From an uncultured Syntrophomonadaceae bacterium (GTDB lineage Bacteria; Bacillota; Dethiobacteria; DTU022): a stretch of 64,000 nt of DNA. The notes under the pieces are model-generated. The model was given only the letters and a program-made list of their open reading frames with translations, was not told where the DNA came from and searched no databases. Below, piece by piece: positions 1 through 64,000 of this stretch. The DNA is taken from assembly GCA_964420065.1 (NCBI GenBank), contig CAYQQK010000007.1, positions 5,462 through 69,461 of the forward strand, in the 5' to 3' direction. Numbering within the stretch: position 1 is the first letter of the stretch; every line of letters starts with the position of its first letter. Made by a program: the position numbers and the translations under genes.

Positions 1-1157
1 AAAAATTCGTGTTTGACCAGCGCCCAAACTTTGCGGGCCTGAAGGTAATAGCGCGCGTAATATTCCTGGCTCAGGAGGACGGTGCCGAAAACACTGTGGC
101 GAATTCCTTCTTCGCCCAGGGAGGCGGCCCGGGTTTCGCGGTACCGTTGTTCCAGATCTTGTTCTTCCGAGACGGTGCCGAAGCGGATTCCATCAAAACG
201 ACTCAAATTGGAGGATGCTTCGACCATGGCGATCACGTAATAGGCTTGCAGCGCTTCGCGGAATAAGGGCAGGGTAATTTCCACCGGTTCGATTCCCAGG
301 GCGGTGCAGGCCGCACGGGCTTGCTCCAGAACGGCCCGGACGGGCTCGTCAAGCATGGCGAAAACCTCCGTCGGAAAGCCGGCTTTGAGCTCTCCGGGCA
401 AAAAGTTCTTTCTTTCCCCGGGGGCCGGAAAACCCACCCCGGCGGCGGTTGTGGCCGGATCCCGCGGGTCGGGGCCGGCAATGGCCTGTAAACCCAAAAG
501 GGCGTCGGCGGGGTTCCGGGCCACGATTCCGGCCCGGGCAAAGGAGGGGGCGGCGCTGCACAAACCGTAACGTGAAACCAGCCCGGGGGTGGGGAGAAGG
601 CCGTACTGGCCGCAATGCGAGGCCCCGACCCGCAGCGCGCCCCCGGTATCGGAACCGAGAGCCAGGAGCGCCTGCCCCGCTGCAACGGCGGCTGCGGCGC
701 CGTCTCCGGCGACCCGGGACCGGTCCCAGGGGTTGGACGAAACGCCTGCGGCGGAGCGCACCGTGGATGAACCGAGGTCGTATTGGTCAAGGTTGGTTTT
801 ACCGAGAATGATGGCCCCGCTTGCAATAAGTTTGTGTACGGCGGCGGCGTCGCCGGGAGGCCGGAAGTCGTGCAGGGCGGCGCTGCCGCAGGTTACCGGC
901 CCGTCCCGGTAATAGAAGTTGTCTTTGACCACGACGGGTACGCCGGCCAGGGGCAGATCCAGACCCCGTTTAATTTTTTCATCCACCGCTCCGGCCTGGT
1001 CCAACGCCGAATCTGCAAATATCCGGGTCAAGGTATTGAGCGCTTCATTGGCGTCGTTGCACCGGGCCAGGTAGATCCCGGTCAGTTCCCGGGCGGTTAT
1101 CCTTCCTGAACGAACGGCTGCGGCTGTTTCAGCAGCGGTCAAATGGACCGGATCCAC
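1..1157 (-). CDS. gatA: GatA-like amidase-signature protein (Asp/Glu-tRNA amidotransferase subunit A homolog), 3' end outside the window; catalytic serines absent
   Basis: Not in the ORF track; translated by hand from GTG at 1157 (SD GGAGGAG at 1164-1170): MDPVHLTAAETAAAVRSG...PLAGVPVVVKDN...GKTNLDQYDLGSST...NPWDRSRVAGDGAAAAVAAG...LGSDTGGALR...YYVIAMVEASSNLSRFDGIRFG...YYLQARKV. Open to position 3. Lies directly downstream of gatC. Confidence 0.85.
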   Translation of the reverse strand, partial: MDPVHLTAAETAAAVRSGRITARELTGIYLARCNDANEALNTLTRIFADSALDQAGAVDEKIKRGLDLPLAGVPVVVKDNFYYRDGPVTCGSAALHDFRPPGDAAAVHKLIASGAIILGKTNLDQYDLGSSTVRSAAGVSSNPWDRSRVAGDGAAAAVAAGQALLALGSDTGGALRVGASHCGQYGLLPTPGLVSRYGLCSAAPSFARAGIVARNPADALLGLQAIAGPDPRDPATTAAGVGFPAPGERKNFLPGELKAGFPTEVFAMLDEPVRAVLEQARAACTALGIEPVEITLPLFREALQAYYVIAMVEASSNLSRFDGIRFGTVSEEQDLEQRYRETRAASLGEEGIRHSVFGTVLLSQEYYARYYLQARKVWALVKHEF

Positions 1158-1175
1158 GGCATCTCTCCTCCCGTT

Positions 1176-1460
1176 TTACTCGATAATAACCGGGACACGG
1201 TAAAAGCCCCCGGCAAAGTGTGTTCCGGAATGCTCCAGCCGGCCGGCTTCGATGTCAACCGGCTCGTCCTTGCGAAAAACATTAACCGCTTCATGGCCGT
1301 AGATGAGGGGTTCGGTTCCGTCCGGATCCACGGCCAGTAACGGTTCCAGCCATCGTTTAAACCCGGCCAGTTCCCGGACCAGCCGGTCTTCCGCGGCGCC
1401 GTTCAGCCCGATCATGATCGCTGCGGCAGCGCGCCGGATCGTCTCCCGCTCATTTTGCAT
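1176..1460 (-). CDS. gatC: GatC-like amidotransferase subunit C
   Basis: 94 aa; TEPL..HEAVNVFRKDEP and C-terminal GGFYRVPVIIE resemble GatC (VEP..H....NV.RED; FxVPxI); immediately upstream of the gatA-like gene. Confidence 0.75.
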   Translation of the reverse strand: MQNERETIRRAAAAIMIGLNGAAEDRLVRELAGFKRWLEPLLAVDPDGTEPLIYGHEAVNVFRKDEPVDIEAGRLEHSGTHFAGGFYRVPVIIE

Positions 1461-1558
1461 CGCAATCCCTCTTTTCTTGCACGATTCTTCCCATAGTATA
1501 GCATAATTATAAAAAGTTCATGGGCAAATATGTTATATTATGTGAGGGGTTCCGTGTC

Positions 1559-4500
1559 ATGATCACACTCATCTATTCGAATCAAACCGAACGCCTGCTC
1601 CGGGAATTGGCCCGGGATATCCGGGAATGGCGTGAAAACGGAGCACACCCGCTCGAACCGGTCGAGCTGGTGGTACCCAACCGGAATATGGAAACATGGC
1701 TCACCCTGGGCCTGGCCCAGTCGGCCGGGGTGGCCGCCAACTTGCGCTTCAACTGGCTCAACCGTTTTATCGGCGATCTGGTTGCCCGGGTCCGCCCCGG
1801 GGAGATGAAACTGGTCGACCTGGATACCGCCGAGGCGGCTGTTTTGGCGGTGTTGATGGATGAGGTGCTGCTCAAAACACCGGCCCTGCAGCCGGTGCAC
1901 CGCTACCTGTACGGTACCCGAACCGGAACAGGGGAAGGGACAGCGGTGGCAGGCGATCTCAAATGTCCGGCTCCTTGTAGCGGGTTTGACGCCTACCTGA
2001 CCCCGGATGGCGTCGATCTGCGCCGGGTCCAGCTGGCCGCCCGCCTCGCTTTTCTCTTTCAAGAGTACACCTTCTCCCGACCGGAAATGATTGCCACCTG
2101 GCGGGAAAACGGCGCTACAAAATTACCCGACGGTTGCGCCGGGCTGCCCTTTGCCGACCCGGTGCTGTTCGATCCGTCAGTTGAGGTAATCGTAACCTGG
2201 CAACGTGCTCTCTGGCGCGCCGTCTTCGGTCGCGACGGTGTTCTTGCCCGGCACCCTCCCCGGGAAGGAGGGCGTTGGGTGACCATGGATCTCCTGCTCC
2301 ACGACAGCGCTTTTTTCCAAAGTCTCGGCCGGAGCAAGCCGCCGCCGGTTCATCTTTTCGGGATTTCATACATGGCCCGCATCTTCCAACATTTCCTGGC
2401 GCGGTTGGGGGAGGTCATGACATTGCGCCTCTACAGCCTTAACCCTTGCGCCGAATTCTGGGAGGATGTCGAAACCCACCGGGAATTTTATCTTCGCCTT
2501 GATCAGGAACAAAACCGGCGTGAACGACGAGTTTGGCGGGGAGTGGGCGAGGGCGAAACAGTGGAAGATCCGTTCGGCCTTTTTGCCAAGGATACCACGG
2601 CGCTCCATTACTGGGGCCGTCCCGGCCGCGAAAATGTCCGCCTGCTCGGCGAATTGACAGATTGCGATTTTACCGGCGCTTTCGAACATCCTTCTGCTGT
2701 GACAGGCGGGCTTTTGCAGCGGCTGCAACTGGATGTGCTTTTGCGCGAACCGGAACGGAACGTCGACCGGGAAGAGGGTGCGGCAGAACCCGGGGCGGCA
2801 ACGGCCCCGACGGCGGATGAAACGATTCAACTCGTGGCGGCACCGTCGGTGCGCCGCGAAGTGGAGTGGGTGGCCGACGAAATCTGGAAATTGATGCGCG
2901 ATGAGGGGAACGAACCGCCTCTCCGGTTCAGCGATGTGGCGATTATCGTCAACAGTGCCGGAAAGGAGCTTTACCTGCCCGTGATCGAGACCGTTTTTGG
3001 CTCCTGCTGCGATCTGCCGTGCAGTATTTCCGATCTCCCCGGGGCCTCGGGCAGCCGGATCATCGAGGCCATGAACCTGCTTTTAAAACTGCCTTTCGGC
3101 CGTTTTTCACGGGCCGAAATGCTGGCGCTGCTGGGACATCCGGCGGTCGCCGGCGGTTTGGAAGATCTTACGCCCGCTGATTTGGCCGTCTTGGCCGAAA
3201 GACTGGGGATCGTCCATGGCGCCGATCACGGCGATCATGCCGGCACCTATATCAACGAAGATGTCTACAATTGGGACCAGGGCCTGCGGCGACTTGCTCT
3301 CGGCGCCTTCATGACCGGCGAAAAAAGCGGTGATGAACGTATATTGACCACTGCTCGGGGCAGATGGCTGGTCGAGGAAGTTTCCGGATCGGCGGCGCCG
3401 GCGACGGCGCATTTCGGGTTGATGGTGCGATCGCTTTTGGCCGATGCCCGTTTCGTGCGCCGGCAGCAGATGACCCTGGCCGGCTGGGCCAGTTTTTATA
3501 CGGCTCAGGTCGAAAACTACTTTCATGTGGCCGGCGGTGCCGATGAACGGGATCGCCTGCAACTGCTCCGTGCTCTCGGCAGGCTGGAGAAGATGGATCT
3601 GGGGCAGAAGGTGAGCGGCCGTATTGCAGCCGCGATTGCCGGCCGGGCAATTGATTCCCTGGGCGGCGGCCGGGGTCAGTACCTCACCGAGGGGGTGGTC
3701 GTTTCAACCTTTTTGCCGATGCGGGCGATTCCATTCCGTGTTGTTTTTTTGCTCGGGCTCGGGGAAGGGCTTTTCCCGGCCTCGGCTCAGCGGGACGCCC
3801 TTGATCTGCGTGCGGTACGGCGTCGGGCCGGGGATGTCGATCCGGCTGAACGGGACCGCTACATGTTCCTGGAAACGCTGCTCTGCACCCGGGAAAGATT
3901 TTACCTATCCTATGTCAGCAGGGACGAACATACCGGCGAACCGCTGCAGCCCTCGGCGGTGGTCCAGGAGCTGCTGCATATCATCCAGTTGAACTACCTT
4001 GGGCGGGAGGGGATCAGGCCGTTGCGTGCGGGACCCCCCGTACCGCTGCGCCGTTACGATATAGCGTCAACGCGGGGTGAAACGTTTTTCGATGAAGCGC
4101 GGGTGGAAGCGCGGCTGGCGGAGATTGCCCGGGCCCGGGATGCCGGGAGGAACGGTTACGGGGAAGAGGGGGAAGGGTGGGAAGATCGGGATGGTCGGGA
4201 TCGGCTGGGCCGGCGGTTGATGCGCTTTTTGAACAGGATCAACCCGGAACATCGCATCAATCTTTCGGCGATGCTCGCTTTACCCGGGGAACCGCCCCCG
4301 ACCGCCGCGGTTGATGCAACCGCTCGGTTAACCGGCGCCGGCAGATCCGGCGGAACCGAGGGGGCAAAGGTGATCGAAGCGCCGCGCCCGCTGGCGCTTC
4401 CTGTTTTACAGCGTTTTTTGGAATGCCCGCTGCAGGGCTGGGCGGCGGCGCTGCTCGGGTTAACCGCGGTTGAAGAAGATCCGGCTGACCGGGAAGAAGA

Positions 4501-5416
4501 GGACTTTGAAATAAACCCGCTTACAGAAACAGTGCTTTTAAGCGATGTTTTTTATGCGGCGGCGGCCGGAGGAGAATGCCCGGAAAAATTGTACGCAGAA
4601 CAGTTGTTGCGCCTGCGCCTGGCCGGGCGGATTCCGGCCGGTGCTTTCAGCGAAGCGATCCGGGCACGGCACCGGCGTATCATCGCCGGCTGGCGATCGC
4701 TTTTAAAAAAAGTGCAAAACTGTGCCGGCGGCGACGGGCCGCCCCGCCTCCTCCGCTACCGGCTGGGGCGTTCCGTCCGTCCCGTCCCGGCCGTGCGTGT
4801 TCTCGATCCGCTGCGCCTGGAAGTGGCCCCGGGCGAGTCGGAAAACCGGGACCGGAGCATCGTTCCGCTGATTTTAAACGGGCTTACCGAAGGGCTACTG
4901 AACGAAAACGGTGATGTCACCGCGGTCGTGATTCGAGCCCGGAAACCGCCCCGGAGCGATCACACAGAAACATGGGCCGGACAGTTTCGTTACCTGTTGC
5001 GGGGCGCGGTTACCCTGGCCGCCCTGAGTGCTGCGAACGTTGCCCGGGACGGAGCCCGGCAAATCGCGGTTCTTTACTCTGACGGTGATCATACCGGCGG
5101 ATTGCGGCTCCGGTTGCGCCCGCAACAACCGGAGCAGGCTCGCCATTGGCTGACCGCGATTGCGGAAGAGTTGCTGGCCGGCCCGCATGCTTACCTGCTC
5201 CCCTGCGAGGCCGTTTTCACCGCATATGATTCCGGTGCCGATCTGTGCGCTGAAATCGAAAAAATGGCCGGCGACGAATGGGTTCGTTTCTCCAGTTTGT
5301 GGGGCCCGGTTTCTTCACCGCGCCTTTACGCTCCGCCGGCGGCGGCGGTCAAACAGATGGCCGAGCGGCGTTTTGGCCCGTTTTTGAGAGAAATCCTGAG
5401 CCGGGAGGTATTCTGA
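1559..5416 (+). CDS. recC: Exodeoxyribonuclease V subunit gamma (RecC)
   Basis: N-terminal LIYSNQTERL, LVVPNRNMETWL, STFLPMRAIPFRVVFLLGL, DRYMFLETLL..RERFYLSYV, LQRFLECP; likely start ATG 1559 after GAGGGG; its stop overlaps the recB ATG. Confidence 0.9.
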   Translation: MITLIYSNQTERLLRELARDIREWRENGAHPLEPVELVVPNRNMETWLTLGLAQSAGVAANLRFNWLNRFIGDLVARVRPGEMKLVDLDTAEAAVLAVLMDEVLLKTPALQPVHRYLYGTRTGTGEGTAVAGDLKCPAPCSGFDAYLTPDGVDLRRVQLAARLAFLFQEYTFSRPEMIATWRENGATKLPDGCAGLPFADPVLFDPSVEVIVTWQRALWRAVFGRDGVLARHPPREGGRWVTMDLLLHDSAFFQSLGRSKPPPVHLFGISYMARIFQHFLARLGEVMTLRLYSLNPCAEFWEDVETHREFYLRLDQEQNRRERRVWRGVGEGETVEDPFGLFAKDTTALHYWGRPGRENVRLLGELTDCDFTGAFEHPSAVTGGLLQRLQLDVLLREPERNVDREEGAAEPGAATAPTADETIQLVAAPSVRREVEWVADEIWKLMRDEGNEPPLRFSDVAIIVNSAGKELYLPVIETVFGSCCDLPCSISDLPGASGSRIIEAMNLLLKLPFGRFSRAEMLALLGHPAVAGGLEDLTPADLAVLAERLGIVHGADHGDHAGTYINEDVYNWDQGLRRLALGAFMTGEKSGDERILTTARGRWLVEEVSGSAAPATAHFGLMVRSLLADARFVRRQQMTLAGWASFYTAQVENYFHVAGGADERDRLQLLRALGRLEKMDLGQKVSGRIAAAIAGRAIDSLGGGRGQYLTEGVVVSTFLPMRAIPFRVVFLLGLGEGLFPASAQRDALDLRAVRRRAGDVDPAERDRYMFLETLLCTRERFYLSYVSRDEHTGEPLQPSAVVQELLHIIQLNYLGREGIRPLRAGPPVPLRRYDIASTRGETFFDEARVEARLAEIARARDAGRNGYGEEGEGWEDRDGRDRLGRRLMRFLNRINPEHRINLSAMLALPGEPPPTAAVDATARLTGAGRSGGTEGAKVIEAPRPLALPVLQRFLECPLQGWAAALLGLTAVEEDPADREEEDFEINPLTETVLLSDVFYAAAAGGECPEKLYAEQLLRLRLAGRIPAGAFSEAIRARHRRIIAGWRSLLKKVQNCAGGDGPPRLLRYRLGRSVRPVPAVRVLDPLRLEVAPGESENRDRSIVPLILNGLTEGLLNENGDVTAVVIRARKPPRSDHTETWAGQFRYLLRGAVTLAALSAANVARDGARQIAVLYSDGDHTGGLRLRLRPQQPEQARHWLTAIAEELLAGPHAYLLPCEAVFTAYDSGADLCAEIEKMAGDEWVRFSSLWGPVSSPRLYAPPAAAVKQMAERRFGPFLREILSREVF

Positions 5417-8400
5417 TGGGCACTACTTACTACCCCCGGCCGGAAATCCTGGCCGGGGCTACGCACCGGTCGGGGCACATGGTGATCGAGGCGTCGGCCG
5501 GTACCGGCAAAACTTTTACCCTCGAGCACCTCGTGCTCGATCTGATCATCGGCAGGCAGGCCGGGATCGAGCAGATCCTTGTCGTTACTTTTACCGATGC
5601 GGCCACGCATGAATTGCGCGAGCGCATCCGAACCTTGATCCGGGCTGTCTGCGATTCCGGTGTAGGGGAGCTGGAATCCGGTGCGGATAGCAGTCGCTAC
5701 TGGGAGATCAACCGGGCTACCCGGGGCCGCTTGCGCGAAGCCCTGTTTCGTTTTGATGGGGCCGCGATCGCGACGATTCACGGTTTTTGTCAGCGCATTC
5801 TGTCCGAACAGGCGTTTCTTGGGGGGCGATTGTTCCGGCAAGAACATGCGCATGGTCGGGAAATGTTCGGGCAGGCTTTTCGGGAGGAGGTCCGCCGGAC
5901 CCTGGGTCAAGAAAACCCGGCCGGAGCCGCTCTACGGCGCTGGATCGATCAGGAACGTTCCCTGCAAAAAGTTCAGGATTTGCTTTACCGCTGCCATCGG
6001 GAGGGCTGCCCGGAACGTTGCCCGGTGACCCCGCAGTGCGACCCGGAGGGGTTTCTTGATGCCATGGGCAGGCTACCCCGTCTGGAAGCATTGTTGCACG
6101 CAGCAGAAGATTACTTCGCGGATCGCCATTCCAGGCGGGGTTATCAAAAGCTGTTTCGCGGCCTGTTTGCTCTTGCCGGCATGATCGAGTCCGGTCCGGC
6201 TCTCTTTGAAACGGTGCCGCCGTTCCTGGAATGGGTGGTCGAAGATTGCGGGATCAACTCGGTTCAACAAACCCGGTTGAACCACGTTCATTGTGCCGCG
6301 GCGAGCGCCGGGGCGCCGCCGGAATTCAAGGCACTGGCTGCCTGCCTCGATCGAATGATCTTGCGGGCGGTTTCCGAGCCTGCTTGTTTTATCCACCGGT
6401 TGCTGCCGCGTGTGCAGGCGCGCCTCGACCTGCGCAAACGTGCTCTTGGTTTGATTGATTACGATGACATGCTCCTCGGGGTTCGGGAAGCGTTGGCGGG
6501 CGAAAATGCCCCGGTCCTGCTTGATGTGCTCAGGAGACGCTGGAAGTATGCCCTGGTTGATGAATTTCAGGATACAGATCCGGTTCAGTGGGAAATTTTC
6601 AGGCGGATTTTTGTCGACGGTGCAGGGGAACAGCGCCTTTTCATTATCGGTGACCCCAAACAGGCCATTTACGGCTTTCGAGGCGCAGATGTTCATACCT
6701 ACCGCACGGCCCGGGATCACCTGCTGACGAAACAGGGGACCGTCCGGTTGCCGCTGATCAAAAACTACCGATCCACCCCGGCGCTGATCCAAGCGGTGAA
6801 CGCAATTCTGACCGCAGCGGACGGCACCGGATCCGGTTTCTTTGACGGTCCCAACCGTTACGATCTACCGGTGCAGTGTGGTGACACCACCCGGGGCGCC
6901 ATCGAAAACGGGAAAGCGGCGGTCCCGGTGCATCTGGTCCATCTTTACGGTGTCGGGGCCCCCTTGAAGGCCGCTCTGCTCAGGCGGGGTCTGGCCAACT
7001 TTATTGCCCAGGAAATACAACGCTTGACGGATCCGCAAACCGGTCTGGCCACGATGCGGCGCGGGGGGGCGCCCGTGCCGGTCAAGCACAGCGATATTTA
7101 TATTCTCACCCGTTCCGGCTGGGAAGGTCGCCGGATCGGTGCGGTCCTGCGCCGTTACGGCATTCCCCATGCCTTCTACAAATTGGACGGTCTTTTTGCC
7201 ACCGACGAAGCCCGGGATATCCACCGTTTGCTCCTGGCGATCGACGCGCCGCAGGATCCTTCATTACGGATGGCGGCCTGGTTGACCCCCTTCTTTGGGG
7301 TGCCGCTGGAGGATCTGCCGCGTTGGCAGGATGCCGCTGCGCACCATCCGTTACCGGCGCGGTTGCTGCGTTGGAACCGGCTTGCCGCCGCCCGGGAGTG
7401 GGCCCGTCTCTTTGATGATATCCTGAACACATCCGGCCTGATCCGGCGTCTTATTTTCGCCGGCGGCGAGCGCGAGCTGACCAACTATATTCACCTGTTT
7501 GAGCTGCTCCTGGCCGAAGTGTATACCCACCCGATTTCGGTGACTGAATTGGCCCGTGGGCTCAAAGCACGCATCGACGGCCGGGATATGCCCGAGGGGC
7601 GTGAGGGGGACCTGCAACGGCTGGAGACGGAAAAGGATGCGGTGCAAATTTTAACCATGCACAAGGCCAAGGGTCTTGAGGCGGAAGTGGTTTTTGTTGG
7701 GGGAGGGTTCAGCAACCCGCCCGGCGATCCCCTCCAGGTTAACATTTACCACCGCAACCGCCGGCGCTGCCTGCACCTCGGCCGGGCCGGCGGGGAGATC
7801 GCTGCGGCGATCGAGGCGGAAACACGCCAGGAAAACCAGCGCCTGGCCTATGTGGCTCTGACCCGGGCCGGCGCGCGGCTTTACCTGCCTTATTTTGGCC
7901 CGGCCCCCGCCGGTTGCAACGCGGATGATAAAAGTTTCGTTTTTTGTAAACTCGGGGACTTTTACCGGCCCTTGCAAAAACAGCTTGATCGTTTGTGCGA
8001 TCAGGGGCGGCTCGGTGTCGGGCAGCTTTTTATGCGGCGCGAAGCACCGTGCCGGGTACGTTTCCCGCATGAACGCAGTGTCCCGTCCGGTCCGGAAGAT
8101 TGGCTGGGAAAATACCTGCCCTGGGAACCTCCGACCAAAACGGCCGAAGCCGTAAAGATTAAAACACGGCGCCGGGGGGTGATCCTGACCAGTTATACCC
8201 GGATCAAACAGGGGCGGGGCTGGCAGCCTTTCGACTCCGGCGAAGACGGGGGAGGTGACCGGCGCAATGAAGAGGTGGCCGGTGAGGTTTCGGACGCTCT
8301 TGTCCTTCCGGACCCGGGTTCAATTGAACCGGCCGCCCCGGAAAATTTCCCCGGGTTGCCCGGCGGCCGGGAAAACGGTATATTTTTACATGCTCTCCTC

Positions 8401-9171
8401 GAGGAAATCACGGCCGCGGAAATAGCGGGACAAAGTTTTGCTGAATGGTCGGCGCAGGCGGCATTGCGGGCGCGGGCCGCAGCCATCGCCAGGCGGCACG
8501 GGTTTCCTGAAATCTGTCTGCCGGTTGCCCTGAAGCTGGTTTACCGTGCCTTCCGGACGCCGCTTCGGGTGCAAAACCGGGAAGGTGGTTTCACCCTCGA
8601 TCTGCCGGAGGGGATCGCCTCCGGCGAGCACCTGCGGGCCGAGATGCCCTTCGTTTTCCCCATTCCGGAATATTTTCATCCGCTCCTGGGTGAAGGGAAA
8701 AAGGAGTCCGGGCCGGGCATCAATCCGGATCGTTTTCCCTTTCAGGCCCGGCGCGGCTACATCCGGGGTTTAATCGATCTTGTTTTTGAACATCGCCAGC
8801 AAATATATTTGCTCGATTGGAAAAGTGACAGTCTGGCTTCTTTCGAGGCGGACCGGGTCCGGGAGCACGTTGAAGCCAATTACCGTCTCCAGGTGCAGTT
8901 TTACCTGCTGGCCGTGGTTCGCCTGCTCGGCCTCGGGTCAAGAGAAGAATATGACTTGCGTTTCGGTGGGGTGCTCTACTTTTTTTTGCGGGGCCTCACC
9001 GGGGAAGCCGGGCGGCCGGCCACGGGTGTCTGGTTCTCACGCCCGCCCTGGGAACGGGTGGTTTTTCTGGAACAGGAATTGCTCAAACGTCAGGAATGGG
9101 GTGGCGCGGTAATTGCCGCTACGGAAGAGACGGCGCCGGAAGGAGGGCGGGCGCGGTGCAGGCAAATTTGA
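5416..9171 (+). CDS. recB: Exodeoxyribonuclease V subunit beta (RecB), UvrD-type helicase plus C-terminal nuclease
   Basis: Walker A IEASAGTGKT, LVVTFT, LVDEFQDTD, IGDPKQAIYGFRGAD, LTMHKAKGLE, YVALTRA; nuclease motif GLIDLVF...LLDWKS; ATG 5416 overlaps the recC TGA. Confidence 0.95.
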   Translation: MGTTYYPRPEILAGATHRSGHMVIEASAGTGKTFTLEHLVLDLIIGRQAGIEQILVVTFTDAATHELRERIRTLIRAVCDSGVGELESGADSSRYWEINRATRGRLREALFRFDGAAIATIHGFCQRILSEQAFLGGRLFRQEHAHGREMFGQAFREEVRRTLGQENPAGAALRRWIDQERSLQKVQDLLYRCHREGCPERCPVTPQCDPEGFLDAMGRLPRLEALLHAAEDYFADRHSRRGYQKLFRGLFALAGMIESGPALFETVPPFLEWVVEDCGINSVQQTRLNHVHCAAASAGAPPEFKALAACLDRMILRAVSEPACFIHRLLPRVQARLDLRKRALGLIDYDDMLLGVREALAGENAPVLLDVLRRRWKYALVDEFQDTDPVQWEIFRRIFVDGAGEQRLFIIGDPKQAIYGFRGADVHTYRTARDHLLTKQGTVRLPLIKNYRSTPALIQAVNAILTAADGTGSGFFDGPNRYDLPVQCGDTTRGAIENGKAAVPVHLVHLYGVGAPLKAALLRRGLANFIAQEIQRLTDPQTGLATMRRGGAPVPVKHSDIYILTRSGWEGRRIGAVLRRYGIPHAFYKLDGLFATDEARDIHRLLLAIDAPQDPSLRMAAWLTPFFGVPLEDLPRWQDAAAHHPLPARLLRWNRLAAAREWARLFDDILNTSGLIRRLIFAGGERELTNYIHLFELLLAEVYTHPISVTELARGLKARIDGRDMPEGREGDLQRLETEKDAVQILTMHKAKGLEAEVVFVGGGFSNPPGDPLQVNIYHRNRRRCLHLGRAGGEIAAAIEAETRQENQRLAYVALTRAGARLYLPYFGPAPAGCNADDKSFVFCKLGDFYRPLQKQLDRLCDQGRLGVGQLFMRREAPCRVRFPHERSVPSGPEDWLGKYLPWEPPTKTAEAVKIKTRRRGVILTSYTRIKQGRGWQPFDSGEDGGGDRRNEEVAGEVSDALVLPDPGSIEPAAPENFPGLPGGRENGIFLHALLEEITAAEIAGQSFAEWSAQAALRARAAAIARRHGFPEICLPVALKLVYRAFRTPLRVQNREGGFTLDLPEGIASGEHLRAEMPFVFPIPEYFHPLLGEGKKESGPGINPDRFPFQARRGYIRGLIDLVFEHRQQIYLLDWKSDSLASFEADRVREHVEANYRLQVQFYLLAVVRLLGLGSREEYDLRFGGVLYFFLRGLTGEAGRPATGVWFSRPPWERVVFLEQELLKRQEWGGAVIAATEETAPEGGRARCRQI

Positions 9172-11189
9172 ACTGGAACCCGCTTGGCTGCGGTTCCTTG
9201 CACGACAATGAACCCGATTATCCGGGTGACCTGGTTCCCCGTTTGAAACCGTTCGATCTAGATCGCGGCGATCTCTACCTGGCCTGGGAGCTGACCCGCC
9301 TCGCCGGCACGGCCCTGAAACCGGCGCAGGTCCGGGCGGTAATTTTGCTGGTACTGGTGCTTCGCCTGCTGGCCGCCGAGGGAAGCACACGCCTGCCGCT
9401 TGTCCCCGGCGGAGTGCTTGCAGAGATCCTTGCCGCATTTCCGATCACCGTGGAGGAAAGGGCCGCGATAGAAGAGCTGTTCACAGCGCTCCGGCAGGGA
9501 GCCGGACCGGCCGATCTGTTCGGCGGGCCGGAAGATTACCGACCATTGATCATCGATCAAGGTTATCTCTATATCCAAAAACTGCATGTTTTGGAGGCCC
9601 GTGTTGGTCGGGCGCTGCAGGCACGTATTGCCGATGACGCAGCGGATGGGCAATCGGAGCAGGACTTTGAAGGGGCTTTGCAAGAGGTGTGCGATAATCC
9701 GCCCGAAAGTGAAGCGGGGCGCTTTGAACTGGATCCCGAACAAATTGAAGCGGTCCGAACGGCATTGTGCGGTCGGATTGCCATTGTCAGCGGGCAGCCG
9801 GGGAGCGGTAAAACATCCATTGTCGCCGCCCTGCTCCGGGTGTTGGCCCGGGTGGGACGCCCGCCGCTGGAAGCGATCGCGCTTACGGCGCCGACCGGAA
9901 AAGCCGCCGACCGGATGCGCCGGGCTATCACCGGGCATCTGGACGCCATCCCCGTTCTCGCCCCGGCCGACCGCCGGCTGGCCGAAGCCGGCCCGCCGGC
10001 CTTGACCCTGCATCGTTTGCTGGACTATTCGCCCGGCCGGGACTGTTTTTGTTATGATCAGGACAACCCGCTTTCGGAGCAACTGATTATCGTCGACGAA
10101 AGTTCGATGCTCGACCTGGCGATGACCGATCACCTGCTGCGCGCCCTGCAACCGGCCGCACGGGTAATTTTTTTGGGCGATGCCGATCAGTTGCCCCCGA
10201 TCGGAACCGGTGCGGTTTTGAGGGATCTGTGCCGTTCAGAAGCGGCCGCCCGGCGCAGCCGGGCGGTGGTGTTGCAAAAGAGCTATCGCGCCCGGAAGGA
10301 GGATCCCGGCGGCAAGATGATCCTCGACGCCGCTACGGCGATCAATGCCGGCCGGATGCCGCTTGGCACCGCTGACGGTTGCGCGCCGCCGTGTCGGAAA
10401 GCCGGTTCGCTGCGGTTTACCGGGGTCGAGCATCTTGAGGTGGATGCACCGGCGGAGCTGGCGGCATTTCTAGTGCGGTGGCACGAATTCTTCCACCACG
10501 CCCTCCCCGGGCTAGGCGCGTGCCTGCACCGTGAATATTTTTCGGGTCCGGAAGGTTTTGATGCTGAAACCAGCGCCGCCCTGCGGATTGTCATGGAACA
10601 TTACGAGAAGTTTCGCCTCCTCTGTGTGACCCGGGTTAGCGCCGGCGGAACCGGATCGGAAGCCGTCAACGCCTGGTTTCGCCGTTACCGGCGTGAAGAA
10701 ACGAAAGCTGCGAGCCGGACCGCCGCCCCGAATTTCTTATTTCCGGTCGGTGAGCCGGTCTTGGTCACGCAAAATGATTACCGGCTTCGCCTTTTCAACG
10801 GCGACTCGGGCCTGGTGCTGACGGTGAGGGCGTCAACTGAAACCGGGCCCGGAGACGCGGTTTCCATGGCTGTATTTGCCCGGGGCGGCGGCTATGTCGC
10901 CTATTCCCCGGAGGCGCTGCGCGGTAAATTGGAGCCGGCCTGGGCGACGACCGTGCACAAAGCGCAGGGTTCGGAATATGATCATGTGGCCATATTATTA
11001 CCCGGGGTACCGGTGCGGCCGTTAACGCGCGAGTTGCTTTACACGGCCGTCACCCGCGCCAGGAAGTCGGTTGTTTTTGTCGGCACGTACGGGATGATCA
11101 GGGCTGGCATAAAGGCGAAAACGGAACGCTTTTCCGGCCTGGCCGGCATGCTCTGCCAGGCTGGCTGCGCCGGTGAAAAAAAACCTTGA
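9156..11189 (+). CDS. recD: Exodeoxyribonuclease V subunit alpha (RecD)
   Basis: GQPGSGKT, APTGKAADR, TLHRLL, IVDESSMLD, LGDADQLPPI, ATTVHKAQGSEY, LYTAVTRAR; GTG 9156 after AGGAGG (9141-9146). Confidence 0.9.
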   Translation: MQANLNWNPLGCGSLHDNEPDYPGDLVPRLKPFDLDRGDLYLAWELTRLAGTALKPAQVRAVILLVLVLRLLAAEGSTRLPLVPGGVLAEILAAFPITVEERAAIEELFTALRQGAGPADLFGGPEDYRPLIIDQGYLYIQKLHVLEARVGRALQARIADDAADGQSEQDFEGALQEVCDNPPESEAGRFELDPEQIEAVRTALCGRIAIVSGQPGSGKTSIVAALLRVLARVGRPPLEAIALTAPTGKAADRMRRAITGHLDAIPVLAPADRRLAEAGPPALTLHRLLDYSPGRDCFCYDQDNPLSEQLIIVDESSMLDLAMTDHLLRALQPAARVIFLGDADQLPPIGTGAVLRDLCRSEAAARRSRAVVLQKSYRARKEDPGGKMILDAATAINAGRMPLGTADGCAPPCRKAGSLRFTGVEHLEVDAPAELAAFLVRWHEFFHHALPGLGACLHREYFSGPEGFDAETSAALRIVMEHYEKFRLLCVTRVSAGGTGSEAVNAWFRRYRREETKAASRTAAPNFLFPVGEPVLVTQNDYRLRLFNGDSGLVLTVRASTETGPGDAVSMAVFARGGGYVAYSPEALRGKLEPAWATTVHKAQGSEYDHVAILLPGVPVRPLTRELLYTAVTRARKSVVFVGTYGMIRAGIKAKTERFSGLAGMLCQAGCAGEKKP

Positions 11190-11213
11190 CAAACGCTTTT
11201 TTTGGTTTATAAA
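11186..11213 (+). promoter_or_regulatory. Putative sigmaA promoter for the ATP-grasp/kamA pair
   Basis: TTGACA (11186-11191), 16 nt, TATAAA (11208-11213). Confidence 0.5.
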
Positions 11214-11318
11214 TAGAGAATAAACAGGTTGTAAAAAACAAAGCCAAAGCGTAACCATACCCAAGGCGACACCCGGGAGTTGCGGGCGAGGGGCCTGGAA
11301 AAATGAGGCGATCACTGG

Positions 11319-12416
11319 ATGAGAGTGGCCCTGCTGTACAGCTCCAAAATAGGCATGAAAGCGGCTTTGTTGCGCCGTCGGGAGAAAGTTGCGGACGAAG
11401 ACAGCGAACCCCCGCCCGACCTGCTGGCCGAGTGTGACAACGACGCTACGATCGCGGCTGTCGGGCGGGTTCTTGAAGAACAACACCGGGTCTACTATAT
11501 CGAATCCGATGAACGGGCCTATACCCGCTTGCGACGGCTTTGCCCGGATCTCGTCTTCAACATTTCCGAACGCCTTTTTGGACCAAACCGCGAATCACAT
11601 ATTCCTACCATCTGCGAAATTCTTGGGTTACCTTACACCGGTTCCGACCCCCTGACTTTGGGTATTTGCCTGGATAAATCCCGGGCCAAGGAAATTCTGA
11701 GCCATTACGGTATCCCCAACCCGTCGTTTACCGTGGTCGAGGACCCGGCCTACGTTCCGGCCCACTTTCCGTTGCCGGCTATCGTCAAGCCGCTTTACGA
11801 AGGATCGAGCAAGGGGATCACGAACGATTCCGTCGTTCGTTCGTGGGAAGCACTGCTTGACAAAACTGCAGCCACCATCCGGGCATACCGGCAACCGGTG
11901 ATCATTGAACGGTTTTTTTCCGGAAGAGAATTTACAGCCGGTGTTCTGGGCAACTATCCGGATTATGAGATCCTGCCGGTTGTCGAAATTGACTACAGCG
12001 GGCTTCCGACCGGGGTTGAGCCGGTCTACTCCTACGAGGCGAAATGGATCTGGGATACACCCGACCGGCCCCTTGAAATTTTCCGGTGCCCCGCAGTCGT
12101 AACGGACCGGCTTGAGAAAAAGATCCGTGAAGTCGTGCGTCGGACGTGCACCCTGCTGCGAATCAGGGACTGGTGCCGCGTCGATCTCCGGCTTGACCAT
12201 GCCGGTGATCCGAATGTGCTCGAGGTCAATCCTTTACCGGGTATTTTACCCCGTCCGGAGGATAATTCCTGCCTTCCCAAGGCCGCCGCTGCGGCCGGTT
12301 ATACCTACCGGGATCTCATCTGCCGGGTGGTGGACGAGGCGATGAAACGTTGTGGAGAACGACAGGCTGCAGAACGAACCTGGACCGCCATGCTTGTTAC
12401 AGGCCGGGCAAAATGA
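11319..12416 (+). CDS. D-Ala-D-Ala-ligase-like ATP-grasp peptide ligase of unknown substrate
   Basis: PYTGSD...LDK, IVKPLYEGSSKGI, ERFFSGREFT, YSYEAK, RVDLR, LEVNPLPG; lacks the Ddl N-terminal GGxSxEH motif. Confidence 0.85.
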   Translation: MRVALLYSSKIGMKAALLRRREKVADEDSEPPPDLLAECDNDATIAAVGRVLEEQHRVYYIESDERAYTRLRRLCPDLVFNISERLFGPNRESHIPTICEILGLPYTGSDPLTLGICLDKSRAKEILSHYGIPNPSFTVVEDPAYVPAHFPLPAIVKPLYEGSSKGITNDSVVRSWEALLDKTAATIRAYRQPVIIERFFSGREFTAGVLGNYPDYEILPVVEIDYSGLPTGVEPVYSYEAKWIWDTPDRPLEIFRCPAVVTDRLEKKIREVVRRTCTLLRIRDWCRVDLRLDHAGDPNVLEVNPLPGILPRPEDNSCLPKAAAAAGYTYRDLICRVVDEAMKRCGERQAAERTWTAMLVTGRAK

Positions 12417-12517
12417 GACGGAAGGGTCGTTGCCGCATCGCATCCAGTTTAACCGGTACCCGGGGTGGGGCCGATCCCTGAACCCAGTACTTTCTGGTCA
12501 AAAGGAGTAGGGAAGAA

Positions 12518-13633
12518 ATGGATGACTGGCAGAAGTTACTGCGGGGTTGTCTGCGGAAACCCGAAGCAATTGCCTTGCGTTTCGGACTTGAAGTTGACGA
12601 GGTGCGTCGGATTACGGCTGTATTCAGGGCCGGTATTTCACCGTACTACGCCGCTTTGATCAAAGCCAAGGACGATCCGATCTGGCGGCAGGTAGTGCCG
12701 GACCCGGCCGAGTTGCACGCATGTTCCGGCGAAGCCGATCCTCTTTCTGAAGATGAGGATTCGCCGGTACCGGGTATCGTGCACCGTTATCCCGACCGGG
12801 TTTTATTCATGGTGTCGCACAGTTGTGCTTCCTATTGCCGGTTTTGCACCCGGAAAAGGAAAGTCGGCGATCCGTCGAAGGTGCATCTCCGCGACATTGA
12901 AGCGGGGATCGGTTACATCAAAAGTCATAAAGAAATACGCGATGTTTTGCTTTCGGGCGGTGATCCGCTCATGTTAAGCAACGCCAAAATTGAGCGAATT
13001 CTGATCAGCCTGCGTTCCATACCCCATGTTGAAATTATCCGGATTGGCACACGTATGCCCTGCTTTTTGCCGCACCGGATTACTGAAAAACTGGCCGCGA
13101 TACTCAAAAAGTACCACCCGCTCTATGTAAACGTTCATTTCAACCATCCGGATGAAATCACGCCCGCTTCCGCCCGGGCGCTCAACCTGCTGGCCGATTC
13201 CGGCATCCCCCTCGGCAACCAGACCGTCCTGCTCAAGGGGGTCAACGATGATCCGCCGGTAATGCGCCGGCTCATGCAAAAACTGCTGACAGTCAGGGTG
13301 AAGCCGTATTATATTTACCAGGCCGATCACGTCGCCGGGACGGAACATCTGCGCACGACCGTGGAGAAAGGGATCGCGATCATGGAAAATTTACGCGGCT
13401 GGACATCGGGCCTGGCTGTGCCGCATTACTGCATCGATGCGCCCGGGGGGGGCGGCAAGATTCCTCTTCTGCCGCAGTATGTCCAATCGATCGATCATGA
13501 AAAAGTGATTTTGCGCAATTATGCCGGAGATACTTTCACCTATCCTCAGGTGCGCCGCCGCCCGGAACCGGCGTGGCGAAACCGACCCGGGGCCTGCATC
13601 ATGACGGAGCAGCCGGCCCCCCGGCAGGCCTGA
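12518..13633 (+). CDS. kamA: KamA-family radical SAM/PLP enzyme (lysine 2,3-aminomutase-like)
   Basis: HRYPDR, CASYCRFCTRK (CxxxCxxC), LLSGGDPL, NQTVLLKGVND, YIYQAD, IDAPGGGGKIP (PLP lysine). Confidence 0.9.
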   Translation: MDDWQKLLRGCLRKPEAIALRFGLEVDEVRRITAVFRAGISPYYAALIKAKDDPIWRQVVPDPAELHACSGEADPLSEDEDSPVPGIVHRYPDRVLFMVSHSCASYCRFCTRKRKVGDPSKVHLRDIEAGIGYIKSHKEIRDVLLSGGDPLMLSNAKIERILISLRSIPHVEIIRIGTRMPCFLPHRITEKLAAILKKYHPLYVNVHFNHPDEITPASARALNLLADSGIPLGNQTVLLKGVNDDPPVMRRLMQKLLTVRVKPYYIYQADHVAGTEHLRTTVEKGIAIMENLRGWTSGLAVPHYCIDAPGGGGKIPLLPQYVQSIDHEKVILRNYAGDTFTYPQVRRRPEPAWRNRPGACIMTEQPAPRQA

Positions 13634-13668
13634 AGGCGAGGGTTCCGCCTTTTAATTCCTGCAATCCG

Positions 13669-13698
13669 AAGCTCGGACCTAAGACATCCGGGCTTTTT
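13669..13698 (+). terminator. Rho-independent terminator after kamA
   Basis: Stem AAGCTCGGA / TCCGGGCTT (one G-U pair), 9-nt loop, followed by a T run. Confidence 0.6.
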
Positions 13699-13829
13699 CA
13701 TGCTTCCGTCCCGGTTCAAACTTGATCGGATCATGCGCGGTACGTTATTCTGAATATGGTTTCGCCGGAAAAAGGAAACAGGTACAATTTGTAACGGCGT
13801 TTTTTTGTAAACGGAGGGAGACCGAAAAG

Positions 13830-15173
13830 GTGAGACTGGATCTGGTGTTAAAGAACGGTATTGTTGTCTCCCCGGGACGCAACGTGCAAATAGATATCGC
13901 GGTTAAAGAGGGCAAGATCGTCGCCCTGGGCCGGTCGGAAGAATTTTGTGACGCCGCCCAAACGCTTGATGTGACGGGGAAATATATTCTGCCCGGTGTT
14001 ATCGATGTGCACTGCCACTTTCGCGACCCGGGGTTAACGCACAAAGAAGATTTTTTGAGCGGCACCCGCGCCGCGGCCATGGGTGGAGTGACCACGGTCT
14101 TTGATATGCCCAACACGATCCCCCCGGTTACAAACTTGATCGCGCTGCACCAAAAAATGAAGGCAATCAAAAATCGGGCGTATGTTGATTATTGCTTATG
14201 GGGTGCGGTGACGAGCAACGACCCGGTACAAATTGATAATCTGGCCGGCCTGGGTGTTATCGGTTTCAAGATATTTCTGGCCCAAACCACTGGAGACCTG
14301 GCCGCCCCCGGTGACGGGGCTCTTCTGGAGGTGTTTGGGCGTATTCGGGCAACCGGTTTAAGGGCTGCTCTCCACGCTGAGGACGAAGGTTATATCAATT
14401 ATTTTACCCGTAAATTTCAAAAAGAAGGGTGCCGGAATTACGAAGCCGTGGAAACGGCGCGGGATGCGACGGCGGAAGCGCTGGCCATTGCTCGCGTGCT
14501 GGTTTTAGCGCACCGGTCCGGCAACAAGATCCATATTGCCCACCTGAGCACCCGCGAAGGAGCTGAACTGGTCAAACTGGCCCGCGAGAAGGGGATCGAT
14601 GTCAGCGCCGAGACCTGCCCGCAGTACCTGCTTTTAAAAAATGATGATTATGCGCGCCTGGGGCAGGTGGCGAAAATGTTTCCCCCGTTGCGCCGGGCCG
14701 GCGATATGGAGGCCCTTTGGGCGGCGATTGCCGATGGTGTGGTCGAGGTTATCGCTTCGGATCATGCGCCGCACACCCGGCAGGAAAAACTTGGCACCGT
14801 AGATATCTGGGATGTTCCGGCCGGCATGATCGGCGTCGAAACGAGCGTGCCCCTGATGCTCGAACAGGTAAACCGGGGGCGGTTGACCCTGAACGAGTAT
14901 GTACGCATTGCTTGTGAAAAACCGGCCCGGTTGTTCAACCTTTATCCCCGTAAAGGGACGATCGGGGCCGGCGCCGATGCTGATTTTACCATAATCGATC
15001 TCAACCAAACGTATGAAATTAAAGCGACCCGCCTTCACTCCAAGTCCAGGTTCACACCCTTTGAGGGTATAACAGGCAAAGGTTTCCCGGTCTATACGAT
15101 TGTCAGAGGCAACGTGGTGATGGCACATGGGCGGCTGCTTACCGAGCCGTCCGGCCTTTTCGTCAGCCCGTAA
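13830..15173 (+). CDS. Cyclic amidohydrolase, dihydroorotase/allantoinase family
   Basis: PGVIDVHCHFRDPG, AAMGGVTTVFDMPNT, GFKIFL (carbamylated Lys position), HAED, HIAHLST, ETCPQYL, ASDHAPH; GTG 13830 after GGAGGGA. Confidence 0.8.
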   Translation: MRLDLVLKNGIVVSPGRNVQIDIAVKEGKIVALGRSEEFCDAAQTLDVTGKYILPGVIDVHCHFRDPGLTHKEDFLSGTRAAAMGGVTTVFDMPNTIPPVTNLIALHQKMKAIKNRAYVDYCLWGAVTSNDPVQIDNLAGLGVIGFKIFLAQTTGDLAAPGDGALLEVFGRIRATGLRAALHAEDEGYINYFTRKFQKEGCRNYEAVETARDATAEALAIARVLVLAHRSGNKIHIAHLSTREGAELVKLAREKGIDVSAETCPQYLLLKNDDYARLGQVAKMFPPLRRAGDMEALWAAIADGVVEVIASDHAPHTRQEKLGTVDIWDVPAGMIGVETSVPLMLEQVNRGRLTLNEYVRIACEKPARLFNLYPRKGTIGAGADADFTIIDLNQTYEIKATRLHSKSRFTPFEGITGKGFPVYTIVRGNVVMAHGRLLTEPSGLFVSP

Positions 15174-15295
15174 CAGATCGGGGGGAAAAGCCGTCCATGA
15201 ATATAATCCGAATAGGCAGAATAGATCTAACTAGAGGATATTTAGAAACATTGTCGAAATTAGAAATATGGCTTTCAAATAAGAGTTCGGAGGAT

Positions 15296-16156
15296 GTGAT
15301 AGCCATAAAAAAGCATATTGATTTGCATGCCCACATCATTCCGGATCTGGATGACGATGGTCCGCCTGATCTGGAAAGCGCACTTGCAATTGCCGGGGAA
15401 CTGGTAAAACAGGGTTTCGAAACAGTTATCGCCACGCCGCACTGTTTTGAGGGGACACCGACCGCCGCTGAAGTACTGGATCGGTGCCGACTTTTTCAAG
15501 CAGCACTCAAACAAAGGGGAATTCCGTTGCGGGTTTTACCCGGGGCCGAACTGGCCATCGAGCCGCAGCTATTCAAGCGTATCGTCAACGGGCAGGTGAT
15601 GACCCTGAACGGGGGCCGCTATCTGCTGATCGAACTGCCGCTGTTTTTGGACCTCCCTCCCTATGCCGAAAGACTATTTTTTGAGCTGCAGGCCCGGGGA
15701 TACTACCTGATCCTGGCCCATCCGGAGCGGATCAGGGCTTTCCAGGAGGATCTCCTGCTCTTGTACCGTCTGGTGACCCGGGGCATCTATACCCAGCTTA
15801 CCTTGAGTAGTCTGACCGGTTTTTTGGGTCCCACGGTGAAAAAAATTGCCTGGAAGATGCTTACCTGCCGGTTGGTTCATTTCCTGGCCACCGATGCCCA
15901 TGACGTGGAGGGCCGCCTTTCCCGGACCGGGCCGGCGTTGAAATTACTGCAAAAACAGGCCGGGGCCGGAGTTGCCGAAACAATGCTTGGGGAAAGGCCG
16001 ATGCGGCTTTTGCACGGTGAAAAGCTGGAAGTTCCGGAACCGCTCCCGGTACAAAAAAGCAGTTTCCGTTTCATAAACAAACAGATTCCGTTGACGAACC
16101 GGAAGAAGGGAATACCCCCCGGGAGAAGGATTTCAACGGTTTGGGTCAAAGAGTAA
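15296..16156 (+). CDS. CpsB/CapC-family PHP tyrosine-protein phosphatase
   Basis: IDLHAHIIPDLDDDGP, IATPH, PGAE, LAHPER, ATDAH; start uncertain (GTG 15296 chosen). Confidence 0.85.
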   Translation: MIAIKKHIDLHAHIIPDLDDDGPPDLESALAIAGELVKQGFETVIATPHCFEGTPTAAEVLDRCRLFQAALKQRGIPLRVLPGAELAIEPQLFKRIVNGQVMTLNGGRYLLIELPLFLDLPPYAERLFFELQARGYYLILAHPERIRAFQEDLLLLYRLVTRGIYTQLTLSSLTGFLGPTVKKIAWKMLTCRLVHFLATDAHDVEGRLSRTGPALKLLQKQAGAGVAETMLGERPMRLLHGEKLEVPEPLPVQKSSFRFINKQIPLTNRKKGIPPGRRISTVWVKE

Positions 16157-16305
16157 GGGTGCCCCGGTTTTTGAACCGGCAAAGAATGTTCGATCGGTAT
16201 CCCTGTCAAGCCGGCAATTTGATTGAACCGTGAAAATGGTCCCGGCTCCGCGGCAGGCAATCCGGGGGCCGGGACCGGTGCCGGCAGGCAGGGTGGAGGG
16301 CCAGA

Positions 16306-17310
16306 ATGCATATTCTTGTTACCGGCGGTGCCGGCTTTATCGGTGCGCATACCTGTGTGGCTTTGCTTGAAGCGGGCCATCACGTTATTGTTGCCGATAA
16401 CCTTTCCAACAGTGATCCCGGGACCCTGCAGAAAATTAAACAAATAACCGGCAAGACAGTTACTTTTTACCGGATCGATGTCACCGGCACCGTGGCACTG
16501 GACCGGCTTTTTGCCGCTCATGCCATCGATGCGGTGATTCATTTTGCCGGGTTGAAAGCGGTGGGTGAGTCTGTTGCAAAACCGCTCGAATATTATCGTA
16601 ACAACATCATTGGCACCATGACGCTCGCCGAGGCCTGCCGGAAAAACGGGGTGAAACGTTTCATTTTTAGTTCTTCGGCAACGGTTTACGGGGACAACCG
16701 GGTTCCTTTTGTAGAAACGATGCCGCTCCGTCCGGCGAAAAGCCCCTACGGACGGACAAAAGCGATCAGCGAACAGATTCTCGTTGATCTGGCCCGGGCC
16801 TGGCCGGGATGGGCGGTGGTGCTGCTGCGCTATTTCAACCCGGTTGGGGCCCATGAAAGCGGTCTTATTGGCGAAGCGCCGGCCGGTATCCCCAATAACC
16901 TGATGCCCCATATCACCCGGGTGGCCGGGGGAAAGCTGGACCAGCTACGTATTTTCGGGGACGATTATCCTACCGTTGACGGTACCGGCGTACGCGATTA
17001 TATTCATGTTTGCGATCTGGCCGAAGGGCATCTGCGGGCCCTGGAGCGGCTCTCTCCGGGCGTTCGCGTTTATAATTTGGGCACCGGCCGCGGGACCAGT
17101 GTTTTGCAGTTGGTCCGGGCCTTTGAACAGGCAAGCGGGATCGAACTGCCTTATGAAATCGTGGCCCGCCGGCCCGGTGATGTTGCCGAGAGCTACGCCG
17201 ATGTAACCAGGGCCAAAGAGGAACTGGGCTGGGTGGCCGGACGGGATATAATTGATATGTGCCGCGATGCCTGGCGTTTTGAGCGGGGCCGCACTGAAAC
17301 CGGGAATTGA
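16306..17310 (+). CDS. galE: UDP-glucose 4-epimerase
   Basis: ILVTGGAGFIG, HFAGLKAVGES, SSSATVYG, YGRTK (YxxxK), LRYFNPVGAH, GTGVRDYIHV. Confidence 0.95.
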   Translation: MHILVTGGAGFIGAHTCVALLEAGHHVIVADNLSNSDPGTLQKIKQITGKTVTFYRIDVTGTVALDRLFAAHAIDAVIHFAGLKAVGESVAKPLEYYRNNIIGTMTLAEACRKNGVKRFIFSSSATVYGDNRVPFVETMPLRPAKSPYGRTKAISEQILVDLARAWPGWAVVLLRYFNPVGAHESGLIGEAPAGIPNNLMPHITRVAGGKLDQLRIFGDDYPTVDGTGVRDYIHVCDLAEGHLRALERLSPGVRVYNLGTGRGTSVLQLVRAFEQASGIELPYEIVARRPGDVAESYADVTRAKEELGWVAGRDIIDMCRDAWRFERGRTETGN

Positions 17311-17526
17311 CCGGGTTAACCCCGCGTTGGAACTTTTTTCACCGTTTTCCAGTCACCTTTGAAGCTGCGCTTGCAGATGTCGGCAGATCCAAAGAAGTAG
17401 CCGCTAAATAATTTTTATTCGACACAAGGCACCCGCTTGCGGTCAAGTTCCATCCCCTCTCTTCGCTGCATTGAAATCAATGCATTCCGTGAATATATGC
17501 GAACTTTTCTTACAAGACACAACGGT

Positions 17527-17628
17527 TTCCATCTCACGGTGGACACCCTTGCCCTTGGCTGTGTGCTTGGCACTATCAACCCACACCTGGGATTCGCACC
17601 CGTTGGACTGTGCCCATGCCGGGCGTAC
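17527..17628 (-). mobile_element. Group IIC intron 5' remnant (part of domain I only)
   Basis: Minus strand reads GTACGCCCGGCATGGGCACAGTCCAACGGGTGCGAATCCC...AGCCAAGGGCAAGGGTGTCCACCGTGAGATGGAA, matching the IIC 5' pattern (GTGYGCCCGGCATGGG..CAGTC...GGGTG.GA.TCCC...GCAAGGGTGTCC...TGGAA). It begins a few nt after a terminator hairpin, the known IIC target. No RT ORF or domain V seen. Confidence 0.75.
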
Positions 17629-17630
17629 AT

Positions 17631-17661
17631 AAAGAAATCAGGGTTGGTTTTTACCCTGACT
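17631..17661 (-). terminator. Terminator of tRNA-Leu(GAG)
   Basis: Minus strand AGTCAGGGT-AAAAACCA-ACCCTGATT followed by TCTTT. Confidence 0.7.
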
Positions 17662-17674
17662 CCTTGCATCAAAG

Positions 17675-17759
17675 TGGTGTCGGAGGGGGGACTTGAACCC
17701 CCACGGTGTAAACCACACGCCCCTCAAACGTGCGCGTCTGCCTGTTCCGCCACTCCGAC
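17675..17759 (-). tRNA. tRNA-Leu(GAG)
   Basis: GTCGGAG acceptor, anticodon loop TTGAGGG, long variable arm, GTTCAAGTC T-loop, encoded CCA. Confidence 0.97.
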
Positions 17760-17775
17760 CCGTTTTTCAATTTAA

Positions 17776-17804
17776 ATTATACGGTGTCCGCCGGGCAGTG
17801 TCAA
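17776..17804 (-). promoter_or_regulatory. Consensus sigmaA promoter of tRNA-Leu
   Basis: TTGACA-17 nt-TATAAT on the minus strand. Confidence 0.85.
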
Positions 17805-17998
17805 GACAAGGAACCCGTCGGGTTGCAGTTGGCAACGGATCCTCCGCCTGGTGTTGCATCTGCAGCGATAACCGGAACGGCGGTTCAAGAGACATATCTT
17901 CACACAATTGGCAAGAGGGTTTATATGCCCACGTGTCCAAATATATATTACATACCGCGACATGTTTATGTTGCCCTCGTTCGAAAGGAGACAGAGCA

Positions 17999-19339
17999 AT
18001 GTTATCCCGGCAGCTTGGCACCTACATTGCCTCACTGCGTTTTACCGATTTGCCCCCGGAAGTGGTGGCGGCGGTCAGAACGGCCGTGATGGACTGGCTC
18101 GGTTCGGTTGTGGGAGGGTCGGTCGAGGAGCCGGCCCGGATTACCGCCCGGGTGGTCGAGCGGAGTGGAGGCGCCCCCCAGGCCAGCCTGATCGGTTTTG
18201 AAGCAAGATCTTCGGCCTCGGGGGCGGCTCTGGTTAACGGAACATCGTGCCACATCCTGGAACTGGACGATCTGCACCGCAGTTCAATCCTTCACGCCGC
18301 GGCGCCCGTGATCTCCGCTGCGGCTGCAGCGGCGGAGATGGCCGGTCTTTCCGGAAAAGAATTCATCGCCGCCGTGGTTGCCGGTTACGAAACGGGTATT
18401 CGGATCGCGGAAGCGGTGACGCCGTCCCACTATTATTACTGGCATACTACCGCCACTTGCGGCACCTTTGGGGCCGCGGCGGCCGCGGCCCGGGCAATCG
18501 GCCTGGATGCAGCCCGGACGGCGCATGCCCTGGGCAATGCCGGTTCCCAGGCGGCCGGCCTGTGGGAATTTTTGCGGGACGGAGCGATGACCAAGCACCT
18601 GCATGCCGGGAAAGCCGCGATGAACGGCTTGCTGGCGGCGTTGTTGGCCCGGGAGGGTTTTACCGGGGCTTCGGCCATTCTGGAGGGGGAGAAAGGTTTC
18701 TTCAGGGCGACCGCCCCGGAATATGAAACAGGGAAGGTTACCGCCGGTTTGGGGCGGGAGTACCGCCTGCTCGAAAATAGTTACAAGATCTATCCCTCTT
18801 GCCGCCATACCCACAGCGGAACGGACCTGGCGATCAAGATGGCCCGGGAGGGGCTTGATCCGGAAACAGTTGAGGCGATCCGGATTAAAACCTATGGCGG
18901 GGCGCTAGATCTGGTCGGAAACGCCAAGCCGTCCACTCCGTACCAGGCCAAGTTCAGCTATCCCTACTGTGTTTGCCATGCCCTGGTGCACGGCAAGCTG
19001 GATCTGGATAGTTTCGATGTAACGTGGGGGATCGAGCCGGCGGTGCAGCGCTTGCTTTCCCGCTGCCGGGTTGAAGCCGATCCGGAGATTGAAAAATTGT
19101 ACCCGCAGCGCTGGCCGGCCGGGCTTGAAGTTGATCTGGTGGACGGGCAGGTTTTATATGAACGGACCGACTACCCCTGTGGCGATCCGGAAAATCCGGC
19201 CTCACCGGAGGAGATGCAGCGAAAATTCGGCGGGCTGGCCCGCCGGGTTTGGCCCAAGGGGAAAATTGGCCGGGTACTGGAGATGGTGGGCCGGTTGGAA
19301 GACCTGGCGCAGATTGGAGATCTTTTTAACGGAACGTAA
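17999..19339 (+). CDS. MmgE/PrpD family protein (2-methylcitrate dehydratase fold)
   Basis: HILELDDLH, HAAAPV, WHTTATCG, KHLHAG, KIYPSCRHTH, AKFSYPY; ATG 17999 after AAGGAG. The track start at 17693 overlaps the tRNA. Confidence 0.9.
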   Translation: MLSRQLGTYIASLRFTDLPPEVVAAVRTAVMDWLGSVVGGSVEEPARITARVVERSGGAPQASLIGFEARSSASGAALVNGTSCHILELDDLHRSSILHAAAPVISAAAAAAEMAGLSGKEFIAAVVAGYETGIRIAEAVTPSHYYYWHTTATCGTFGAAAAAARAIGLDAARTAHALGNAGSQAAGLWEFLRDGAMTKHLHAGKAAMNGLLAALLAREGFTGASAILEGEKGFFRATAPEYETGKVTAGLGREYRLLENSYKIYPSCRHTHSGTDLAIKMAREGLDPETVEAIRIKTYGGALDLVGNAKPSTPYQAKFSYPYCVCHALVHGKLDLDSFDVTWGIEPAVQRLLSRCRVEADPEIEKLYPQRWPAGLEVDLVDGQVLYERTDYPCGDPENPASPEEMQRKFGGLARRVWPKGKIGRVLEMVGRLEDLAQIGDLFNGT

Positions 19340-19396
19340 CCGGTTCCTGGGATGAGAAACAACTGCCGCAGGTGATCTATGGGGAGGCAATAGACA

Positions 19397-20074
19397 ATGG
19401 TAAAAACAGTTTCAGTTTATTACATGGGCAAAGAGTACCTGGTGCCGGAGGGGGTGACCATTCAGAAAGCAATTGAATATTCCGGTTACCGGATGATTCG
19501 GGGCTGCGGTTGCCGGGGCGGTTTCTGCGGGAGTTGTGCCACGATCTACCGGATCCCCGGCGATCACCGGTTAAAAGTAGGGATGGCCTGTCAGACCAAG
19601 GTCGAACCGGGAATGACTTTTTTTATCATGCCTTACTATCCCATCCAAAAACCACATTATGAACTGGCGGTCATTGATGATCCGGCCAAGGCGCTGCACC
19701 GGCTCTACCCGGAGTTGTTCAGTTGCCTGGGCTGCAGCGCCTGCACCAAAATATGTTCACAGGATCTGGAAGTCATGGACTACATCGCCGCGGCCCAGCG
19801 GGGCGATCTGGCCGGGACGGCCGAGTTGTCGTTGGACTGCATCATGTGCGGCCTTTGTGCTTCCCGGTGCCTGGCCCAACTGGTGCCGTACCAGATTGCC
19901 ATGACCGCCCGCCGTCTGCATGCTTTCTTCAATTTGACCCGCCCTCCTTACGTGGGTGAACGCATTCGTGAAGTAGACGAGGGAAAGTATGCTCCTGAAA
20001 TTGACCGGTTGATGGTCGCAGATATCGAGCATCTTCAAAAGCTTTATGCGGCCCGGGAGATCGAAAGCATTTAG
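19397..20074 (+). CDS. Iron-sulfur protein (SdhB/FrdB/TfrB-like; 2Fe-2S plus 4Fe-4S dicluster)
   Basis: GCGCRGGFCGSCA...MACQT; CLGCSACTKIC; CIMCGLCASRC. Confidence 0.85.
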   Translation: MVKTVSVYYMGKEYLVPEGVTIQKAIEYSGYRMIRGCGCRGGFCGSCATIYRIPGDHRLKVGMACQTKVEPGMTFFIMPYYPIQKPHYELAVIDDPAKALHRLYPELFSCLGCSACTKICSQDLEVMDYIAAAQRGDLAGTAELSLDCIMCGLCASRCLAQLVPYQIAMTARRLHAFFNLTRPPYVGERIREVDEGKYAPEIDRLMVADIEHLQKLYAAREIESI

Positions 20075-20096
20075 GATACAAGGAGAGAACAAAACC

Positions 20097-21719
20097 ATGT
20101 CATATTCAGGTCACTTTCAAACATCACTGGAAAAGCTCAAGGCAACGCGCCGCTTCCGTCGCACCCAGGAAATCCCCCGTCTGGGTGATGACGAGCGAAT
20201 GCGGCTCATTTCCGCTTTTCACCCTGATTATCGCGCCGAGGGGATGTGTCCCTTGAACCTGGGTCCCAACCGGGGGGAGCCGGTGCCGGTGGAATTTGCC
20301 CGGGTGATCGAAGCGTACAGCATTTGTGATCCGGTCAAGCTGCGCCTGGAAGAGCCCGATTACAGAACCGATGTTTTGGTTGTCGGCGGTGGCGGTGCCG
20401 GGGTTGCCGCCGCCTTGACGGCCCGGGAAGAAGGACTGAAAGTGCTTTTGGCGACCAAGTTACGGGTGGGAGATGCCAATACGATCATGGCCGAGGGGGG
20501 CATGTGTTCGGCGGTGCATCCCGGCGATAATCCTTACCTGCACTACCTGGATACGATCGGCGGCGGCCATTACACCAATGTGCCCGATCTGGTCAAAGCC
20601 CTGGTTTTGGACGGGCCGGAAGTGGCCGGCTGGTTGATGAGTCTGGGGGTCATGTTTGACTATGAACCCGGGGGCATTCTGAAACTGAATCACTGCGGGG
20701 GGCACTCGCGCAAGCGGATGCTTTCGTGCAAGGACTTGACCGGGATGGAGTTGATGCGGGTTCTCCGGGATGAGCTCGAAAACCGTTCCATCCCCCGCCT
20801 GGAGTTCACGGCGGCGGTGGATCTGCTTCTGGACGAAAACGGGAGATGCGCCGGGGCGGTGCTCTTTAACCTGGAAACGGGAGAGATGATGACGGTGCAT
20901 GCGGGGGCGGTGATCCTCGCGACCGGGGGCATCGGCCGGCTGCATATCCAGGATTTTCCCACGACCAACCATTACGGGGCGACCGCGGACGGGCTGGTCC
21001 TGGCCTATCGTGCCGGGGCACGCCTGATTCACATGGACAGTATCCAGTACCACCCTACCGGGGCGGTCTGGCCGGAACAGTTGATGGGCCAGCTTATTAC
21101 CGAGGTCATGCGCGGCCATGGCGCTCAACTGGTCAATGCCGAAGGGGAACGGTTTGTAAACGAGCTGGAATGCCGCGATACCTGCGCTTCGGCCTGCATC
21201 CGGGAATGTGTTGAACGAAATAAAGGGATTGAAACCCCGACCGGCACACTCGGGGTATGGCTCGATACGCCGTTGATCGAGGGGGTTGAAAATCATTTTG
21301 TCGGGATATACACCCGTTTCAAAAAGTACGAGATCGATATTCGTGATGAACCCATCCTGATCTATCCGACCCAGCATTACCAGAACGGCGGTCTGATGAT
21401 CAACCCCTGGGGCGAAACAACCGTGGGCGGTCTTTTTGCGGCCGGGGAGGTGGCCGGGGGGGTGCAGGGCAAGAACCGTCTGGCCGGGAACAGCCTGCTC
21501 GATCTATTTGTTTTCGGACGGAGGGCTGCCCGGCGGGCCGCTGCAGCAGCACGCGATCACAGTCCCGGCAAACCTTCCCTGGAACACGTTTGGGCCTATC
21601 ACCGGGAGCTGGAACTATTGGGGGTGGAGCACAGTCGCCGCTCGCCGCTGCTGTTGCCCAACTATGTCCGGCCGGAGACAAAGGCGCGGCGTCTCGATGA
21701 AAACCCGGTCTGCTTGTAG
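20097..21719 (+). CDS. SdhA/FrdA/NadB-family flavoprotein, soluble, probably non-covalent FAD
   Basis: DVLVVGGGGAG, ANTIMAEGG (Asn at the covalent-His position), GGHSRKR, QYHPTG, LITEVMRG, ECRD, HYQNGG, NRLAGNSL; about 85-aa N-terminal extension; ATG 20097 after AGGAGAG. Confidence 0.85.
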   Translation: MSYSGHFQTSLEKLKATRRFRRTQEIPRLGDDERMRLISAFHPDYRAEGMCPLNLGPNRGEPVPVEFARVIEAYSICDPVKLRLEEPDYRTDVLVVGGGGAGVAAALTAREEGLKVLLATKLRVGDANTIMAEGGMCSAVHPGDNPYLHYLDTIGGGHYTNVPDLVKALVLDGPEVAGWLMSLGVMFDYEPGGILKLNHCGGHSRKRMLSCKDLTGMELMRVLRDELENRSIPRLEFTAAVDLLLDENGRCAGAVLFNLETGEMMTVHAGAVILATGGIGRLHIQDFPTTNHYGATADGLVLAYRAGARLIHMDSIQYHPTGAVWPEQLMGQLITEVMRGHGAQLVNAEGERFVNELECRDTCASACIRECVERNKGIETPTGTLGVWLDTPLIEGVENHFVGIYTRFKKYEIDIRDEPILIYPTQHYQNGGLMINPWGETTVGGLFAAGEVAGGVQGKNRLAGNSLLDLFVFGRRAARRAAAAARDHSPGKPSLEHVWAYHRELELLGVEHSRRSPLLLPNYVRPETKARRLDENPVCL

Positions 21720-21828
21720 GGGACGGTTCTTGCGGATGGTTAAAATAATTCTATAACGGTTGCCATTGGCAACTTCAACAATTTGATAACATTGGGGATT
21801 TGATATTTCACCGCAAGAACCGTCCCCT
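21718..21828. repeat. REPIN/MITE-like element: perfect 18-bp terminal inverted repeat with AT-rich core
   Basis: AGGGGACGGTTCTTGCGG (21718-21735) and CCGCAAGAACCGTCCCCT (21811-21828); 75-nt spacer with 23 G+C (about 31%) containing the palindrome GTTGCCA-T-TGGCAAC. Confidence 0.85.
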
Positions 21829-23231
21829 CATCTGCCTCGAAGGCGGGCCTGGTATCGATCGTCCCGTAAAACGAAAAAGAGAGCGGCGGCGGCCAGATCT
21901 GCCGCGCCGCCGGGGCTCAAGCCGAGACGGAAGAATTCGTGCTTCAATGAGGCCAGTTTCGTCCACCCCTTTTCGGTAAACACTCCGCCTGCAGCAAGGA
22001 TGGCGGCCGCCCTTTCCCGGGCCAGGTGCAAGGCGGCAATTCCCCCACGCCCGACAAGAGTAGTGTCCTCGGCCCGGGCCATCGCCGCCAGGAGAGCCTG
22101 GAGAGCAGCGCTGTTGAGGGAGGCGCCGCCGGCCAAAGTGACCCGGGCGGCGGGCAAAGCCGCTTCAAAAACGGTTGCAAAACCGCTTTCAGCCTCACCA
22201 CGCACCCCGCCAAGCCCGTACTTTCGGTATGCTTTCTCTCCGGCGCTTGACCGGTCGGCTGTGGGGGAGCGTTTCAGTTCAGTTTCAACCAAACCCCGGG
22301 TCATGGCCCGGATCAGGCGGCGCAACTTTTCTTCTTCGGTCCGGCCATTCAGTGCCCCCAGGGCGGACAGGATCAAACCCATGACAAAAATGTAACCTTT
22401 TTGTGTATTAACCCCACGGGTGGCCCGCAACATTTTGCGTTCACCGCAGGCTCCGACAGCTCGGGCCTGTACGAAAAGCCGGTCGGGAAAACGGTATTTT
22501 TCGCCGGCGCTGTAAAGCGCCGTAAAAACTTCGGTCAGTGCGGTCGAGCTAAGGATGAAGGTCCCCAGGTCCATGTCCCGGTGAGTGCCGTTTTCCCGGC
22601 TGGAAACCAGCCCCGGTTTAGGATAGGCTGATACTTCCAAAAGGGCCGCGGCAACGGCTGTCTCTCCGGCCCGCCGGGCGTCCCGGCTGGAAGGCTGCCC
22701 CAGGAAGTAATCTTCCAGGTGTCGCCGGAAGGCTCCGGTTACGGCGGGGCGCGGGTGTAGGCCTGCGCGATGGCACACTTTGGCCGGTCCGCCGCAAAGG
22801 ATGCAGGGGCGGGGTGGCAGGTTTAATTCTTTTCGGGAAAGGGGACGCCCGGCGGGGCCGATCACGTCCAGATCCAGAAAGAAACCGAGCGGCGACTGCT
22901 CTTCCAGCTCCATCACGGTTTGCTTCACCTTCAGGGCATCACCGGGCAGGGCAAAGACCCGCCATCCTTCCGGGGCGACGTGGGTTTCACGGGTTTGCGC
23001 CAAAAGGGGCTGTGTGGCTGCCAAGTCCGCAGCTTCGGCTAGAAGCGCCCGGCCTTCCGGGGAGGGCAGCAGTTCTCCGGGCAAGCGCAGGCTGATTGAG
23101 AGAAGCGGAGGGCCATACCGTGCGAGCAGTGTCCGCTGCACCCCAAAGCGTTCTTCCTTTTGCCGCAGCGTTTCCCGCTTTGTGACGGAGTCCGGTTTCC
23201 GGGGATGCCGGAGGTGTTCGGAAGTGCTCAT
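21828..23231 (-). CDS. citXG: CitX-CitG fusion (holo-ACP synthase plus triphosphoribosyl-dephospho-CoA synthase)
   Basis: N-terminal ERF..QRTLL...LSISLRLPG, FLDLDV, RPCILCG (CitX); LLEVSAYPKPGLVS, GVNTQKG, GGVRGEA, LSPGGAADL (CitG). Confidence 0.85.
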   Translation of the reverse strand: MSTSEHLRHPRKPDSVTKRETLRQKEERFGVQRTLLARYGPPLLSISLRLPGELLPSPEGRALLAEAADLAATQPLLAQTRETHVAPEGWRVFALPGDALKVKQTVMELEEQSPLGFFLDLDVIGPAGRPLSRKELNLPPRPCILCGGPAKVCHRAGLHPRPAVTGAFRRHLEDYFLGQPSSRDARRAGETAVAAALLEVSAYPKPGLVSSRENGTHRDMDLGTFILSSTALTEVFTALYSAGEKYRFPDRLFVQARAVGACGERKMLRATRGVNTQKGYIFVMGLILSALGALNGRTEEEKLRRLIRAMTRGLVETELKRSPTADRSSAGEKAYRKYGLGGVRGEAESGFATVFEAALPAARVTLAGGASLNSAALQALLAAMARAEDTTLVGRGGIAALHLARERAAAILAAGGVFTEKGWTKLASLKHEFFRLGLSPGGAADLAAAALFFVLRDDRYQARLRGR

Positions 23232-24043
23232 AAGGTGTTTGCCTCCAGGCAGGGCAGCCCTGCTTCACGGAACAGGGGCCGGGCCCGGCTGTTGTAGGTT
23301 TCGGCACCGGGCATGAGCACTACGCCGCTCAGGGAAAGGGCGGCGGCTGCTTTGATAAAAAGCCGGGCCTGAAGGAGGGCCCAGGCGCGGGGAGCTGCAG
23401 CCGCATCTTCAATGTAGTAGGATGGGAACAAGGAACAGGGTCGGAAATAATCTTCTCCTTCATGGCAAAGCAGACCCGGGGGGGGTGACTGCACAGCAGG
23501 CGCCCCGGCCAGGATCAGGACTGCCGGTTTGGACCCGGCCAGGGAGAGAAAAGCACGGATTTGTTGGGGGGACAGGTTTTCATGGGTAACTGCCGCCACC
23601 GCCTCCGGGGGGACAATTTTCCGGAACCGGCTCAGGTACCGGTCAAAGGAACCGAAGCCGGCTTCCAGCAGCACCGACCACGGTTCAGCCCGGCTAACTT
23701 CACGAAAACCCATCACCCGGAAAAAAGGCGACGCTTCGGGAGAGGTGTAAACGATGGTATGAACGATGCCCCGGAGGCGTTGCCGGGCTATCGCCCGTCC
23801 GACTATGTCACGGCCGGTACCGGTGCCCCGCAGATCCGGGCGCACGGCTACGCCCTTGATAATTTTGTTCCGAAAGGAAGCTGTCGCCGCCGGTCCGGCG
23901 TCATCCCAAAAAACAAGGGTCAGATCCGACGGTCCTTCCCAGCGCAACCCGGCGCCGGCGAGCAGTTCACCGGCACCGGGCGGCGCATCCATGGCGCCGG
24001 CCCATGATTTTTCTTCAAAACGGTGTTGAAAAAAGTATCCCAA
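23228..24043 (-). CDS. citC: Degenerate CitC ([citrate lyase] ligase)-like protein: GNAT domain intact, nucleotidyltransferase motif lost
   Basis: IKGVAVRPDLRGTGTG (GNAT motif A), YTSP, GFREV, LFPSYY, TYN; canonical MNANPFTxGH replaced by VTHENLSPQQ; only 271 aa; inside the cit cluster. Confidence 0.7.
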   Translation of the reverse strand: MGYFFQHRFEEKSWAGAMDAPPGAGELLAGAGLRWEGPSDLTLVFWDDAGPAATASFRNKIIKGVAVRPDLRGTGTGRDIVGRAIARQRLRGIVHTIVYTSPEASPFFRVMGFREVSRAEPWSVLLEAGFGSFDRYLSRFRKIVPPEAVAAVTHENLSPQQIRAFLSLAGSKPAVLILAGAPAVQSPPPGLLCHEGEDYFRPCSLFPSYYIEDAAAAPRAWALLQARLFIKAAAALSLSGVVLMPGAETYNSRARPLFREAGLPCLEANTL

Positions 24044-24069
24044 GAGAACTGGCTCCCTGCAAAACCGGC

Positions 24070-25626
24070 TTAATCGGCCATTTTGTGGATTACATCGATC
24101 ACACTGCCGTTACGGTACTCGACCACGCCGATGATCTCTTGTGCCAATGCGGGTGACCGGGGCCGGCCGGTAACCCTTTCAATGGCGGCCTTGAGGTCAT
24201 GGATCTCCTTTACCGGCAAGCCTGCTTCGACCAGCCGTTCCCGTAAGTCCGCGCGACGCGGGTTCACGGCAATGCCGAGTTCGGTGACCACACAATCTAC
24301 CGTTTCGCCAGGCGTGGTCAGGGTTACAACCCGATCAACAATGATCGGCAGGCGCCCGCGCCAGGCCGGGGTGACGACGATGGCCAGTTTGGCTCCGGCG
24401 GCGGTATCGGCATGTCCTCCGGAGCCGCCGATGATCAACCCGTTTGAAGCCGTGTGGGCGTTGACGTTGAAGGCGGTATCGACTTCAATCGCACTTAAGA
24501 GCATGATATCCAGGCTGTTGACGGCGCACCCTTTGGCATGGATGTTGGCGTAGCGTGAAGAAGAGATCTCTACATGGCGCGGGTTGTCCCGGAGCGAGTG
24601 GATCGAGGGGAGGTCGAAAGTTTGGGTGTCCAGAAGACACTTGAAAAAGCCGTCTTGCAGCAATTCGACCAGGTAAGATGTAATCCCGCCCAGGCCGAAT
24701 GATCCGCCTACCCCTGATTGCTCCATTCTTTTCCTTAAAAACCGAGCTACCGCCAGGGAGACTCCACCGGTTCCGGTCTGGAAAGAAACCCCATCCTGAA
24801 GCAACCCCGATGCGGCGATAACCTTGGCTGCCTGCGCGGCGATGGTCAGCCCAAGTGGATCGCGAATCATGCGCACCGCGCCGGTGGTAATACCGGCCGG
24901 ATCTCCAACCCGTTCCATGCGGACAACATAGTCTACCTCGCTTTCATCGGCGCTGGTCGGAACGAGCGGATAGGGCAGCAGGTGGTCGGTCAGAACCACC
25001 ACTTTCCGGGCATAACGGCTGTCGGAAAGGCAGTAGCCCAGGGAACCGCAGGCCAACGGGCCGCTGACGCCGTTGAAATTACCGGCCGGATCGGCTGCCG
25101 GGGCGCCGATAAAAGCGACATCGATCTTTTCCTCTCCGGCCTCGATGGCCCGATCCCGTCCGCCGTGGGTCCGGAAAACTATGGGGAAGGGGAATTCGCC
25201 CCGGCAGGCCGCTTCCGCAACCGGACCGTTCATAAAATTGCAGGACAGCCGTGTCACCGTGCCGCGTCGCATATAATCGACCAGCGGAGCGTGAACGGGG
25301 AAAACCGAACTGATTGCCACTTTCAGTTCCCTTATACCCAGGGAGGAGACGGTTTCCATGACCGCGTTGACCACCGCATCACCATTCCGGAAGTGGTGAT
25401 GAAAGGAAATGGTCATGCCGTCTTCCAGCCCGCACCGGCGGATTGCTTCGGCGATGTCGGGCAGCAATTTATTATCTCCCGGACGGGCCCGGCCGCCGGT
25501 CCACGCCGCGGCCTTTTGCGGTTCCGGTTCAACGGTGAACGGTCCCGTGTACGGGATGACGTCCTTGTATCCTTTTATTTTTCCCGGCAGTTCCCGGCCG
25601 GCGGAATTAACCAGCATCGTTTTCAT
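24070..25626 (-). CDS. citF: Citrate lyase alpha chain (CoA/ACP transferase)
   Basis: LEDGMTISFHHHFRNGD, FRTHGGRDRAI, SFQTGTGG, GGSGGHADTAAGAKL, VVTELGIAVNP. Confidence 0.95.
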   Translation of the reverse strand: MKTMLVNSAGRELPGKIKGYKDVIPYTGPFTVEPEPQKAAAWTGGRARPGDNKLLPDIAEAIRRCGLEDGMTISFHHHFRNGDAVVNAVMETVSSLGIRELKVAISSVFPVHAPLVDYMRRGTVTRLSCNFMNGPVAEAACRGEFPFPIVFRTHGGRDRAIEAGEEKIDVAFIGAPAADPAGNFNGVSGPLACGSLGYCLSDSRYARKVVVLTDHLLPYPLVPTSADESEVDYVVRMERVGDPAGITTGAVRMIRDPLGLTIAAQAAKVIAASGLLQDGVSFQTGTGGVSLAVARFLRKRMEQSGVGGSFGLGGITSYLVELLQDGFFKCLLDTQTFDLPSIHSLRDNPRHVEISSSRYANIHAKGCAVNSLDIMLLSAIEVDTAFNVNAHTASNGLIIGGSGGHADTAAGAKLAIVVTPAWRGRLPIIVDRVVTLTTPGETVDCVVTELGIAVNPRRADLRERLVEAGLPVKEIHDLKAAIERVTGRPRSPALAQEIIGVVEYRNGSVIDVIHKMAD

Positions 25627-26461
25627 CCTCCCCGGCCGCTTCCAAAACCCGGCGTGCTTTCCGGATCAGCGGTTTGTCGATCATTTTACCCTTGAACTGT
25701 ACCGCACCCAAACCTTTTTCCGCCGCTTCACGAGCTGCCCGGAGCAGCTGCCGCGCTTCCTCTATTTCGGCGGCCGCCGGAGTAAAGAGCGGCTGGATCA
25801 CTTCAATGTGGAGCGGGCTGATTGCGGCCTTGCCGGTAAACCCGGTTTCCCTGGCCCGGATTGTGTCCCGGCGCAGGCCTTCCAGATCGTCGATGACGAT
25901 AAAAGGCGTGTCGATCGGTTGCACCCCGGCGGCGCAGCAGGCCAACGCGATCGTAAACCGGGCGAAGGTGATCTCGTCACCGCCGGGAGTACGGGTCAGG
26001 CCCATCTCTGCGGTTAAATCCTCCGCACCGAGCATGAGCCCCCTGATTCGGGATGAAGCTGTCGCCGTGGCGAAGGCTTGTTGCAAGCCGATCGGAGTTT
26101 CGATAATACCGATGATCTTCTTGTCCGTGCCTTCCAGAGCCAGATCGAGCTCCCGGATCGTTTCCGGATCGGATTTGGGGAGCACAATCGTGCTTACGAT
26201 CGGCATACGGGTTACCACGGCCAGGTCTTCCTCTCCCCAGGGGGTATTTAAAGGGTTGATCCGGACCGTGACCGTTTTATCACCAAAAGGCAGTGCGGCG
26301 CAGGCGTGCTTGACCAGGATGCGACTGTTTTCCTTTTCCGTGACGGCAACGGCGTCCTCCAGGTCAAGGATCACTGCATCCACCGGCAATACAGCGGCGG
26401 TGCGAAGCATGGCCGGGCTGCTGCCCGGTACAAACAGGTAAACACGTTGGGTTTCGCTCAT
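25607..26461 (-). CDS. citE: Citrate lyase beta chain (citryl-ACP lyase)
   Basis: LFVPGSSP, DAVILDLEDAV, VRINP, IETP, LGAEDL, GFTGKAAISP, GKMIDKP. Confidence 0.92.
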   Translation of the reverse strand: MSETQRVYLFVPGSSPAMLRTAAVLPVDAVILDLEDAVAVTEKENSRILVKHACAALPFGDKTVTVRINPLNTPWGEEDLAVVTRMPIVSTIVLPKSDPETIRELDLALEGTDKKIIGIIETPIGLQQAFATATASSRIRGLMLGAEDLTAEMGLTRTPGGDEITFARFTIALACCAAGVQPIDTPFIVIDDLEGLRRDTIRARETGFTGKAAISPLHIEVIQPLFTPAAAEIEEARQLLRAAREAAEKGLGAVQFKGKMIDKPLIRKARRVLEAAGEDENDAG

Positions 26462-26781
26462 GACAGTACACCTGCTTTTCGGGCCCGCATTACGGCCGCC
26501 TCAACCCGGGCGACAACAGTGCAATCGAGGGCGCCGTTGTCTTCAGCGTAGATCGTGACCCCGGTCACTTTCAATTCGCGCAGGGTTGTTTCAATTTGAG
26601 CCCGAATATCTTCGCCAAAATGTGTCTCCAGTTCGCCGGTAAGGTTGATCCGGTTCCCCTTTTCTCCGGTGCAAGTAAGTGTGATCAGAATGTCGCTTGA
26701 TTCCAGGGATCCGGCCTGGGCTTGATTCGCGTCCACTTTTATCACCGTCCCATTGTTAATGTTGATCCTGATCTTACACAC
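26458..26781 (-). CDS. citD: Citrate lyase acyl carrier protein (gamma chain); true start may be some codons downstream
   Basis: AGSLESSD prosthetic-group attachment motif, HFGEDI, DNGALDC..VARVEAA. Confidence 0.9.
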   Translation of the reverse strand: MCKIRININNGTVIKVDANQAQAGSLESSDILITLTCTGEKGNRINLTGELETHFGEDIRAQIETTLRELKVTGVTIYAEDNGALDCTVVARVEAAVMRARKAGVLS

Positions 26782-26806
26782 CGTGTCCCATATTTCCTAT
26801 TAATCC

Positions 26807-26824
26807 GACAAGTTTGCTTGTCAA
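26807..26824 (-). promoter_or_regulatory. Palindrome overlapping a TTGACA box upstream of citD (possible operator)
   Basis: GACAAG-TTTG-CTTGTC (26807-26822); minus-strand TTGACA at 26824-26819; no good -10 box found. Confidence 0.35.
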
Positions 26825-26876
26825 CAACAATCCGAATCCGGGTCTACCGCCATGCCGTACCGATTGTCCGGTGAAG

Positions 26877-27941
26877 TTACGGGTAGAGCAGGAAGTGCGT
26901 GGCGACAGCTCTTTCCCGTCCGTCGGAAGGACGGTTCATGACCTGCCCCTGAAAATAGAGTGTGCTCGATCCGCCTCCGTCCAGATTGTAGGCGTTGACC
27001 GTGCCGAGTTGGATCAGCCGCAGTTGTATTTCCTCAAGGGTCACTCCGTTACTCCATCCCGGGCGACGCCCGTCCACAACAATGAAAAATATTTCATTGT
27101 TGGCAAAAGAACCGGCAATGGTCCGGGGATGAAGGGTTTCACTCCATTCGGAGGGCATCGGCAGCGGCTGGCGGTCCTGAATCAAGATCGGGGTCCAGCT
27201 CACTCCGCCGGCCGGTTGTCGCGCCATCAGTTCATCCGCAGACCCGAATTGCCCTCCAAGGAGTGTTCCGGAACGGGAAAGACCGCAGAAAAAGACGCAA
27301 CCCTGGGCGGGAACAAAGCTGCCCATCAGTTGTCCGTTGACGACAGTGTTGCCGTAGGGCCGGTAAAAAGCTTTCCCGCCCTGGCTGGTGTAAGAAAAAC
27401 TACCTCCGTTGACGGCGAGGACAGCCCCGGCTCGCCGGGCCGCCGCGCTTGTGGTTTCCAGTTTGCCGTAAGTATTCTGGGCCAGTCCGACCCGGAGAGC
27501 GGAAGGATCCAGAAGTCGGATCTTGACCAGGTGACCACGATAATCCTTTCCATTGAAAGGAAAGATCAGGACGGCTGTCCGGGACGAATAAAAGGTCTCT
27601 AGAGGCTGTCCCAACTTTTCCAGAAGCTGTTTTTCGTATATTTCCCGGGATAGTTTTGCCTGGGCCAGACTTTGTTGCAGAAGTTCTTCCAAAAAAAGCT
27701 GTTGTTCACGGAACTGTTGTTCTCGTTCTTCCGCTGATATTTGGAGCCGGTTAACGGCCTCGTTGACGGTAAGGGTAAGATTTGAAACCTGTTCGGTCTG
27801 ATGTTGCAAGCCGTCAAGGGGGAGGATGAGCCCATTCCTGCAAAGATCCGGGGCCATCTCCGAGTGGCCCTGTTGCAGGGCCAGTACCGTGCCCCCAAAA
27901 GGGGCCAGAAGTAAAAGCAGTATCAACAAGATTTCACGCAT
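26877..27941 (-). CDS. Secreted phosphodiester glycosidase (NAGPA/DUF2233 family) with N-terminal coiled coil
   Basis: Signal peptide, heptad-rich E/Q/L segment, AVLAVNGG, HPRTIAG, VVDGR, GVTL.E, AYNLDGGGSSTL. Confidence 0.85.
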   Translation of the reverse strand: MREILLILLLLLAPFGGTVLALQQGHSEMAPDLCRNGLILPLDGLQHQTEQVSNLTLTVNEAVNRLQISAEEREQQFREQQLFLEELLQQSLAQAKLSREIYEKQLLEKLGQPLETFYSSRTAVLIFPFNGKDYRGHLVKIRLLDPSALRVGLAQNTYGKLETTSAAARRAGAVLAVNGGSFSYTSQGGKAFYRPYGNTVVNGQLMGSFVPAQGCVFFCGLSRSGTLLGGQFGSADELMARQPAGGVSWTPILIQDRQPLPMPSEWSETLHPRTIAGSFANNEIFFIVVDGRRPGWSNGVTLEEIQLRLIQLGTVNAYNLDGGGSSTLYFQGQVMNRPSDGRERAVATHFLLYP

Positions 27942-28357
27942 TACCGGTTCTCCTGAAGAAGCTGAATCGCGCGCTGCAGGTCGGCAAGCTGTCGTTCCAG
28001 TTCCTCGAGTTGCGCCTGAAGGTTTGATTCGGTGGAAGCGGAAGCACTGATACTTGAGCCGGCTTCCTCCAGGGTTTTCTTGACCGTTTCCATCTCGGCG
28101 GTAACACCGGACAGGGCTTCGGCCAAAATATCGATCCGGGCATTGTTGTCCTGTTGTATTTCGCTTACGGCTGCGGCTGTTCGTGTTTCAACGGAGGCTT
28201 GCAGCAGGTTAAACTGGTACCCGATATACCGAAAGGCTGCGAAAAAAAGAAGAGCGCCCAGCAAGGGGACAACAACCAGTAAAACGGTACCACCCCGGGC
28301 CGGGCGATGCTGAGGTTGTCGATCTTTGCTTGATCTAGCCTGCGGATTGGGGGACAA
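27941..28357 (-). CDS. Membrane-anchored coiled-coil protein
   Basis: TTG start after AAAGGAGG; one TM segment then heptad repeats; its stop overlaps the start of the NAGPA gene. Confidence 0.7.
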   Translation of the reverse strand: MSPNPQARSSKDRQPQHRPARGGTVLLVVVPLLGALLFFAAFRYIGYQFNLLQASVETRTAAAVSEIQQDNNARIDILAEALSGVTAEMETVKKTLEEAGSSISASASTESNLQAQLEELERQLADLQRAIQLLQENR

Positions 28358-28486
28358 GGAAAGGCACCTCCTTTAATGTAAGTATATTGTAAACCAACAT
28401 CCGGTCGGGCACAAGGCCGGTGCGGAAGGACGGGCAGGGGGGGAAAATCGTTTTTATTTTGCCCTCTTCATGCGGCGGTAAACGAG

Positions 28487-28495
28487 TGGTATAAT
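28487..28495 (+). promoter_or_regulatory. Extended -10 promoter for the symporter
   Basis: TG-G-TATAAT at 28487-28495; weak -35. Confidence 0.4.
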
Positions 28496-28538
28496 CAACT
28501 TCGGTCCAGAGCGGGGGGTTGCCGCCATTGGATAAATT

Positions 28539-30179
28539 GTGGGGGGGAGGTTCTTCGGCGTGGGTGAAGGGATCTTGAATGGAATGCCGGTTTTAACCGG
28601 GGTTTGTTTTTACATGGTGGTGATGCTGGCGATCGGGTTTTGGAGTTCACGCCAGATCCGGTCGGCAACAGACTATATCGTCGCCGGAAGGCGGCTCGGT
28701 CTGCCCCTGGTCACCGGCACGCTTTTTGCGACCTGGTTCTGCGCGGGGACCGTGATCGGTTCTCCGGCGCAGGCGTACCTGTTTGGCAATCAGGGAACCA
28801 TTTTCGATCCTTGGAGTGCGGCGCTCTGCCTGATTTTGGCCGGGATATTCTTTAACCGTCTCATGCGTCGAGGCCGGTATGTGACCGTGGCCGATTTTTT
28901 CGAAGTTCGCTATGGTCGAAAAATGGGCCTGATCGCCGCCATCATTTTGACCATTGCGCAGATGGGCTGGGTCGGCTCGATGTTGGTTGCTTTCGGGGTT
29001 ATTTTGCAATATTTTTCCGGGTTGCCCCTGGCCTGGGGTATTGTGATTTCCTGCTTTGTGGTGGTGGTTTATACCTACCTGGGAGGGATGTGGTCGGTCA
29101 CCGTTACCGATTTGTTCCAGGCGCTTCTGTTGATAGTGGGTTTGCTGATCATGTTGCCCAGGGCGGTCTCTTTTGTCGGCGGCTGGGACTATTTCATCAC
29201 CCATGCCGGTAACCAGGCCGGATTGCCTGCTTTTGCCCTGGCGCCAACGGGTGAGGACGGTTTTTTGGGCTATCGCGCCCTGCCGGGCTGGATTTATTAT
29301 CTTGGGGCCTGGATGTCGATCGGGTTTGGCAGCCTCTGCTCCCAGGATCTGATGCAGCGGACCCTTTCGGCGAAAGACGAAAAAACCGCCGTTTATGCCT
29401 CCTACCTGTCCGGCTTTCTTTATTTAACCGTGGGGCTGATCCCGGTTTTGATCGGGATGATCGCGTTTGAACTCAACCCGGGGTTATCCATTGCCGAAAC
29501 CGAAATGATCATGCCGATGTTGGCCGTGAAATTTTTGCCCCCGCTGCTGATGGTGCTTTTTGTGGCCGGGGTGGTGGCGGCCATTATGTCGAGCTGTGAC
29601 AGTGCGCTTCTGGCTGCATCTTCGATTCTGGGTTACAATCTGGTCCGCTATTTCAAACCCGGTGCCGGAGACAAACTCATTTTAAAAACCACCCGTGTTT
29701 GCGTGCCCCTGGTGGCCCTGGTTTCGCTTTTGATGGCGCTCTACCTGGAGACAATTTATAATTTGATGGTGCTCGCCTGGTCGCTGATGCTGGTCGGATT
29801 GATCGCTCCTTACGCGGCAGGGTGTTTCTGGAAAAAAGCGAACGAACCGGGTGCAATTGCCGCCGTTTTGGGCGGGGTTGTTTCCTGGACCGTGTTCATT
29901 TACGCTTATCTCCCCTTTACAGGTGCGAGCAAGGGGGGGATCGCCACGGACCAGGCGGTCTGGGACGCCGTCTACATGGGCTCGGTCCCGGCCTTTGCAG
30001 TCTCGATTGCCGCCTTGGGCGTGGTCGCCCTGGCAACAGGGAAAAGGTACCGGCCCAGGCCGTTGGCCGACATTGATGGAAACCCGTTACAGTTTGCCCG
30101 TTGGGGCGGGTGGAAATTGAATTCCGGATCGGTCAAGGCAGCAACGCGCCATAACCGGCGGCAAACGCTTTCAGGTTAA
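28539..30179 (+). CDS. Sodium:solute symporter family protein (start may be about 28575-28584)
   Basis: DYIVAGRRL, TLFATWF, TVADFFEVRYG, YTYLGGMWSVTVTD, QDLMQR..SAK, AAIMSSCDSALLA; about 13 hydrophobic segments. Confidence 0.88.
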   Translation: MGGRFFGVGEGILNGMPVLTGVCFYMVVMLAIGFWSSRQIRSATDYIVAGRRLGLPLVTGTLFATWFCAGTVIGSPAQAYLFGNQGTIFDPWSAALCLILAGIFFNRLMRRGRYVTVADFFEVRYGRKMGLIAAIILTIAQMGWVGSMLVAFGVILQYFSGLPLAWGIVISCFVVVVYTYLGGMWSVTVTDLFQALLLIVGLLIMLPRAVSFVGGWDYFITHAGNQAGLPAFALAPTGEDGFLGYRALPGWIYYLGAWMSIGFGSLCSQDLMQRTLSAKDEKTAVYASYLSGFLYLTVGLIPVLIGMIAFELNPGLSIAETEMIMPMLAVKFLPPLLMVLFVAGVVAAIMSSCDSALLAASSILGYNLVRYFKPGAGDKLILKTTRVCVPLVALVSLLMALYLETIYNLMVLAWSLMLVGLIAPYAAGCFWKKANEPGAIAAVLGGVVSWTVFIYAYLPFTGASKGGIATDQAVWDAVYMGSVPAFAVSIAALGVVALATGKRYRPRPLADIDGNPLQFARWGGWKLNSGSVKAATRHNRRQTLSG

Positions 30180-30717
30180 CTTGGTGCAGTTTTGGAGGGA
30201 GCAGCCTCTTCAGGGTCAGTTCCCAACGCTCCCGGGGGAAAGGAAGCAGGCGAGACAGAAGGCCCAGCAAAAGCACGTTTAAAACTCCGGGATTGCTTTG
30301 TAGCGGCGCCAAAGAAGGCCCATCCACAGCGATCACACGGCCGGCGGCGCGCTGGAGGGTTTCTATTATTCCGGACGGGTATTCCTGTTCTCCGCGCAAA
30401 ACAGGGAGCGGTTCCAGCACCCGGGTATTGACGACTAGCGTTCCCGCCGGGGCAAGATAGGGGAGCTGGCGCAGCGCCTCCAGCGGTTCGAAAGCAAGCA
30501 AAAAATCGGCCGCCCCCGAGGGAATCAGCGGCGCGAAAACTTGGGGACCGCAACGGACGTGGGTGACCACGCTGCCTCCGCGCTGAGCCATGCCGTGTGT
30601 TTCGGCGGTTTTAACCGCCATTCCTTCGGCCAGCGCTGCGGCGGCGACCAGCCTGCCGGCCAGGATGGTGCCCTGGCCGCCCACACCGGAGATCAACAGA
30701 TCAATCTTCTGCGTCAT
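30133..30717 (-). CDS. iorB: Indolepyruvate:ferredoxin oxidoreductase beta subunit
   Basis: ISGVGGQGTIL, ETHGMAQRGGSVVTHVR, AFEPLEALR, NVLLLG, VNLKAF; ATG overlaps the iorA stop. Confidence 0.9.
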   Translation of the reverse strand: MTQKIDLLISGVGGQGTILAGRLVAAAALAEGMAVKTAETHGMAQRGGSVVTHVRCGPQVFAPLIPSGAADFLLAFEPLEALRQLPYLAPAGTLVVNTRVLEPLPVLRGEQEYPSGIIETLQRAAGRVIAVDGPSLAPLQSNPGVLNVLLLGLLSRLLPFPRERWELTLKRLLPPKLHQVNLKAFAAGYGALLP

Positions 30718-32453
30718 TGGCAATCCTCTCCCCCGAAAGCACCGTGTCGGCAAAGTTGTCGGCAAAGGCCGCAACCGGTGCAAATACTTTCATTGACCGA
30801 GATTTTTCCCGTAACCGACAGGCTCAGGGCCGGGCAACCCAGTTGCAAACAGAGGCCGCATCCGTTACATTTTTCCGGATCAACCGGCAATGGTGCTCCC
30901 GTACATTTCTTCAAAAGAACGCAGGGCCGGCGGGCGATCACCACCGAGGGTTCCCGGACCTTTACTTCCCGGGTGATTACCCGGCGCAGTTGATCAAGGT
31001 TGTACGGGTCCACGACCGTGACCCGTCGAACACCGGCGGCACGGCACAATCCTTCCAGATCTACTCTGTTTACCGTCTGCCCTTGCAGTGTTTTCCCGGT
31101 GCCGGGGTGATCCTGGTGGCCGGTCATGGCCGTGGTGCAGTTGTCCAGGATCAGAACCGTGGTGGAAGCGCCGCTGGAAACCACATCGATCAGGGGCGTT
31201 ATTCCGGAGTGGAAGAAAGTTGAATCGCCGATAACTGCCACGGTGTAGGCAGCTGTATCCGGGTTTGCTTTTTCCCGTCCCAGGGCGAGGCCGATGCTTG
31301 CACCCATGCAGATGCAAGTATCGATTGCCTCCAGGGGGGGCAGGGCGGCCAGGGTGTAGCAACCGATATCACCCATGACCTGCAGTTTTAGTTTCTTCAA
31401 GGTGTAAAAAACCCCACGGTGAGAACAACCCGGGCAAAGCAGGGGGGGGCGATCGGGGATGGTTACGGTTCCGTTTTCAAGCCGTGGCGGTTGTTCACAC
31501 ATCATTTCTCGGATAATCTCTGTTCCCAGCTCGCCGGTAGGGGGAAAAAGCGACTTGCCCTCGACCGCGATCCCGAGGGCGCGAACCTGCTCCTCGATCA
31601 AGGGATCCAGTTCCTCGATTACAATAAGGCGTCGCACCCGGGCCGCGAAATTCCGTACCAGGTTTACCGGAAGGGGGTAGCTCAGGCCCAACTTCAAGAT
31701 CGGTGCCCCCGGGAGGGCCTCGCGCACATACTGGTAGGTGATACCGGAACAAATGATGCCGGTATCATCCGGGCCGTCCTCGATCCGGTTCAAGGGAGAG
31801 CTTTCCGCCATCGCGCGAAGCGCCTCCAGGCGTTGTTCCACCAGGAGATGGCGGCGCCGGGCGAAGGCCGGCAGCATAACCAGTTTCGCGCTGTCACGGC
31901 GGAACCCGGTCAGGGGAACGGTGCGACGTTTTCCGTATTTGACGATGCTGCGGGAGTGGGCTACCCGGGTGGTGATGCCGAGCATGACCGGAGTATCAAA
32001 TTTTTCACTCAAGGCCAGTGCCGCTAGAACATAGTCTTTTGCCTCCTGGCTGTCGGCGGGTTCCAGAAGAGGAATCTTGGCCAGACGGGCATAATAACGG
32101 TTATCCTGTTCGTTCTGGGAACTGTGCATACCGGGATCGCCGGCCGAAATCAGTACCAGCCCGCCCCCGACTCCCGTATATGAAAGGGTCATCAAGGGGT
32201 CGGCGGCCACGTTTAGACCGACATGTTTCATCGCGACCAGAACGCGTGCGCCCTCAAAGGAAGCCCCTGCACCCACCTCCAGGGCTACCTTTTCATTGGG
32301 TGACCAGCCACAATGCACCCCGTCATTGCGGGCCAGCACCTCCATGATTTCGGTGCTGGGGGTGCCCGGATAGGCCGTGCCCACGGTAACGCCGCCCTCG
32401 AAGGCGCCCCGGGCGATCGCCTCGTTTCCGGTCATGAGCGCTGTTTTTTGCAT
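30714..32453 (-). CDS. iorA: Indolepyruvate:ferredoxin oxidoreductase alpha subunit
   Basis: MTGNEAIARG, YPGTPSTE, NEKVALE, MKHVGLNVAADP, SSQNEQD, RPPLLCPGCSHR, GDIGCY, IGDSTFFHSG, two C-terminal ferredoxin motifs. Confidence 0.93.
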   Translation of the reverse strand: MQKTALMTGNEAIARGAFEGGVTVGTAYPGTPSTEIMEVLARNDGVHCGWSPNEKVALEVGAGASFEGARVLVAMKHVGLNVAADPLMTLSYTGVGGGLVLISAGDPGMHSSQNEQDNRYYARLAKIPLLEPADSQEAKDYVLAALALSEKFDTPVMLGITTRVAHSRSIVKYGKRRTVPLTGFRRDSAKLVMLPAFARRRHLLVEQRLEALRAMAESSPLNRIEDGPDDTGIICSGITYQYVREALPGAPILKLGLSYPLPVNLVRNFAARVRRLIVIEELDPLIEEQVRALGIAVEGKSLFPPTGELGTEIIREMMCEQPPRLENGTVTIPDRPPLLCPGCSHRGVFYTLKKLKLQVMGDIGCYTLAALPPLEAIDTCICMGASIGLALGREKANPDTAAYTVAVIGDSTFFHSGITPLIDVVSSGASTTVLILDNCTTAMTGHQDHPGTGKTLQGQTVNRVDLEGLCRAAGVRRVTVVDPYNLDQLRRVITREVKVREPSVVIARRPCVLLKKCTGAPLPVDPEKCNGCGLCLQLGCPALSLSVTGKISVNESICTGCGLCRQLCRHGAFGGEDCQ

Positions 32454-32673
32454 TCCGGCCGCGCCTCGCTTTCATCGTTGTTTTCCTGTTTTTGTCTGTT
32501 GTTGGTACGGGCTGCTAATTGCGGTCCGGTTTCTTGCCATGCTACTAGTTCTTTGTTCAAAGGGAGGTTCCTGCCTTCCCACGGGTGTCTCCGGCCGGAA
32601 GATAGAGGGAAAGGTTCCCGACGGAGCGAAATAGATCGTTGCTCTGGGAGAGATATAAATTTCCAGGAGGTGT

Positions 32674-33558
32674 ATGCTTGTGTCGCAAATAACCATCGAC
32701 CGGAACCGCTGTTCCCGGTGCGGCTTGTGCGCCAGGGTGTGTACCCGCGGTTGTCTGGTCATGGAAAAAGGCGAGCCTATTTTTACCCGAGCCGAACGAT
32801 GCATTGCCTGCGGGCATTGCCTGGCGATCTGTCCCCGCGAAGGGGCGCTTGTCCATGCCGGCCTGACCGCAGAGACATGGTTACACCCGGCGGAAGAAAA
32901 TTCCTTGCCGGAACGGGGACAGTTGGCGCAGCTATTGTGTCACCGCCGATCCGTGCGTCATTACCGGGCCAAAGCGGTGCCTGCAGGAACGGTGCAGGAG
33001 TTGCTTAACCTGGCCTCCTTCGCCCCCACCGCTAAAAACAGGCAGGAGGTTTGCCTGATCGTGGTCGACCGGCCCGACCAGATTGCCGCCCTATCCGCGG
33101 CAACGGTGCGTTATTACGGCAGTTTGCAGCGCCTCCTGGGCCGCCGGGGTCATCCGGCGGCTGCAAACCCGACCAAAGGGATGCCATTACCGGAGAAAGC
33201 GGAGCCGCCGTTACACGGTGTTCTTTTTGAACGGCATGCCGCCGGAGAGGATCCCATATTTTACGGTGCACCTTTGTTGATCGTTCCATATGGACCGAAA
33301 CGGGATCTGTTTTCCAAGGACGACAGCCTTTTCGCCCTTTACAATATGATTCTCGGGGCTGAGCTGGCCGGCCTGGGAAGCTGTCTGATCGGTTATTTTG
33401 TGGCCGCCGCCAACCGTAGCACGGAGATCCGGCACACGCTTGGCCTGGGCCGGGGGGAAGAGGTACAGGCTGCCTGCGTTTTTGGGTACCGGCAGTACAG
33501 ATTCCACCGTCCGGTTCCCCGTCGTCCGGTGCAGCAGCGCGGATTGCCCGGGGTTTGA
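32674..33558 (+). CDS. Nitroreductase family protein with N-terminal 2x[4Fe-4S] domain
   Basis: CSRCGLCARVC, CIACGHCLAIC, RRSVRHY, APTAKNRQ, GLGSCLIG. Confidence 0.88.
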   Translation: MLVSQITIDRNRCSRCGLCARVCTRGCLVMEKGEPIFTRAERCIACGHCLAICPREGALVHAGLTAETWLHPAEENSLPERGQLAQLLCHRRSVRHYRAKAVPAGTVQELLNLASFAPTAKNRQEVCLIVVDRPDQIAALSAATVRYYGSLQRLLGRRGHPAAANPTKGMPLPEKAEPPLHGVLFERHAAGEDPIFYGAPLLIVPYGPKRDLFSKDDSLFALYNMILGAELAGLGSCLIGYFVAAANRSTEIRHTLGLGRGEEVQAACVFGYRQYRFHRPVPRRPVQQRGLPGV

Positions 33559-33736
33559 TCTGCCGCCGGGCTCCGGCCTGCGCTTGATCTGCCGACGGCG
33601 CTCCCGGATTGAAAGGGGCCCCGCCGGATAAAATAACCCGTAATCCGCGCCCTTGACCTTCATTTTACCCCGGGCTACAATGGAATCGGCGCAGCCCTGA
33701 TGTAGCGCTTGATCTTTTTGCGAGGAGGTTTTAGCC

Positions 33737-34060
33737 GTGTCTACAGTAATGGAAATCGGTGAAACACAATTTGAGGCCACGGTGTTGCAGTCTGCCGAAC
33801 CGGTTCTGGTTGATTTCTGGGCGCCCTGGTGCGGTCCCTGCCAGATGGTTGCTCCGGTTCTGGAAGAACTGGCCGAGGATTACCGGGGGCGTTTAAAGGT
33901 GGTCAAGGTGAATGTTGATCAAAACAACGATCTTGCGGCCCGGTACAGTGTAATGAGTATCCCGACTTTGATCCTGTTCAAGGACGGTCGGGAAATTCAG
34001 ACCGTTACCGGAGCCCAGCCCAAAGAGACTTTGATCGGGATCGTCAAACAGCATCTTTAA
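33737..34060 (+). CDS. trxA: Thioredoxin
   Basis: VLVDFWAPWCGPC, VNVD, SIPTLILFKDG; SD GGAGG. Confidence 0.95.
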   Translation: MSTVMEIGETQFEATVLQSAEPVLVDFWAPWCGPCQMVAPVLEELAEDYRGRLKVVKVNVDQNNDLAARYSVMSIPTLILFKDGREIQTVTGAQPKETLIGIVKQHL

Positions 34061-34087
34061 ACACTGGTTGCATTGATTTATGTAAAA

Positions 34088-34116
34088 AGTTAGCCGCAAA
34101 AACATTGCGGCTAACT
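34088..34116. terminator. Hairpin between convergent trxA and DUF2512 genes
   Basis: Perfect 11-bp stem AGTTAGCCGCA / TGCGGCTAACT, with an A run upstream (T run on the minus strand). Confidence 0.75.
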
Positions 34117-34141
34117 GCGGTTGCATCGGTGCGCGCCGGTT

Positions 34142-34648
34142 TTATTGCTGGTGTTCTTGTTGTTCACCTTCGGGTTTGTTGTTTTGTTCCGGGACCGGCC
34201 CGCCGCCGCTATCCTGCCCCATTTCACTGTCATTTTGACTGGAGGAGACATTTTCGCCGGTAAAGGGAAAAAGGCCGCCCTCGCCGACGGCAGCGCCGGT
34301 TGCCACGCCGCGGACATAGCGGAAAAAGAACCATTCGGCGATCCCGATTACCGCCGACGCTGCGAAAACAGCCGCCGTGGAGAGCGGTTCACGCACGAAA
34401 AGATTGGAGACGCTGAAGGTCAGGACGGCAAGGACGAAGTTGGCGATTGCCGTTGCCAGGGTGCCAAAACGGGGCAACATGAAGCGGTCTCCGGCAAAAT
34501 ACAGCACCAGGGTGACGAAGAGGGCCATAACCAGGGATGTTCCCACACCAAGAGAGGGTATCATCAGATAGGTGAAAAAAATTAGGGTTGTCGCTGCGAT
34601 GTAAATGTACTTGATGATCATCGGCCGCCATTGTTCGATGGAAATCAC
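34142..34648 (-). CDS. DUF2512/YndM-like membrane protein
   Basis: IIKYI, LYFAGDRFMLPRFGTLATAIAN, IGIAEWFF; four TM segments and a polar tail. Confidence 0.7.
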   Translation of the reverse strand: MISIEQWRPMIIKYIYIAATTLIFFTYLMIPSLGVGTSLVMALFVTLVLYFAGDRFMLPRFGTLATAIANFVLAVLTFSVSNLFVREPLSTAAVFAASAVIGIAEWFFFRYVRGVATGAAVGEGGLFPFTGENVSSSQNDSEMGQDSGGGPVPEQNNKPEGEQQEHQQ

Positions 34649-34848
34649 CCCCTTTCGTGTCTATACCTTTCCCAGGCATGCCTTCCTTCATTCCGCGTTT
34701 TTAACGGGGGTTAACCCGATCGGAAACGCCCCGCTATTTCGGAACGGGGTGTTATGATAAACTTTTGCTCCGCCGGGCCGGGGGAAGATCTGCGGCGGTT
34801 ATATTGAAATAAAGCGGTTGGTTTAAATTCTACCCGGGAGGTGCGCCG

Positions 34849-35604
34849 GTGACCGGAAACCGGATCAAACAAAAACATTCCGTTCGCGCTGAACATCCTT
34901 TCCGGCAAGCTCTCCTGGAGGCCCTGCCGATCGTCTGCGGCTATATTCCGATCGGCTTTGCCTTTGGAGCGCTCGCTGTTGCAGCTGGATTATCCGTAAT
35001 AATGGCGGCAGCCATGTCCATTTTTGTCTTTGCCGGTTCCGCCCAATTCATTGCGGTCGGGCTTCTGGAAGCCGGGGCTGGACTCGGGGCCCTGGCGGTG
35101 ACAACCTTCCTGGTCAATCTAAGGCACCTGCTCATGAGCGCCTCCCTGGCCCCCCACTTGAATCACCTTGAATCCTGGCAGCAGGCTTTATTTTGTTACG
35201 AACTGACCGATGAATCTTTTGCCGTGCACAGCGCCGCCCTGGGCAAGAGGGGGAGAGAAGCCGGTCATGCCCTTAGACTATTTACCGTTAACCATGCTTC
35301 GCACTTAGCCTGGGTGGCCGGCACGCTGGCCGGGGCCTGGGCCGGCGGCAGGCTGGAGGTAAACAGCGCCGCCTGGGGGCTGGATTATGCCCTACCGGCC
35401 ATGTTTATCGCACTGCTGGTCATGCAGTGCCGGAACCGGCGTCATTTCCTGATCGGTTTACTGGCCGCGGTCCTGGCGGTCCTTTTTTACCTTGCCGGGG
35501 CCGGGCACTGGCACATCATGCTTGCCGCCGTAACGGCGGCCGCAGCCGGTGCAATCCTTGAGAATATTGGGCGGGTGGAAAACAGGAAGGAGGAAACCTC
35601 GTGA
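34849..35604 (+). CDS. azlC: AzlC-family branched-chain amino acid exporter permease
   Basis: LPIVCGYIPIGFAFG, FAGSAQF, VNLRHLLM, LTDESFA, GLDYALPAMFIAL. Confidence 0.9.
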   Translation: MTGNRIKQKHSVRAEHPFRQALLEALPIVCGYIPIGFAFGALAVAAGLSVIMAAAMSIFVFAGSAQFIAVGLLEAGAGLGALAVTTFLVNLRHLLMSASLAPHLNHLESWQQALFCYELTDESFAVHSAALGKRGREAGHALRLFTVNHASHLAWVAGTLAGAWAGGRLEVNSAAWGLDYALPAMFIALLVMQCRNRRHFLIGLLAAVLAVLFYLAGAGHWHIMLAAVTAAAAGAILENIGRVENRKEETS

Positions 35605-35924
35605 ATAGCGACCTGATCCGGGTGCTGTTTTTGATGGCCCTGGTGACCTACCTGCCCCGTGCCCTGCCGGTGTTGTTTCTTTCCCGACGGCCGTTGCCCG
35701 CTTTCCTGACCCGGTGGTTGGCCTATATCCCGGTGGCGGTTCTGGCGGCTCTGCTGGGCCCGCTGTTGCTGATACCCGGTAAAAGCATCAACCTGAGCCC
35801 GGTTGCCAATTCCTATTTTTGGGTTTCCCTACCCGTACTGGCCGTGGCCCTGCGAACGCGAAACATGTTTGTCACCGTTATCTTCGGGATGCTTTTGATG
35901 GCCGGCTGGCGTGCTTTTTGTTAA
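35601..35924 (+). CDS. azlD: AzlD-family protein
   Basis: MALVTYLPRALP, WLAYIPVAVLAALL; overlaps the azlC stop. Confidence 0.88.
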   Translation: MNSDLIRVLFLMALVTYLPRALPVLFLSRRPLPAFLTRWLAYIPVAVLAALLGPLLLIPGKSINLSPVANSYFWVSLPVLAVALRTRNMFVTVIFGMLLMAGWRAFC

Positions 35925-36000
35925 AATTGGCCGGAAGGAAGAGGAATCACGGTTATACTATCGAATAAACAGAAAATCATTGAAGTGAGGTGCAAAGACG

Positions 36001-37008
36001 GTGCGCGGTGAAAGAAAGATCTACCATTGTTTGCGGGCGCAACAATTTGACCGGGCTTTTTTGGAAAAAATTTGTGACCTGGCCGAGAAGGTGCGGGAAA
36101 TTGCCCGGACAAAGGTGGGAATGGAGTTCCTGTCCTCGACCTTGAACCACAAGCGGGCCATGCTCTATTTCGTGCAACCTTCGACGCGAACATTCCTCTC
36201 CTTCTACAGTGCCTGCCAGATCCTGGGGATAAAGTGCGCCGAAGTCCGCGATCCGAAAACTTCTTCGGAAGTAAAAGGGGAATCGGAAGAAGATACGGTG
36301 CGCATTTTTTCCCTTTATTTCGATCTGATCATCATGCGTCACCACCGGGCCAATTTTGCCGAAGCCATCGCGGCCATGATCGATGATACCGAGCACCCGG
36401 TTCCGGTGATCAACGCCGGATCAGGCAAGGACGAGCATCCCACCCAGGCCCTTCTGGATATTTACACTCTGCAACGTAGTTTTGCCCGCCGGGGCGGCAT
36501 TGACGGTAAAAGCATTGCCTTTGTGGGCGATCTTCTAAGGGGCCGCACCATCCGTTCTCTGGCCTTCCTTCTCACTCGCTACCGGGACGTCAAGCAGTAT
36601 TTCATTGCTCCGCCGCAGTACCAGATTGGGCCGGATATCCTTGCCCGCCTGGATGAGGCGAAGGTCGAATACGAAGTGACTGAAAACTTTGCCGCCGTCA
36701 TTCCCGAGGTGGATGCGATCTATATGACCCGGCTTCAGGACGAATGGGATCAGGCCGACGGAATTGTTTCCAATTATGATCAAGCCGGCTTTTCCTTGAC
36801 CAGCAAGGAACTGCCGCTTCTGAAACCGGATGCGGTGATCATGCATCCGCTGCCCCGGCGTCATGAAATCATGCCGGAGGTGGACAGCGATCCCCGGGCC
36901 GCTTACTGGCAGCAGGTCCGTAATGGCATGTGGGCGCGGGTAGCCCTGATTGCCATGATATTCGGGCGCGATCGCAACATCCTTGAATACCATCTTGACA
37001 GCCACTAA
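36001..37008 (+). CDS. pyrB: Aspartate carbamoyltransferase catalytic subunit
   Basis: FVQPSTRTFLSF, SSEVKGES, INAGSGKDEHPTQALLD, GDLLRGRT, YMTRLQDE, MHPLPR. Confidence 0.93.
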   Translation: MRGERKIYHCLRAQQFDRAFLEKICDLAEKVREIARTKVGMEFLSSTLNHKRAMLYFVQPSTRTFLSFYSACQILGIKCAEVRDPKTSSEVKGESEEDTVRIFSLYFDLIIMRHHRANFAEAIAAMIDDTEHPVPVINAGSGKDEHPTQALLDIYTLQRSFARRGGIDGKSIAFVGDLLRGRTIRSLAFLLTRYRDVKQYFIAPPQYQIGPDILARLDEAKVEYEVTENFAAVIPEVDAIYMTRLQDEWDQADGIVSNYDQAGFSLTSKELPLLKPDAVIMHPLPRRHEIMPEVDSDPRAAYWQQVRNGMWARVALIAMIFGRDRNILEYHLDSH

Positions 37009-37021
37009 AACGAACTCGACC

Positions 37022-37049
37022 GGGGCTGCCCCAAAAGGGCGGCCCCTTT
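37022..37049 (+). terminator. Terminator after pyrB
   Basis: GGGGCTGCCC-CAAAA-GGGCGGCCCC then TTT. Confidence 0.65.
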
Positions 37050-37361
37050 GAGACAGACGACGAATATTTTCTTGACATATTGAAGCACATGATCAAAAAT
37101 TTTCATCCTTATGAACCGGATATTTTTACCTGCCGGAGAAGGCACTACGGCTTGGTTCAACCGGGTCTTTCGAAATACAGGTGTTGTATACTGCCGGACT
37201 TTCCCCGGATTCCGTCTGTTTTTACCTTCCCCTTTTAAAAGGTTTTGATCGGCGGGGATACAGTGTTCAGAAGTTGCGTCGGCCGGACCGATCTACCCGG
37301 CGGTGATGGTGCGGAATTTCCGTATAATCCGGAGCGTCTTTTTCAGAAGCCGCCGTTTGTA

Positions 37362-37390
37362 TTGACTTTTTGACCACGCTTGTGTATACT
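37362..37390 (+). promoter_or_regulatory. sigmaA promoter of the tRNA operon
   Basis: TTGACT-17 nt-TATACT, 14 nt before tRNA-Asp. Confidence 0.7.
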
Positions 37391-37404
37391 GGTGACGATG
37401 TCGG

Positions 37405-37481
37405 GGAGCTGTGGTGTAGTTGGTTAACATACCGGCCTGTCAAGCCGGAGACCGCGGGTTCAAGCCCCGTCAGCTCCGCCA
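37405..37481 (+). tRNA. tRNA-Asp(GTC)
   Basis: GGAGCTG/CAGCTCC acceptor, CCGGC-CTGTCAA-GCCGG anticodon arm, CCA. Confidence 0.97.
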
Positions 37482-37483
37482 TC

Positions 37484-37559
<76 letters not shown>

Positions 37560-37564
37560 TTCGG

Positions 37565-37639
37565 GCGGAAGTGGCTCAGTGGTAGAGCATCGCCTTGCCA
37601 AGGCGAGGGCCGCGGGTTCGAATCCCGTCTTCCGCTCCA
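37565..37639 (+). tRNA. tRNA-Gly(GCC)
   Basis: GCGGAAG acceptor, TCGCC-TTGCCAA-GGCGA, CCA. Confidence 0.97.
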
Positions 37640-37647
37640 TTTTTTAT

Positions 37648-37722
37648 GGCGACATAGCCAAGTGGTAAGGCAGAGGACTGCAAATCCTCGATTCCCCGGT
37701 TCAAATCCGGGTGTCGCCTCCA
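37648..37722 (+). tRNA. tRNA-Cys(GCA)
   Basis: GGCGACA acceptor, GAGGA-CTGCAAA-TCCTC, CCA. Confidence 0.97.
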
Positions 37723-37732
37723 TTTTTTTTTT

Positions 37733-37823
37733 GCCGGGATGGCGGAACAGGCAGACGCAAGGGACTTAAAATCCCTCGGGTACACACTTACCCGTACCGG
37801 TTCGATTCCGGTTCCCGGCACCA
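37733..37823 (+). tRNA. tRNA-Leu(TAA)
   Basis: GCCGGGA acceptor, AGGGA-CTTAAAA-TCCCT, long variable arm, CCA. Confidence 0.97.
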
Positions 37824-37847
37824 CCCGATCTCATCGATTTCATTTTT

Positions 37848-37876
37848 AAGGCAGATCTTGTTTCTGCCTTGTTTTT
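37848..37876 (+). terminator. Terminator of the tRNA operon
   Basis: AAGGCAGA-TCTTGTT-TCTGCCTT then GTTTTT. Confidence 0.7.
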
Positions 37877-38085
37877 AATTGTTATCAGTTATGTTTTCAT
37901 ACTGTTACCACCAGGGTTTGGCAAGAAAGGAACCGGTCAATTACCGGACGCCCGGGTTGAGGCGGCCTTTTATTTTTTCGGTGTATTCTCGGTAGCCCGG
38001 CAGCTCCTTTTGCAGCGCTCGATCTTCCGGATGGGTGCGTGTTTGTGATAAACTAATAAGGTTTCCATTGAAGAAAAGAGAACAA

Positions 38086-40002
38086 ATGATGATCAAAAGA
38101 AATCAAATCATAAACATTGCCGTTATCGCCCACGTTGATGCGGGCAAATCCACCCTGGTTGATGCCTTTCTTGCCCAAAGCGGTATTTTCCGGGAAAACG
38201 AACAGGTGATGGACTGTGTGATGGATTCGAACGACCTCGAAAGGGAACGGGGCATCACGATCTATTCCAAAAACTGTTCCATCATGCACGAAGGTTACAA
38301 GATCAACATTATCGACACACCCGGGCACGCCGATTTTTCTTCCGAAGTGGAGCGTATTATCAAGACCGTTGATACGGTTATACTTCTGGTTGACTCCTCG
38401 GAAGGACCGATGCCGCAGACGCGTTTTGTTTTGCAAAAATCGTTGGAGCAGGGTTTGATTCCGATTCTGCTGATCAATAAAATAGACAAAAAAGACGCAC
38501 GGATAAACGAAGTCGTGGATGAAGTCTACGAACTGTTCATGGACCTGGGCGCGACGGATGCACAATTGGATTTCAAGATTTTGTACGGTATTGCCAGGCA
38601 GGGAGTTGTTGTACGCGACCCGGCGGAGGTAAGGGACATTGCTGTTCAGTCGGGCCACATGAAAATAAAGAAAAGCGCTTCAGGACATAGCGGTTTCAGT
38701 ATCGCGCCGCTTTTTGATGCGATTATTGAACAGGTAAAGGGATACCCCGACCGGTCCGGTGAACCTCTCCAGTTCCAGATATCGTCCCTGGGGTACGATG
38801 ATTATGTCGGACGCCTGGGTATCGGCCGGATAGACAAAGGGTCTATCCACAGCGGTCAAATTGTTGCAGTGGTAGGCTCTGATGGCAACAGCCGGCTCCA
38901 CAAGGTCAGCCGGACTTATGTTTACAAGGGGTTAAAAAGATCGGAAGAGCACCGTGTTTTCTGCGGTGACATTTGTGTCGTATCCGGGCTGGCCGATATC
39001 ACGATCGGCGATACGATCTGTGACGAAGCCCATCCGGTCCGACTGCCGTCAATCAAGATCGAAGAACCGACAATGAGCATGAACTTTATAGTCAACACAT
39101 CTCCTTTTGCCGGTAGAGAGGGTAAATTTGTAACGACACGGCATATAAAAGAGCGGTTGGAAAAGGAGCTGGAGGTCAACGTCGGTTTGCTGGTTGAACC
39201 GACGGATTCCACCGACGCGTTCAAGGTTTCCGGTCGTGGCGAGCTCCATCTTTCGGTTTTGATCGAGAACATGAGGCGGGAAGGATATGAGTTCTCGGTT
39301 TCCAAACCGGAGGTGATCTTTAAAAAAGGTCCCGGGGGGCATAAAACCGAGCCGGTTGAGGAGGTGGTGATTGAAGTACCGGAGCAATATACCGGAGGGA
39401 TCATCTCCGAACTCAATCTTCGCAAGGGGATCATGAAGAGTATGGACGGAAAGAACGGGCGTTCAAGATTAATCTATACGGCGCCCACGCGTGGGCTTTT
39501 GGGCTTCAGAAGTTTATTTATCAACCAAACGCGGGGCGAAGGGACCATGGTCCGGCGTTTTTATGCCTATGAAGCATACAAGGGCGGGATTACCGAAAGA
39601 GCGAACGGGGTTGTTATTGCGCAAGAGGAAGGCGTGACGACGCCGTATGCATTGGTGAATATCAGCGAGCGGGCGGAAATGTTTGTAGCGCCCGGCACGC
39701 ACGTCTACGAAGGAATGATCGTGGGACTTAACAGTCGACACGAGGATATGGTTGTAAACCCGTGCAAGGCCAAAAAAGCCAGCAACATGCGCGCCGCAGG
39801 CAGTGACGAAGCCGTCAAATTGTCTCCCCACAGGGTTTTTTCACTGGAAGAGGCGCTGGAGTTTATCAATGGTGATGAACTTGTCGAAATTACTCCTTTG
39901 AACATCAGGCTTCGTAAAATGTTTCTGCAGGAAATAGAACGCAGAAGATCCGATCGACTTGCAGGTGGGAAAAAGCATAATGAAAATAAAATGAAATGGT
40001 GA
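38086..40002 (+). CDS. typA: Translational GTPase TypA/BipA
   Basis: [72 protein letters not shown]. Confidence 0.95.
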
Positions 40003-40012
40003 TCAGTGTTCA

Positions 40013-40228
40013 ATGAAAATTGGAGCCCGGACAATTAAAACCGGTTTGGTGGTTACATTGACCATACTATTGGTTAATGTCCTGGAAACAAAACTTGATA
40101 TTACGGCATATAATATTGCCGGGATGGCGGCCATTACAGCAATAATAGGCATGCAGCCTTCCATCAGGGGTAGTCTCGAGACCTTTAGGAACAGGTTAAT
40201 CGCTACTTTTTATTGGTACTTTTGTTGA
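40013..40228 (+). pseudogene. Truncated aromatic-acid-exporter (YgaE/FUSC-like) gene fragment
   Basis: MKIGARTIKTG...AAITAIIGMQPSIRGSL..FRNRLIATF matches the family N-terminus; reading then shifts in the T run at 40207-40211 and stops after 71 aa; the other frame also stops within about 25 codons. Confidence 0.7.
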
Positions 40229-40253
40229 CAGCCGTTTACACTTTGCTATAATT
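40226..40253 (+). promoter_or_regulatory. Strong sigmaA promoter for the NifB/NifX-family gene
   Basis: TTGACA (40226-40231), 16 nt ending in TG-C, TATAAT (40248-40253). Confidence 0.7.
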
Positions 40254-40307
40254 ATGGGCATAAGTCAACAACCAACCGGTTATTGACATTACGGAAAAGA
40301 GGGCTAA

Positions 40308-40697
40308 GTGATGATTGTGGCAATTGCAACGGATAAAGGTTGTGTATCACCGCATTTCGGGAGATGTCAGGCCTATACGATGGTAACTATCGCGGGTGGA
40401 AAAGTTGTTACAAAAGAAGAACTGGCCAACCCCGGGCATGCACCGGGTGCAATTCCTGAATACTTGAATAAAAAAGGCGTAAAAAAAGTAATCTGTGGCG
40501 GCATCGGTGCAAAAGCGATGGCACTTTTCGGGCAGTATGGGATTGAAATAATAGCGGGTGTGGAAAATACGGTTGAAAATGTGATCACGGGTCTTCTGAA
40601 AGGAACACTTACCGGTGGGGATAGTCTTTGCCGGCCGGGCGACGGACGCGGGTACGGCATTGAAAAAACGGAATGTGAGCACACCGACGAGGAATAG
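40308..40697 (+). CDS. NifB/NifX-family Mo-Fe cluster-binding domain protein
   Basis: VSPHFGRCQAY, NPGH.PG, VICGGIG..AM..F...GIEI, CRPGDG. Confidence 0.88.
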   Translation: MMIVAIATDKGCVSPHFGRCQAYTMVTIAGGKVVTKEELANPGHAPGAIPEYLNKKGVKKVICGGIGAKAMALFGQYGIEIIAGVENTVENVITGLLKGTLTGGDSLCRPGDGRGYGIEKTECEHTDEE

Positions 40698-40834
40698 GAA
40701 TGTGGATTATAGTGGTAAGCAACCGGGTTTAATGGGCGCACTTTCCTTAAAGCATACCATCTCCCGATCTGATTACTTTAAATGGTATTCCTGCCAACAG
40801 CACTGACCTATGGTAAAATCAATGTAAAAGGAGA

Positions 40835-41665
40835 GTGCCTGAAAAAATGGACCTGCCGGAAAGAATCGTGGTTAAAGGGGCCGGGGATTTGGGCACCGGG
40901 GTGGCCCACCGCCTTTGGAGTTCCGGGTTTGAAGTAATTTTACTGGAATTGCCCGGCCCGCTGGTGGTCCGTCGGGGTGCGGCATTTGCCACGGCGGTTT
41001 TTACGGAGAGTTGGACGGTGGAGGGAGTAACCGCCCGCCTTTGCCACTCTCCCGAAAAAGTGGAAACAGCCCTGGCCCGGCGCGAGGTGGCGTTGCTGGT
41101 AGACCCGAAGGGGGAATACATTCGCAAGCATACGCCCGGGGTCCTGGTGGATGCGATCATGGCCAAGCGTAATACCGGGACCAGCCGTCATGACGCCCCG
41201 GCGGTGATTGCTCTTGGTCCCGGCTTTCGCGCTCCGGAAGAAGTGCATGCCGTAGTGGAAACACAGCGGGGCCCGGATCTGGGCCGGGTATACTACCACG
41301 GGAGTGCTGCTACAGATAGCGGAGTGCCGGGGGATGTGGCCGGAATGAAGATCGAACGACTGCTTCGGGCCCCGGCGGAAGGATTATTTGAACCGCTTAA
41401 AAAGATTGGAGAGCTGGTTAAGCAGGGGGAGACGGTGGCCCGGGTTGAGGGAGAACCTGTTGTTGCCCAAATTGACGGACTTTTACGGGGTCTCCTCTAC
41501 GCCGGTTTGCCGGTTCAAAAGGGGATGAAAGTTGGCGATGTTGATCCGCGGGGGGCAGCGATCAACTGGCGTGCTGTATCGGACAAGGCCCGCGCGGTTG
41601 GCGGTGGGACCCTGGAAGCGCTGCTGCATCTCTCCTGCCCGGAAAAATTTGCGAACGCCGATTGA
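40835..41665 (+). CDS. yqeB: Selenium-dependent molybdenum hydroxylase system protein YqeB
   Basis: VKGAGDLGTGVAHRL, PLVVRRGAAF, VDAIMAKRNTGT, IALGPGF, VETQRG.DLG, RLLRAP, GMKVGDVDPRG, ISDK-like VSDKARAVGGG. Confidence 0.9.
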   Translation: MPEKMDLPERIVVKGAGDLGTGVAHRLWSSGFEVILLELPGPLVVRRGAAFATAVFTESWTVEGVTARLCHSPEKVETALARREVALLVDPKGEYIRKHTPGVLVDAIMAKRNTGTSRHDAPAVIALGPGFRAPEEVHAVVETQRGPDLGRVYYHGSAATDSGVPGDVAGMKIERLLRAPAEGLFEPLKKIGELVKQGETVARVEGEPVVAQIDGLLRGLLYAGLPVQKGMKVGDVDPRGAAINWRAVSDKARAVGGGTLEALLHLSCPEKFANAD

Positions 41666-41729
41666 TTTTTGACAGTCGTTATACTTTTTGGGCAATAACG
41701 GCTCTTTGGTGAGGGAGACGTGATGGTAA

Positions 41730-42551
41730 ATGAATCTAACGGTTTATCGTAAGGTAGTGGAGCTGCTGGAAAAAGGAGAACCGGCGGCGCTGGTGACGGT
41801 AGTCCAGGTCACCGGCTCGGCGTCGGGGAAGCCCGGTTTTAAAATGGTGGTGGATTCCCGGGGTGAAGCGATGGGAACCGTAGGCGGGGGACAGATCGAG
41901 ATCGTGGCTCTGCGGGAAGCCCGCCGGGCGATGGCCGAAGGAAATCCGCGTCAGTTTACCTACGAGTTGACGTCCGAGGAGGCGGGGGGTATCGGGATGC
42001 TCTGCGGGGGAAAAACCACCCTCATGATCGAACCGCTTTTCCCTCCGGCGGAGATGGTTATTTTTGGCGCCGGTCACATTGCCCAACCGCTGGCGGCCAT
42101 GGGCAAAATGCTCGGGTTTGCGATTACGGTTATAGATGATCGGGAAGAATTCTGCAACCGGCAGCGTTTCCCGGAAGCAAGCCGGCTTCTTGTTGCCGGG
42201 CTGGAGGAGGTAAGAGATCGGCTTGCTTTGCATAGCAATAGTTACGTCATTATCGTCACCAGGGGGCATGCCGGGGATCAGCTGGCACTGGAGCAGACCC
42301 TGCGCAGCTCCGTTCGTTACCTGGGGATGATCGGCAGCCGGCGCAAAATAGAGGCTATTTTTGCCAACCTGCGCGAGAAGGGTTTCAAGGACGAGGAGCT
42401 GGCCCGTGTTTACAGCCCCATCGGCCTGGGTATCGGGGCTCAAACTCCGCCGGAGATTGCTTTAAGTATCTGTGCAGAAATTGTGGCTGTCAAGTATGGT
42501 CAATGCGCGTGCCCGGGGGGTCGGGAAAGGAGAAAAGGCGGTGAACTATAG
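41730..42551 (+). CDS. xdhC: XdhC/CoxI-family molybdenum cofactor insertion chaperone
   Basis: GSASGKPG.KM, GTVGGG, GMLCGG, IFGAGHIA, IDDREEF, VTRGH, YLGMIGSRRK, PIGL.IGAQTPPEIA. Confidence 0.88.
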   Translation: MNLTVYRKVVELLEKGEPAALVTVVQVTGSASGKPGFKMVVDSRGEAMGTVGGGQIEIVALREARRAMAEGNPRQFTYELTSEEAGGIGMLCGGKTTLMIEPLFPPAEMVIFGAGHIAQPLAAMGKMLGFAITVIDDREEFCNRQRFPEASRLLVAGLEEVRDRLALHSNSYVIIVTRGHAGDQLALEQTLRSSVRYLGMIGSRRKIEAIFANLREKGFKDEELARVYSPIGLGIGAQTPPEIALSICAEIVAVKYGQCACPGGRERRKGGEL

Positions 42552-42894
42552 CCCTAACTGTAAACTTTGGATTGAGAAAGAGGGTAAAAAAGTTTTCGGT
42601 GACGGGCCCTGTGATATTTTGGTCCGGATCCGGCGTAGTGGTTCCCTGCGGACCGCCGCTGCCGAGATCAATATGTCCTATAGTCAGGCCTGGCGGCTGT
42701 TGGATTCGCTGGACCGCAAGCTTGGTTTCCCACTTTTGGTCAGGCGGGTCGGGGGGCTGGAAGGCGGCGGTTCGGAGCTCACTGCAGAAGGGGAAGACCT
42801 CATCCGCCGTTATACCGGTTACCGCCGTGAAGCAAAAAAGGTATTGCATGATCTGTTTGCAAAACATTTCGGACCACAGGCAGGAAACGAATAA
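42541..42894 (+). CDS. ModE N-terminal-type winged-helix regulator (no Mop domain)
   Basis: KLWIE...FGDG...L..I...GSLRTAAAEINMSYSQAW, GG.EGGGSELT. Confidence 0.85.
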   Translation: MNYSPNCKLWIEKEGKKVFGDGPCDILVRIRRSGSLRTAAAEINMSYSQAWRLLDSLDRKLGFPLLVRRVGGLEGGGSELTAEGEDLIRRYTGYRREAKKVLHDLFAKHFGPQAGNE

Positions 42895-44310
42895 ATGGAC
42901 CTGACAGCACCGCAATCGGAACTGCTATCGGTCTGGCGGGCCCTATCCGGTCTTGAGCCGGGACTGGCGGCTATGTACGGTGCGGGCGGTAAAACTTCCT
43001 TGTTGAATCACCTCTCTGATGCAGCGGTTGCATCGGGTCGGGAAACGGTTTATACCACCACCACCCACATCCGCCCCCGGGACCGGGTCGGGTTGATTTT
43101 GAGCGAGGGCCGCCCCTGGCAGGAACTGATCGCCACTTTACGGGCGCAGTTGGCCCGGGAAAGGTTGGTGGCCCTGGCGGGATGTTTGTTGCCGGAAAGG
43201 AAACTGCGCGGGGTCGAGCCGGCCTTGCTCGAGCGCCTGCAAGCTGTTTTTCCCGAAGCCGTTTTCCTGGTGGAGGCCGATGGAGCCGCCGGGCGATCAT
43301 TGAAAGGATATGCTTCGCATGAGCCGGTGCTTCCACCGCGATCAAACCTGATCTTTCCGGTGCTGGGGCTGTCCGCGCTCGGTTCTCCAGCCGGTCCGGA
43401 GGTGGTACACCGACCGGAGCACCTGCTGCCGGCCCTGGGGCTTTCCCCGGGTCAAATCCTGACCGCAACCGATTTGATCCGGGCCATGCTTTACCTGATC
43501 CGCCACGGCCTGCGGCAGGCGCCGCAGGCGGAGGTGATCCCCGTCTTTAATCAGGCGGACCGGATCGAAGGGATGGAGGCGGAACTGTTGCCGGAAACCT
43601 GTGCCGGTCTGCAGGACTGTCCGGCGGTACAACGGTTTATCTATACCGCTTTGCAGAAAAAACCGCTGCTGCGCTTTTTTCTGGAACGCGACCCGCAGAC
43701 CGGTCGTTTTGTCATCCCGGTTAGCGCGGTGATACTGGCCGCCGGCTTGTCGGAGCGCATGGGTTGTGACAAGCTGGCCCTTACTTTTCGGGGAAAAACC
43801 GTGCTTGAACATACTGTCGAACAGGCTGCATCCGCCGGTTTACGGGAAGTGATCGTCGTCGTGCGTCCAGACAGTCCCTGGCCGGAAAAACTTGCCTGCC
43901 GGCTCGGGGTACGGGTGGTATGTAACCCGCGTTTTCGGGAGGGGATCGCTTCATCATTGCAGGCCGGTCTGGCGGCGGCAACGGCGGGTAACCAGGCGGT
44001 ATTATTTGTCCTGGGGGATCAGCCCCTGGTTTCTGCTGCCGTCTACCGGGCGCTGGTGGCGGCTTACCGGAGTTGTCCGGCACCGGTGATCCATCCGGCC
44101 TACCGCGGCCGCCGGGGAAACCCGGTTCTATTCGATCGCCGGACCTGGCCATACCTGTTTCAGTTGCAGGGAGATACCGGGGGCAGACAGATCTTTCCCC
44201 GGCTTGACCCAACTGATATAAATGTGATTGAAACCGACGACCCGTCCGTATGTATGGATCTGGACTGCCCGGAAGATTACCGCCGCCTGCAGGAACAAAA
44301 GGGCTTCTAG
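42895..44310 (+). CDS. yqeC: YqeC (selenium cofactor protein) fused to MocA/YgfJ-type molybdenum cofactor cytidylyltransferase
   Basis: N-terminal GAGGKTSL, TTTTHI, LVEADGA.GRSLK...HEPVLP; C-terminal VILAAGLSERMGCDKL, GIASSL, LGDQPLV, GNPVLF, GDTGGR, DLDCPEDY. Confidence 0.85.
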   Translation: MDLTAPQSELLSVWRALSGLEPGLAAMYGAGGKTSLLNHLSDAAVASGRETVYTTTTHIRPRDRVGLILSEGRPWQELIATLRAQLARERLVALAGCLLPERKLRGVEPALLERLQAVFPEAVFLVEADGAAGRSLKGYASHEPVLPPRSNLIFPVLGLSALGSPAGPEVVHRPEHLLPALGLSPGQILTATDLIRAMLYLIRHGLRQAPQAEVIPVFNQADRIEGMEAELLPETCAGLQDCPAVQRFIYTALQKKPLLRFFLERDPQTGRFVIPVSAVILAAGLSERMGCDKLALTFRGKTVLEHTVEQAASAGLREVIVVVRPDSPWPEKLACRLGVRVVCNPRFREGIASSLQAGLAAATAGNQAVLFVLGDQPLVSAAVYRALVAAYRSCPAPVIHPAYRGRRGNPVLFDRRTWPYLFQLQGDTGGRQIFPRLDPTDINVIETDDPSVCMDLDCPEDYRRLQEQKGF

Positions 44311-44452
44311 CCCCTGAAATGTTCCATCCCGACCGCAATGGGCCGGGGGCGGTTTGCGAACGGCTTCATCCCGATCATCCCCGCCCCACTTCATCCGTTA
44401 TGATCATGATCTCTTTTGCGCGCTACCGAGGCGATCATGAGCTTTCATGACC

Positions 44453-44543
44453 GATACAACTTTGTCCAAACAGCAGGATATTGTGTGATTTGTATCGAAC
44501 CAGAGAACATTGGATACAAAATTTTGTCAGGGCCTGCTATAAT
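44453..44543 (+). promoter_or_regulatory. opp promoter with three GATACAA motifs
   Basis: GATACAA at 44453-44459; inverted pair TTTGTATC (44489-44496)-N16-GATACAAA (44513-44520); extended -10 TG-C-TATAAT at 44535-44543. Confidence 0.45.
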
Positions 44544-44592
44544 TTGCCGGATAGGCCGGGCCGGTTTTTAAGGTTGGCAAGAAGGGGGCACA

Positions 44593-46209
44593 ATGATGAA
44601 AAGGAAAAGCATAATTGCGGCAACGGTCGTCCTGTTTTTTTTGATTGTCACTGCTACCGGCTGTAACGATATCGCCATGGTAGAAGAACATGGGGAGGAA
44701 CAGTTCATTCGTTGCAACGTGGGTGCACCCCCCGAAAGTATCGATCCGGCGCTGTCGACGGGGTTGAATGAATTTAGCGTTCAGGTCCAGCTCTGGGAAG
44801 GTTTGACCAGGCTTGACCAAAACAGCCGGCCGCAACTGGCCGCGGCCGGGGAATATGAGGTGGACAGCAGCGGCACGGTGTATACTTTTCAACTTCGACC
44901 CGAAGCTCGGTGGTCAAACGGCGATCCTTTGACCGCTTCTGATTTTGAATACGCCTGGAAAAGGGTGCTTGATCCCGAAGTGGGCAGTGAATATGCCTAT
45001 ATGCTTTTTTACATTAAAAATGCGGCGGCTTATTACAGCGGCGAGGCGAAAGCGGAGGATATTGGCGTGAAGGCCCTCGACGAACAAACCCTGCAGGTTA
45101 CCCTGGAGGCGCCGCTTCCTTACTTCCTTGATCTTCTGGCTCTCCAGGTTTTTTTTCCCGTACATCGGGACACCGTTATCGCCGGCGGTGAAGGATGGGC
45201 CTTGCAAGCGAATACGATTGTCGGTAACGGCCCGTTCATGTTGGCAAATTGGACCGGTGAGCAGATGGAACTGGTGCCAAATGCGCACTATTGGGACCGC
45301 AAACTGGTGAAATTGGATCGTCTTGTTTTGACCATGGTTGCAAATGAGGCTACGGCGCTAACTTTGTATGAAACGGGCCACCTCGATGTGACCGGTGCAA
45401 TTCCCGGGCCGGAAATGCTGCGCCTGAAGGATGACGACGCTCTGCATATTTTCCCAGACCTTTCCATTTATTATTACATATTCAATACGGAACAACCTCC
45501 ACTGGATGATGTCAGGGTCCGCCGCGCCCTGGCCCTGGCCATTGACCGGGAGGCGATCACCGATCATCTGACCGGAGCCGGTGAGAAACCTGCCTACGGG
45601 CTGGTGCCGCCGGGGATAACCATGGCCGGGGGGGAGGATTTCCGGAAGAAAGCGGGTCACTGTTTTGACCATGATCCGGTTGAAGCGAAACGTTTGCTTG
45701 CCGAAGCGGGTTTTCCCGGCGGCGCCGGATTCCCACCCCTGGAAATTCTTTTTAACACTTCGGATGTTCACAAAGCGGTGGCCGAGGCCATACAGGAAAT
45801 GTGGGCCCGGGATCTCGGGTTGACCGGGATCACTATTGCCAGCGAGGATGTAGGAACTTACATCAACTCTCTCCGGACCGGCCGGTTCACGATTGCCCGC
45901 CTGGAATGGACGGCGGATTTCGCCGACCCGGTCAGCTTTCTTGATCTTTGGTCCGGTGAAAGCGGTTACAATTTTGGTCGGTGGAGCGACCCGGTTTACG
46001 ATACCCTGGTCGGTGATTTGAAGCAAACAGTCGTGGAACAGAATCGGGTTGAGCTGATGCTTGAAATAGAGCAGCTATGCATGGACGGCATGCCTGTTGC
46101 CCCGATTTTTTTCTCTTCGCAGCCGATGATGATTGCACCCGAAGTGAGGGGATACGTTAAACCGAGTATCGGCGGGATCGATTTTAAAACCGCTTTTCTT
46201 GCGCCCTAG
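44593..46209 (+). CDS. oppA: Peptide ABC transporter substrate-binding lipoprotein
   Basis: Lipobox TATGC, PESIDP, LWEGL, ARWSNGDPLTA.DF.YAW, GNGPF, VRRALALAIDR, W.ADFADP..FL. Confidence 0.93.
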   Translation: MMKRKSIIAATVVLFFLIVTATGCNDIAMVEEHGEEQFIRCNVGAPPESIDPALSTGLNEFSVQVQLWEGLTRLDQNSRPQLAAAGEYEVDSSGTVYTFQLRPEARWSNGDPLTASDFEYAWKRVLDPEVGSEYAYMLFYIKNAAAYYSGEAKAEDIGVKALDEQTLQVTLEAPLPYFLDLLALQVFFPVHRDTVIAGGEGWALQANTIVGNGPFMLANWTGEQMELVPNAHYWDRKLVKLDRLVLTMVANEATALTLYETGHLDVTGAIPGPEMLRLKDDDALHIFPDLSIYYYIFNTEQPPLDDVRVRRALALAIDREAITDHLTGAGEKPAYGLVPPGITMAGGEDFRKKAGHCFDHDPVEAKRLLAEAGFPGGAGFPPLEILFNTSDVHKAVAEAIQEMWARDLGLTGITIASEDVGTYINSLRTGRFTIARLEWTADFADPVSFLDLWSGESGYNFGRWSDPVYDTLVGDLKQTVVEQNRVELMLEIEQLCMDGMPVAPIFFSSQPMMIAPEVRGYVKPSIGGIDFKTAFLAP

Positions 46210-46306
46210 GCCTTTCCTTTTTGACCGGGTCAATAAAGCTTTATCCGGCGCCGGGGGGATCCGGGCAGGCCCGGGTATGCTTTCGATCATGTCCGGAGGG
46301 TTACGG

Positions 46307-47236
46307 TTGAAAAATCTTTTATTCCGGTTGCTGATGGCTGGATTGTCCTTGTGGCTGATTGTTTCAATCACTTTCGCTTTGATGCACCTGATCCCGGGAG
46401 GGCCGTTTCAACGCGAAAGGGCGGTCCCGCCGGCGATCGAGGCCTGCCTTGAAGCTCGTTACAGGCTCGATCAACCGCTCGCGGTACAGTACCGGGATTA
46501 CCTTTGCTGCCTGTTCCGGGGAGACCTGGGGCCTTCCTTTCGATACAGGGGTCGTACGGTCAACGCGATCATTGCGAGCACGTTTCCGATCTCCGCCCGG
46601 CTGGGTCTGGTTGCGCTGGCGATTGTGCTGCTGACGGGGATCCCCGCCGGTATTGCCGCCGCCGTGCATCACCGGAAATGGCCCGATCACCTGGTAATGC
46701 TGGGGAGCACGATTGCTGCAGCCGTGCCCGGTTTCATTCTGGCAACCGTGTTGCTTTATTTTTTCGCCTACCGCTGGCGGCTGTTGCCGCCGGCGTTGTG
46801 GGGCACAGCAAAGCACGTGCTCATGCCGGCCGCCGCCCTGGCGGCCTTTCCTGCCGCTTCCGTCGCCCGCCTGACCAGAGCCAATCTGATCGAAGTTCTA
46901 TCCCGGGATTACATCCTGGCTGCCCGGGCGAAAGGATTGCGGCCCGGCCGGATCATCCTGGTTCATGGTTTAAAGAACGCATTGATTCCGGTTATCGCTT
47001 TTTTGGGACCGCTCGCGGCCATGTTGCTGACCGGCAGCTTTATTATTGAAAACATTTTCGCGATCCCGGGCCTGGGTCGTCATTTTGTGACCAGCATTTA
47101 CAACCGCGACTATACCGTGATCGCCGGGGTAACCGTTTTTTATAGCCTGCTCTTGATTGCCCTGAATTTGCTGGCGGATACCGTCCATGCCCTGCTTGAT
47201 CCGCGGATCAGGTTCCGGCACGGGGAGCCGGTCTGA
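46307..47236 (+). CDS. oppB: Peptide ABC transporter permease
   Basis: LIPGGPF, LDQPL..QY..YL, GDLGPSF, ARLTR, DYILAARAKGL, HGLKNALIPV, IENIFAIPGLG; TTG 46307 after GGAGG. Confidence 0.93.
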   Translation: MKNLLFRLLMAGLSLWLIVSITFALMHLIPGGPFQRERAVPPAIEACLEARYRLDQPLAVQYRDYLCCLFRGDLGPSFRYRGRTVNAIIASTFPISARLGLVALAIVLLTGIPAGIAAAVHHRKWPDHLVMLGSTIAAAVPGFILATVLLYFFAYRWRLLPPALWGTAKHVLMPAAALAAFPAASVARLTRANLIEVLSRDYILAARAKGLRPGRIILVHGLKNALIPVIAFLGPLAAMLLTGSFIIENIFAIPGLGRHFVTSIYNRDYTVIAGVTVFYSLLLIALNLLADTVHALLDPRIRFRHGEPV

Positions 47237-47237
47237 C

Positions 47238-48176
47238 ATGCCCTTTGATGCCCGCCTCTTTCAGCCGCTGCAGACTGCATCCGGTGCAAGCCCGCAGTCA
47301 TTGCCGGTTGCCCCCCGGCAGCGGACCTGGCAGCGGTTGAAAAAAAAACCGGCAGCCATGGCCGGTTTGGTGATAATCTCCATTTTGGTCCTGGCGTCTT
47401 TGCTCGGGCCGTTGCTTTCTCCGTACACCTATTCTCACCAGGATCTTGGCATAACACTGCAGGGGCCAAGCCGGGAGCACTGGTTTGGCACCGATTACCT
47501 GGGCCGGGATCTGTTTGTTCGAACCATGTCCGGGGCGCGTGTTTCCCTATCGATTGGTCTGGTTGCCGCTTTTTCGGCAACGATCATCGGTGTCATTTAC
47601 GGGGGTATGGCCGGGTTGGCCGGGGGATGGCTGGATTTTGCCTTGATGCGCCTGGTGGACATCATCCATGGCATCCCTTTTTTGCTCTGGGTCATTTTGC
47701 TGATCGTTATTTTACGGGAATCGTTTCTTTTTACCGGCGGTCCGGGGCCGGGCCCGGCCGGACTTTACATTGCCCTGGGCCTGGTTTTCTGGTTGCCGAT
47801 GGCCAGGCAGGTGCGGGCACAGGTTCGGAGCTTGAAGGAAAAGGAATTTATTTTGGCGGCGCGCGTTACCGGGGTTTCCCGGGGACGCTTGCTGCGGCGA
47901 CATTTGTTGCCCAACTGCCTCGGTACGATCGTGATCAACGCGCTCCTCACCATCCCCGAGGCTATTTTTGCCGAGGCGTGGCTCAGTTTTGCCGGCTTGG
48001 GTGTGTCCGCTCCCCGAGCCAGCTGGGGGGTACTGGCCGGCGATGCCGTGATCTATTTGAAAACGGCGCCGCACCTGCTCTTTTTCCCCGCCGTTTTGAT
48101 CTGCCTGACCCTGCTCGCTTTTAATTACCTGGGCGAGGGTTTGCGTGAGGCCTTGAATCCGCAAACCGGCCGGTGA
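47238..48176 (+). CDS. oppC: Peptide ABC transporter permease
   Basis: HWFGTDYLGRDL, GARVSL, ARQVRAQ, EFILAA, HLLPN, EAWLSFAGLG, FNYLGEGLR. Confidence 0.93.
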   Translation: MPFDARLFQPLQTASGASPQSLPVAPRQRTWQRLKKKPAAMAGLVIISILVLASLLGPLLSPYTYSHQDLGITLQGPSREHWFGTDYLGRDLFVRTMSGARVSLSIGLVAAFSATIIGVIYGGMAGLAGGWLDFALMRLVDIIHGIPFLLWVILLIVILRESFLFTGGPGPGPAGLYIALGLVFWLPMARQVRAQVRSLKEKEFILAARVTGVSRGRLLRRHLLPNCLGTIVINALLTIPEAIFAEAWLSFAGLGVSAPRASWGVLAGDAVIYLKTAPHLLFFPAVLICLTLLAFNYLGEGLREALNPQTGR

Positions 48177-48197
48177 GCCCGTAAGGGATGGTGAACC

Positions 48198-49193
48198 GTG
48201 GGTGCCTTGCTCGCAGTCAATCGGGTCGAAGTCCAATTCGAAACGCCGGCCGGTGTGCTCAGGGCGGTCCGCGGGGTTAGCTTTACCCTGGAGCCCGGCG
48301 AGGTGCTGGCTATCGTGGGAGAATCGGGTGGCGGCAAAAGTGTAATCGCCCGTTCGATCATGCGTCTGATCCCGGATCCGCCCGGTCAAATTACCGGCGG
48401 CTCGATCCGGTTTGACGGGGAGGAGCTCCTTCATAAAACCGAAAAGCAGATGCAAAAGATCCGGGGCAATAGCATCGGTATGGTTTTCCAGGATCCTTTC
48501 AGTCATCTCAACCCGGTTTTGACCATCGGGACGCAGCTCACGGAAGGTATGCGCCTGCATCGGGCTTTGACTGCCGGTCGTGCCCGGCGCAGGGCCGTCG
48601 CACTGCTGAGCCGGGTAGGCCTTCCGGAGCCGGAACGATGTTTGAAACTGTACCCGCACCAGTGCAGCGGAGGGATGCGCCAACGGATCATGATCGCCAT
48701 GGCGCTTGCCTGCAATCCAAAACTGATCCTGGCCGATGAACCCACCAGTGCTCTGGACGTAACCATCCAGGCCCAGGTTCTGGAGATTTTCCGGCAAATC
48801 AGGGAGGAACGCCGCACCGCCATGATCCTGATCACCCACGACCTGGGAGTGGTCGCAGGCCTGGCTGACCGGGTCCTGGTGCTGTATGCCGGCTGGGCGA
48901 TTGAAACCGGCCCGGTCGAGGCTGTTCTGACCGGCCCGCTGCACCCGTACACGCGGGGGTTACTGCATTCTGTACCGGGCTTGGACATGGGGCCGGAAAA
49001 AAGGTTGGTTCCTGTTCGGGGCCGCCCGCCGGATCCGGTCCTGCAACCGGCGGGACAATGTCCTTTTTTACCCCGCTGTGATTATGCGCGGCAGATCTGT
49101 TCCCGGGTCTTACCTCCATTTTTCCGGAAAAATAGTCTGCACCGGGTCCGTTGCTGGCTGCAACACCCTTTGGCGCCTCATGAACATGAGTAA
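48198..49193 (+). CDS. oppD: Peptide ABC transporter ATP-binding protein
   Basis: GESGGGKS, MVFQDP, YPHQCSGGMRQR, ADEPTSALD, ITHDL, HPYTRGL, CPFLPRC. Confidence 0.93.
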   Translation: MGALLAVNRVEVQFETPAGVLRAVRGVSFTLEPGEVLAIVGESGGGKSVIARSIMRLIPDPPGQITGGSIRFDGEELLHKTEKQMQKIRGNSIGMVFQDPFSHLNPVLTIGTQLTEGMRLHRALTAGRARRRAVALLSRVGLPEPERCLKLYPHQCSGGMRQRIMIAMALACNPKLILADEPTSALDVTIQAQVLEIFRQIREERRTAMILITHDLGVVAGLADRVLVLYAGWAIETGPVEAVLTGPLHPYTRGLLHSVPGLDMGPEKRLVPVRGRPPDPVLQPAGQCPFLPRCDYARQICSRVLPPFFRKNSLHRVRCWLQHPLAPHEHE

Positions 49194-50193
49194 GCGTTCT
49201 TTTTCGCCCGGTGGCGGCAAAGGGATTCTAGACGTGCGCGATATGGCCAAACATTTTCCCCTGCAGGGCGGCATTTTGACCGGCCGGTCTTTCGCCAGAG
49301 CGGTGGACGGGGTTTCGTTTACGATCCGGGCCGGGGAAACACTGGGGCTGGTCGGGGAAAGCGGTTGCGGGAAAACTACCGCCGGGCGCACTGCAATCGG
49401 GCTCTACCGGCCGACCCGTGGGAAAGTATATTTCAAGGGAAGCAATCTGTTTGCTGCCCCAAAAAGCGTACGAACCCTTTTGCGGCGGCAGATGCAAATG
49501 GTTTTTCAGGACCCCTCTGCCGCTTTGAATCCCTGCTTGACGGTGGAGGAAAGCGTGGGAGAGCCCTTGCAGATCTACCGTCTGACTGCCGGGAAAAAGG
49601 AGAGGCGGGAGCGGGTGCGTGATCTGTTACACCTGGTGGGGCTAAACCCCGGGCTCATGCACCGCTACCCGCACCAATGCAGCGGAGGCGAGTGCCAGCG
49701 GATCGGTATTGCCCGCGCCCTGGCCGGTGAACCGGAATTTATCGTTTTTGATGAACCGGTAGCGGCGGTAGATGTCTCGGTTCAGGCTCAGATTATTGAT
49801 AAACTGGAAGGGTTGCAGAATCTGTTCAACCTCTCATATCTGTTTATCTCCCACAATATTGCCCTGGTTTGCTACATCGCGGACCGGGTGGCGGTGATGT
49901 ATCTGGGTAAAATAATGGAGATCAATTACAGCGGCCGGCTCGGCCGTCCGCCGCTTCACCCCTATACCGAAGCCCTTCTTGCGGCTGTTCCCGTTGCCGA
50001 CCCCCGGGTTGAGCGCCGGCGGAAGCAACACCTCCTTGCCGGAGAAGTGCCGGGTTCGATCCACCCGCCCGCCGGTTGCCGTTTTCACAACCGCTGTAAA
50101 AGGGTTCAGCCCCGCTGCCGTTTCGAAGAGCCTGCACTGGTGGAACTGCAACGCGATCACTGGGTTGCCTGCCACCACTATCCCCCGCCCTAA
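49180..50193 (+). CDS. oppF: Peptide ABC transporter ATP-binding protein
   Basis: AVDGVSF, GESGCGKT, YPHQCSGGECQR, DEPVAAVD, ISHN, HPYTEALL, GCRFHNRC, VACH. Confidence 0.93.
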   Translation: MNMSKRSFSPGGGKGILDVRDMAKHFPLQGGILTGRSFARAVDGVSFTIRAGETLGLVGESGCGKTTAGRTAIGLYRPTRGKVYFKGSNLFAAPKSVRTLLRRQMQMVFQDPSAALNPCLTVEESVGEPLQIYRLTAGKKERRERVRDLLHLVGLNPGLMHRYPHQCSGGECQRIGIARALAGEPEFIVFDEPVAAVDVSVQAQIIDKLEGLQNLFNLSYLFISHNIALVCYIADRVAVMYLGKIMEINYSGRLGRPPLHPYTEALLAAVPVADPRVERRRKQHLLAGEVPGSIHPPAGCRFHNRCKRVQPRCRFEEPALVELQRDHWVACHHYPPP

Positions 50194-50202
50194 AAAGAGT
50201 CC

Positions 50203-50754
50203 TCAGGAGCACTTTGTCCTTTCCCGGGCAGGAACTTGCATCCCCTCCTGGATGAAAAGGAGCAGCCCGGCGGCCAGGGCAATATCACCCAGGCTGATTA
50301 CTTTGTGCTTGCCGTAGGGCAAGCGTAAAGTATCAGCCAGGAAGACCAGACGGGTTTCCCCATCCAGGGGGGCATGGACCGGGCTGGCGCTGCCGCTCAG
50401 CAGCTCTTCCCGGTACGGGGATTTGAGGCGGTTCGGGTCCACCGGCATCCGCCCGCCATTGAAACCGATCACCGCCAGGTTCATCACCAGGCCCAGACAG
50501 AACAGGCTCATGCCCCGGTGGCGCCGGTTCAGGAAAATAAAGACAAGCAGGAGCAGGTAGGAGAAGAGGTGCAAAAAAGGGGTCAGAGCAATGAGGTAAC
50601 GAAGGGTATAGAAATCCACCCACAGTGTTGCCTGCAAGAGCAATGCCCCTGCAGCCAGCCAAAAACCGGTTAGGTTGACCTTGTTCAAATGTCTGAAACG
50701 TCCCCGCCGTATCCAGCCGGTGAGAATCCCTATAAGAGCTGCTTCAGGAAACAC
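50203..50754 (-). CDS. DUF5317-family membrane protein
   Basis: Multi-TM protein with GLVMNLAVIGFNGGRMPV, H...D..TRLVFLAD, VISLGD; starts 4 nt after the HD-GYP stop. Confidence 0.8.
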   Translation of the reverse strand: MFPEAALIGILTGWIRRGRFRHLNKVNLTGFWLAAGALLLQATLWVDFYTLRYLIALTPFLHLFSYLLLLVFIFLNRRHRGMSLFCLGLVMNLAVIGFNGGRMPVDPNRLKSPYREELLSGSASPVHAPLDGETRLVFLADTLRLPYGKHKVISLGDIALAAGLLLFIQEGMQVPARERTKCS

Positions 50755-50758
50755 CAGG

Positions 50759-52135
50759 TTAGTCTTCCTTCCGTGTTTTATCTTTTCCCCCGCCGGTTAG
50801 GCCCGACTCCGGTGTTGTTTCCCGGACCAGACAGCTTTCCATTGTTGCGGCGGCTTCTTTTGTAAAAAGAGTGGCACTCTTTCTATTAAAAAAGGTCGTG
50901 GCCAGGTGGGGAAAGAGTTTTTCAAAGGCTTTCACTACCTTTGGGTCAAACTGGCTGCCCGCTCCAGATCGGATCTCCTCCAGGGCTTCAAGGGGCGGAA
51001 GGGCTTTGCGGTATGGGCGGTCGCTGATCATGGCATCAAACGAGTCGGCTATCGCCAGGATACGGGAACCCAAAGGAATGCTTTCCCCTTTCAAGCCGGA
51101 CGGATAGCCGGTGCCGTCCCAACGTTCGTGGTGGTGGCGGATGATGGCGGCGCCGTCCTGAAAGAAAGTAATGTTTTTGATCACATCACTGCCGATGGGG
51201 GCATGTTGTTCCATCTCTTGCAGTTCGGTGGGGGTAAGCTTTCCCGGCTTTTTGAGAATTGCTTCCGGGATGGCTACCTTGCCCACATCATGAATCATGG
51301 CGACGTACTGAAACAGGTTCACCCGGTCTTCCGCCCATTTCATCTGCCGGGCCAGTGCCACGGCCAGTTTTGCCACCCGTGCCGAATGGCCCCGGGTGTA
51401 GGGATCCTTGGCGTCGATGACTTTTGACAGGCTCATCATGGTATCCAGGAACGCTCGTCGCATATCCATATAGGATTGGAAAGAGTGGCGGGCCAAAACC
51501 AGGGGGACCAGGAAAAGGACGAGGCCCCAAAAACCGATATGAACATAGATCAAGGAAACCAGAATACCCAGCGGGGCCATACTCAGAAAGTTGGGGGTAG
51601 CCCACTTGACGTTGGTCAACCAGATCGAATATGGATTTTCGTGGTAGATGATTGCCAGGACAACGGTAAACATCGAACTGTTTGCGATAAAACAAAACAG
51701 CAGGGACGCCAGTACGGCCAGCAAATAACGCTCCGAGATAACCAGCCCGTTCGGATTGATCAGGCGAAATATGGCGGCCGATAACCCGGAGGTAAGCGTG
51801 AGTTGCGCGGCATTAAAAATATATTGAGAGCGACTACGTCCCTTGCGCAATGAGAAAAAATCTCCGGCGACGGTAATCAACACCACCAGAAAAGGCTGGA
51901 AAAGAAGGATCGAGGCAAACATGGAGGCAAAACTGACCGAAACAACACCACCCCGGGGCAGAGTAACCGGGTAACAGTCGGTAAGGAAAGATAAAAAAAG
52001 AAAAATACCCACTGAAAACCAATGGACCTCGTTCCAATCCGTCTTCAGGAACAGGCATGTGGCTGTGATCAACGCGAGGACAACCAAGAAAGCGATATAA
52101 ACCCTGGCTCTTAAAGGCAGTTTCAATTGTTCCAT
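50759..52135 (-). CDS. Membrane-sensor HD-GYP cyclic-dinucleotide phosphodiesterase
   Basis: About 7-8 N-terminal TM segments; IDAKDPYTRGHSARV, HDVGK, HHHERWDGTGYP, AIADSFDAMISDRPYR all intact. Confidence 0.92.
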   Translation of the reverse strand: MEQLKLPLRARVYIAFLVVLALITATCLFLKTDWNEVHWFSVGIFLFLSFLTDCYPVTLPRGGVVSVSFASMFASILLFQPFLVVLITVAGDFFSLRKGRSRSQYIFNAAQLTLTSGLSAAIFRLINPNGLVISERYLLAVLASLLFCFIANSSMFTVVLAIIYHENPYSIWLTNVKWATPNFLSMAPLGILVSLIYVHIGFWGLVLFLVPLVLARHSFQSYMDMRRAFLDTMMSLSKVIDAKDPYTRGHSARVAKLAVALARQMKWAEDRVNLFQYVAMIHDVGKVAIPEAILKKPGKLTPTELQEMEQHAPIGSDVIKNITFFQDGAAIIRHHHERWDGTGYPSGLKGESIPLGSRILAIADSFDAMISDRPYRKALPPLEALEEIRSGAGSQFDPKVVKAFEKLFPHLATTFFNRKSATLFTKEAAATMESCLVRETTPESGLTGGGKDKTRKED

Positions 52136-52186
52136 TATTTTACCCCGTAGTTAACATGGAATGAAGCCGGCGGATGGAGGGTTAAC

Positions 52187-52264
52187 TTACCACTTGAAAA
52201 GGGCCCCTCCGGCAAGGATCAGGGCTGCAAGGGCAACAAGAACTTTCAGGACAGTAAGCCTCAC
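52187..52264 (-). CDS. 25-aa hydrophobic peptide MRLTVLKVLVALAALILAGGALFKW (putative signalling-peptide precursor)
   Basis: Not in the ORF track; GTG at 52264 preceded by perfect SD AGGAGGT (52278-52272) with 7-nt spacing; TAA at 52189-52187; 51 nt upstream of the HD-GYP ATG. Confidence 0.8.
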   Translation of the reverse strand: MRLTVLKVLVALAALILAGGALFKW

Positions 52265-52557
52265 GGTTTTTACCTCCTCTGCACTGTCCTCAGCAGCTTT
52301 CCGCTAAGGGCCGCCGGTATGCGCTCCGCTCTTGTGTCCGCTCGTTTTAAAGATGAAAGCATCTGTGCAATTTCCTTACCGCCGGCTTCAATTTTAAGAT
52401 CTGTTCCAGGTAGTAAACAGGTTTGCTCATTTTTCCCTACACTCACCTTTACTGGGAAAGATGGGGTGGTGGGGTTACTTCTCCTCCTTTGAAAGTAACA
52501 AGATGATGATCTATTTCCTTTCCTTAAAAATAAAACGGGTTATCGGCAGGCAAGGGG

Positions 52558-53268
52558 CTATTTATGGTCAATCACGGCCAACCTGCGGTTCATTGCATCC
52601 AGAGTGGCTTTGGCGGTGGCTTCAAGCGGGTCTCCCTTGTCCAGAGCCGTTCCCAACAGTATTTCTTCCCGGTCACCTAGATGATGTGATACGAACACGA
52701 CAATGATTTCCTGTCCCGAGAGATTGATCTGGTGCACGGCGTCGGCATTCAAGTTTTTGGAGATACATTGTCCATTTATAACCGCATCCAGCGTAGCCCG
52801 GGCGACCAGATGGAGACGGTTGCGGCTGGTGTTGGGGCCGGAGGCTGTGCCTTTGAACCGGTCGTTGCCCAGGGCGATGGTGGTAAAGACATCGATTTCC
52901 TGTCTGCCGGCAACACAGCCTATTTCAACCAGCTTGAAACGTGGGAGGGACCGGGCAATCTGTTTTTCCTTCCGGTCAAGCTGAGCAATGCTGATGCATT
53001 TATGATCGATCGGCAAACCCAACTTGACCAGGATCGCCGATTCGATATCCCGTACAACTTGTTTCGGGGAACGGCTGGAGTCGGCCAGAACATGGATTTC
53101 GACGATCTCCCGATCTTTGCAAACTACCCGGGACGACAGTACACCCTGGACCTGGGCAATGATATTTTCAATACTTCTGTCCGGTTGCTCGGGCTGGCCT
53201 GAAATCGCATTATCCTCCCTTAACCCATTATAACCTTTGATGACAGGTTTGTCCAAATATTGGTGCAA
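52558..53268 (-). CDS. Conserved-looking hypothetical protein with possible LeuA-regulatory-like C-terminal repeats
   Basis: N-terminal VQGVLSSRVV...IVEIHVLA...RSPKQVVRDIESA...IDHKCISIAQL; two similar helices GTASG...LVARATLDAV and GTALDKGDPLEATAKATLDAMNR. Confidence 0.8.
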   Translation of the reverse strand: MHQYLDKPVIKGYNGLREDNAISGQPEQPDRSIENIIAQVQGVLSSRVVCKDREIVEIHVLADSSRSPKQVVRDIESAILVKLGLPIDHKCISIAQLDRKEKQIARSLPRFKLVEIGCVAGRQEIDVFTTIALGNDRFKGTASGPNTSRNRLHLVARATLDAVINGQCISKNLNADAVHQINLSGQEIIVVFVSHHLGDREEILLGTALDKGDPLEATAKATLDAMNRRLAVIDHK

Positions 53269-53342
53269 GTTATGGAAAATGAACGATATTGTATTTCGCC
53301 TTCAAACAGGCAATTCCTCTATTCTCGAGGTGAAATATAACA

Positions 53343-55562
53343 TCAGCACTCACTGAAACCGCACGCTTCACACTTTAAACAGCCTTCGGCTCGAATCAAG
53401 GCGGCGGTGCCGCAATCGGGACAGATCTCGGTGCACGATAGGTTGTTGCTTTCAATTCCGGCATCATCGACCCGGGCCAGTTCCTTCAAGGCCCGTCCGA
53501 TGGCATCGGGGACGCTCATGATCCGGTTCGGACCGAAGCCGACCGAACGAGCGCCGCCGATTCCCGTCAATTGCGCCACGATTTCATCCACGCTCACCCC
53601 GCAGCGCAGGGCCAGGGAAACCAGTCGTGCCACCGCTTCGGTGAAGGCGACGACATCACTGCCGGCTTTGCCGATCTGCGCGAACAGTTCGAACGGTTTT
53701 CCGGCGACGGTGTTTACGGTGACAAAAAGGTTACCCAGGGCGGTGTGGACACTGGTGGTATTACCGACAAGCGTTTTCGGCCGTTTGGTCGGCTTGAGAT
53801 CGTCCTGGGCCGGACCCGTTCCGGTATGAAGGACCTGTTGCTGGCGGGAACCGTCCCGGTAGATCGTAATCCCCTTGCAGCCCGCCCTCCAGGCGGAAAG
53901 ATAGGCTTCCCGGACCTCTTCCGGGGCGGCTTCGTGGCGCAAGTTGATCGTTTTGCTGACGGCATTATCGGTATACTTTTGAAATGCAGCCTGATGGCGG
54001 ATATGCCAGGAAAGATCGATTTCAAGGGCGGTTTTGAACAGTTGCCGCGTTTTTTCGGGAAGCGGTATTTCTTCGGGCAGGCGGCCGGTTTTGGCGATGG
54101 CCCGGATCAGTGTTTCACTGTAAAGCCCTTCCTTTCGGGCTATTTCGAGAAAAACCGGGTTCACTTCGGGCAGGTCGATCCCCCCGAGAATATTCCGGCG
54201 GACAAAGGCGAGGCTGAAATAGGGTTCGATGCCGCTGCTGGCTCCGGCGAGGATGGAAATGGTGCCGGTCGGAGCGATGGTGGTACAGGTGGCGTTACGC
54301 ACGCGATCTTCCGGCCGCCCGGTGTCGTAGATGCTGCCCGGAAAAGCAGGGAAAACGCCCCGTTCTTCAGCCAGAGAGACCGATTCTCGCCGGGCCTCCG
54401 CACTGATGTATCCCATTATTTTTTCGGCCATGACCAGAGCTTCTTCGCTGTCGTAAGGGAGCCCAAGACGGACGAGGAGGTCATGCCAGCCCATCACGCC
54501 GAGGCCGATTTTCCGATTGCCAAATTTGTGCATCCGGGCGATCTCGTCGATAACATAGCTACTGGCATCAATGGCGTTATCAAGAAAGCGTACTGCGGTG
54601 TGCACCACCCGGCCGAGTTTGTCCCAGTCGACGGCGCCTTCGGGCGTGAAAAATTTGCCGAGATTGATCGATCCGAGGCAGCAGGCCTCGAAGGGCAGGA
54701 GGGGTTGTTCACCGCAAGGGTTGGTCGTTTCAAAACGTCCCCGGTGCGGGGTCGGGTTGGCTTCATTCATCCGGTCAATAAAAATAATGCCGGGATCCCC
54801 TTTGGACCATGCTTTTTCGACCATCAAGTCAAACACTTCACCGGCATCAAGCCGCGACGGCCGGTCAGCGAAGGGGTCCCGGTAAGGAAGGCCGGTACGC
54901 GGATTGATCAGGTCGTAGAAGGGATCGGGTTCTTCACCGGTGGCTTTACGCATAAATTCATCCGAGACGGAGACGGAAAGGTTGAAATTGGTGATCTCCT
55001 CTTCCTTTTCTTTGCAGCAGATAAATTCGATTATATTCGGATGGTTGTAGATCAGAGAACCCATGTTGGCCCCCCGGCGGGTGCCGCCCTGCTTGACCGC
55101 TTCGGTGGCGGCGTCGAAAATTTTCAAAAAAGAAAGCGGGCCGCTGGCCACCCCGTTGGTGGAACAGACAGTATCCCCGCTCGGTCTGAGGCGGTCAAAA
55201 GCAAATCCGGTGCCGCCGCCGGTTTTTTGAACCAGGGCCATCTGTTTAAGGGTTGTGAAAATGCCCTCCATGCTGTCTTCGATCGGGAGGACGAAGCAGG
55301 CGCTAAGCTGTTGCAGTTCCCGTCCGGCGTTCATTAAAGTGGGTGAGTTGGGCAGAAAGAGCGCATCGGCCATGATCCGGTAAAATTCCTTTTCCATTTC
55401 CCGTTCCGCCGTTTCATCTTTACCGTATTCGGTTTCCACAGCCGCAATATTTTTGGCGACGCGGTGTAAAAGATCGGCCGGGGTTTCTAGCGGTCGCCCC
55501 TTTTCGTCTTTCTTCAGGTATCTTTTTTCGTAGGTAATGCGGGCGTTTTCGGAAATATTCAA
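53343..55562 (-). CDS. nrdJ: Adenosylcobalamin-dependent (class II) ribonucleotide reductase
   Basis: FLPNSPTLMNAG, QLSACFVL, GGGTG, TTNPCGEQPL, RKIGLGVMG, TIAPTGTIS, DNAVSKTIN, KGITIYRDGSR, C-terminal TSCPD-like domain and CPDC...CEAC ribbon; TTG 55562 after GGAGGAG. Confidence 0.93.
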   Translation of the reverse strand: MNISENARITYEKRYLKKDEKGRPLETPADLLHRVAKNIAAVETEYGKDETAEREMEKEFYRIMADALFLPNSPTLMNAGRELQQLSACFVLPIEDSMEGIFTTLKQMALVQKTGGGTGFAFDRLRPSGDTVCSTNGVASGPLSFLKIFDAATEAVKQGGTRRGANMGSLIYNHPNIIEFICCKEKEEEITNFNLSVSVSDEFMRKATGEEPDPFYDLINPRTGLPYRDPFADRPSRLDAGEVFDLMVEKAWSKGDPGIIFIDRMNEANPTPHRGRFETTNPCGEQPLLPFEACCLGSINLGKFFTPEGAVDWDKLGRVVHTAVRFLDNAIDASSYVIDEIARMHKFGNRKIGLGVMGWHDLLVRLGLPYDSEEALVMAEKIMGYISAEARRESVSLAEERGVFPAFPGSIYDTGRPEDRVRNATCTTIAPTGTISILAGASSGIEPYFSLAFVRRNILGGIDLPEVNPVFLEIARKEGLYSETLIRAIAKTGRLPEEIPLPEKTRQLFKTALEIDLSWHIRHQAAFQKYTDNAVSKTINLRHEAAPEEVREAYLSAWRAGCKGITIYRDGSRQQQVLHTGTGPAQDDLKPTKRPKTLVGNTTSVHTALGNLFVTVNTVAGKPFELFAQIGKAGSDVVAFTEAVARLVSLALRCGVSVDEIVAQLTGIGGARSVGFGPNRIMSVPDAIGRALKELARVDDAGIESNNLSCTEICPDCGTAALIRAEGCLKCEACGFSEC

Positions 55563-55925
55563 AGCAGCTCCTCCCTGTCCCTGTGATCTATTTTTTACGG
55601 CGGGCGCCTGGCCGGGGATCAATCTACTACAACCGGCTCCAGGTCACATTGTAACATTTTCATTCATGGATGAACATACCATGGCGTCGTTTCGGTTTCA
55701 GGGGCGGTCCGGACGGCAGGATACGGCAAATAGCAACAGATTTCAAGGAAATTTTTGATCGGGGTGGGAAGCCCCAATTTACGGCAGGGACGTTTTTCTG
55801 CCACTACTGCTCTTTTCAGCGCCGTTCCCCTCTTTTTTTCTCGAAACAGAACTGCTATAATGAGCAACAGGATTGAAAGGCTTGGTTTGGGCCCTGCCCG
55901 CAGCAGAAGTAAAGGAGGAGACGAT

Positions 55926-56021
55926 CTGTCCAAAAAAGATAGGACCAGCAAGCAGCTCAAGCGTCTGCGGAAGAAGCGGCGCCGGGCGAAAAAGAGGAAA
56001 AGACTCAAAGGCCGGACCTGA
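55926..56021 (+). CDS. Putative 31-aa Lys/Arg-rich peptide (CTG start)
   Basis: SD AAAGGAGG (55911-55918), 7 nt, CTG, then SKKDRTSKQLKRLRKKRRRAKKRKRLKGRT; extended -10 TG-C-TATAAT at 55853-55861 upstream. Confidence 0.5.
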   Translation: MSKKDRTSKQLKRLRKKRRRAKKRKRLKGRT

Positions 56022-56128
56022 TCAACACGGTATTCCTTCCAGGTGAGTCGATAAAGCGGCCGTTCAAGGAAGAAAAAAGTTTTTGGGGTAACGTATGGGC
56101 GTGGTTTGGAGATCAAGGAGGTAGCAAA

Positions 56129-57724
56129 GTGCGTATTCTGGTCAGCGACCCCCTTTCGGCGGAAGGGGTGGCTTTGCTGGAACGGGAAGCCCGGGTCGAT
56201 CAAAAAACGGGGCTTTCTGAAGAAGAATTGGTAGCAATAATCAAGGATTACGACGCCCTGGTGGTACGGAGCGGTACCCGGGTGACCGCATCGGTGATCG
56301 ATGCCGGCAACGCTTTGAAGGTCATCGGTCGGGCCGGGGTCGGGGTGGATAACATTGATGTGGAACATGCTACCGAGCGTGGCATCATTGTCATCAATGC
56401 CCCGGAAGGCAACACCATTGCCGCTGCCGAGCATACCGTGGCCATGCTCACCGCGCTGGCCCGGAACATCCCCCAGGCTTATTGTTCCCTGCGGGAAGGG
56501 TGCTGGGAGCGCGGTCGTTTCATGGGGGTGGAACTGAACCAAAAGGTGCTCGGGATTATCGGTCTGGGACGCATCGGCGGCGAGGTAGCCCGGAGGGCCA
56601 GGGCGATGGGGATGACCATACTTGCTTACGATCCGTACATTGCCCCCGAACAAGCCGAAAAAATTGGGGCACGGCCTGCTTCTCTGGAGCAGGTTTACCG
56701 GGAATCCGATTTTATTACCCTTCATTTTCCCCGCAGCGAGGCTACTTATCATCTCATTGGCGAGGCAGAGTTGGCCCGGATGAAACCGGGAGTGCGATTG
56801 GTCAATTGTGCCCGGGGCGGGCTGATCGATGAGGCGGCCCTTTTCCGGGCTCTGGTTGAAGGCCGGGTTGCCGGGGCGGCACTGGACGTCTTTGAGGAAG
56901 AACCGCTTTGCGACAGCCCCCTTCTGACCCTTCCCAACGTAGTACTCACGCCCCACCTCGGTGCATCCACGCGGGAAGCTCAGGTGAACGTTGCGCTCCA
57001 GGTGGCCGAACAGGTGTTGTTGGCCTTGCGCGGAGAACCGGTGGTCTCGGCGGTCAACGTTCCGGCCATGCTGCCGGAAAAAATGGCCGAACTAAAACCG
57101 TTTTTACCGTTGTTGGGTCTTTTGGGTAGTTTCTATATCCAGAATTATGGCGGTCAGATCAGGGAAGTCGAGATTCATTACGGTGGTGCGGTCGCCGCAA
57201 TGCCCCTTGCCCCGTTGACCGCCTCCTGCCTCATCGGTATGTTGAGCTATATCCTGGGGGAACAGGTTAATTTCGTCAACGCTTCCCATCTGGCTCGTAG
57301 CCGGGGCATTCGCGTGCGGGAGGTGACCAGCCCGGATATTGAGAATTTCACCAATCTGGTCACGCTTACCGTTCGTTCCGGGAACAAGATTCATTCTGTT
57401 GCCGGTACCATCTTTAACCGTACCGACATCCGTCTGGTTCAGATCGATCGTTACCGGATCGAGGTGGTTCCCTCCCGCTACATGGTGGTCTGTCATTATA
57501 TTGACAAGCCCGGGGTGATCGGACGGGTCGGCACTTATCTCGGTCGCTGCGGGATTAACATTGCCGGTATGCAGGTCGGTCGTCGGTCGATCGGGGGCGA
57601 GGCGGTCATGGTTTTACAGGTTGACGACCCGATTGCTCCCGCTCTTGTTGAAGAGCTGGGACAATTGGAAGGGGTTGAATCGACCCGTTTTGTCAGGCTT
57701 GATCCCCGGGGCTACCCGGATTGA
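56129..57724 (+). CDS. serA: D-3-phosphoglycerate dehydrogenase
   Basis: LVVRSGT, GRAGVGVDNID, NAPEGNTIAAAEH, GLGRIG, NCARGG, DVFEEEP, TPHLGAST, C-terminal ASB and ACT domains. Confidence 0.95.
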   Translation: MRILVSDPLSAEGVALLEREARVDQKTGLSEEELVAIIKDYDALVVRSGTRVTASVIDAGNALKVIGRAGVGVDNIDVEHATERGIIVINAPEGNTIAAAEHTVAMLTALARNIPQAYCSLREGCWERGRFMGVELNQKVLGIIGLGRIGGEVARRARAMGMTILAYDPYIAPEQAEKIGARPASLEQVYRESDFITLHFPRSEATYHLIGEAELARMKPGVRLVNCARGGLIDEAALFRALVEGRVAGAALDVFEEEPLCDSPLLTLPNVVLTPHLGASTREAQVNVALQVAEQVLLALRGEPVVSAVNVPAMLPEKMAELKPFLPLLGLLGSFYIQNYGGQIREVEIHYGGAVAAMPLAPLTASCLIGMLSYILGEQVNFVNASHLARSRGIRVREVTSPDIENFTNLVTLTVRSGNKIHSVAGTIFNRTDIRLVQIDRYRIEVVPSRYMVVCHYIDKPGVIGRVGTYLGRCGINIAGMQVGRRSIGGEAVMVLQVDDPIAPALVEELGQLEGVESTRFVRLDPRGYPD

Positions 57725-57782
57725 TCCCAAACACAATCTTTGCTCCCAGTAAAAACCAGGTGATCTGAAAGGAGGCCTTTTT

Positions 57783-57986
57783 TTGCCGCTGTACGAATTC
57801 CTTTGTCCCCGTTGTGGATACAAGAGTGAGCGTCTCTGCCGCGGGCCGGAGGAAACGTCGGAATGTCCGGTCTGCGGGACGGCGGCCCGGCGCCTATTTT
57901 CCACGTTTCGTCGTGGCCGGGGCGCAGGCGCCGCTTCATCTGGTGCTTGCGGTGGGTGAAACATAAAAAATTGCAGCAGTTGCTGA
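57783..57986 (+). CDS. FmdB-family (CxxC_CxxC_SSSS) zinc-ribbon protein, probable selenoprotein (UGA at 57957-57959)
   Basis: Not in the ORF track; SD AAGGAGG, TTG 57783; MPLYEFLCPRCG...CPVCG...LFSTF...SSGACGG-[TGA]-NIKNCSSC-TGA. Confidence 0.8.
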
Positions 57987-57989
57987 CAA
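57971..57989 (+). promoter_or_regulatory. SECIS-like hairpin
   Basis: 11 nt after the in-frame UGA: TTGCAGC-AGTT-GCTG(A)CAA, G in second loop position, loop begins 18 nt from the UGA. Confidence 0.55.
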
Positions 57990-58117
57990 CGATCGATCCA
58001 TTGTCGAATAATAGCAAACCGGATATATTTTAGAGAATATGGAAATTCTTATGTCTCGACAAAGGATCTTCTACCTGCCTGGAGAATAGAACGGAGGACC
58101 AGGTAAGGGGGTATATT

Positions 58118-58711
58118 ATGGTTGTAAAAAAACAAGGGATCGTTTCCGGCTGGAAAGACGGAACGGGGGTTCATTGTTGTTATTTTTACTACGGCATACC
58201 ACATTTACTGTCATCCGTGTCCTCTCTCGTCCGGATGGTGCTTCTTCAAAACAACCGCTGCATACTCAGTCTTGATCCGGAACTACGGCGAAGGGTGGCC
58301 GGCGGCCTGACAGCGGAGGGTTTTGACGTGGCCGAACTAGAACGGCAGGACCGGCTTGAACTGTTTACGGAAACCGAGATCGATCAATTTTACCGGACCG
58401 GTGTTCCGGGTTTGAACCGGCAGGACCGGTACTGGGAGAAACGGCTTGAAATGTCTGGGTTGGCCGGTCAGTTTATGATCGGACAGGCCGAACTGGCGAT
58501 CAAAGCAATCGGTTGGGAAGCATTTCTTCATTATGAACGTGAGGTTGGCCCGGTTCTGGAACATAATCGCATGAATCTGATCTGTCTTTATCCCTTCGCG
58601 CGAACCTGCATGGGACCTTATTACAAGGCGGTCCGGGCAGCACATCCGCAACTGCTGAGCGCCGGCAATCTGCTCGAACAGGGAAAAAGCATGGTTGGCC
58701 AAACGGCATGA
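58118..58711 (+). CDS. MEDS-like sensory domain protein
   Basis: HCCYFY near the N-terminus and FLHYEREV...NLICLYP near the C-terminus resemble the MEDS H-x-C-x-FY and YE...C-x-Y motifs. Confidence 0.6.
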   Translation: MVVKKQGIVSGWKDGTGVHCCYFYYGIPHLLSSVSSLVRMVLLQNNRCILSLDPELRRRVAGGLTAEGFDVAELERQDRLELFTETEIDQFYRTGVPGLNRQDRYWEKRLEMSGLAGQFMIGQAELAIKAIGWEAFLHYEREVGPVLEHNRMNLICLYPFARTCMGPYYKAVRAAHPQLLSAGNLLEQGKSMVGQTA

Positions 58712-58893
58712 AAGAAACCGGCAGGGGGCAAAGCGATATCTGGTCTCTTCTTGCAGAAATAGATGCGCTGCGCGACCTGTTGGAAGAGACATATGCGGCG
58801 GAGGGGGCTTTTTCGCCGAAGGTGCTGCAGGTTTCCAGGGAGCTTGACGAGCGAATCAGCGATTATCTCGGACTAAAAGAAGATTGGCTATGA
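58708..58893 (+). CDS. Spo0E-family aspartyl-phosphate phosphatase
   Basis: EIDALRDLL.......GAFSPKVLQVSRELDERISDY (SxELD motif); ATG overlaps the upstream TGA. Confidence 0.75.
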   Translation: MKETGRGQSDIWSLLAEIDALRDLLEETYAAEGAFSPKVLQVSRELDERISDYLGLKEDWL

Positions 58894-59088
58894 TCTGTTT
58901 CGATCGTTACCACGGCGTCGTTATATGGTGTTAAAGAAAATCCCGGTCTGAATCCCGGGTTTTTGTTTAAAACCGTTTCCGGGTACCGGCGGCAACATGC
59001 CTTGCCTCGGGAAGGGAAAGGAAGGCATTTGTCGAATGACATACATTTGTAAGTCGAACTTTTCTGCGGGCAAACAGGAGGCATACCG

Positions 59089-60714
59089 ATGACCAAGCAT
59101 ATTTTTGTTACCGGCGGCGTGGTTTCTTCTCTGGGGAAGGGCATTACTGCCGCTTCTCTGGGATGCTTGCTCAAGACCCGCGGTTTGAAGCTGACCATGC
59201 AAAAGCTCGACCCCTACATCAATCTTGATCCGGGCACTATGAGCCCGTACCAGCATGGAGAAATATTTGTCACCGATGACGGGGCGGAAACCGATCTTGA
59301 TCTGGGCCATTACGAGCGCTTCATCGATGAAAATTTGACCCGGGATAGCAATGTCACCACCGGACGGGTTTACTGGTCGGTCATACAAAAAGAGCGGAAA
59401 GGCGGTTTCAGGGGGAAAACGGTGCAGGTCATCCCGCACATTACGGACGAGATCAAGGCCCGGGTGCAGACAATTCCACGGGCCAATCCCGATCTGGACG
59501 TGCTTATCACCGAAATCGGCGGGACGGTGGGGGATATCGAAAGTCTTCCCTTTCTGGAAGCCATCCGCCAGATGCGGGCTGATCTGGGCCGAGAAAACGT
59601 GATCTACATTCACGTCACCCTGGTCCCGTACCTGCCCATGTCCGGAGAATTAAAGACCAAGCCGACCCAGCACAGTGTCAAAGAGCTGCGCAGTATCGGT
59701 ATTCAGCCCGATCTGATTGTCTGCCGCACCGAACAACCCCTGCCCCGGGAGCTGAAAGATAAAATTGCCCTCTTTTGCGATATCGAGCCGCATGAGGTGA
59801 TCGAAAATTTGAGCACCCCCATTATTTACGCGGTTCCCCTGATGATGCAAGAACAGCGTCTGGATGAGCTGGTTTGCCGGAAGCTGCACCTGAACTACGG
59901 TCCTGGGGATATGAGCGGTTGGCGCCGGGAGGTGGAGAGGGCGGGACGCCTGCAAAACCACGTCACCATTGCCCTGGTGGGCAAGTACATTTCGCTGCCG
60001 GACGCTTATTTAAGTATTAACGAATCACTTTTTCATGGCGGGCTTCACCATGATACGGCAGTAGAAGTAAAGCTGATCAACGCCGAAGAGATGGAGTGCA
60101 CTCGGCCGGAAGAGTCCCTGCGGGGTGTAGACGGGATCCTGGTCCCGGGGGGATTCGGAAACCGGGGCATAGAAGGAAAGATCAACGCGGTCCGGGTAGC
60201 CCGGGAGCAGAAAATACCTTTCCTTGGAATTTGCCTCGGGATGCAGTGCGCTGTGATCGAATTTGCCCGAAACGTGGCCGGATTGGAGGGGGCTCACAGT
60301 GTTGAATTTGACGATCAAACCCCGCACCCGGTGATCGATTTTGTACCGGGGCAGGAGGAGGAAACCCGGGTCGGCGGTACTTTGCGTCTCGGAGCGCACC
60401 CTTGCCTGCTGAAAGAAGGGACCCTGGCCAGTTCTATTTATGGAACAACCCGGATCTCCGAACGGCATCGTCACCGTTACGGGTTTGCCGATCGTTACCG
60501 CACGACGCTGGAGGATAAAGGTTTGATCTGTAGTGGTGCCGCCCGGGAAACCGGCCAGGTCGAAATTGTGGAGCTGGCGGATCATCCCTGGTTCGTAGGC
60601 AGCCAGTACCATCCGGAATTCAAATCGCGCCTGCACTGCCCCCATCCTTTATTCCGGGATTTTATTGGGGCCGCGCTACGTCGGAAGGGCGGGATCGGAC
60701 CGGAAAACCGGTGA
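59089..60714 (+). CDS. pyrG: CTP synthase
   Basis: [72 protein letters not shown] (glutaminase triad intact). Confidence 0.97.
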
Positions 60715-60773
60715 TCCGGGGTTGACGGAAAGGCCGGATCCGGCAAGAGCTTTGCCGGTTAAGCCGGAATCCT

Positions 60774-61880
60774 TCAATGCGGCCGATGATGCTGGAGGAT
60801 GTTTTCCAGTACCGTCCGTGAGAGATCGTTGATCTCTTCAAAGCGCATGTTTGGGATATAATAAGCTTCCAGTTCGTCGTGAACTTCCCGAACCCGGCGG
60901 AGGAAAGATATGGCTGTTTCAAGGGATTGCTGAAAGTAGGTCCGGGCAATTGTCCGTTCCCCGGCGACTCGGGTGTCCGGGTGATGGACGAAAATGCCGG
61001 TTTCAATGACCCGGTCGCTGCCGCAGGCTTCCATCTGGTGTGGGGGGACGCTGTTCACGACTCCGGTTTTCAGTTCGGGGATGATCACGTGATCGATCCG
61101 GTACGGATCGAGGGCGCAGTGGTAGGCTTCGACGAAAAACCCTCGCAGGATCGCCGCATCTTTGATCCGGGTGATCAGTTCGTTTTTGCCGGTGCCATCG
61201 TCTCCGGAAACGATGTAAAGGTTGCTCACGCCGGCGATGATCGTTTCAAGGTGATCGACTGTTCCATCGGGAGTAATGGCGGTGGCAAAGAGGTGACGTT
61301 CCCGGCGCCGGTGCTCGTAAGGGCCGGTTTTATTGTTAAAAATGGCATCGATTACCTCTAGCGATTGACGTTGCAGGCCGGCCTGGTCCAGGGCGTTATT
61401 TTCCCGGTAATAATCTTCCACCTCGTCCAAAAAAAGCTTGGCCGCGGCCAGATAACGGTAGGTACGGCGATAAAGACGGGCTTTCTCCCGGTTTGCGCGT
61501 ATTATCTTTTCGCGGTGGGCGACCATGGCGGCTTCGTTCCAAAATTCCCCAAGGTGGATGATCTCATCCACTGCGCCCGGGTTCTTCGGATCGACCACGT
61601 GAGGCGCGGTCCCGTCGATGCAGGCGATCTTCAGGGCGGGGATAACAATACCGTCCAGGGAAGTGCTGTCGGCAGAGCAGCAGTGATATTCCAGATCCAG
61701 GCCCCGCCGGAGCAGCTCTCGGCCGATATTGCGCATGAAAGTAGATTTCCCCACCCCCGGGCCGCCCTTGATCACGAAAATGCGGGTGGCGTCTTCCTCG
61801 ATAATCTGGTCGTAAAATGAATAAAAACCATAAGCCGAATTGGAACCGGGAAATACCTTTTTTAACTTTCCGCGGGGCAT
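60774..61880 (-). CDS. PRK06851-family tandem P-loop ATPase
   Basis: FPGSNSAYGFYSFY, KGGPGVGKSTFM, HCCSAD..SLDG, DGTAPHVVDP, FATAITPDG, second P-loop GDDGTGKN. Confidence 0.85.
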   Translation of the reverse strand: MPRGKLKKVFPGSNSAYGFYSFYDQIIEEDATRIFVIKGGPGVGKSTFMRNIGRELLRRGLDLEYHCCSADSTSLDGIVIPALKIACIDGTAPHVVDPKNPGAVDEIIHLGEFWNEAAMVAHREKIIRANREKARLYRRTYRYLAAAKLFLDEVEDYYRENNALDQAGLQRQSLEVIDAIFNNKTGPYEHRRRERHLFATAITPDGTVDHLETIIAGVSNLYIVSGDDGTGKNELITRIKDAAILRGFFVEAYHCALDPYRIDHVIIPELKTGVVNSVPPHQMEACGSDRVIETGIFVHHPDTRVAGERTIARTYFQQSLETAISFLRRVREVHDELEAYYIPNMRFEEINDLSRTVLENILQHHRPH

Positions 61881-62072
61881 CGATCAAGCACCCTCCCCTG
61901 TATTTTAGAACTAACTTATACTATGTGCCAAAAGGGGTTTTGGTTAGTCCCCGGCTGTAGGCCGGGGTGCAGGATCAGCCCGGCCGGGTGCCGAACTAGT
62001 GGCCATTACGGTGATGTTGCATCGGACGGGAGCATAATAGAGAATATGCAACATCAATGGAGGAATGAAACG

Positions 62073-63467
62073 GTGTTCAAAGTTCGGTCAGGCGCACGCC
62101 CCCGGGAAGCCTGCGGCATTTTTGCCATTCACAACTACCGGGGCAGCCGCACCGCCGCCGAAATATCTTTTTTCGGCCTGCTGGCCCTGCAGCACCGCGG
62201 TCAAGAAAGTGCCGGGATGGCTTATTCTGCCGCGGACGGCATGCAGTGCTACCGGGGGGCGGGCCTAGTCGCCCAGGTATTTTCCCGGGAAGCCCTGGCC
62301 GAAATTACGGCGCCCTCCATCTTGGGGCATGTTTGTGATTCCGGTGGGAGCGACATGAAACAGCCGCTGGTGGCCCGTCCAGCCCGCGGTGGAGGCCTGG
62401 CCGTGGCCCATAACGGTAATCTTTTTTTTGCGGCCGCCTTGCGCCGGGAACTGTTCGAACAGGGCCAAATTTTTCACACGGTATCCGATAGCGAGGTCAT
62501 GCTGACCTTGCTGTTCCGCTACCGCCGCCACGGTCCTGCAGCGTCTGTCCGCCGGATGATGCACCTGGCGGAGGGTGCTTACGCCGCCGTCGTTGTTGAT
62601 GCCCGGCGAACCGTTGCTTTTCGGGACCCGCGCGGCTTTCGTCCCTTGTGTATCGGCCGCCTCGAAAAGGCTTATGTTTTTGCCTCCGAAAGCTGCGCTC
62701 TTGATGCCGTGGGCGCGTCATATTTGAGGGAGGTCGAGCCCGGAGAGATCGTTGTCGTGGAGGGCGAGAATCTGATTTCCCATCCCGCACCGGCTTCGAT
62801 TCCCCGTGCGTTTTGCATCTTTGAATATCTCTATTTCGCCCGGCCCGACAGCGTTCTTGGGGGGCAAAATGTGCACCTGGTGCGTAAGGCTATCGGCGCC
62901 GGGTTGGCCCAGCGGCTTCCCGGGCAAATTGATCTGGTTGTTCCTTCACCCGATTCCGGTGTTTCCGCGGCCATGGGTCTGGCCGAAGCGGCGGGATTGC
63001 CCCTCGAGTGGGGGATCCACCGCAGTTCCTATCACGGGCGTTCTTTTATTGAACCAACCGCGCGCAGCCGGGAAATGACGGCACGGCTTAAATACAACCC
63101 GGTTACCGCTTTGGTGTGGGGGAAACGGGTTGCGGTGGTGGATGATTCCCTGGTCCGCGGCACTACCGCTCGGATCATAACCGCCCTATTGCACCAGGCC
63201 GGCGCGGCGGAGGTGCATCTCTGTATCGCCGCGCCACCGCATTTTTATCCTTGCCATTACGGAATTGATATTCCACTGTCTTCCGAACTGGCTGCGGTGA
63301 ATTGCAGTCCGAAATCCCTGGCCCGGTCGGTTGGCGCGGACAGTATCACCTATGCCACTTTGGAAGATCTTTTTGCCGCCGTACGGGGCGACGCTGCAGA
63401 TTACTGCACCGCCTGCTTTACCGGCTCCTACCCGGCCGGTGCGGGCCGAAAGGTGGAGAACGGCTAA
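62073..63467 (+). CDS. purF: Amidophosphoribosyltransferase with degenerate glutamine-binding motif
   Basis: REA|CGIF propeptide/Ntn Cys, LQHRGQESAG, HNGNL, SDSEV, RDPRGFRPL, CIFEYLYFARPDS, VDDSLVRGTT, PCHYGID, CTACFTG; GHVRYST replaced by GHVCDSG; GTG 62073 after GGAGG. Confidence 0.9.
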   Translation: MFKVRSGARPREACGIFAIHNYRGSRTAAEISFFGLLALQHRGQESAGMAYSAADGMQCYRGAGLVAQVFSREALAEITAPSILGHVCDSGGSDMKQPLVARPARGGGLAVAHNGNLFFAAALRRELFEQGQIFHTVSDSEVMLTLLFRYRRHGPAASVRRMMHLAEGAYAAVVVDARRTVAFRDPRGFRPLCIGRLEKAYVFASESCALDAVGASYLREVEPGEIVVVEGENLISHPAPASIPRAFCIFEYLYFARPDSVLGGQNVHLVRKAIGAGLAQRLPGQIDLVVPSPDSGVSAAMGLAEAAGLPLEWGIHRSSYHGRSFIEPTARSREMTARLKYNPVTALVWGKRVAVVDDSLVRGTTARIITALLHQAGAAEVHLCIAAPPHFYPCHYGIDIPLSSELAAVNCSPKSLARSVGADSITYATLEDLFAAVRGDAADYCTACFTGSYPAGAGRKVENG

Positions 63468-64000
63468 TGGATCACTTCGTGGTCGATGACGGTTGGGACG
63501 CCCGGACAGCAGATAAATTTGTTCACGCCGCCGTCGCCGGGATCCGCCGTACCGTCAGCCCGGAGGGACGGGTGGTTTGTGCTTTAAGCGGCGGTATCGA
63601 TTCCAGCGTGGTCGCATTTCTGCTGGACCGGGCGGTCGGTGAACGCACCGTTTATATTTTTGTTGACCACGGACTACTGCGGCGGGACGAGGCGGAGGCC
63701 ATCACCCGCTTTTTTCGGGAACGGTTGCAGGGCGAATTTGTAGCCGTCGACGCCCGAAAGCGCTTTCTGGCGCGCCTGAAAGGGGTGATCGACCCGGAGA
63801 AGAAACGCCGGGCCATTGGCGCGGAATTCATTACGGTCTTTAAGGAAGAAGCCCTTTTACGGGGAGATATCCGTTACCTTGCCCAGGGAACCATCTCTTC
63901 AGACGTGGTGGAAAGCGGCGCTGCCGGCAGCGGTGCGATCAAAGCGCATCATAATGTGGGCGGTCTGCCCGCCGAACTCGGTTTTACCCTGGTAGAGCCG
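63467..64000 (+). CDS. guaA: GMP synthase ATP-pyrophosphatase (synthetase) subunit without GATase domain; runs off the window end
   Basis: Not in the ORF track; ATG overlaps the purF TAA; MDHFVVDDGWDARTADKFV...VVCALSGGIDSSV...FVDHGLLR...DPEKKR..IG..FI...LAQGT...DVVES...IKAHHNVGGLP. Confidence 0.88.
   Translation, partial: MDHFVVDDGWDARTADKFVHAAVAGIRRTVSPEGRVVCALSGGIDSSVVAFLLDRAVGERTVYIFVDHGLLRRDEAEAITRFFRERLQGEFVAVDARKRFLARLKGVIDPEKKRRAIGAEFITVFKEEALLRGDIRYLAQGTISSDVVESGAAGSGAIKAHHNVGGLPAELGFTLVEP

What the first reader, a model, noticed from the sequence alone, without database searches (positions are those of the whole stretch)
1..1157. GatA homolog missing two of three Ser-cisSer-Lys catalytic residues
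Seen: the Lys (VVKDN) is kept, but the PGGSSGGS segment is reduced to RVAGDGAAAAV (684-716, no Ser) and GSDTGGSIR reads GSDTGGALR (nucleophile Ser to Ala, codon 638-636). The frame is intact, has a good SD and sits next to gatC. Established: both serines are needed for GatA glutaminase activity. Inference: a catalytically dead GatA kept as a scaffold or ammonia tunnel for an NH3-using GatCAB, or a regulatory pseudo-amidase.
Basis: partly seen in the sequence, partly recalled or inferred. Interest (0 to 1): 0.7.

Follow-up and report, generated by a model that had tools for sequence, protein, structure and literature searches.

The report
GatCAB operon with dead glutaminase subunit
This bacterium's tRNA amidotransferase operon (gatC-gatA-gatB) encodes a GatA that has lost its glutamine-splitting active site yet is conserved by selection across a whole clade of anaerobic Bacillota, so the enzyme most likely makes Gln-tRNA and Asn-tRNA from free ammonia instead of glutamine.

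Summary
The minus-strand ORF 1157..1 is the first 385 of 481 residues of a GatA homologue. It keeps Lys78. A 3-residue deletion (PGGSSGGS becomes AG---DGA) removes the cis-Ser loop, and Ala174 replaces the nucleophile Ser.

It is not a pseudogene. About 50 protein clusters share the same deletion. All nine distinct family loci inspected have the order gatC-gatA*-gatB, in differing neighbourhoods. dN/dS is 0.20, and the predicted fold matches GatA (TM 0.90-0.91).

GatB, just outside the window, is canonical and much more conserved than GatA* (identity gap +17 points, against -5 in normal operons).

The cultured Desulfolucanica intricata carries a canonical gatCAB followed in tandem by a second gatCAB. 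Its GatA separately shows the same deletion, Gly-to-Asp and Ser-to-Ala changes. This points to a recurrent, selected state.

Best reading (inferred, not assayed): an ammonia-dependent GatCAB in which dead GatA is kept as scaffold and tunnel.

I could not test whether this genome also has a canonical gatCAB. No description was found in the literature searched. I rate it a new variant of a known kind.

The parts
1..1157 (-). gatA* : N-terminal 385 of 481 codons of a GatA homologue with a degenerate Ser-cisSer-Lys site. The gene runs off the window start. The full protein is P0001 (L001 10001-11446).
   Evidence: TIGR00132 379.7 bits for the full length, against a cut-off of 481.1
924..926 (-). 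Codon of Lys78, the retained counterpart of the catalytic Lys (S. aureus Lys79)
   Evidence: Lys in 44 of 51 clade sequences
684..716 (-). RVAGDGAAAAV: remnant of the PGGSSGGSAAAV loop. A 3-residue deletion lies between Gly151 and Asp152, removing the cis-Ser and its neighbouring Ser. Gly is replaced by Asp152.
   Evidence: the deletion is present in all 51 clade sequences tabulated
636..638 (-). Codon of Ala174, in place of the nucleophile Ser (S. aureus Ser178)
   Evidence: clade: Ala 30, Ser 13, other 8
624..626 (-). Codon of Gly178. Canonical GatA has Pro here (SIRQPA; 169 of 169). The clade has Gly in 22 of 22.
537..539 (-). Codon of Ala207, in place of the Asp of the canonical SSLDQ motif (97% Asp in canonical GatA; 0 of the 22 clade sequences)
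96..98 (-). Codon of His354. It aligns by the E-x-x-x-R spacing with the Arg that holds the carboxylate of bound glutamine in solved GatA (yeast R334). Arg is kept in at least 90% of the clade but not in this protein.
   Evidence: PMC4027206; the mapping is my inference
1165..1172 (-). Shine-Dalgarno-like GGGAGGAG, 7 nt upstream of the GTG start of gatA*
   Evidence: read directly from the sequence
1176..1460 (-). gatC-like gene (94 aa), first gene of the gatC-gatA*-gatB operon
1461..1519 (.). 59-bp AT-rich divergent intergenic region between gatC and recC. It is the presumed promoter region. The consensus scan found no sigma-70 match, and an Rfam scan of L001, which holds the same DNA, found no RNA family.

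Best explanation
The window holds the start of a gatC-gatA*-gatB operon. Its A subunit is a glutaminase-dead pseudoenzyme, while its B subunit (tRNA-dependent kinase/transamidase) is fully intact. I propose that the GatC-GatA*-GatB complex still converts Glu-tRNA(Gln) and/or Asp-tRNA(Asn) into Gln-tRNA and Asn-tRNA, but takes free NH3/NH4+ from the cytoplasm instead of making it from glutamine. GatA* would be kept because GatB needs the GatA-GatC partner for assembly and stability, and possibly because the vestigial pocket and tunnel still deliver ammonia. The 3-residue loop deletion would open the former glutamine pocket, and Asp152 would compensate the now unpaired Lys78. The pay-off would be one ATP saved per amidation (no glutamine synthetase step) and translation uncoupled from the glutamine pool. 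That would be useful for energy-limited anaerobes in ammonia-rich or alkaline habitats.

Shown: loss of the catalytic residues; retention of frame, fold, operon and purifying selection; strong constraint on GatB; recurrence in a second lineage.

Inferred: complex formation, use of ammonia, the role of Asp152, and the energetic rationale.
For: The active site is lost.

The full-length ORF is intact, and gatB follows with its canonical motifs. GatB passes three NCBIfam GatB equivalog cut-offs (647.5 bits against 338).

All nine distinct clade loci inspected have gatC-gatA*-gatB. The flanking genes differ between loci, except in three related loci that share synteny.

dN/dS for gatA* is 0.20 at dS 0.70, against 0.07 for gatB.

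Relative-rate test: identity(GatB) minus identity(GatA) is +17.3 +/- 3.4 points in 36 clade pairs. It is -5.3 +/- 4.9 in 946 canonical operon pairs.

The clade keeps 74 of 122 canonical conserved GatA columns and 76 of 86 GatB columns. The losses cluster in the signature loop, the nucleophile segment, SSLDQ and the C-terminal substrate-pocket motif.

The AlphaFold model has pLDDT 85 and pTM 0.88, and its best structural matches are GatA chains of GatCAB (TM 0.90-0.91).

Parallel evolution: D. intricata GatA2 is 76% identical to its canonical tandem neighbour GatA1. It carries the same deletion, Gly-to-Asp, Ser-to-Ala and Pro loss. Seven of its 9 departures from the canonical consensus fall on columns lost in the clade (P = 0.003). 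dN/dS between the two copies is 0.11.

Published data: GatFAB transamidates with 20 mM NH4Cl, bypassing the glutaminase (PMC4027206). GatA needs GatC to fold and to bind GatB (PMC2330236).

Sources include bioreactor, Mono Lake, soda-lake and digester MAGs.
Against: No activity was measured.

The Asp of SSLDQ is lost in the clade. From memory, I believe this residue is H. pylori GatA D185, reported as important for ammonia delivery through the tunnel. If that mapping is right, the canonical tunnel chemistry is also altered.

GatB of the clade has fixed changes in the near-invariant KEEAxDYRYFPxPDL motif, and their meaning is unknown.

Cytoplasmic NH3 may be too low for an efficient reaction.

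In D. intricata the dead operon coexists with a canonical one, so the dead complex need not be the main amidotransferase. I could not check whether this genome has a canonical copy elsewhere.

The habitat link is anecdotal.
Confidence: 0.55

Rival explanations
1. Non-catalytic or regulatory complex. GatC-GatA*-GatB does not amidate tRNA in vivo. It would act as a sensor (for example GatA* binding Gln or Glu without hydrolysing it), as a binder or protector of mischarged tRNA, or as a modulator of a canonical GatCAB or transamidosome encoded elsewhere.
For: D. intricata keeps a canonical gatCAB right next to the dead copy. Most clade members retain the residues that anchor the amino-acid backbone of glutamine in solved GatA: Asp425 equivalent in 42 of 51, and the KRR arginines at 90% or more (PMC4027206).
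Against: GatB retains its catalytic motifs and is the most constrained gene of the operon (dN/dS 0.05-0.15). That is hard to explain without catalysis. In the window's own protein both glutamine anchors are replaced: His354 inside the window and Asn422 in the full-length protein. This argues against glutamine sensing here.
Confidence: 0.15
2. Rebuilt active site. GatA* still liberates ammonia from an amide donor (Gln, Asn or another compound), using new catalytic residues such as the clade-specific Cys425 and Asp152 together with Lys78.
For: The clade gained near-invariant residues next to the substrate pocket: Thr-to-Cys at 425 (43 of 51), Asn-to-Ser at 429, and Gly-to-Asp at 152. Asp152 arose twice independently.
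Against: None of these residues is universal. Residue 425 is Thr in P0011, the member seen on the most contigs, and in D. intricata GatA2. Residue 152 is Ser/Thr in about half the clade and Lys in L095. Lys78 is itself replaced in 7 of 51. The L095 lineage has lost all three triad residues and lacks Cys425.
Confidence: 0.08
3. Ammonia supplied in trans. Another glutaminase or ammonia-producing protein docks on GatA*-GatB and feeds the tunnel.
For: The fixed changes in GatB and the remodelled GatA surface could reflect a new partner.
Against: No additional gene is conserved next to the operon across the different neighbourhoods.
Confidence: 0.07
4. A decaying pseudogene or an assembly/sequencing artefact.
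For: Catalytic residues are lost, GatA* evolves faster than GatB, and the protein scores below the curated GatA cut-off.
Against: The ORF is intact at 481 aa, with identical sequence on an independent contig. About 50 diverged clusters share the same deletion. dN/dS is 0.15-0.28, and the fold prediction is confident.
Confidence: 0.02

Closest known systems
Canonical bacterial GatCAB (Glu-tRNAGln/Asp-tRNAAsn amidotransferase; structures 2DF4, 3H0L, 4WJ3)
   Same: Same three genes in the same order. GatA* has the same fold (TM 0.90-0.91). GatB passes the equivalog models and keeps its catalytic motifs. GatC is present.
   Different: GatA* lacks the cis-Ser loop and the nucleophile Ser, and other members also lack the Lys. 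It fails the TIGR00132 cut-off (379.7 against 481.1 bits). It evolves much faster than its GatB, the reverse of the canonical pattern. GatB carries clade-specific fixed substitutions.
Carbamoyl-phosphate synthetase I (my own knowledge): an ammonia-dependent enzyme that retains a glutaminase-like domain whose catalytic Cys is replaced
   Same: The concept is the same. A glutamine amidotransferase turned into an ammonia-using enzyme by inactivation, not loss, of its glutaminase module, which is kept for structure or allostery.
   Different: The protein families are unrelated (class I GATase, not amidase-signature), the context is eukaryotic, and the function has been demonstrated. Here the function is only inferred.
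Glutamine- versus NH3-dependent enzyme pairs (NadE with or without the nitrilase domain, AsnB versus AsnA; my own knowledge)
   Same: There are alternative glutamine- or ammonia-dependent versions of the same amidation. D. intricata would carry both versions of GatCAB side by side.
   Different: In those pairs the glutaminase part is absent or the enzymes are unrelated. Here the dead subunit is retained.
AtzE-AtzG (1-carboxybiuret hydrolase; PDB 6C62, described as a 'vestigial protein complex')
   Same: It is a GatA-like plus GatC-like complex that left the tRNA amidation function, and it is a structural match to the model (rank 7).
   Different: AtzE is an active amidase with an intact triad and has no GatB partner. 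The protein here is inactive and keeps GatB.
Other amidase-signature proteins without normal catalysis or with GatA mimicry (plant Toc64, from my own knowledge; P. aeruginosa Tse8, PDB 6TE4)
   Same: They have the amidase-signature fold and are used for binding rather than, or in addition to, hydrolysis. Tse8 appears among the sequence matches.
   Different: They are not part of a gatCAB operon and are much more distant in sequence (68 bits against 236 bits for GatA).

Membership tests
Amidase signature superfamily (Pfam PF01425) | Significant match to the Amidase profile | tested here: met
   286 bits against a cut-off of 27, covering profile positions 1-361 of 445 in the partial protein
Amidase signature superfamily (Pfam PF01425) | Ser-cisSer-Lys catalytic triad within the Gly/Ser-rich signature | tested here: not met
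   Lys78 is kept, the cis-Ser is removed by a 3-residue deletion, and the nucleophile is Ala174
GatA (NCBIfam TIGR00132 equivalog) | Score at or above the curated equivalog cut-off (481.1 bits) | tested here: not met
   Full-length P0001 scores 379.7 bits, P0011 390.5 and L095 GatA 286.5. Canonical D. intricata GatA1 scores 660.5 and its dead GatA2 597.1. GatA is still the best-scoring family by more than 150 bits.
GatA (subunit of GatCAB) | Encoded with gatC and gatB | tested here: met
   gatC-gatA*-gatB is seen in L001 and in eight further distinct clade loci
GatA (subunit of GatCAB) | GatA three-dimensional fold | tested here: met
   The AlphaFold model has pLDDT 85.1 and pTM 0.88. The top Foldseek hits 4wj3_A, 3h0l_A and 2df4_A have TM 0.90-0.91
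GatA (subunit of GatCAB) | Glutaminase activity, and physical complex with GatB and GatC | not testable with these tools
   Requires protein expression, pull-down and glutaminase/transamidase assays
GatB (NCBIfam NF004012/NF004014/TIGR00133) | Score above the cut-off and catalytic motifs present (partner gene, just outside the window) | tested here: met
   647.5, 625.5 and 565.3 bits against cut-offs of 338, 414 and 314.8. HLEEDAGK, DYNRAGVPLIEIV and RCDANISL are present. 76 of 86 conserved columns are kept.
GatC (Pfam PF02686 / TIGR00135) | Score above the cut-off | tested here: inconclusive
   Pfam 23.9 bits against 23 (just passes). TIGR00135 35.6 bits against 47.1 (fails). Position and size (94 aa) fit GatC.
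Ammonia-dependent tRNA amidotransferase (proposed functional class) | Transamidation with NH4+ but not with Gln or Asn | not testable with these tools
   Only indirect support: a dead GatA with an intact, constrained GatB, and published NH4Cl use by GatFAB (PMC4027206)

The most novel reading that the evidence does not exclude
In this clade of anaerobic Bacillota the dead-GatA operon is the only route to Gln-tRNA and Asn-tRNA. Translation of Gln and Asn codons would then depend obligately on free ammonia rather than glutamine. The same glutaminase-less GatCAB state has evolved repeatedly (at least twice, with the same deletion and Gly-to-Asp change) as an ATP-saving adaptation of energy-limited anaerobes in ammonia-rich or alkaline habitats.
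Probability: 0.3. Interest if true: 0.78.

Novelty: new variant of a known kind. Interest (0 to 1): 0.62.

Why it matters
GatCAB is described as a glutamine-dependent enzyme whose A subunit supplies ammonia through a tunnel. A natural, widespread and selected version with a dead A subunit would show four things.

- The glutaminase half is dispensable in some organisms.
- GatA has a structural role separable from catalysis.
- Aminoacyl-tRNA synthesis can be wired directly to the ammonia pool.
- Nature provides a 'glutaminase-off' system for studying ammonia entry and tunnel gating.

Desulfolucanica intricata is cultured and carries both versions in tandem, so the question can be tested directly.

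There is also an annotation consequence. These proteins are named either 'GatA' or 'amidase family protein', and neither name says that the glutaminase site is gone.

Tried and rejected
1. Second gatA in the window: tblastn with canonical GatA queries found only the known locus.

2. GTDB genome scan with the clade alignment. Only one clade member (L008) was recovered, so taxonomy and copy number could not be assessed. The single genome scan was then spent.

3. Metagenome scan with a loop-only alignment.

4. dN/dS from near-identical strains (L002-L004, L005/L006): there were no differences in gatA, so this was uninformative.

5. Literature. Six full-text searches found no description of a catalytically dead GatA or of a paralogous dead gatCAB. 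The key tunnel papers (PMC3604897, PMC2830067) and PMC23611 are not held. My mapping of the lost SSLDQ Asp onto H. pylori GatA D185 therefore rests on memory and on spacing.

6. RNA evidence: no RNA run holds the locus. No Rfam family (T-box, glutamine riboswitch or other) is present in eight operon loci.

7. The sigma-70 consensus scan of the gatC upstream region found nothing.

8. The Lys column in the first motif tabulation was mis-anchored by my regular expression. I discarded it and redid it correctly.

9. The pseudogene or artefact reading was rejected.

Full report
**1. The observation**

The minus strand from the GTG at 1157 to base 1 is an open frame of 385 codons that runs off the window. 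It matches Pfam Amidase (286 bits), and its best NCBIfam family is GatA.

Residue-by-residue alignment with solved GatA chains (3h0l_A, 4wj3_A) and with canonical GatA sequences shows:
- Lys78 (VVKDN) aligns with the catalytic Lys.
- The signature loop RVPGGSSGGSAAAVA is RVAG---DGAAAAVA. A 3-residue deletion removes the cis-Ser and its neighbour and leaves Asp152.
- GSDTGGSIR is GSDTGGALR, with Ala174 (codon 638-636) in place of the nucleophile.

In 169 canonical GatA sequences these columns are 99-100% conserved.

A Shine-Dalgarno-like GGGAGGAG precedes the start. A 94-aa gatC-like gene (1460..1176) lies directly upstream.

**2. The rest of the gene and operon**

The same sequence occurs on a 19.6-kb contig from a bioreactor metagenome (L001). 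There the protein is 481 aa (P0001). It is followed after 2 bases by a 481-aa gatB.

GatB has the usual motifs (GLEVH, HLEEDAGK, DYNRAGVPLIEIV, RCDANISL). It passes three NCBIfam GatB equivalog cut-offs (647.5 bits against 338).

The locus is therefore a complete gatC-gatA*-gatB operon, divergent from recC-recB-recD. No other gatA-like sequence exists in the 64-kb window.

**3. It is a conserved family, not a broken gene**

The first protein search gave about 22 clusters at 41-78% identity that all share the 3-residue deletion. Below these came a drop to ordinary GatA. A profile search raised this to about 50 clusters. In the 51 sequences tabulated:
- the deletion is universal;
- the nucleophile position is Ala 30, Ser 13, other 8;
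- the Lys is kept in 44.

One widespread lineage (L095, the partner of GatB P0240) has lost all three triad residues (VIADN ... SDSSGITRQ).

In all nine distinct clade loci inspected the gene lies in gatC-gatA*-gatB. The flanking genes differ between loci, except that L005, L095 and L098 share synteny. The loci are:
- L001;
- L002-4 and L089, the same locus, which lies between ftsY and ffh-rpsP-trmD;
- L005/6, L007, L008, L091, L092, L093 and L094;
- L095-97 and L098/99.

The closest pair with unsaturated synonymous divergence (L001/L091, dS 0.70) gives dN/dS 0.20 for gatA* and 0.07 for gatB. Five more distant pairs give 0.15-0.28 for gatA*.

An AlphaFold model is confident (pLDDT 85, pTM 0.88). 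Its best structural matches are the GatA chains of GatCAB crystal structures (TM 0.90-0.91).

**4. Constraint has moved from A to B**

In 946 pairs of canonical operons, GatA is slightly more conserved than GatB (identity B minus A = -5.3 +/- 4.9 points). In 36 pairs of clade operons the sign is reversed and large (+17.3 +/- 3.4, minimum +8.7). The pairs are not phylogenetically independent, but the distributions barely overlap.

Of 122 columns that are at least 90% conserved in canonical GatA, the clade keeps 74, partly keeps 12 and loses 36. The losses include:
- the signature loop;
- Ser174;
- Pro178 (Gly in 22 of 22);
- Tyr191;
- Leu206/Asp207/Gln208 of SSLDQ;
- Thr235;
- Gly365 in SAGYYDAYY;
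- Thr425 (now Cys) and Asn429 (now Ser) in the C-terminal pocket motif.

GatB keeps 76 of 86 conserved columns. It also has fixed clade-specific changes in the otherwise near-invariant KEEAxDYRYFPxPDL motif (Glu263Leu, Tyr270Cys, Asp275Glu), plus Pro297Ala.

All 107 of the top-120 GatB homologues in which the motif could be read (60-91% identity) carry DYRCF.DPEL. The operon type is therefore considerably more widespread than the GatA searches alone suggest.

The names attached to these proteins are:
- Bacillota bacterium;
- Dethiobacteria bacterium;
- Firmicutes bacterium ML8_F2;
- Syntrophomonadaceae bacterium (a soda-lake sediment MAG).

All are uncultured.

**5. A second, independent occurrence in a cultured organism**

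The profile search also returned P0433, the annotated GatA of Desulfolucanica intricata. Its locus (L100; GCA_001592105.1) reads pcrA - ligA - gatC1-gatA1-gatB1 - gatC2-gatA2-gatB2.

GatA1 matches the canonical consensus at all 122 conserved columns. GatA2 is 76% identical to GatA1 and only about 41% identical to the clade, so it looks like a lineage-specific duplicate. Yet it has:
- the same 3-residue deletion;
- Gly-to-Asp (AAGDGSAAAVAAG);
- Ser-to-Ala at the nucleophile;
- loss of the Pro (RQPA becomes RRSA).

Seven of its nine departures from the consensus fall on columns lost in the clade (hypergeometric P = 0.003). The three deletion columns are one event, so the figure is somewhat generous.

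The two copies are old (dS about 1.3) and both are under purifying selection (dN/dS 0.11). GatB2 keeps the canonical motif.

An ancient duplication with later homogenisation cannot be formally excluded. Either way, the same defined state is maintained by selection in two very different backgrounds, and it can coexist with a canonical operon.

Other degenerate GatA-like clusters from Firmicutes and Clostridia MAGs were seen among the 50%-identity representatives. I did not follow them up.

**6. Mechanism**

The amidase-signature triad is required for glutaminase chemistry (established knowledge). From memory, a nucleophile Ser-to-Ala mutant of Streptococcus pyogenes GatA abolished glutamine-dependent but not ammonia-dependent transamidation; I could not retrieve that paper.

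Published work shows that a GatFAB amidotransferase transamidates with 20 mM NH4Cl when the glutaminase step is bypassed (PMC4027206). It also shows that GatA needs GatC to fold and to bind GatB (PMC2330236).

Given an intact and strongly constrained GatB, the simplest working model is an ammonia-dependent GatCAB. In it, GatA* survives as the obligatory structural partner and perhaps as the ammonia entry path.

The twice-evolved Asp152 is plausibly a charge partner for the orphaned Lys78. In the L095 lineage Lys78 is Ala and position 152 is Lys, which fits contact between the two positions. This is inference.

A plausible advantage is saving the glutamine-synthetase ATP per Gln or Asn codon in energy-limited anaerobes living with abundant ammonia. 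The sampled habitats (bioreactors, digesters, soda lakes) fit, but only anecdotally.

In the window's own protein, His354 stands at one glutamine-anchoring position. In the full-length protein P0001, beyond the window's end, Asn422 stands at the other. This argues against a glutamine-sensor role here.

**7. What remains open**

- I could not test whether this genome also has a canonical gatCAB, GlnRS or AsnRS.
- No transcript data exist for the locus.
- No regulatory RNA was found in eight operon loci.
- The loss of the SSLDQ Asp and the GatB motif changes may mean that the ammonia path itself is remodelled.

**8. Comparison and novelty**

- By sequence, fold and operon this is a GatA orthologue-derived protein.
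- By the two defining criteria of an active GatA (triad; curated equivalog score, 379.7 against 481.1 bits) it fails membership.
- Functionally it resembles ammonia-dependent enzymes that keep a dead glutaminase module, such as carbamoyl-phosphate synthetase I (my knowledge). Its kinship is with GatA-derived complexes such as AtzE-AtzG (6C62).
- Six full-text searches found no description of it.

I rate it a new variant of a known kind. It is of real interest to the aminoacyl-tRNA field and is directly testable in D. intricata.

Noticed in passing
L100 6262-12910 (Desulfolucanica intricata BCWE01000009.1): Two complete gatCAB operons lie in tandem after pcrA-ligA. The first is canonical. The second has a GatA with the same GSS deletion, Gly-to-Asp and Ser-to-Ala as the window's protein. 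A 203-bp spacer between gatB1 and gatC2 holds no Rfam match.
   Followed up: yes
L095 8590-9996 (also L096, L097): This is the GatA partner of a clade GatB seen on at least 24 contigs. It has lost all three triad residues (VIADN; the loop replaced by APLYLAKGG; SDSSGITRQ) but keeps the canonical Thr and Asn in the C-terminal pocket motif.
   Followed up: partly
L001 11449-12894 (gatB just outside the window) and GatB homologues P0130-P0249: GatB of the clade carries fixed substitutions in the near-invariant KEEAxDYRYFPxPDL motif (to KLxAxDYRCFxDPEL), plus Pro297Ala. The functional meaning is unknown; it may reflect co-evolution with the dead GatA.
   Followed up: partly
window 1520-11189 (+): A recC-recB-recD-like cluster is transcribed divergently from gatC. 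The ORFs are 1298, about 1250 and 697 aa, with Pfam RecC_N/RecC_C, UvrD-helicase+PDDEXK and AAA_30/UvrD_C_2 on the identical genes of L001. A RecBCD-type rather than AddAB-type enzyme is less usual for Bacillota.
   Followed up: no
window 21828-26461 (-): A citrate lyase cluster: fused CitX-CitG, a GNAT-domain protein, CitF (alpha subunit) and a CitE-like HpcH/HpaI lyase.
   Followed up: no
window 11319-15173 (+): Three adjacent genes with possible roles in amino-acid or peptide modification: a D-Ala-D-Ala ligase-like ATP-grasp, a lysine-2,3-aminomutase-like radical SAM protein, and an amidohydrolase.
   Followed up: no
window 40835-41665 (+) and 55664-56956 (-): Two sizeable ORFs (276 and 430 aa) have no Pfam match at E <= 1e-5.
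   Followed up: no
proteins P0260, P0269, P0279, P0309, P0346, P0359, P0381, P0390 (representatives search): Further GatA-like clusters, mostly from Firmicutes and Clostridia MAGs, have other degenerate signature loops or non-Ser nucleophiles (for example GGASGGS with Ala, GGAAGGG with Cys, and other deletions). These are possible additional independent losses.
   Followed up: partly

What the first reader, a model, noticed from the sequence alone, without database searches (positions are those of the whole stretch)
1..64000. Three amidotransferases in one window have lost glutamine handling: possible ammonia-first nitrogen economy
Seen: GatA lacks its serines, PurF lacks the Arg-Tyr of GHVRY, and GuaA starts at the synthetase domain with no GATase domain; PyrG keeps its Cys/His/Glu. 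Established: amidotransferase synthase sites can use free NH3 when glutaminase function is removed. Inference: independent losses suggest adaptation to an ammonia-rich anoxic habitat (avoiding the ATP cost of glutamine synthetase), or a set of NH3-specialised paralogs beside canonical copies.
Basis: inference. Interest (0 to 1): 0.78.

Follow-up and report, generated by a model that had tools for sequence, protein, structure and literature searches.

The report
Biogas bacterium shedding its glutaminase modules
An uncultured Bacillota bacterium from manure-fed biogas plants has damaged or deleted the glutamine-splitting part of several nitrogen-transfer enzymes while keeping their ammonia-using parts, which suggests that it takes ammonia directly from its ammonia-rich surroundings.

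Summary
All three observations are real. GatA (window 3-1157, minus strand) has a 3-residue deletion that removes the cis-Ser of the GGSSGGS motif, and Ala replaces the nucleophile Ser. PurF (62073-63467) reads GHVCD instead of GHVRY, in a shortened glutamine loop. The guaA gene (63467 onwards) starts at the ATP-pyrophosphatase domain and overlaps the purF stop codon. PyrG is canonical.

These copies look like orthologues, not spare paralogues. The Ser-less GatA belongs to an old clade (41-78% identity) that sits inside gatC-gatA-gatB in every locus examined, next to a well-conserved GatB.

A relative carries purF, full-length guaA, pdxT, pdxS, hisF and hisH in one gene block. The window's lineage and two others keep guaA-C, pdxS and hisF there, but have no trace of the guaA GATase domain, pdxT or hisH. 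The PdxT-docking helix of the orphan PdxS has decayed.

The losses came in stages: GatA first, then GuaA/PdxT/HisH, and PurF most recently. The samples are manure biogas plants; the study's plants measured 13-223 mM total ammonia.

Direct use of ammonia is the best explanation, but it is an inference. I could not survey a whole genome, so glutaminase genes elsewhere are not excluded. PyrG shows that glutamine is still used. The Ser-less GatA also occurs in genomes that keep the other glutaminases.

The parts
1176..1460 (-). gatC (94 aa), first gene of the gatC-gatA-gatB operon
   Evidence: NCBIfam TIGR00135 gatC, E 8e-9, 35.7 bits, below the 47.1 cut-off. Pfam GatC in L001 and L003.
3..1157 (-). 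gatA-like gene. The first 385 of 481 codons lie in the window; the C-terminus is cut by the window start. It is predicted to be glutaminase-dead.
   Evidence: E 8e-69 to Aquifex GatA. 100% identical to P0001. gatB follows in L003. AlphaFold model has TM 0.90-0.91 to solved GatA structures.
702..707 (-). Gly151-Asp152: the site of the 3-residue deletion that removes the Ser-Ser of GGSSGGS, including the cis-Ser of the catalytic triad
   Evidence: Alignments; coordinates.
636..638 (-). Ala174, in place of the nucleophile Ser (Ser178 in S. aureus GatA)
   Evidence: The role of Ser178 is from PMC2330236.
59089..60714 (+). pyrG, a CTP synthase with an intact class I glutaminase domain (internal control)
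   Evidence: E 3e-190 to 1vco. GICLGMQ at 60226-60246, HRHRY at 60466-60480, YHPEF at 60607-60621.
60774..61880 (-). Conserved P-loop ATPase of unknown function (PRK06851 family). It anchors the syntenic block pyrG - ATPase - (purF) - guaA - pdxS.
   Evidence: The same gene sits in the same position in L008, L009-L013.
62073..63467 (+). purF (464 aa = P0121) with an altered glutamine site
   Evidence: E 5e-113 to 1ao0. TIGR01134 410.7 bits, above the 350 cut-off.
62334..62339 (+). Cys88-Asp89, in place of the Arg-Tyr of GHVRY (E. coli Arg73/Tyr74), inside a glutamine loop that is 4 residues shorter
63467..64000 (+). guaA reduced to the ATP-pyrophosphatase and dimerisation domains. The first 178 of 328 codons lie in the window. 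Its start overlaps the purF stop. The P-loop SGGIDS is at 63587-63604.
   Evidence: TIGR00884 guaA_Cterm 428.9 bits, above the 338.75 cut-off. No GATase similarity anywhere in the window except pyrG.

Best explanation
The window comes from an uncultured Bacillota lineage living in manure-fed anaerobic digesters. This lineage is losing the glutamine-hydrolysing modules of its amidotransferases step by step, while keeping the synthase modules under selection.

Shown:
- GatA has lost the Ser-cisSer part of its catalytic triad, yet it stays in a gatCAB operon beside a fully conserved GatB.
- guaA has lost its GATase domain by deletion in place.
- In close relatives covering the region just past the window end, pdxS and hisF remain while pdxT and hisH are gone.
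- PurF has lost the Arg-Tyr pair of its glutamine site.

Inferred: each synthase site now takes NH3 directly from the cell's ammonia pool.
- GuaA-C would adenylate XMP and aminate it with free NH3.
- PdxS and HisF would take NH3 through the barrel opening that used to face the glutaminase.
- PurF would use NH3 at the PRPP site, with its N-domain retained for structure or regulation.
[quoted passage not shown] That NH3 would enter through the vestigial GatA pocket and tunnel, or directly at GatB. GatA and GatC would serve only as scaffold.

Tens to hundreds of millimolar total ammonia at pH 7.3-8.6 would make this workable and would relax selection on the glutaminases. Glutamine is still used by at least PyrG.
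For: Lesions:
-.

GatA and the gatCAB operon:
- The deletion is shared by a clade of 41-78% identity. The nucleophile position drifts among S, A, T, G, V and E.
- The gene lies inside gatC-gatA-gatB in four separate lineages.
- GatB is canonical (E 7e-154).
- Between two clade members GatB is 71% identical, against 55% for GatA.
- The GatA fold is retained (TM 0.90-0.91).

Synteny:
- L096 has purF, full-length guaA, pdxT, pdxS, hisF and hisH.
- L013 has glnA, carA, full-length guaA, pdxT and pdxS.
- L008 (84% PurF relative of the window), L009-11 and L012 keep guaA-C, pdxS and hisF.
- tblastn finds no remnant of GuaA-N, PdxT, HisH, CarA or GlnA in the window or in those loci.

Synthase parts stay conserved:
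- PdxS 76-77%, GuaA-C 63-70% and HisF 55-62% identity to L096.
- HisF passes TIGR00735.

Interface decay:
- The PdxS alphaN helix is 29-47% identical in orphans, against 77-79% for the rest of the protein.
- A PdxS that still has PdxT shows 82% against 84%.
- alphaN is the PdxT-binding helix (PMC11708016).

Order of events:
- P0243 (77% identical) is still a full-length GuaA, and P0123 (80% identical PurF) keeps GHVRY.

Feasibility:
- The ATPPase module works without the GATase and uses external ammonia. Reported Km for NH4+ is 26-174 mM (PMC10526850).
- PdxS can work with ammonia directly.
- Total ammonia in the study's plants was 13-223 mM.
Against: - No whole genome could be surveyed, so glutaminase subunits or canonical paralogues encoded elsewhere are not excluded.
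- The Ser-less GatA (P0011) is in the same MAGs as a full-length GuaA whose locus carries pdxT, carA and glnA. GatA inactivation therefore does not need, or prove, a general shift to ammonia.
- PyrG keeps an intact glutaminase.
- PurF keeps Cys1, Asn-Gly and Asp. Its N-domain/C-domain identity ratio is 0.85-0.89, only about 1-1.7 SD below canonical pairs at 0.95 +/- 0.06. Some glutaminase activity may survive.
- HisF keeps the ammonia-gate residues Arg5, Glu46, Lys99 and Glu167. Asp98 is lost in only one of three orphan HisF proteins.
- Total ammonia for the exact source samples could not be retrieved.
- No expression or enzyme data exist.
Confidence: 0.6

Rival explanations
1. Normal glutamine dependence is restored in trans. 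The missing glutaminase modules (a GuaA subunit A, PdxT, HisH, a canonical GatA) are encoded elsewhere in the genome, as in archaeal two-subunit GMP synthetase. The genes seen here are simply rearranged.
For: Two-subunit GMP synthetases exist in archaea (PMC10526850). Only about 80 kb of this genome and about 13-21 kb of each relative were seen. HisF keeps its gate residues.
Against: - The modules vanished from a conserved block without leaving fragments, and three of them are missing together.
- The PdxT-docking helix of the orphan PdxS has lost conservation.
- The Ser-less gatA occupies the gatCAB operon itself.
- The review describes bacterial GMP synthetases as two-domain enzymes.
Confidence: 0.2
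2. Pathway decay in an auxotroph. The organism scavenges purines, vitamin B6, histidine and amide amino acids from the rich digestate, and these genes are on their way to becoming pseudogenes.
For: The habitat is nutrient-rich and the window encodes an Opp-type peptide transporter (44593-50193). GatA evolves faster than GatB.
Against: - All reading frames are intact.
- The synthase modules stay 55-79% identical across lineages that diverged after the loss.
- GatB is 71% identical between distant clade members and scores E 7e-154 to Aquifex GatB.
- The damage is confined to glutaminase parts, which decay of a whole pathway would not predict.
Confidence: 0.1
3. GatA is a non-catalytic scaffold for a different ammonia-generating partner, such as an asparaginase- or nitrilase-type enzyme. 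Alternatively, the complex has a new function unrelated to tRNA transamidation.
For: - The clade is old and conserved.
- It also occurs in genomes that keep the other glutaminases.
- GatA relatives have been recruited to other roles (AtzE 6c62 and Tse8 appear among the structural and sequence neighbours).
Against: No candidate partner gene is conserved next to gatCAB in the four contexts seen. GatB and GatC remain typical.
Confidence: 0.08
4. Assembly or sequencing artefact.
For: The data come from metagenome assemblies.
Against: Identical proteins were recovered from independent runs (SRR8925751, SRR8925752, SRR8925753). A second species-level relative from SRR8925785 has its own version of the PurF lesion and the short guaA. 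The clade members come from NCBI, ENA, JGI and Logan assemblies.
Confidence: 0.02

Closest known systems
Bacterial GatCAB tRNA-dependent amidotransferase (S. aureus 2df4, Aquifex 3h0l)
   Same: Same gatC-gatA-gatB operon, the same GatA fold (TM 0.90), and a canonical GatB kinase/transamidase.
   Different: The Ser-cisSer-Lys triad is broken: the cis-Ser is deleted and the nucleophile Ser is Ala or variable. GatA scores 379.7 bits, below the TIGR00132 cut-off of 481.1.
Two-subunit GMP synthetase of archaea (P. horikoshii 2dpl, M. jannaschii 6jp9 subunit B)
   Same: A stand-alone ATP-pyrophosphatase plus dimerisation protein of about 310-330 aa. That module is known to use external NH3 in vitro.
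   Different: The sequence is bacterial: its nearest relatives are two-domain Bacillota GuaA proteins at 66-77% identity. It arose by deletion of the GATase domain in place, downstream of purF. No subunit A gene was seen.
B. subtilis-type PurF (1ao0), and E. coli PurF glutamine-site mutants
   Same: Ntn Cys1, Asn-Gly, Asp, the 4Fe-4S cysteines and the PRTase domain are all kept. From my own recollection of the E. coli mutagenesis work, changes at Arg73/Tyr74 impair glutamine binding and coupling but leave the NH3-dependent reaction.
   Different: This is a natural Arg-to-Cys and Tyr-to-Asp change with a shortened glutamine loop. It is found in only two closely related sequences.
PdxS/PdxT PLP synthase and HisF/HisH imidazole glycerol phosphate synthase
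   Same: PdxS and HisF are typical and well conserved. Both synthases can use ammonia in vitro.
   Different: The glutaminase partners are absent from a block where relatives have them. The PdxT-docking helix alphaN of PdxS has diverged.
Naturally NH3-dependent counterparts of glutamine-dependent enzymes (NH3-dependent NadE, AsnA)
   Same: The same logic: a synthetase working without a glutaminase module.
   Different: Those are old, separate families. Here several enzymes in one lineage are seen at different stages of losing the module.

Membership tests
GatA (amidase-signature glutaminase subunit of GatCAB) | Ser-cisSer-Lys catalytic triad, with the nucleophile Ser in GSDTGGS and the cis-Ser in GGSSGGS | tested here: not met
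   The cis-Ser is deleted and the nucleophile is Ala174. Only Lys78 is kept.
GatA (amidase-signature glutaminase subunit of GatCAB) | Score above the NCBIfam TIGR00132 equivalog cut-off | tested here: not met
   379.7 bits against a cut-off of 481.1. It is still by far the best-matching family.
GatA (amidase-signature glutaminase subunit of GatCAB) | GatA fold, and a position between gatC and gatB | tested here: met
   TM 0.90-0.91 to 4wj3_A, 3h0l_A and 2df4_A. gatC-gatA-gatB in L003, L004-6 and L097-100.
GatA (amidase-signature glutaminase subunit of GatCAB) | Glutaminase activity coupled to transamidation | not testable with these tools
   Needs an enzyme assay.
PurF (glutamine PRPP amidotransferase, Ntn class II) | N-terminal nucleophile Cys, Asn-Gly oxyanion pair and the Asp that binds the glutamine amino group | tested here: met
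   C14, N114-G115 and D139 of P0121.
PurF (glutamine PRPP amidotransferase, Ntn class II) | Arg-Tyr of the GHVRY glutamine loop (glutamine carboxylate binding and site coupling) | tested here: not met
   GHVCD, with a loop 4 residues shorter.
PurF (glutamine PRPP amidotransferase, Ntn class II) | PRTase domain, Fe-S cysteines and the TIGR01134 cut-off | tested here: met
   410.7 bits, above the 350 cut-off. The cysteines align with those of 1ao0.
Two-domain bacterial GMP synthetase (GuaA) | N-terminal class I GATase domain with a Cys-His-Glu triad | tested here: not met
   The protein starts at the equivalent of E. coli residue ~209. There is no GATase Pfam hit and no tblastn hit.
Two-domain bacterial GMP synthetase (GuaA) | ATP-PPase P-loop SGGxDS and the C-terminal dimerisation domain | tested here: met
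   SGGIDS is present. TIGR00884 scores 428.9 bits, above the 338.75 cut-off.
Two-subunit GMP synthetase (archaeal type) | A separate GATase subunit A gene in the genome | tested here: inconclusive
   None in the 64-kb window or in the flanks of L002, L007, L008, L009-12.
CTP synthase (PyrG) | Class I GATase triad Cys-His-Glu | tested here: met
   GICLGMQ and HPEF are present.
PdxS/PdxT PLP synthase (relatives L008, L009, L012) | An adjacent pdxT gene and a conserved PdxT-docking helix alphaN on PdxS | tested here: not met
   No pdxT in the locus. alphaN is 29-47% identical, against 77-79% for the rest of the protein.

The most novel reading that the evidence does not exclude
A free-living bacterial lineage is moving towards amide-nitrogen metabolism that largely bypasses free glutamine. 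Ammonia would serve directly as donor for GMP, PRA, PLP, histidine and even tRNA-bound Gln and Asn synthesis, the last through a GatCAB whose GatA is only a scaffold. If so, high environmental ammonia can strip the glutaminase layer off central metabolism, and the intermediate stages are preserved in living relatives.
Probability: 0.2. Interest if true: 0.85.

Novelty: new variant of a known kind. Interest (0 to 1): 0.68.

Why it matters
Glutamine amidotransferases are textbook examples of obligate coupling between a glutaminase and a synthase through an ammonia channel. Their NH3-dependent activity is usually treated as a laboratory curiosity.

A natural lineage that has removed or disabled the glutaminase part of up to five such enzymes would show that the NH3 route can carry physiological flux. 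The enzymes are GatCAB, GuaA, PdxS, HisF and PurF, and close relatives preserve the intact state.

Such a lineage would also provide:
- a ready-made comparative series for studying how channel and interface residues evolve once the partner is gone;
- a glutaminase-independent GatCAB for work on tRNA-dependent amidation;
- a possible genomic marker of adaptation to high ammonia in digesters, where ammonia inhibition is an operational problem.

Automatic annotation currently labels these proteins 'glutamine-hydrolyzing', which is probably wrong.

Tried and rejected
No genome-level survey was possible after that.
- I tried to link the SRR runs to plant IDs and total-ammonia values in the GigaScience supplements. 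Table S1 gives total ammonia per plant, but no run-to-plant mapping is held.
- I tested whether the PurF glutaminase domain is decaying as a whole. The N-domain/C-domain identity ratio is only slightly low, so that idea is rejected and the lesion is local.
- I looked for loss of the HisF ammonia-gate and interface residues. They are mostly retained, so this adds no support.
- An Rfam scan for riboswitches around purF, guaA and pyrG found only tRNAs.
- Literature searches for earlier reports of Ser-less GatA, or of combined glutaminase loss in digesters, found none in the held library.
- I rejected the idea that the short guaA is a truncation caused by the window or a contig end. The full 328-aa gene, with its own start codon overlapping the purF stop, is present in L002 and L008 and has many 325-330-aa homologues.

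Full report
**What is in the window**

The 64-kb window is about 57% G+C. It carries four amidotransferase genes, placed at its two ends.

At the left end, on the minus strand, are gatC (1176-1460) and a gatA-like gene. The gatA-like gene starts at GTG 1157 behind a GGGAGGAG ribosome-binding site and runs off the window start. Its full product, P0001, is 481 aa and is followed by gatB (L003).

At the right end, on the plus strand, are pyrG (59089-60714), a divergently transcribed P-loop ATPase (60774-61880), and purF (62073-63467). A guaA-like gene follows; its ATG at 63467 overlaps the purF stop (TAATG) and it runs off the window end. A sister contig gives the whole guaA product of 328 aa, with the NAD_synthase and GMP_synt_C domains and no GATase domain (L002).

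**Check of the observation**

All three statements hold.

- GatA. Against Aquifex GatA (3h0l_A, E 8e-69), 'VPGGSSGGSAASVA' reads 'VAGD---GAAAAVA' and 'GSDTGGSIRQPAS' reads 'GSDTGGALRVGAS'. The cis-Ser of the Ser-cisSer-Lys triad is deleted. The nucleophile, Ser178 in S. aureus (PMC2330236), is Ala174. Lys78 remains.
- PurF. Against B. subtilis PurF (1ao0, E 5e-113), 'GHVRYATAGGGGYENVQP' reads 'GHVCDSGGSDMKQP'. Cys1, Asn-Gly, Asp, the Fe-S cysteines and the PRTase domain are kept.
- GuaA. The product aligns only to E. coli GuaA residues 209-375.
- PyrG is canonical (E 3e-190; GICLGMQ, HRHRY and HPEF are present).

**Paralogues, decay or orthologues? GatA**

A database search shows a discrete clade (P0001-P0020 and P0030, 41-78% identity to the window protein). 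Every member has the same 3-residue deletion. The former nucleophile position drifts among S, A, T, G, V and E. Canonical GatA proteins begin just below that identity range.

An exhaustive profile search of 1.84 billion representative proteins finds this clade as about 7-8 clusters among 16,533 GatA-like representatives. It also finds a few other degenerate forms that appear to be independent.

In four separate lineages the gene lies inside gatC-gatA-gatB. One of these operons sits among smc, ftsY, ffh, rpsP and trmD.

- GatB of the window organism is canonical (E 7e-154 to Aquifex GatB).
- Between two clade members GatB is 71% identical, GatA 55% and GatC 39%.
- An AlphaFold model of P0001 (pLDDT 85) superposes on solved GatA structures with TM 0.90-0.91.
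- NCBIfam places the protein below the gatA equivalog cut-off (379.7 bits against 481.1).

The simplest reading is an old, selectively maintained, catalytically dead GatA that still serves as a subunit of a working GatCAB.

**GuaA, and an extension beyond the window**

The nearest GuaA homologues are a mix of 325-330-aa proteins and full-length 526-aa proteins at 65-83% identity. P0242 (83%) is short. P0243 (77%) is full-length with an intact GATase triad.

Gene neighbourhoods settle the matter.

- A relative with canonical PurF (L096, GCA_033549065.1) has purF, guaA (526 aa), pdxT, pdxS, hisF and hisH in one block.
- Another relative (L013/L015, GCA_012521155.1) has pyrG, glnA, the ATPase, carA, guaA (525 aa), pdxT and pdxS.
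- The window's closest relative (L008, 84% PurF identity) has pyrG, the ATPase, purF, guaA-C (328 aa), pdxS and hisF, and then smpB.
- Two further lineages (L009-11, and L012 from GCA_964463285.1) have pyrG, the ATPase, guaA-C, pdxS and hisF.

I ran tblastn with GuaA-N, PdxT, HisH, CarA and GlnA from the intact relatives. It finds nothing in the window, L002, L007, L008 or L009-12 except weak matches to the PyrG GATase domain. PdxS (76-77%), GuaA-C (63-70%) and HisF (55-62%) are readily found. The 254-281-aa gene next to pdxS passes the HisF equivalog model.

So three class I glutaminase modules are missing from one conserved block, while their synthase partners remain intact.

There is also evidence that PdxT is truly gone and has not simply moved. 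The N-terminal helix alphaN of PdxS, which docks PdxT (PMC11708016), is 29-47% identical to the partnered reference in the three orphan proteins. The rest of each orphan protein is 77-79% identical. A partnered PdxS shows 82% against 84%. Geobacillus PdxS shares the conserved alphaN motif that the orphans have lost.

HisF gives no such signal. Its gate residues are retained, and Asp98 is lost in only one orphan.

**PurF**

Only the window protein and its 84% relative P0122 (GHVCDASGGSG) lack Arg-Tyr. The 80% relative P0123 (GCA_900198705.1) keeps GHVRY, as do all 38 other homologues aligned. P0166, the PurF next to another short guaA, also keeps it.

The purF-guaA pairing is itself conserved, so the window's purF is the orthologue of canonical purF. 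The glutaminase domain is not decaying as a whole: the N-domain/C-domain identity ratio is 0.85-0.89, against 0.95 +/- 0.06 for canonical pairs. The lesion is recent and local. It predicts poor glutamine binding and coupling, not necessarily a dead domain.

**Order of events**

- The GatA lesion is the oldest. Protein accession runs show that the Ser-less GatA P0011 and the full-length GuaA P0246 come from the same four or five MAGs (HOB86482/HOB86628, HOP68779/HOP69197, HPT33854/HPT34603, HQD06446/HQD07073). The P0246 locus carries glnA, carA and pdxT.
- Loss of GuaA-N, PdxT and HisH came later, in a subset of lineages.
- The PurF change is confined to the window's immediate lineage.

**Habitat and feasibility**

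The contigs come from runs SRR8925751-53 and SRR8925785. SRR8925751-58 are listed among the digestate metagenomes of full-scale, mostly manure-fed biogas plants (PRJNA533495, PMC7842101); SRR8925785 is not in that paper's run list. Example values in Table S1 are total ammonia of 184-3124 mg/L, which is 13-223 mM, at pH 7.3-8.6. The run-to-plant mapping was not available.

The GMP synthetase review states three relevant points (PMC10526850):
- Bacterial enzymes are of the two-domain type.
- The ATPPase module is active without the GATase and uses external ammonia.
- Km for NH4+ is 26-174 mM.

PdxS can also work with ammonia directly. That GatCAB, HisF and PurF accept ammonium in vitro is my own recollection of the enzymology, not something tested here.

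**Interpretation**

The best-supported explanation (confidence about 0.6) is a staged, genuine loss of glutaminase modules in a digester-dwelling Bacillota lineage, with the synthase sites taking NH3 directly. The losses are shown; the use of NH3 is inferred.

Four qualifications apply:
- The events are not contemporaneous.
- The GatA lesion also occurs where the other glutaminases persist.
- PyrG shows that glutamine is still in use.
- The argument about saving the ATP cost of glutamine synthetase is untested.

The main rival is partner genes encoded elsewhere. It could not be excluded, because the one genome-collection scan returned only distant loci.

**Novelty**

Each synthase is known to accept NH3 in vitro, and NH3-dependent enzyme families exist. 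I found no report of three things:
- a conserved Ser-less GatA inside gatCAB;
- a bacterial stand-alone GuaA ATP-pyrophosphatase made by deletion in place;
- coordinated loss of PdxT, HisH and the GuaA N-domain.

I rate it a new variant of a known kind. Interest is about 0.68.

Noticed in passing
L096 9638-12592 (minus strand), GCA_033549065.1: hisH, hisF, pdxS and pdxT form one gene string, so two synthase/glutaminase pairs from different pathways sit together. In the short-guaA lineages only hisF and pdxS remain. Why a lone hisF is linked to pdxS, away from a his operon, is unexplained.
   Followed up: partly
L013 2621-6908 (GCA_012521155.1), compared with window 60714-62073: The relative with full-length guaA carries glnA (glutamine synthetase) and carA between pyrG and guaA. 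Neither is in the corresponding place in the window lineage. Whether they exist elsewhere is unknown.
   Followed up: partly
proteins P0371, P0380, P0390, P0420, P0470: Other GatA-like representatives outside the deletion clade also have degenerate GGSSGGS or nucleophile motifs. Loss of GatA catalytic residues may have happened several times.
   Followed up: no
window 1520-11189 (+): Three large genes of RecC, RecB (UvrD helicase plus PD-(D/E)XK nuclease) and RecD type lie next to gatCAB. My recollection is that Bacillota more often use AddAB, so a RecBCD-type set may be unusual for this phylum.
   Followed up: no
window 11319-13633 (+): An ATP-grasp protein (D-Ala-D-Ala ligase C-terminal type) is followed by a KamA-like radical-SAM lysine 2,3-aminomutase. 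This may be a beta-lysine-related pair.
   Followed up: no
window 17693-21719 (+): An MmgE/PrpD-family protein, a 2Fe-2S/4Fe-4S protein and an FAD_binding_2 flavoprotein lie in a row. Their substrate is unknown. A citrate-lyase cluster follows on the other strand: a citX-citG fusion, a GNAT-like gene, citF and citE (21828-26461).
   Followed up: no
window 40308-44310 (+): A NifX-like FeMo-cofactor-binding domain protein, an unassigned 276-aa protein, XdhC, a small 140-aa ORF (42472-42894, not characterised) and a YqeC::MobA-like fusion (471 aa) lie in a row. The set looks like a maturation locus for a molybdenum hydroxylase.
   Followed up: no
window 52558-55622 (-): A class II-type ribonucleotide reductase with a TSCPD domain lies next to a 235-aa protein with no Pfam match. 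No cobalamin riboswitch reaches the Rfam gathering score anywhere in the window.
   Followed up: no
window 60774-61880 (-), and the same position in L008, L009-L013: A conserved 358-369-aa P-loop ATPase (PRK06851 'hypothetical protein' family) always sits between pyrG and guaA or purF in this group. Its function is unknown.
   Followed up: no
L007 (GCA_900198705.1, scaffold FZPS01000131.1): This 906-kb scaffold of the closest public genome contains runs of N inside guaA and upstream of purF. Its gene calls there are truncated (PurF is called as 418 aa).
   Followed up: partly

Follow-up and report, generated by a model that had tools for sequence, protein, structure and literature searches.

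A two-gene operon carried by an uncultured Bacillota lineage probably derives from a four-gene cassette, and its products would turn L-lysine into a cationic amide, a KamA-family enzyme making beta-lysine and an ATP-grasp ligase, a relative of D-Ala-D-Ala ligase (Ddl) here named AG1, ligating it. Beta-lysine is known to be fermented, to be made into the osmolyte N-epsilon-acetyl-beta-lysine, to modify EF-P, and to enter antibiotics assembled by nonribosomal peptide synthetases (NRPS); an ATP-grasp route independent of ribosome and NRPS would add another. The cassette genes are common in uncultured anaerobes of sediments, groundwater, and bioreactors, and in the window (the whole stretch of 64,000 nucleotides that was analyzed) the system is cut down to two genes, both under purifying selection, and offers the simplest construct with which to look for the product. 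A literature search combining ATP-grasp with beta-lysine or KamA returned no description of the gene set, only unrelated reviews and natural-product papers.

Organization of the Two-Gene Locus

The pair and its associated features are as follows:

11186..11213, forward strand: promoter-like site, TTGACA-16 nt-TATAAA, read directly in the sequence
11305..11308, forward strand: GAGG, putative ribosome-binding site, 10 nt 5′ of the AG1 start codon
11319..12416, forward strand: AG1, ATP-grasp ligase of the Ddl fold, 365 aa, first gene of the pair
12417..12517, forward strand: 101-nt AG1-KamA spacer, with AGGAG at 12503-12507 ahead of KamA
12518..13633, forward strand: second gene, 371 aa, radical-SAM/PLP aminomutase of the KamA family and predicted lysine 2,3-aminomutase
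13632..13698, forward strand: two terminator-like hairpins, at 13632-13652 and at 13668-13696, the latter followed by a U-run

The preliminary description had credited the pair with its own promoter and terminator, and sites resembling both are present. The first hexamer of the promoter-like site overlaps the recD stop codon (11187-11189), and the site went unlisted by a consensus scan because the scan accepts a second hexamer only if its sixth base is T. The N terminus of AG1, MRVALL, lines up with those of other family members. Beyond the KamA stop codon, RNA folding gave the second hairpin a U5 tail; the terminator was missed by the scan because the hairpin loop is 9 nt long, and the fold itself is not exceptional (z-score −0.72). 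No Rfam match to a riboswitch or leader RNA was obtained 5′ of AG1 or between the genes, and the AG1 5′ leader folds no better than shuffled sequences (z = 0.51). A search of sequencing runs located the locus in only four bioreactor DNA metagenomes and in no RNA runs.

Neighbors within ~10 kb comprise recCBD, an amidohydrolase of the dihydroorotase/allantoinase type, cpsB-like, galE, and PrpD genes. Neither kamDE-like genes nor any gene for a GNAT acetyltransferase occurs within ~10 kb, in line with the earlier statement that kamDE and ablB are not nearby. Likewise, no mur/fts or efp/epmA genes were found near the pair, no polyamine genes adjoin it in the window, and the 64 kb contain no Ddl-like match besides AG1. 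The amidohydrolase gene directly downstream (13722-15173) was considered as a third member of the unit and rejected, since terminator-like hairpins intervene and it does not accompany the cassette elsewhere.

The Second Gene Encodes a Predicted Lysine 2,3-Aminomutase

KamA matches the Pfam domains Radical_SAM and LAM_C and aligns with the clostridial LAM structure 2A5H at an E value of 5.5e-112. In this alignment the CxxxCxxC cluster motif is kept as C103/C107/C110, Arg134, for the lysine carboxylate, as R112, and the PLP lysine 337 as K314. The two Asp residues that had been read as marks of a lysine enzyme, and that serve the lysine epsilon-amine, also align: Asp293 corresponds to D270 (in YIYQAD) and Asp330 to D307 (in IDAPGGGGK). 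Among the cassette KamAs, Asp stands at the Asp293 position in 37 of 41 by motif search and at the Asp330 position in all 41, and both equivalents are kept in the KamA/ATP-grasp fusion proteins examined. KamA is thus predicted to be a lysine 2,3-aminomutase.

KamA passes the generic KamA family model (TIGR00238; 288.6 vs. a cut-off of 199.2). Its top-scoring model is AblA, although it does not reach the cut-off of that equivalog (TIGR03820; 465.3 vs. 525.4), and it fails the EpmB equivalog model (225.7 vs. 369.3). The alignment stops at LAM residue 367, so that the C-terminal domain of LAM is lacking (371 aa vs. 416), and an Asp stands at the position of Cys268, which in 2A5H forms the LAM zinc site together with a C-terminal Cys triad; the zinc site is therefore also missing. 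Because KamA lies below the AblA cut-off and lacks both the zinc site and the C-terminal domain, its substrate or stereochemistry could differ. An 81%-identical KamA (P0232), encoded in a long-read Aminicenantes assembly with frameshifts, was uninformative.

AG1 Has the Ddl Fold and Altered Substrate Sites

By its match to Dala_Dala_lig_C (PF07478; 108 bits vs. a cut-off of 24) and its intact ATP, Mg, and catalytic residues, AG1 belongs to the ATP-grasp superfamily. Among 64 members of the AG1 family, no variation was seen at the equivalents of K97, K144, EGSS, E180, K215, R255, D257, E270, and N272. The protein is closest to small-molecule ligases, and its top PDB and NCBIfam matches are all Ddl or Van ligases, but it falls below every curated Ddl cut-off, including those of the two best-scoring Ddl models in NCBIfam (TIGR01205, 130.2 vs. 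245.65; NF002378, 162.2 vs. 243).

Both substrate sites differ from those of Ddl. The preliminary description had reported that the D-Ala site GGxSxEH is missing and that the N terminus is unusual; GGxSxE is indeed absent, and in its stead AG1 has an insertion of ~24 residues followed by an invariant AExD, as a result of which an acidic residue may still lie near the position of Ddl Glu15. Alignment revealed three further changes, His63 to Glu, Tyr216 to Trp (Trp in 63 of the 64 family members), and Leu282 to Cys, and an acidic 4-residue insertion ahead of the Ser281 equivalent; Tyr216 lies in the omega loop and belongs to the D-Ala1 site of Ddl. AG1 retains the equivalents of Arg255 and Ser281, which in Ddl bind the incoming amino acid by its carboxylate. 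The E. coli DdlB sequence used for these comparisons matches the PDB alignment over residues 46-303. AG1 has acidic residues in or close to the positions of both Ddl substrate sites (E38, D40, E84, and E92, all invariant, and E314/D315, mostly conserved), an arrangement that a polycationic substrate would fit. The scores below all Ddl cut-offs and the changes at both substrate sites support the prediction that AG1 is not a D-Ala-D-Ala ligase.

AG1 and KamA Are Linked across Many Phyla

A fuller related gene set, encoding AG1, a second ligase (AG2), a GNAT acetyltransferase, and KamA, is found in many phyla. Among the 72 related loci with a good AG1 match in the genome contigs searched (locus L080, 28% identical, was left out), 49 hold AG1 and KamA in one cluster, including representatives of Aminicenantes, Ignavibacteria, Bacteroidota, Gemmatimonadota, Calditrichia, Rokubacteria, and Bathyarchaeia; the pairing, whose conservation had been put forward for a neighborhood survey, is conserved. 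The cassette GNAT (157 aa) has RimI as its top match, at 44 bits and below the cut-off, and matches no AblB model. About a dozen Deltaproteobacteria loci encode AG1-AG2-GNAT with KamA absent within 7 kb, and their AG1s have the same invariant residues as the others; given these loci, the AG1 substrate may be something other than beta-lysine, or KamA may be encoded elsewhere. The neighbors of the cassette in Aminicenantes (queCDEF, a CitMHS-type transporter, a 270-aa protein of no assigned family, and a SIS-domain protein) were rejected as cassette parts, being lineage-specific synteny unseen in other phyla.

We detected 33 natural KamA/ATP-grasp fusion proteins, with the domains in both orders, and all 33 contain an AG1-type domain, the KamA+AG1 query used for the search favoring fusions of this type. 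The 26 closest score 325-379 bits to AG1 vs. 207-247 to AG2, and the seven more distant ones 201-280 vs. 140-190. The fusions include proteins named as from Woesearchaeota and Thermoplasmatota, archaea not known to have murein, which weakens the case for a role in the cell wall. On a contig with an NCBI-named Woesearchaeota protein, the gene for the KamA-AG1 fusion overlaps a SET-domain gene and is followed by one for a LysA/FslC-like PLP decarboxylase, and both AG2 and GNAT are absent within 6 kb. The linkage across phyla, together with the fusion of KamA only to AG1-type ligases, supports the view that AG1 and KamA work together.

The Two-Gene Form Appears Reduced and Transferred and Is under Purifying Selection

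Only the window and its closest relative, locus L003, share the two-gene form, carrying AG1 and KamA alone where the full cluster has four genes. With the cassette GNAT and AG2 as tblastn queries, nothing was found across the whole 64 kb, though either might be encoded elsewhere in the genome, and the 101-nt spacer of the window occupies the place of AG2 and GNAT in canonical loci. The AG1 and KamA genes of L003 overlap, and the junction differs from that of the window by indels. In a phylogenetic tree, and despite a host that resembles an uncultured member of the Bacillota, the window's AG1 nests within an Aminicenantes clade, and the pair is missing 3′ of recD in the next Bacillota relative. 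From the nesting of AG1 inside the Aminicenantes clade of the cassette, we infer that the pair is a derived, reduced member: AG2 and GNAT would have been lost, leaving a two-gene operon, and the unit would have passed from an Aminicenantes-like donor to the uncultured Bacillota lineage. The preliminary description was right that the two genes form a unit, but it missed that the unit is apparently a reduced, horizontally acquired form of AG1-AG2-GNAT-KamA.

Both ORFs are intact in both genomes. At a dS of ~1.1-1.2 between the window and L003, dN/dS amounts to 0.11 in AG1 and, over the first 187 codons, to 0.06 in KamA; AG1 and KamA are under strong purifying selection. Because the two-gene form is maintained by selection and KamA fusions are of the AG1 type, AG1 is likely to be the ligase that handles the product of KamA.

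Proposed Pathway and Alternatives

Family membership and conserved residues point to a first step in which KamA would turn L-lysine into beta-lysine (3,6-diaminohexanoate) with the aid of SAM, a [4Fe-4S] cluster, and PLP. A second step is suggested by the linkage and fusion of the two genes and by the intact catalytic residues: AG1 would use ATP to form an acyl phosphate and then an amide bond, with beta-lysine serving as one substrate or as both. The expected product is a small, cationic amide of beta-lysine, for example a dipeptide or isopeptide with a beta-lysyl residue, or beta-lysine conjugated to some other amine or amino acid. The most plausible role of this product would be that of a stress or compatible solute or of a polyamine-like cation. 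Neither a second ligation nor an acetylation is encoded beside the pair.

It is conceivable, though unlikely, that AG1 instead joins beta-lysine to a di- or polyamine such as putrescine, agmatine, or homospermidine; a variant has AG1 link an amino acid to such a scaffold at its amine terminus, the product being an amide-type polyamine analogue and not a peptide. In Deltaproteobacteria, AG1-AG2-GNAT lies directly 3′ of genes for SpeY (deoxyhypusine-synthase-like), agmatinase, and pyruvoyl arginine decarboxylase, a set leading to homospermidine (PMC13625781), but the adjacency could be mere synteny, as recJ, rimI, and pyrKD are likewise conserved at these loci. The PLP decarboxylase gene after the Woesearchaeota-named fusion also favors this reading, as does the precedent of phevamine A, in which amino acids are reportedly coupled to a polyamine by ATP-grasp ligases (PMC6187163). 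Weighing against it are the lack of polyamine genes adjoining the pair in the window and the retention in AG1 of the Arg255 and Ser281 equivalents, carboxylate-holding in Ddl.

Modification of a macromolecule is improbable; here AG1 would place beta-lysine on a protein lysine or carboxylate, of an EF-P/aIF5A-type factor (independently of EpmA) or a ribosomal protein, or on an envelope polymer. The EpmA/EpmB system attaches beta-lysine from a KamA homologue to a protein in exactly such a manner, protein modification by ATP-grasp enzymes has a precedent in RimK, and SET domains like the one encoded by the gene overlapping the archaeal-named fusion are typical of protein-lysine methyltransferases; the resemblance of the cassette GNAT to RimI points the same way. 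However, efp, aIF5A, and epmA were unseen in the gene tables inspected and none of them is prominent among the recurring neighbor families, KamA scores far under the EpmB model (226 vs. 369), and the nearest relatives of AG1 act on small molecules. We also give little credence to AG1 being a new ATP-grasp activity that homo-polymerizes KamA's beta-lysine or attaches it to protein lysine. Ddl-style homo-ligation would yield beta-lysyl-beta-lysine and longer polycations without NRPS, and attachment to the EF-P/aIF5A lysine would give bacteria and archaea of the DPANN group a common EpmA-independent route of beta-lysylation. On this reading, the window with its two genes and the archaeal fusion would each be the system in its minimal complete form.

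That the pair is a decaying remnant, its pathway broken by the loss of AG2 and GNAT, is very unlikely: half of the four-gene cassette is gone and the junction varies between the window and L003, but neither ORF is disrupted in the two genomes, which stand at the dS and low dN/dS given above, the catalytic residues are all kept, and an independent minimal KamA-AG1 system exists on the Woesearchaeota-named contig. We consider it highly improbable that AG1 is an ordinary Ddl or cell-wall variant, with an unrelated KamA serving lysine fermentation or N-epsilon-acetyl-beta-lysine synthesis, since the Ddl and Van matches are offset by the failed cut-offs, the lost GGxSxE, and the substrate-site changes, by the lack of mur/fts, kamDE, and GNAT neighbors, by the fusion of AG1 to KamA in archaeal-named proteins, and by the lack of the pair downstream of recD in the next relative among the Bacillota.

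Comparison with Known Systems

The proposed ligation of beta-lysine by AG1 resembles several known systems in part. As in the AblA/AblB pathway of methanogens and its kamA-yodP counterpart in Bacillus, a KamA-family enzyme would supply beta-lysine to an adjacently encoded enzyme, but the partner in the window is an ATP-grasp ligase and not an acetyltransferase, no GNAT is encoded in the window, KamA is under the AblA cut-off and without the C-terminal domain, and no AblB model recognizes the GNAT of the cassette. EpmB/EpmA likewise comprises a short KamA homologue without the LAM C-terminal domain that makes beta-lysine, as predicted for the window, and a partner that activates beta-lysine with ATP and forms an amide, as proposed for AG1; the window partner, however, is an ATP-grasp enzyme and not a lysyl-tRNA-synthetase paralogue, and efp/epmA are not nearby.

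AG1 shares with E. coli DdlB (PDB 2DLN/1IOV) the fold and the ATP-grasp catalytic residues (HHalign probability 100%, 32% identity; PDB matches reach an E value of 2e-25), and differs in lacking GGxSxE, in its ~24-residue N-terminal insertion, in three substrate-site changes, and in its acidic insertion. Carnosine synthase, which makes beta-alanyl-histidine, and L-amino-acid ligases are ATP-grasp enzymes that join an amino acid or beta-amino acid to another amine; in reaction type they resemble what is proposed for AG1, an amide bond formed without ribosome or NRPS. Also comparable in reaction type are HsvB and HsvC of phevamine biosynthesis, reportedly two ATP-grasp ligases acting serially on a polyamine (PMC6187163), as AG1 and AG2 of the full cassette might act in series.

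A ligase–aminomutase gene pair with its own candidate signals

Two plus-strand ORFs fill the interval 11319-13633, with the ligase first and the aminomutase second, opposite to the order in which the preliminary description had titled the unit.

11186-11213, plus strand, promoter-like TTGACA-16 nt-TATAAA, read from the sequence (predicted)
11319-12416, plus strand, AG1, 365-aa ATP-grasp ligase with a Ddl fold (ORF; Pfam Dala_Dala_lig_C, 108 bits)
12518-13633, plus strand, KamA, 371-aa KamA-family radical-SAM/PLP aminomutase (ORF; Pfam Radical_SAM and LAM_C)

Ribosome-binding-type motifs stand 10 nt before the starts of AG1 (GAGG) and KamA (AGGAG), and RNA folding places two hairpins 3′ of the KamA stop codon, the second with a 10-bp stem and a U5 tail. 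A consensus scanner run on the window listed neither the promoter-like site nor the hairpins, because it prescribes which base must end the promoter and how long a loop may be. The promoter, ribosome-binding, and terminator-like signals are plausibly genuine, not proven. The first hexamer of the promoter-like site (11186-11191) overlaps the TGA stop codon of recD (11187-11189), so that the inserted unit would start immediately at the recD end. Neither the leader nor the AG1-KamA spacer matched an Rfam family, and folding of the 5′ leader was not unusual. No RNA sequencing run contained the locus. Downstream, a cyclic amidohydrolase (13722-15173) passes the multi-family dihydroorotase model (372 versus 279) and lies right at the allantoinase cutoff (358.8 versus 357.85); its translation probably begins 3′ of the TTG at 13722, since the model matches start at residue 38-45.

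The sole solved relative of the window KamA is the lysine 2,3-aminomutase of Clostridium subterminale (2A5H; E 5.5e-112), and alignment with it shows that the CxxxCxxC cluster motif (C103, C107, C110), Arg134 (R112), and the PLP lysine 337 (K314) are kept. In glutamate 2,3-aminomutases, the two lysine-binding aspartates are replaced. Both aspartates contacting the lysine ε-amine, Asp293 (D270, YIYQAD) and Asp330 (D307, IDAPGGGGK), are present in the window KamA, confirming the lysine-marking pair that the preliminary description had read from YQAD and IDAPGG. Compared with the clostridial enzyme, the zinc ligand Cys268 is replaced by Asp, and the C-terminal domain is missing. The generic KamA model was the only NCBIfam model passed (288.6 versus a cutoff of 199.2); scores fell below cutoff for AblA (465 versus 525), glutamate 2,3-aminomutase (427 versus 650), arginine 2,3-aminomutase (343 versus 600), and EpmB (226 versus 369). 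Three KamA-family proteins of 563-578 aa (P0165, P0221, and P0243) are longer by ~200 residues and match LAM_C in two separate places, which suggests an internal insertion or partial duplication, not a ligase fusion.

AG1 is a divergent relative of Ddl

The PDB matches of AG1 are Ddl or Van ligases throughout (best E 2e-25), and AG1 falls far below the cutoff of every curated Ddl model in NCBIfam. It was compared with an E. coli DdlB reference sequence whose residues 46-303 match those in the PDB-search alignment. The ATP-grasp catalytic set is kept (equivalents of DdlB K97, K144, EGSS, E180, K215, R255, D257, E270, and N272) and is invariant among 64 family members. Unlike DdlB, AG1 lacks GGxSxE, bearing out the missing GGxSxEH site of the preliminary description, and its first strand is followed by a ~24-residue insertion and an invariant AExD, whose glutamate could take the place of DdlB Glu15. 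DdlB His63 is replaced by Glu and Tyr216 by Trp, each in 63 of the 64 members, Leu282 by Cys in 62, and four inserted residues, most of them acidic, stand before the conserved equivalent of Ser281. The additional acidic residues at both substrate sites would fit a polycationic substrate.

The pairing is conserved, and fusions point to AG1

AG1 homologs number in the thousands at 60-77% identity, nearly all from metagenome-assembled genomes (MAGs). Look-ups of contigs, together with a scan limited to a single genome for each species, yielded 73 related loci, on which AG1, a paralogous ligase (AG2), a 157-aa acetyltransferase (GNAT), and KamA were mapped by tblastn; exclusion of L080 (AG1 28% identical) left 72. 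The canonical order is AG1-AG2-GNAT-KamA, with genes tightly packed, and groups with AG1 and KamA in one cluster include Aminicenantes, Ignavibacteria, Bacteroidota, Gemmatimonadota, Calditrichia, Zhuqueibacterota, Rokubacteria, and Bathyarchaeia. The pairing, on whose conservation the preliminary description had made its proposal depend, is conserved: AG1 and KamA form one cluster in 49 of 72 loci, and contig ends cut off many of the other 23. Among these loci, AG1 is directly followed by KamA only in the window and in L003, the locus most closely related to it; the two share recC-recB-recD synteny (AG1 77-79% and KamA 88% identical), and their AG1-KamA junctions differ by indels.

In L013:9679-10650 and L002:11774-12718, the KamA end of the cassette carries an IS200-type Y1 transposase; in L013 it stands where KamA would be, leaving AG1-AG2-GNAT. 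Loci L008, L013, L024, and L027, from MAGs labeled "uncultured Eubacteriales," have Aminicenantes-type AG1 genes and flanking synteny, and in the tree of AG1 proteins they cluster with Aminicenantes; the labels may be wrong.

A search with an artificial KamA+AG1 concatenation recovered 33 natural KamA/ATP-grasp fusions of 657-875 aa, ordered AG1-KamA in four and KamA-AG1 in the others. The grasp domain is AG1-type, not AG2-type, in all 33; the query favors AG1-type fusions, although AG2-type fusions, if present, should still outrank single-domain matches. Bit scores of the 26 closest are 325-379 to AG1 versus 207-247 to AG2, and those of the seven more distant 201-280 versus 140-190. Both lysine-specifying aspartates are kept in the fusions examined. 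A KamA-AG1 fusion gene in L084:6001-11271, on a contig encoding a protein named by NCBI as Woesearchaeota, lacks AG2 and GNAT within 6 kb and thus forms a second, independent minimal system. AG1 is, on this evidence, the predicted direct partner of KamA. In L086:8314-10440, an AG1-KamA fusion is immediately followed by convergent, opposite-strand genes for GNAT, AG2, and an Rv0495c-family (PF11307) protein.

The best-supported reading, which we consider rather probable, has two steps: KamA would produce β-lysine, and AG1 would turn it into a small cationic amide by ATP-dependent ligation. This genome encodes no further ligation or acetylation step in cis.

Polyamine-type genes and the partner substrate

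In uncultured Deltaproteobacteria, about a dozen loci (L035:3959-10254, L033, L036-L038, L040, L042, L046, L056, L074, L075, and L078) encode AG1-AG2-GNAT, often with a RimK-like third ligase and a methyltransferase, and have no KamA within 7 kb. Their AG1s keep every family-invariant residue. There, a set comprising SpeY (deoxyhypusine-synthase-like), agmatinase (some loci), and pyruvoyl arginine decarboxylase immediately precedes the RimK-like ATP-grasp, AG1, AG2, GNAT, and class I methyltransferase genes; such a set leads to homospermidine (PMC13625781). In L084, a SET-domain gene overlaps the fusion gene, which is followed by genes for a LysA/FslC-like PLP decarboxylase (178 bits, below all cutoffs) and a protein of 442 aa whose MurL-like match is faint. 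These two independent polyamine-type links suggest amide-linked polycations as possible products. The adjacency could be plain synteny, and it leaves the direction of ligation unfixed. A β-lysine/polyamine conjugate, a variant of the β-lysine amide reading, is possible if unlikely, and modification of a protein or envelope polymer is less likely still.

Origin, selection, and comparison with known systems

With AG2 as outgroup, the AG1 tree places the window and L003 deep within the Aminicenantes clade. The named relatives of the flanking RecD are uncultured Bacillota, including Dethiobacteria (53-56% identity); at the recD locus of the next relative (63% identity), the cassette genes are absent and a TPR protein follows recD. 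The nesting, the Bacillota RecD, and the empty site fit a horizontal transfer in which an Aminicenantes-like lineage was the donor and AG2 and GNAT were lost. Such loss might have left a decaying remnant, an explanation made very improbable by dN/dS between the window and L003 of 0.11 for AG1 and 0.06 for KamA (187 available codons) at dS ~1.1-1.2; by this measure, the reduced two-gene form is not decaying. Least probable is a true Ddl beside an unrelated KamA, as several fusions are named by NCBI as Woesearchaeota or Thermoplasmatota, archaea that are not known to have murein, arguing against a D-Ala-D-Ala role for AG1.

Full-text searches on ATP-grasp enzymes with β-lysine, KamA, or aminomutase brought up no description of such a system. 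To the β-lysine amide reading, the window contributes a minimal two-gene form under selection and pinpoints AG1 as the likely core ligase.
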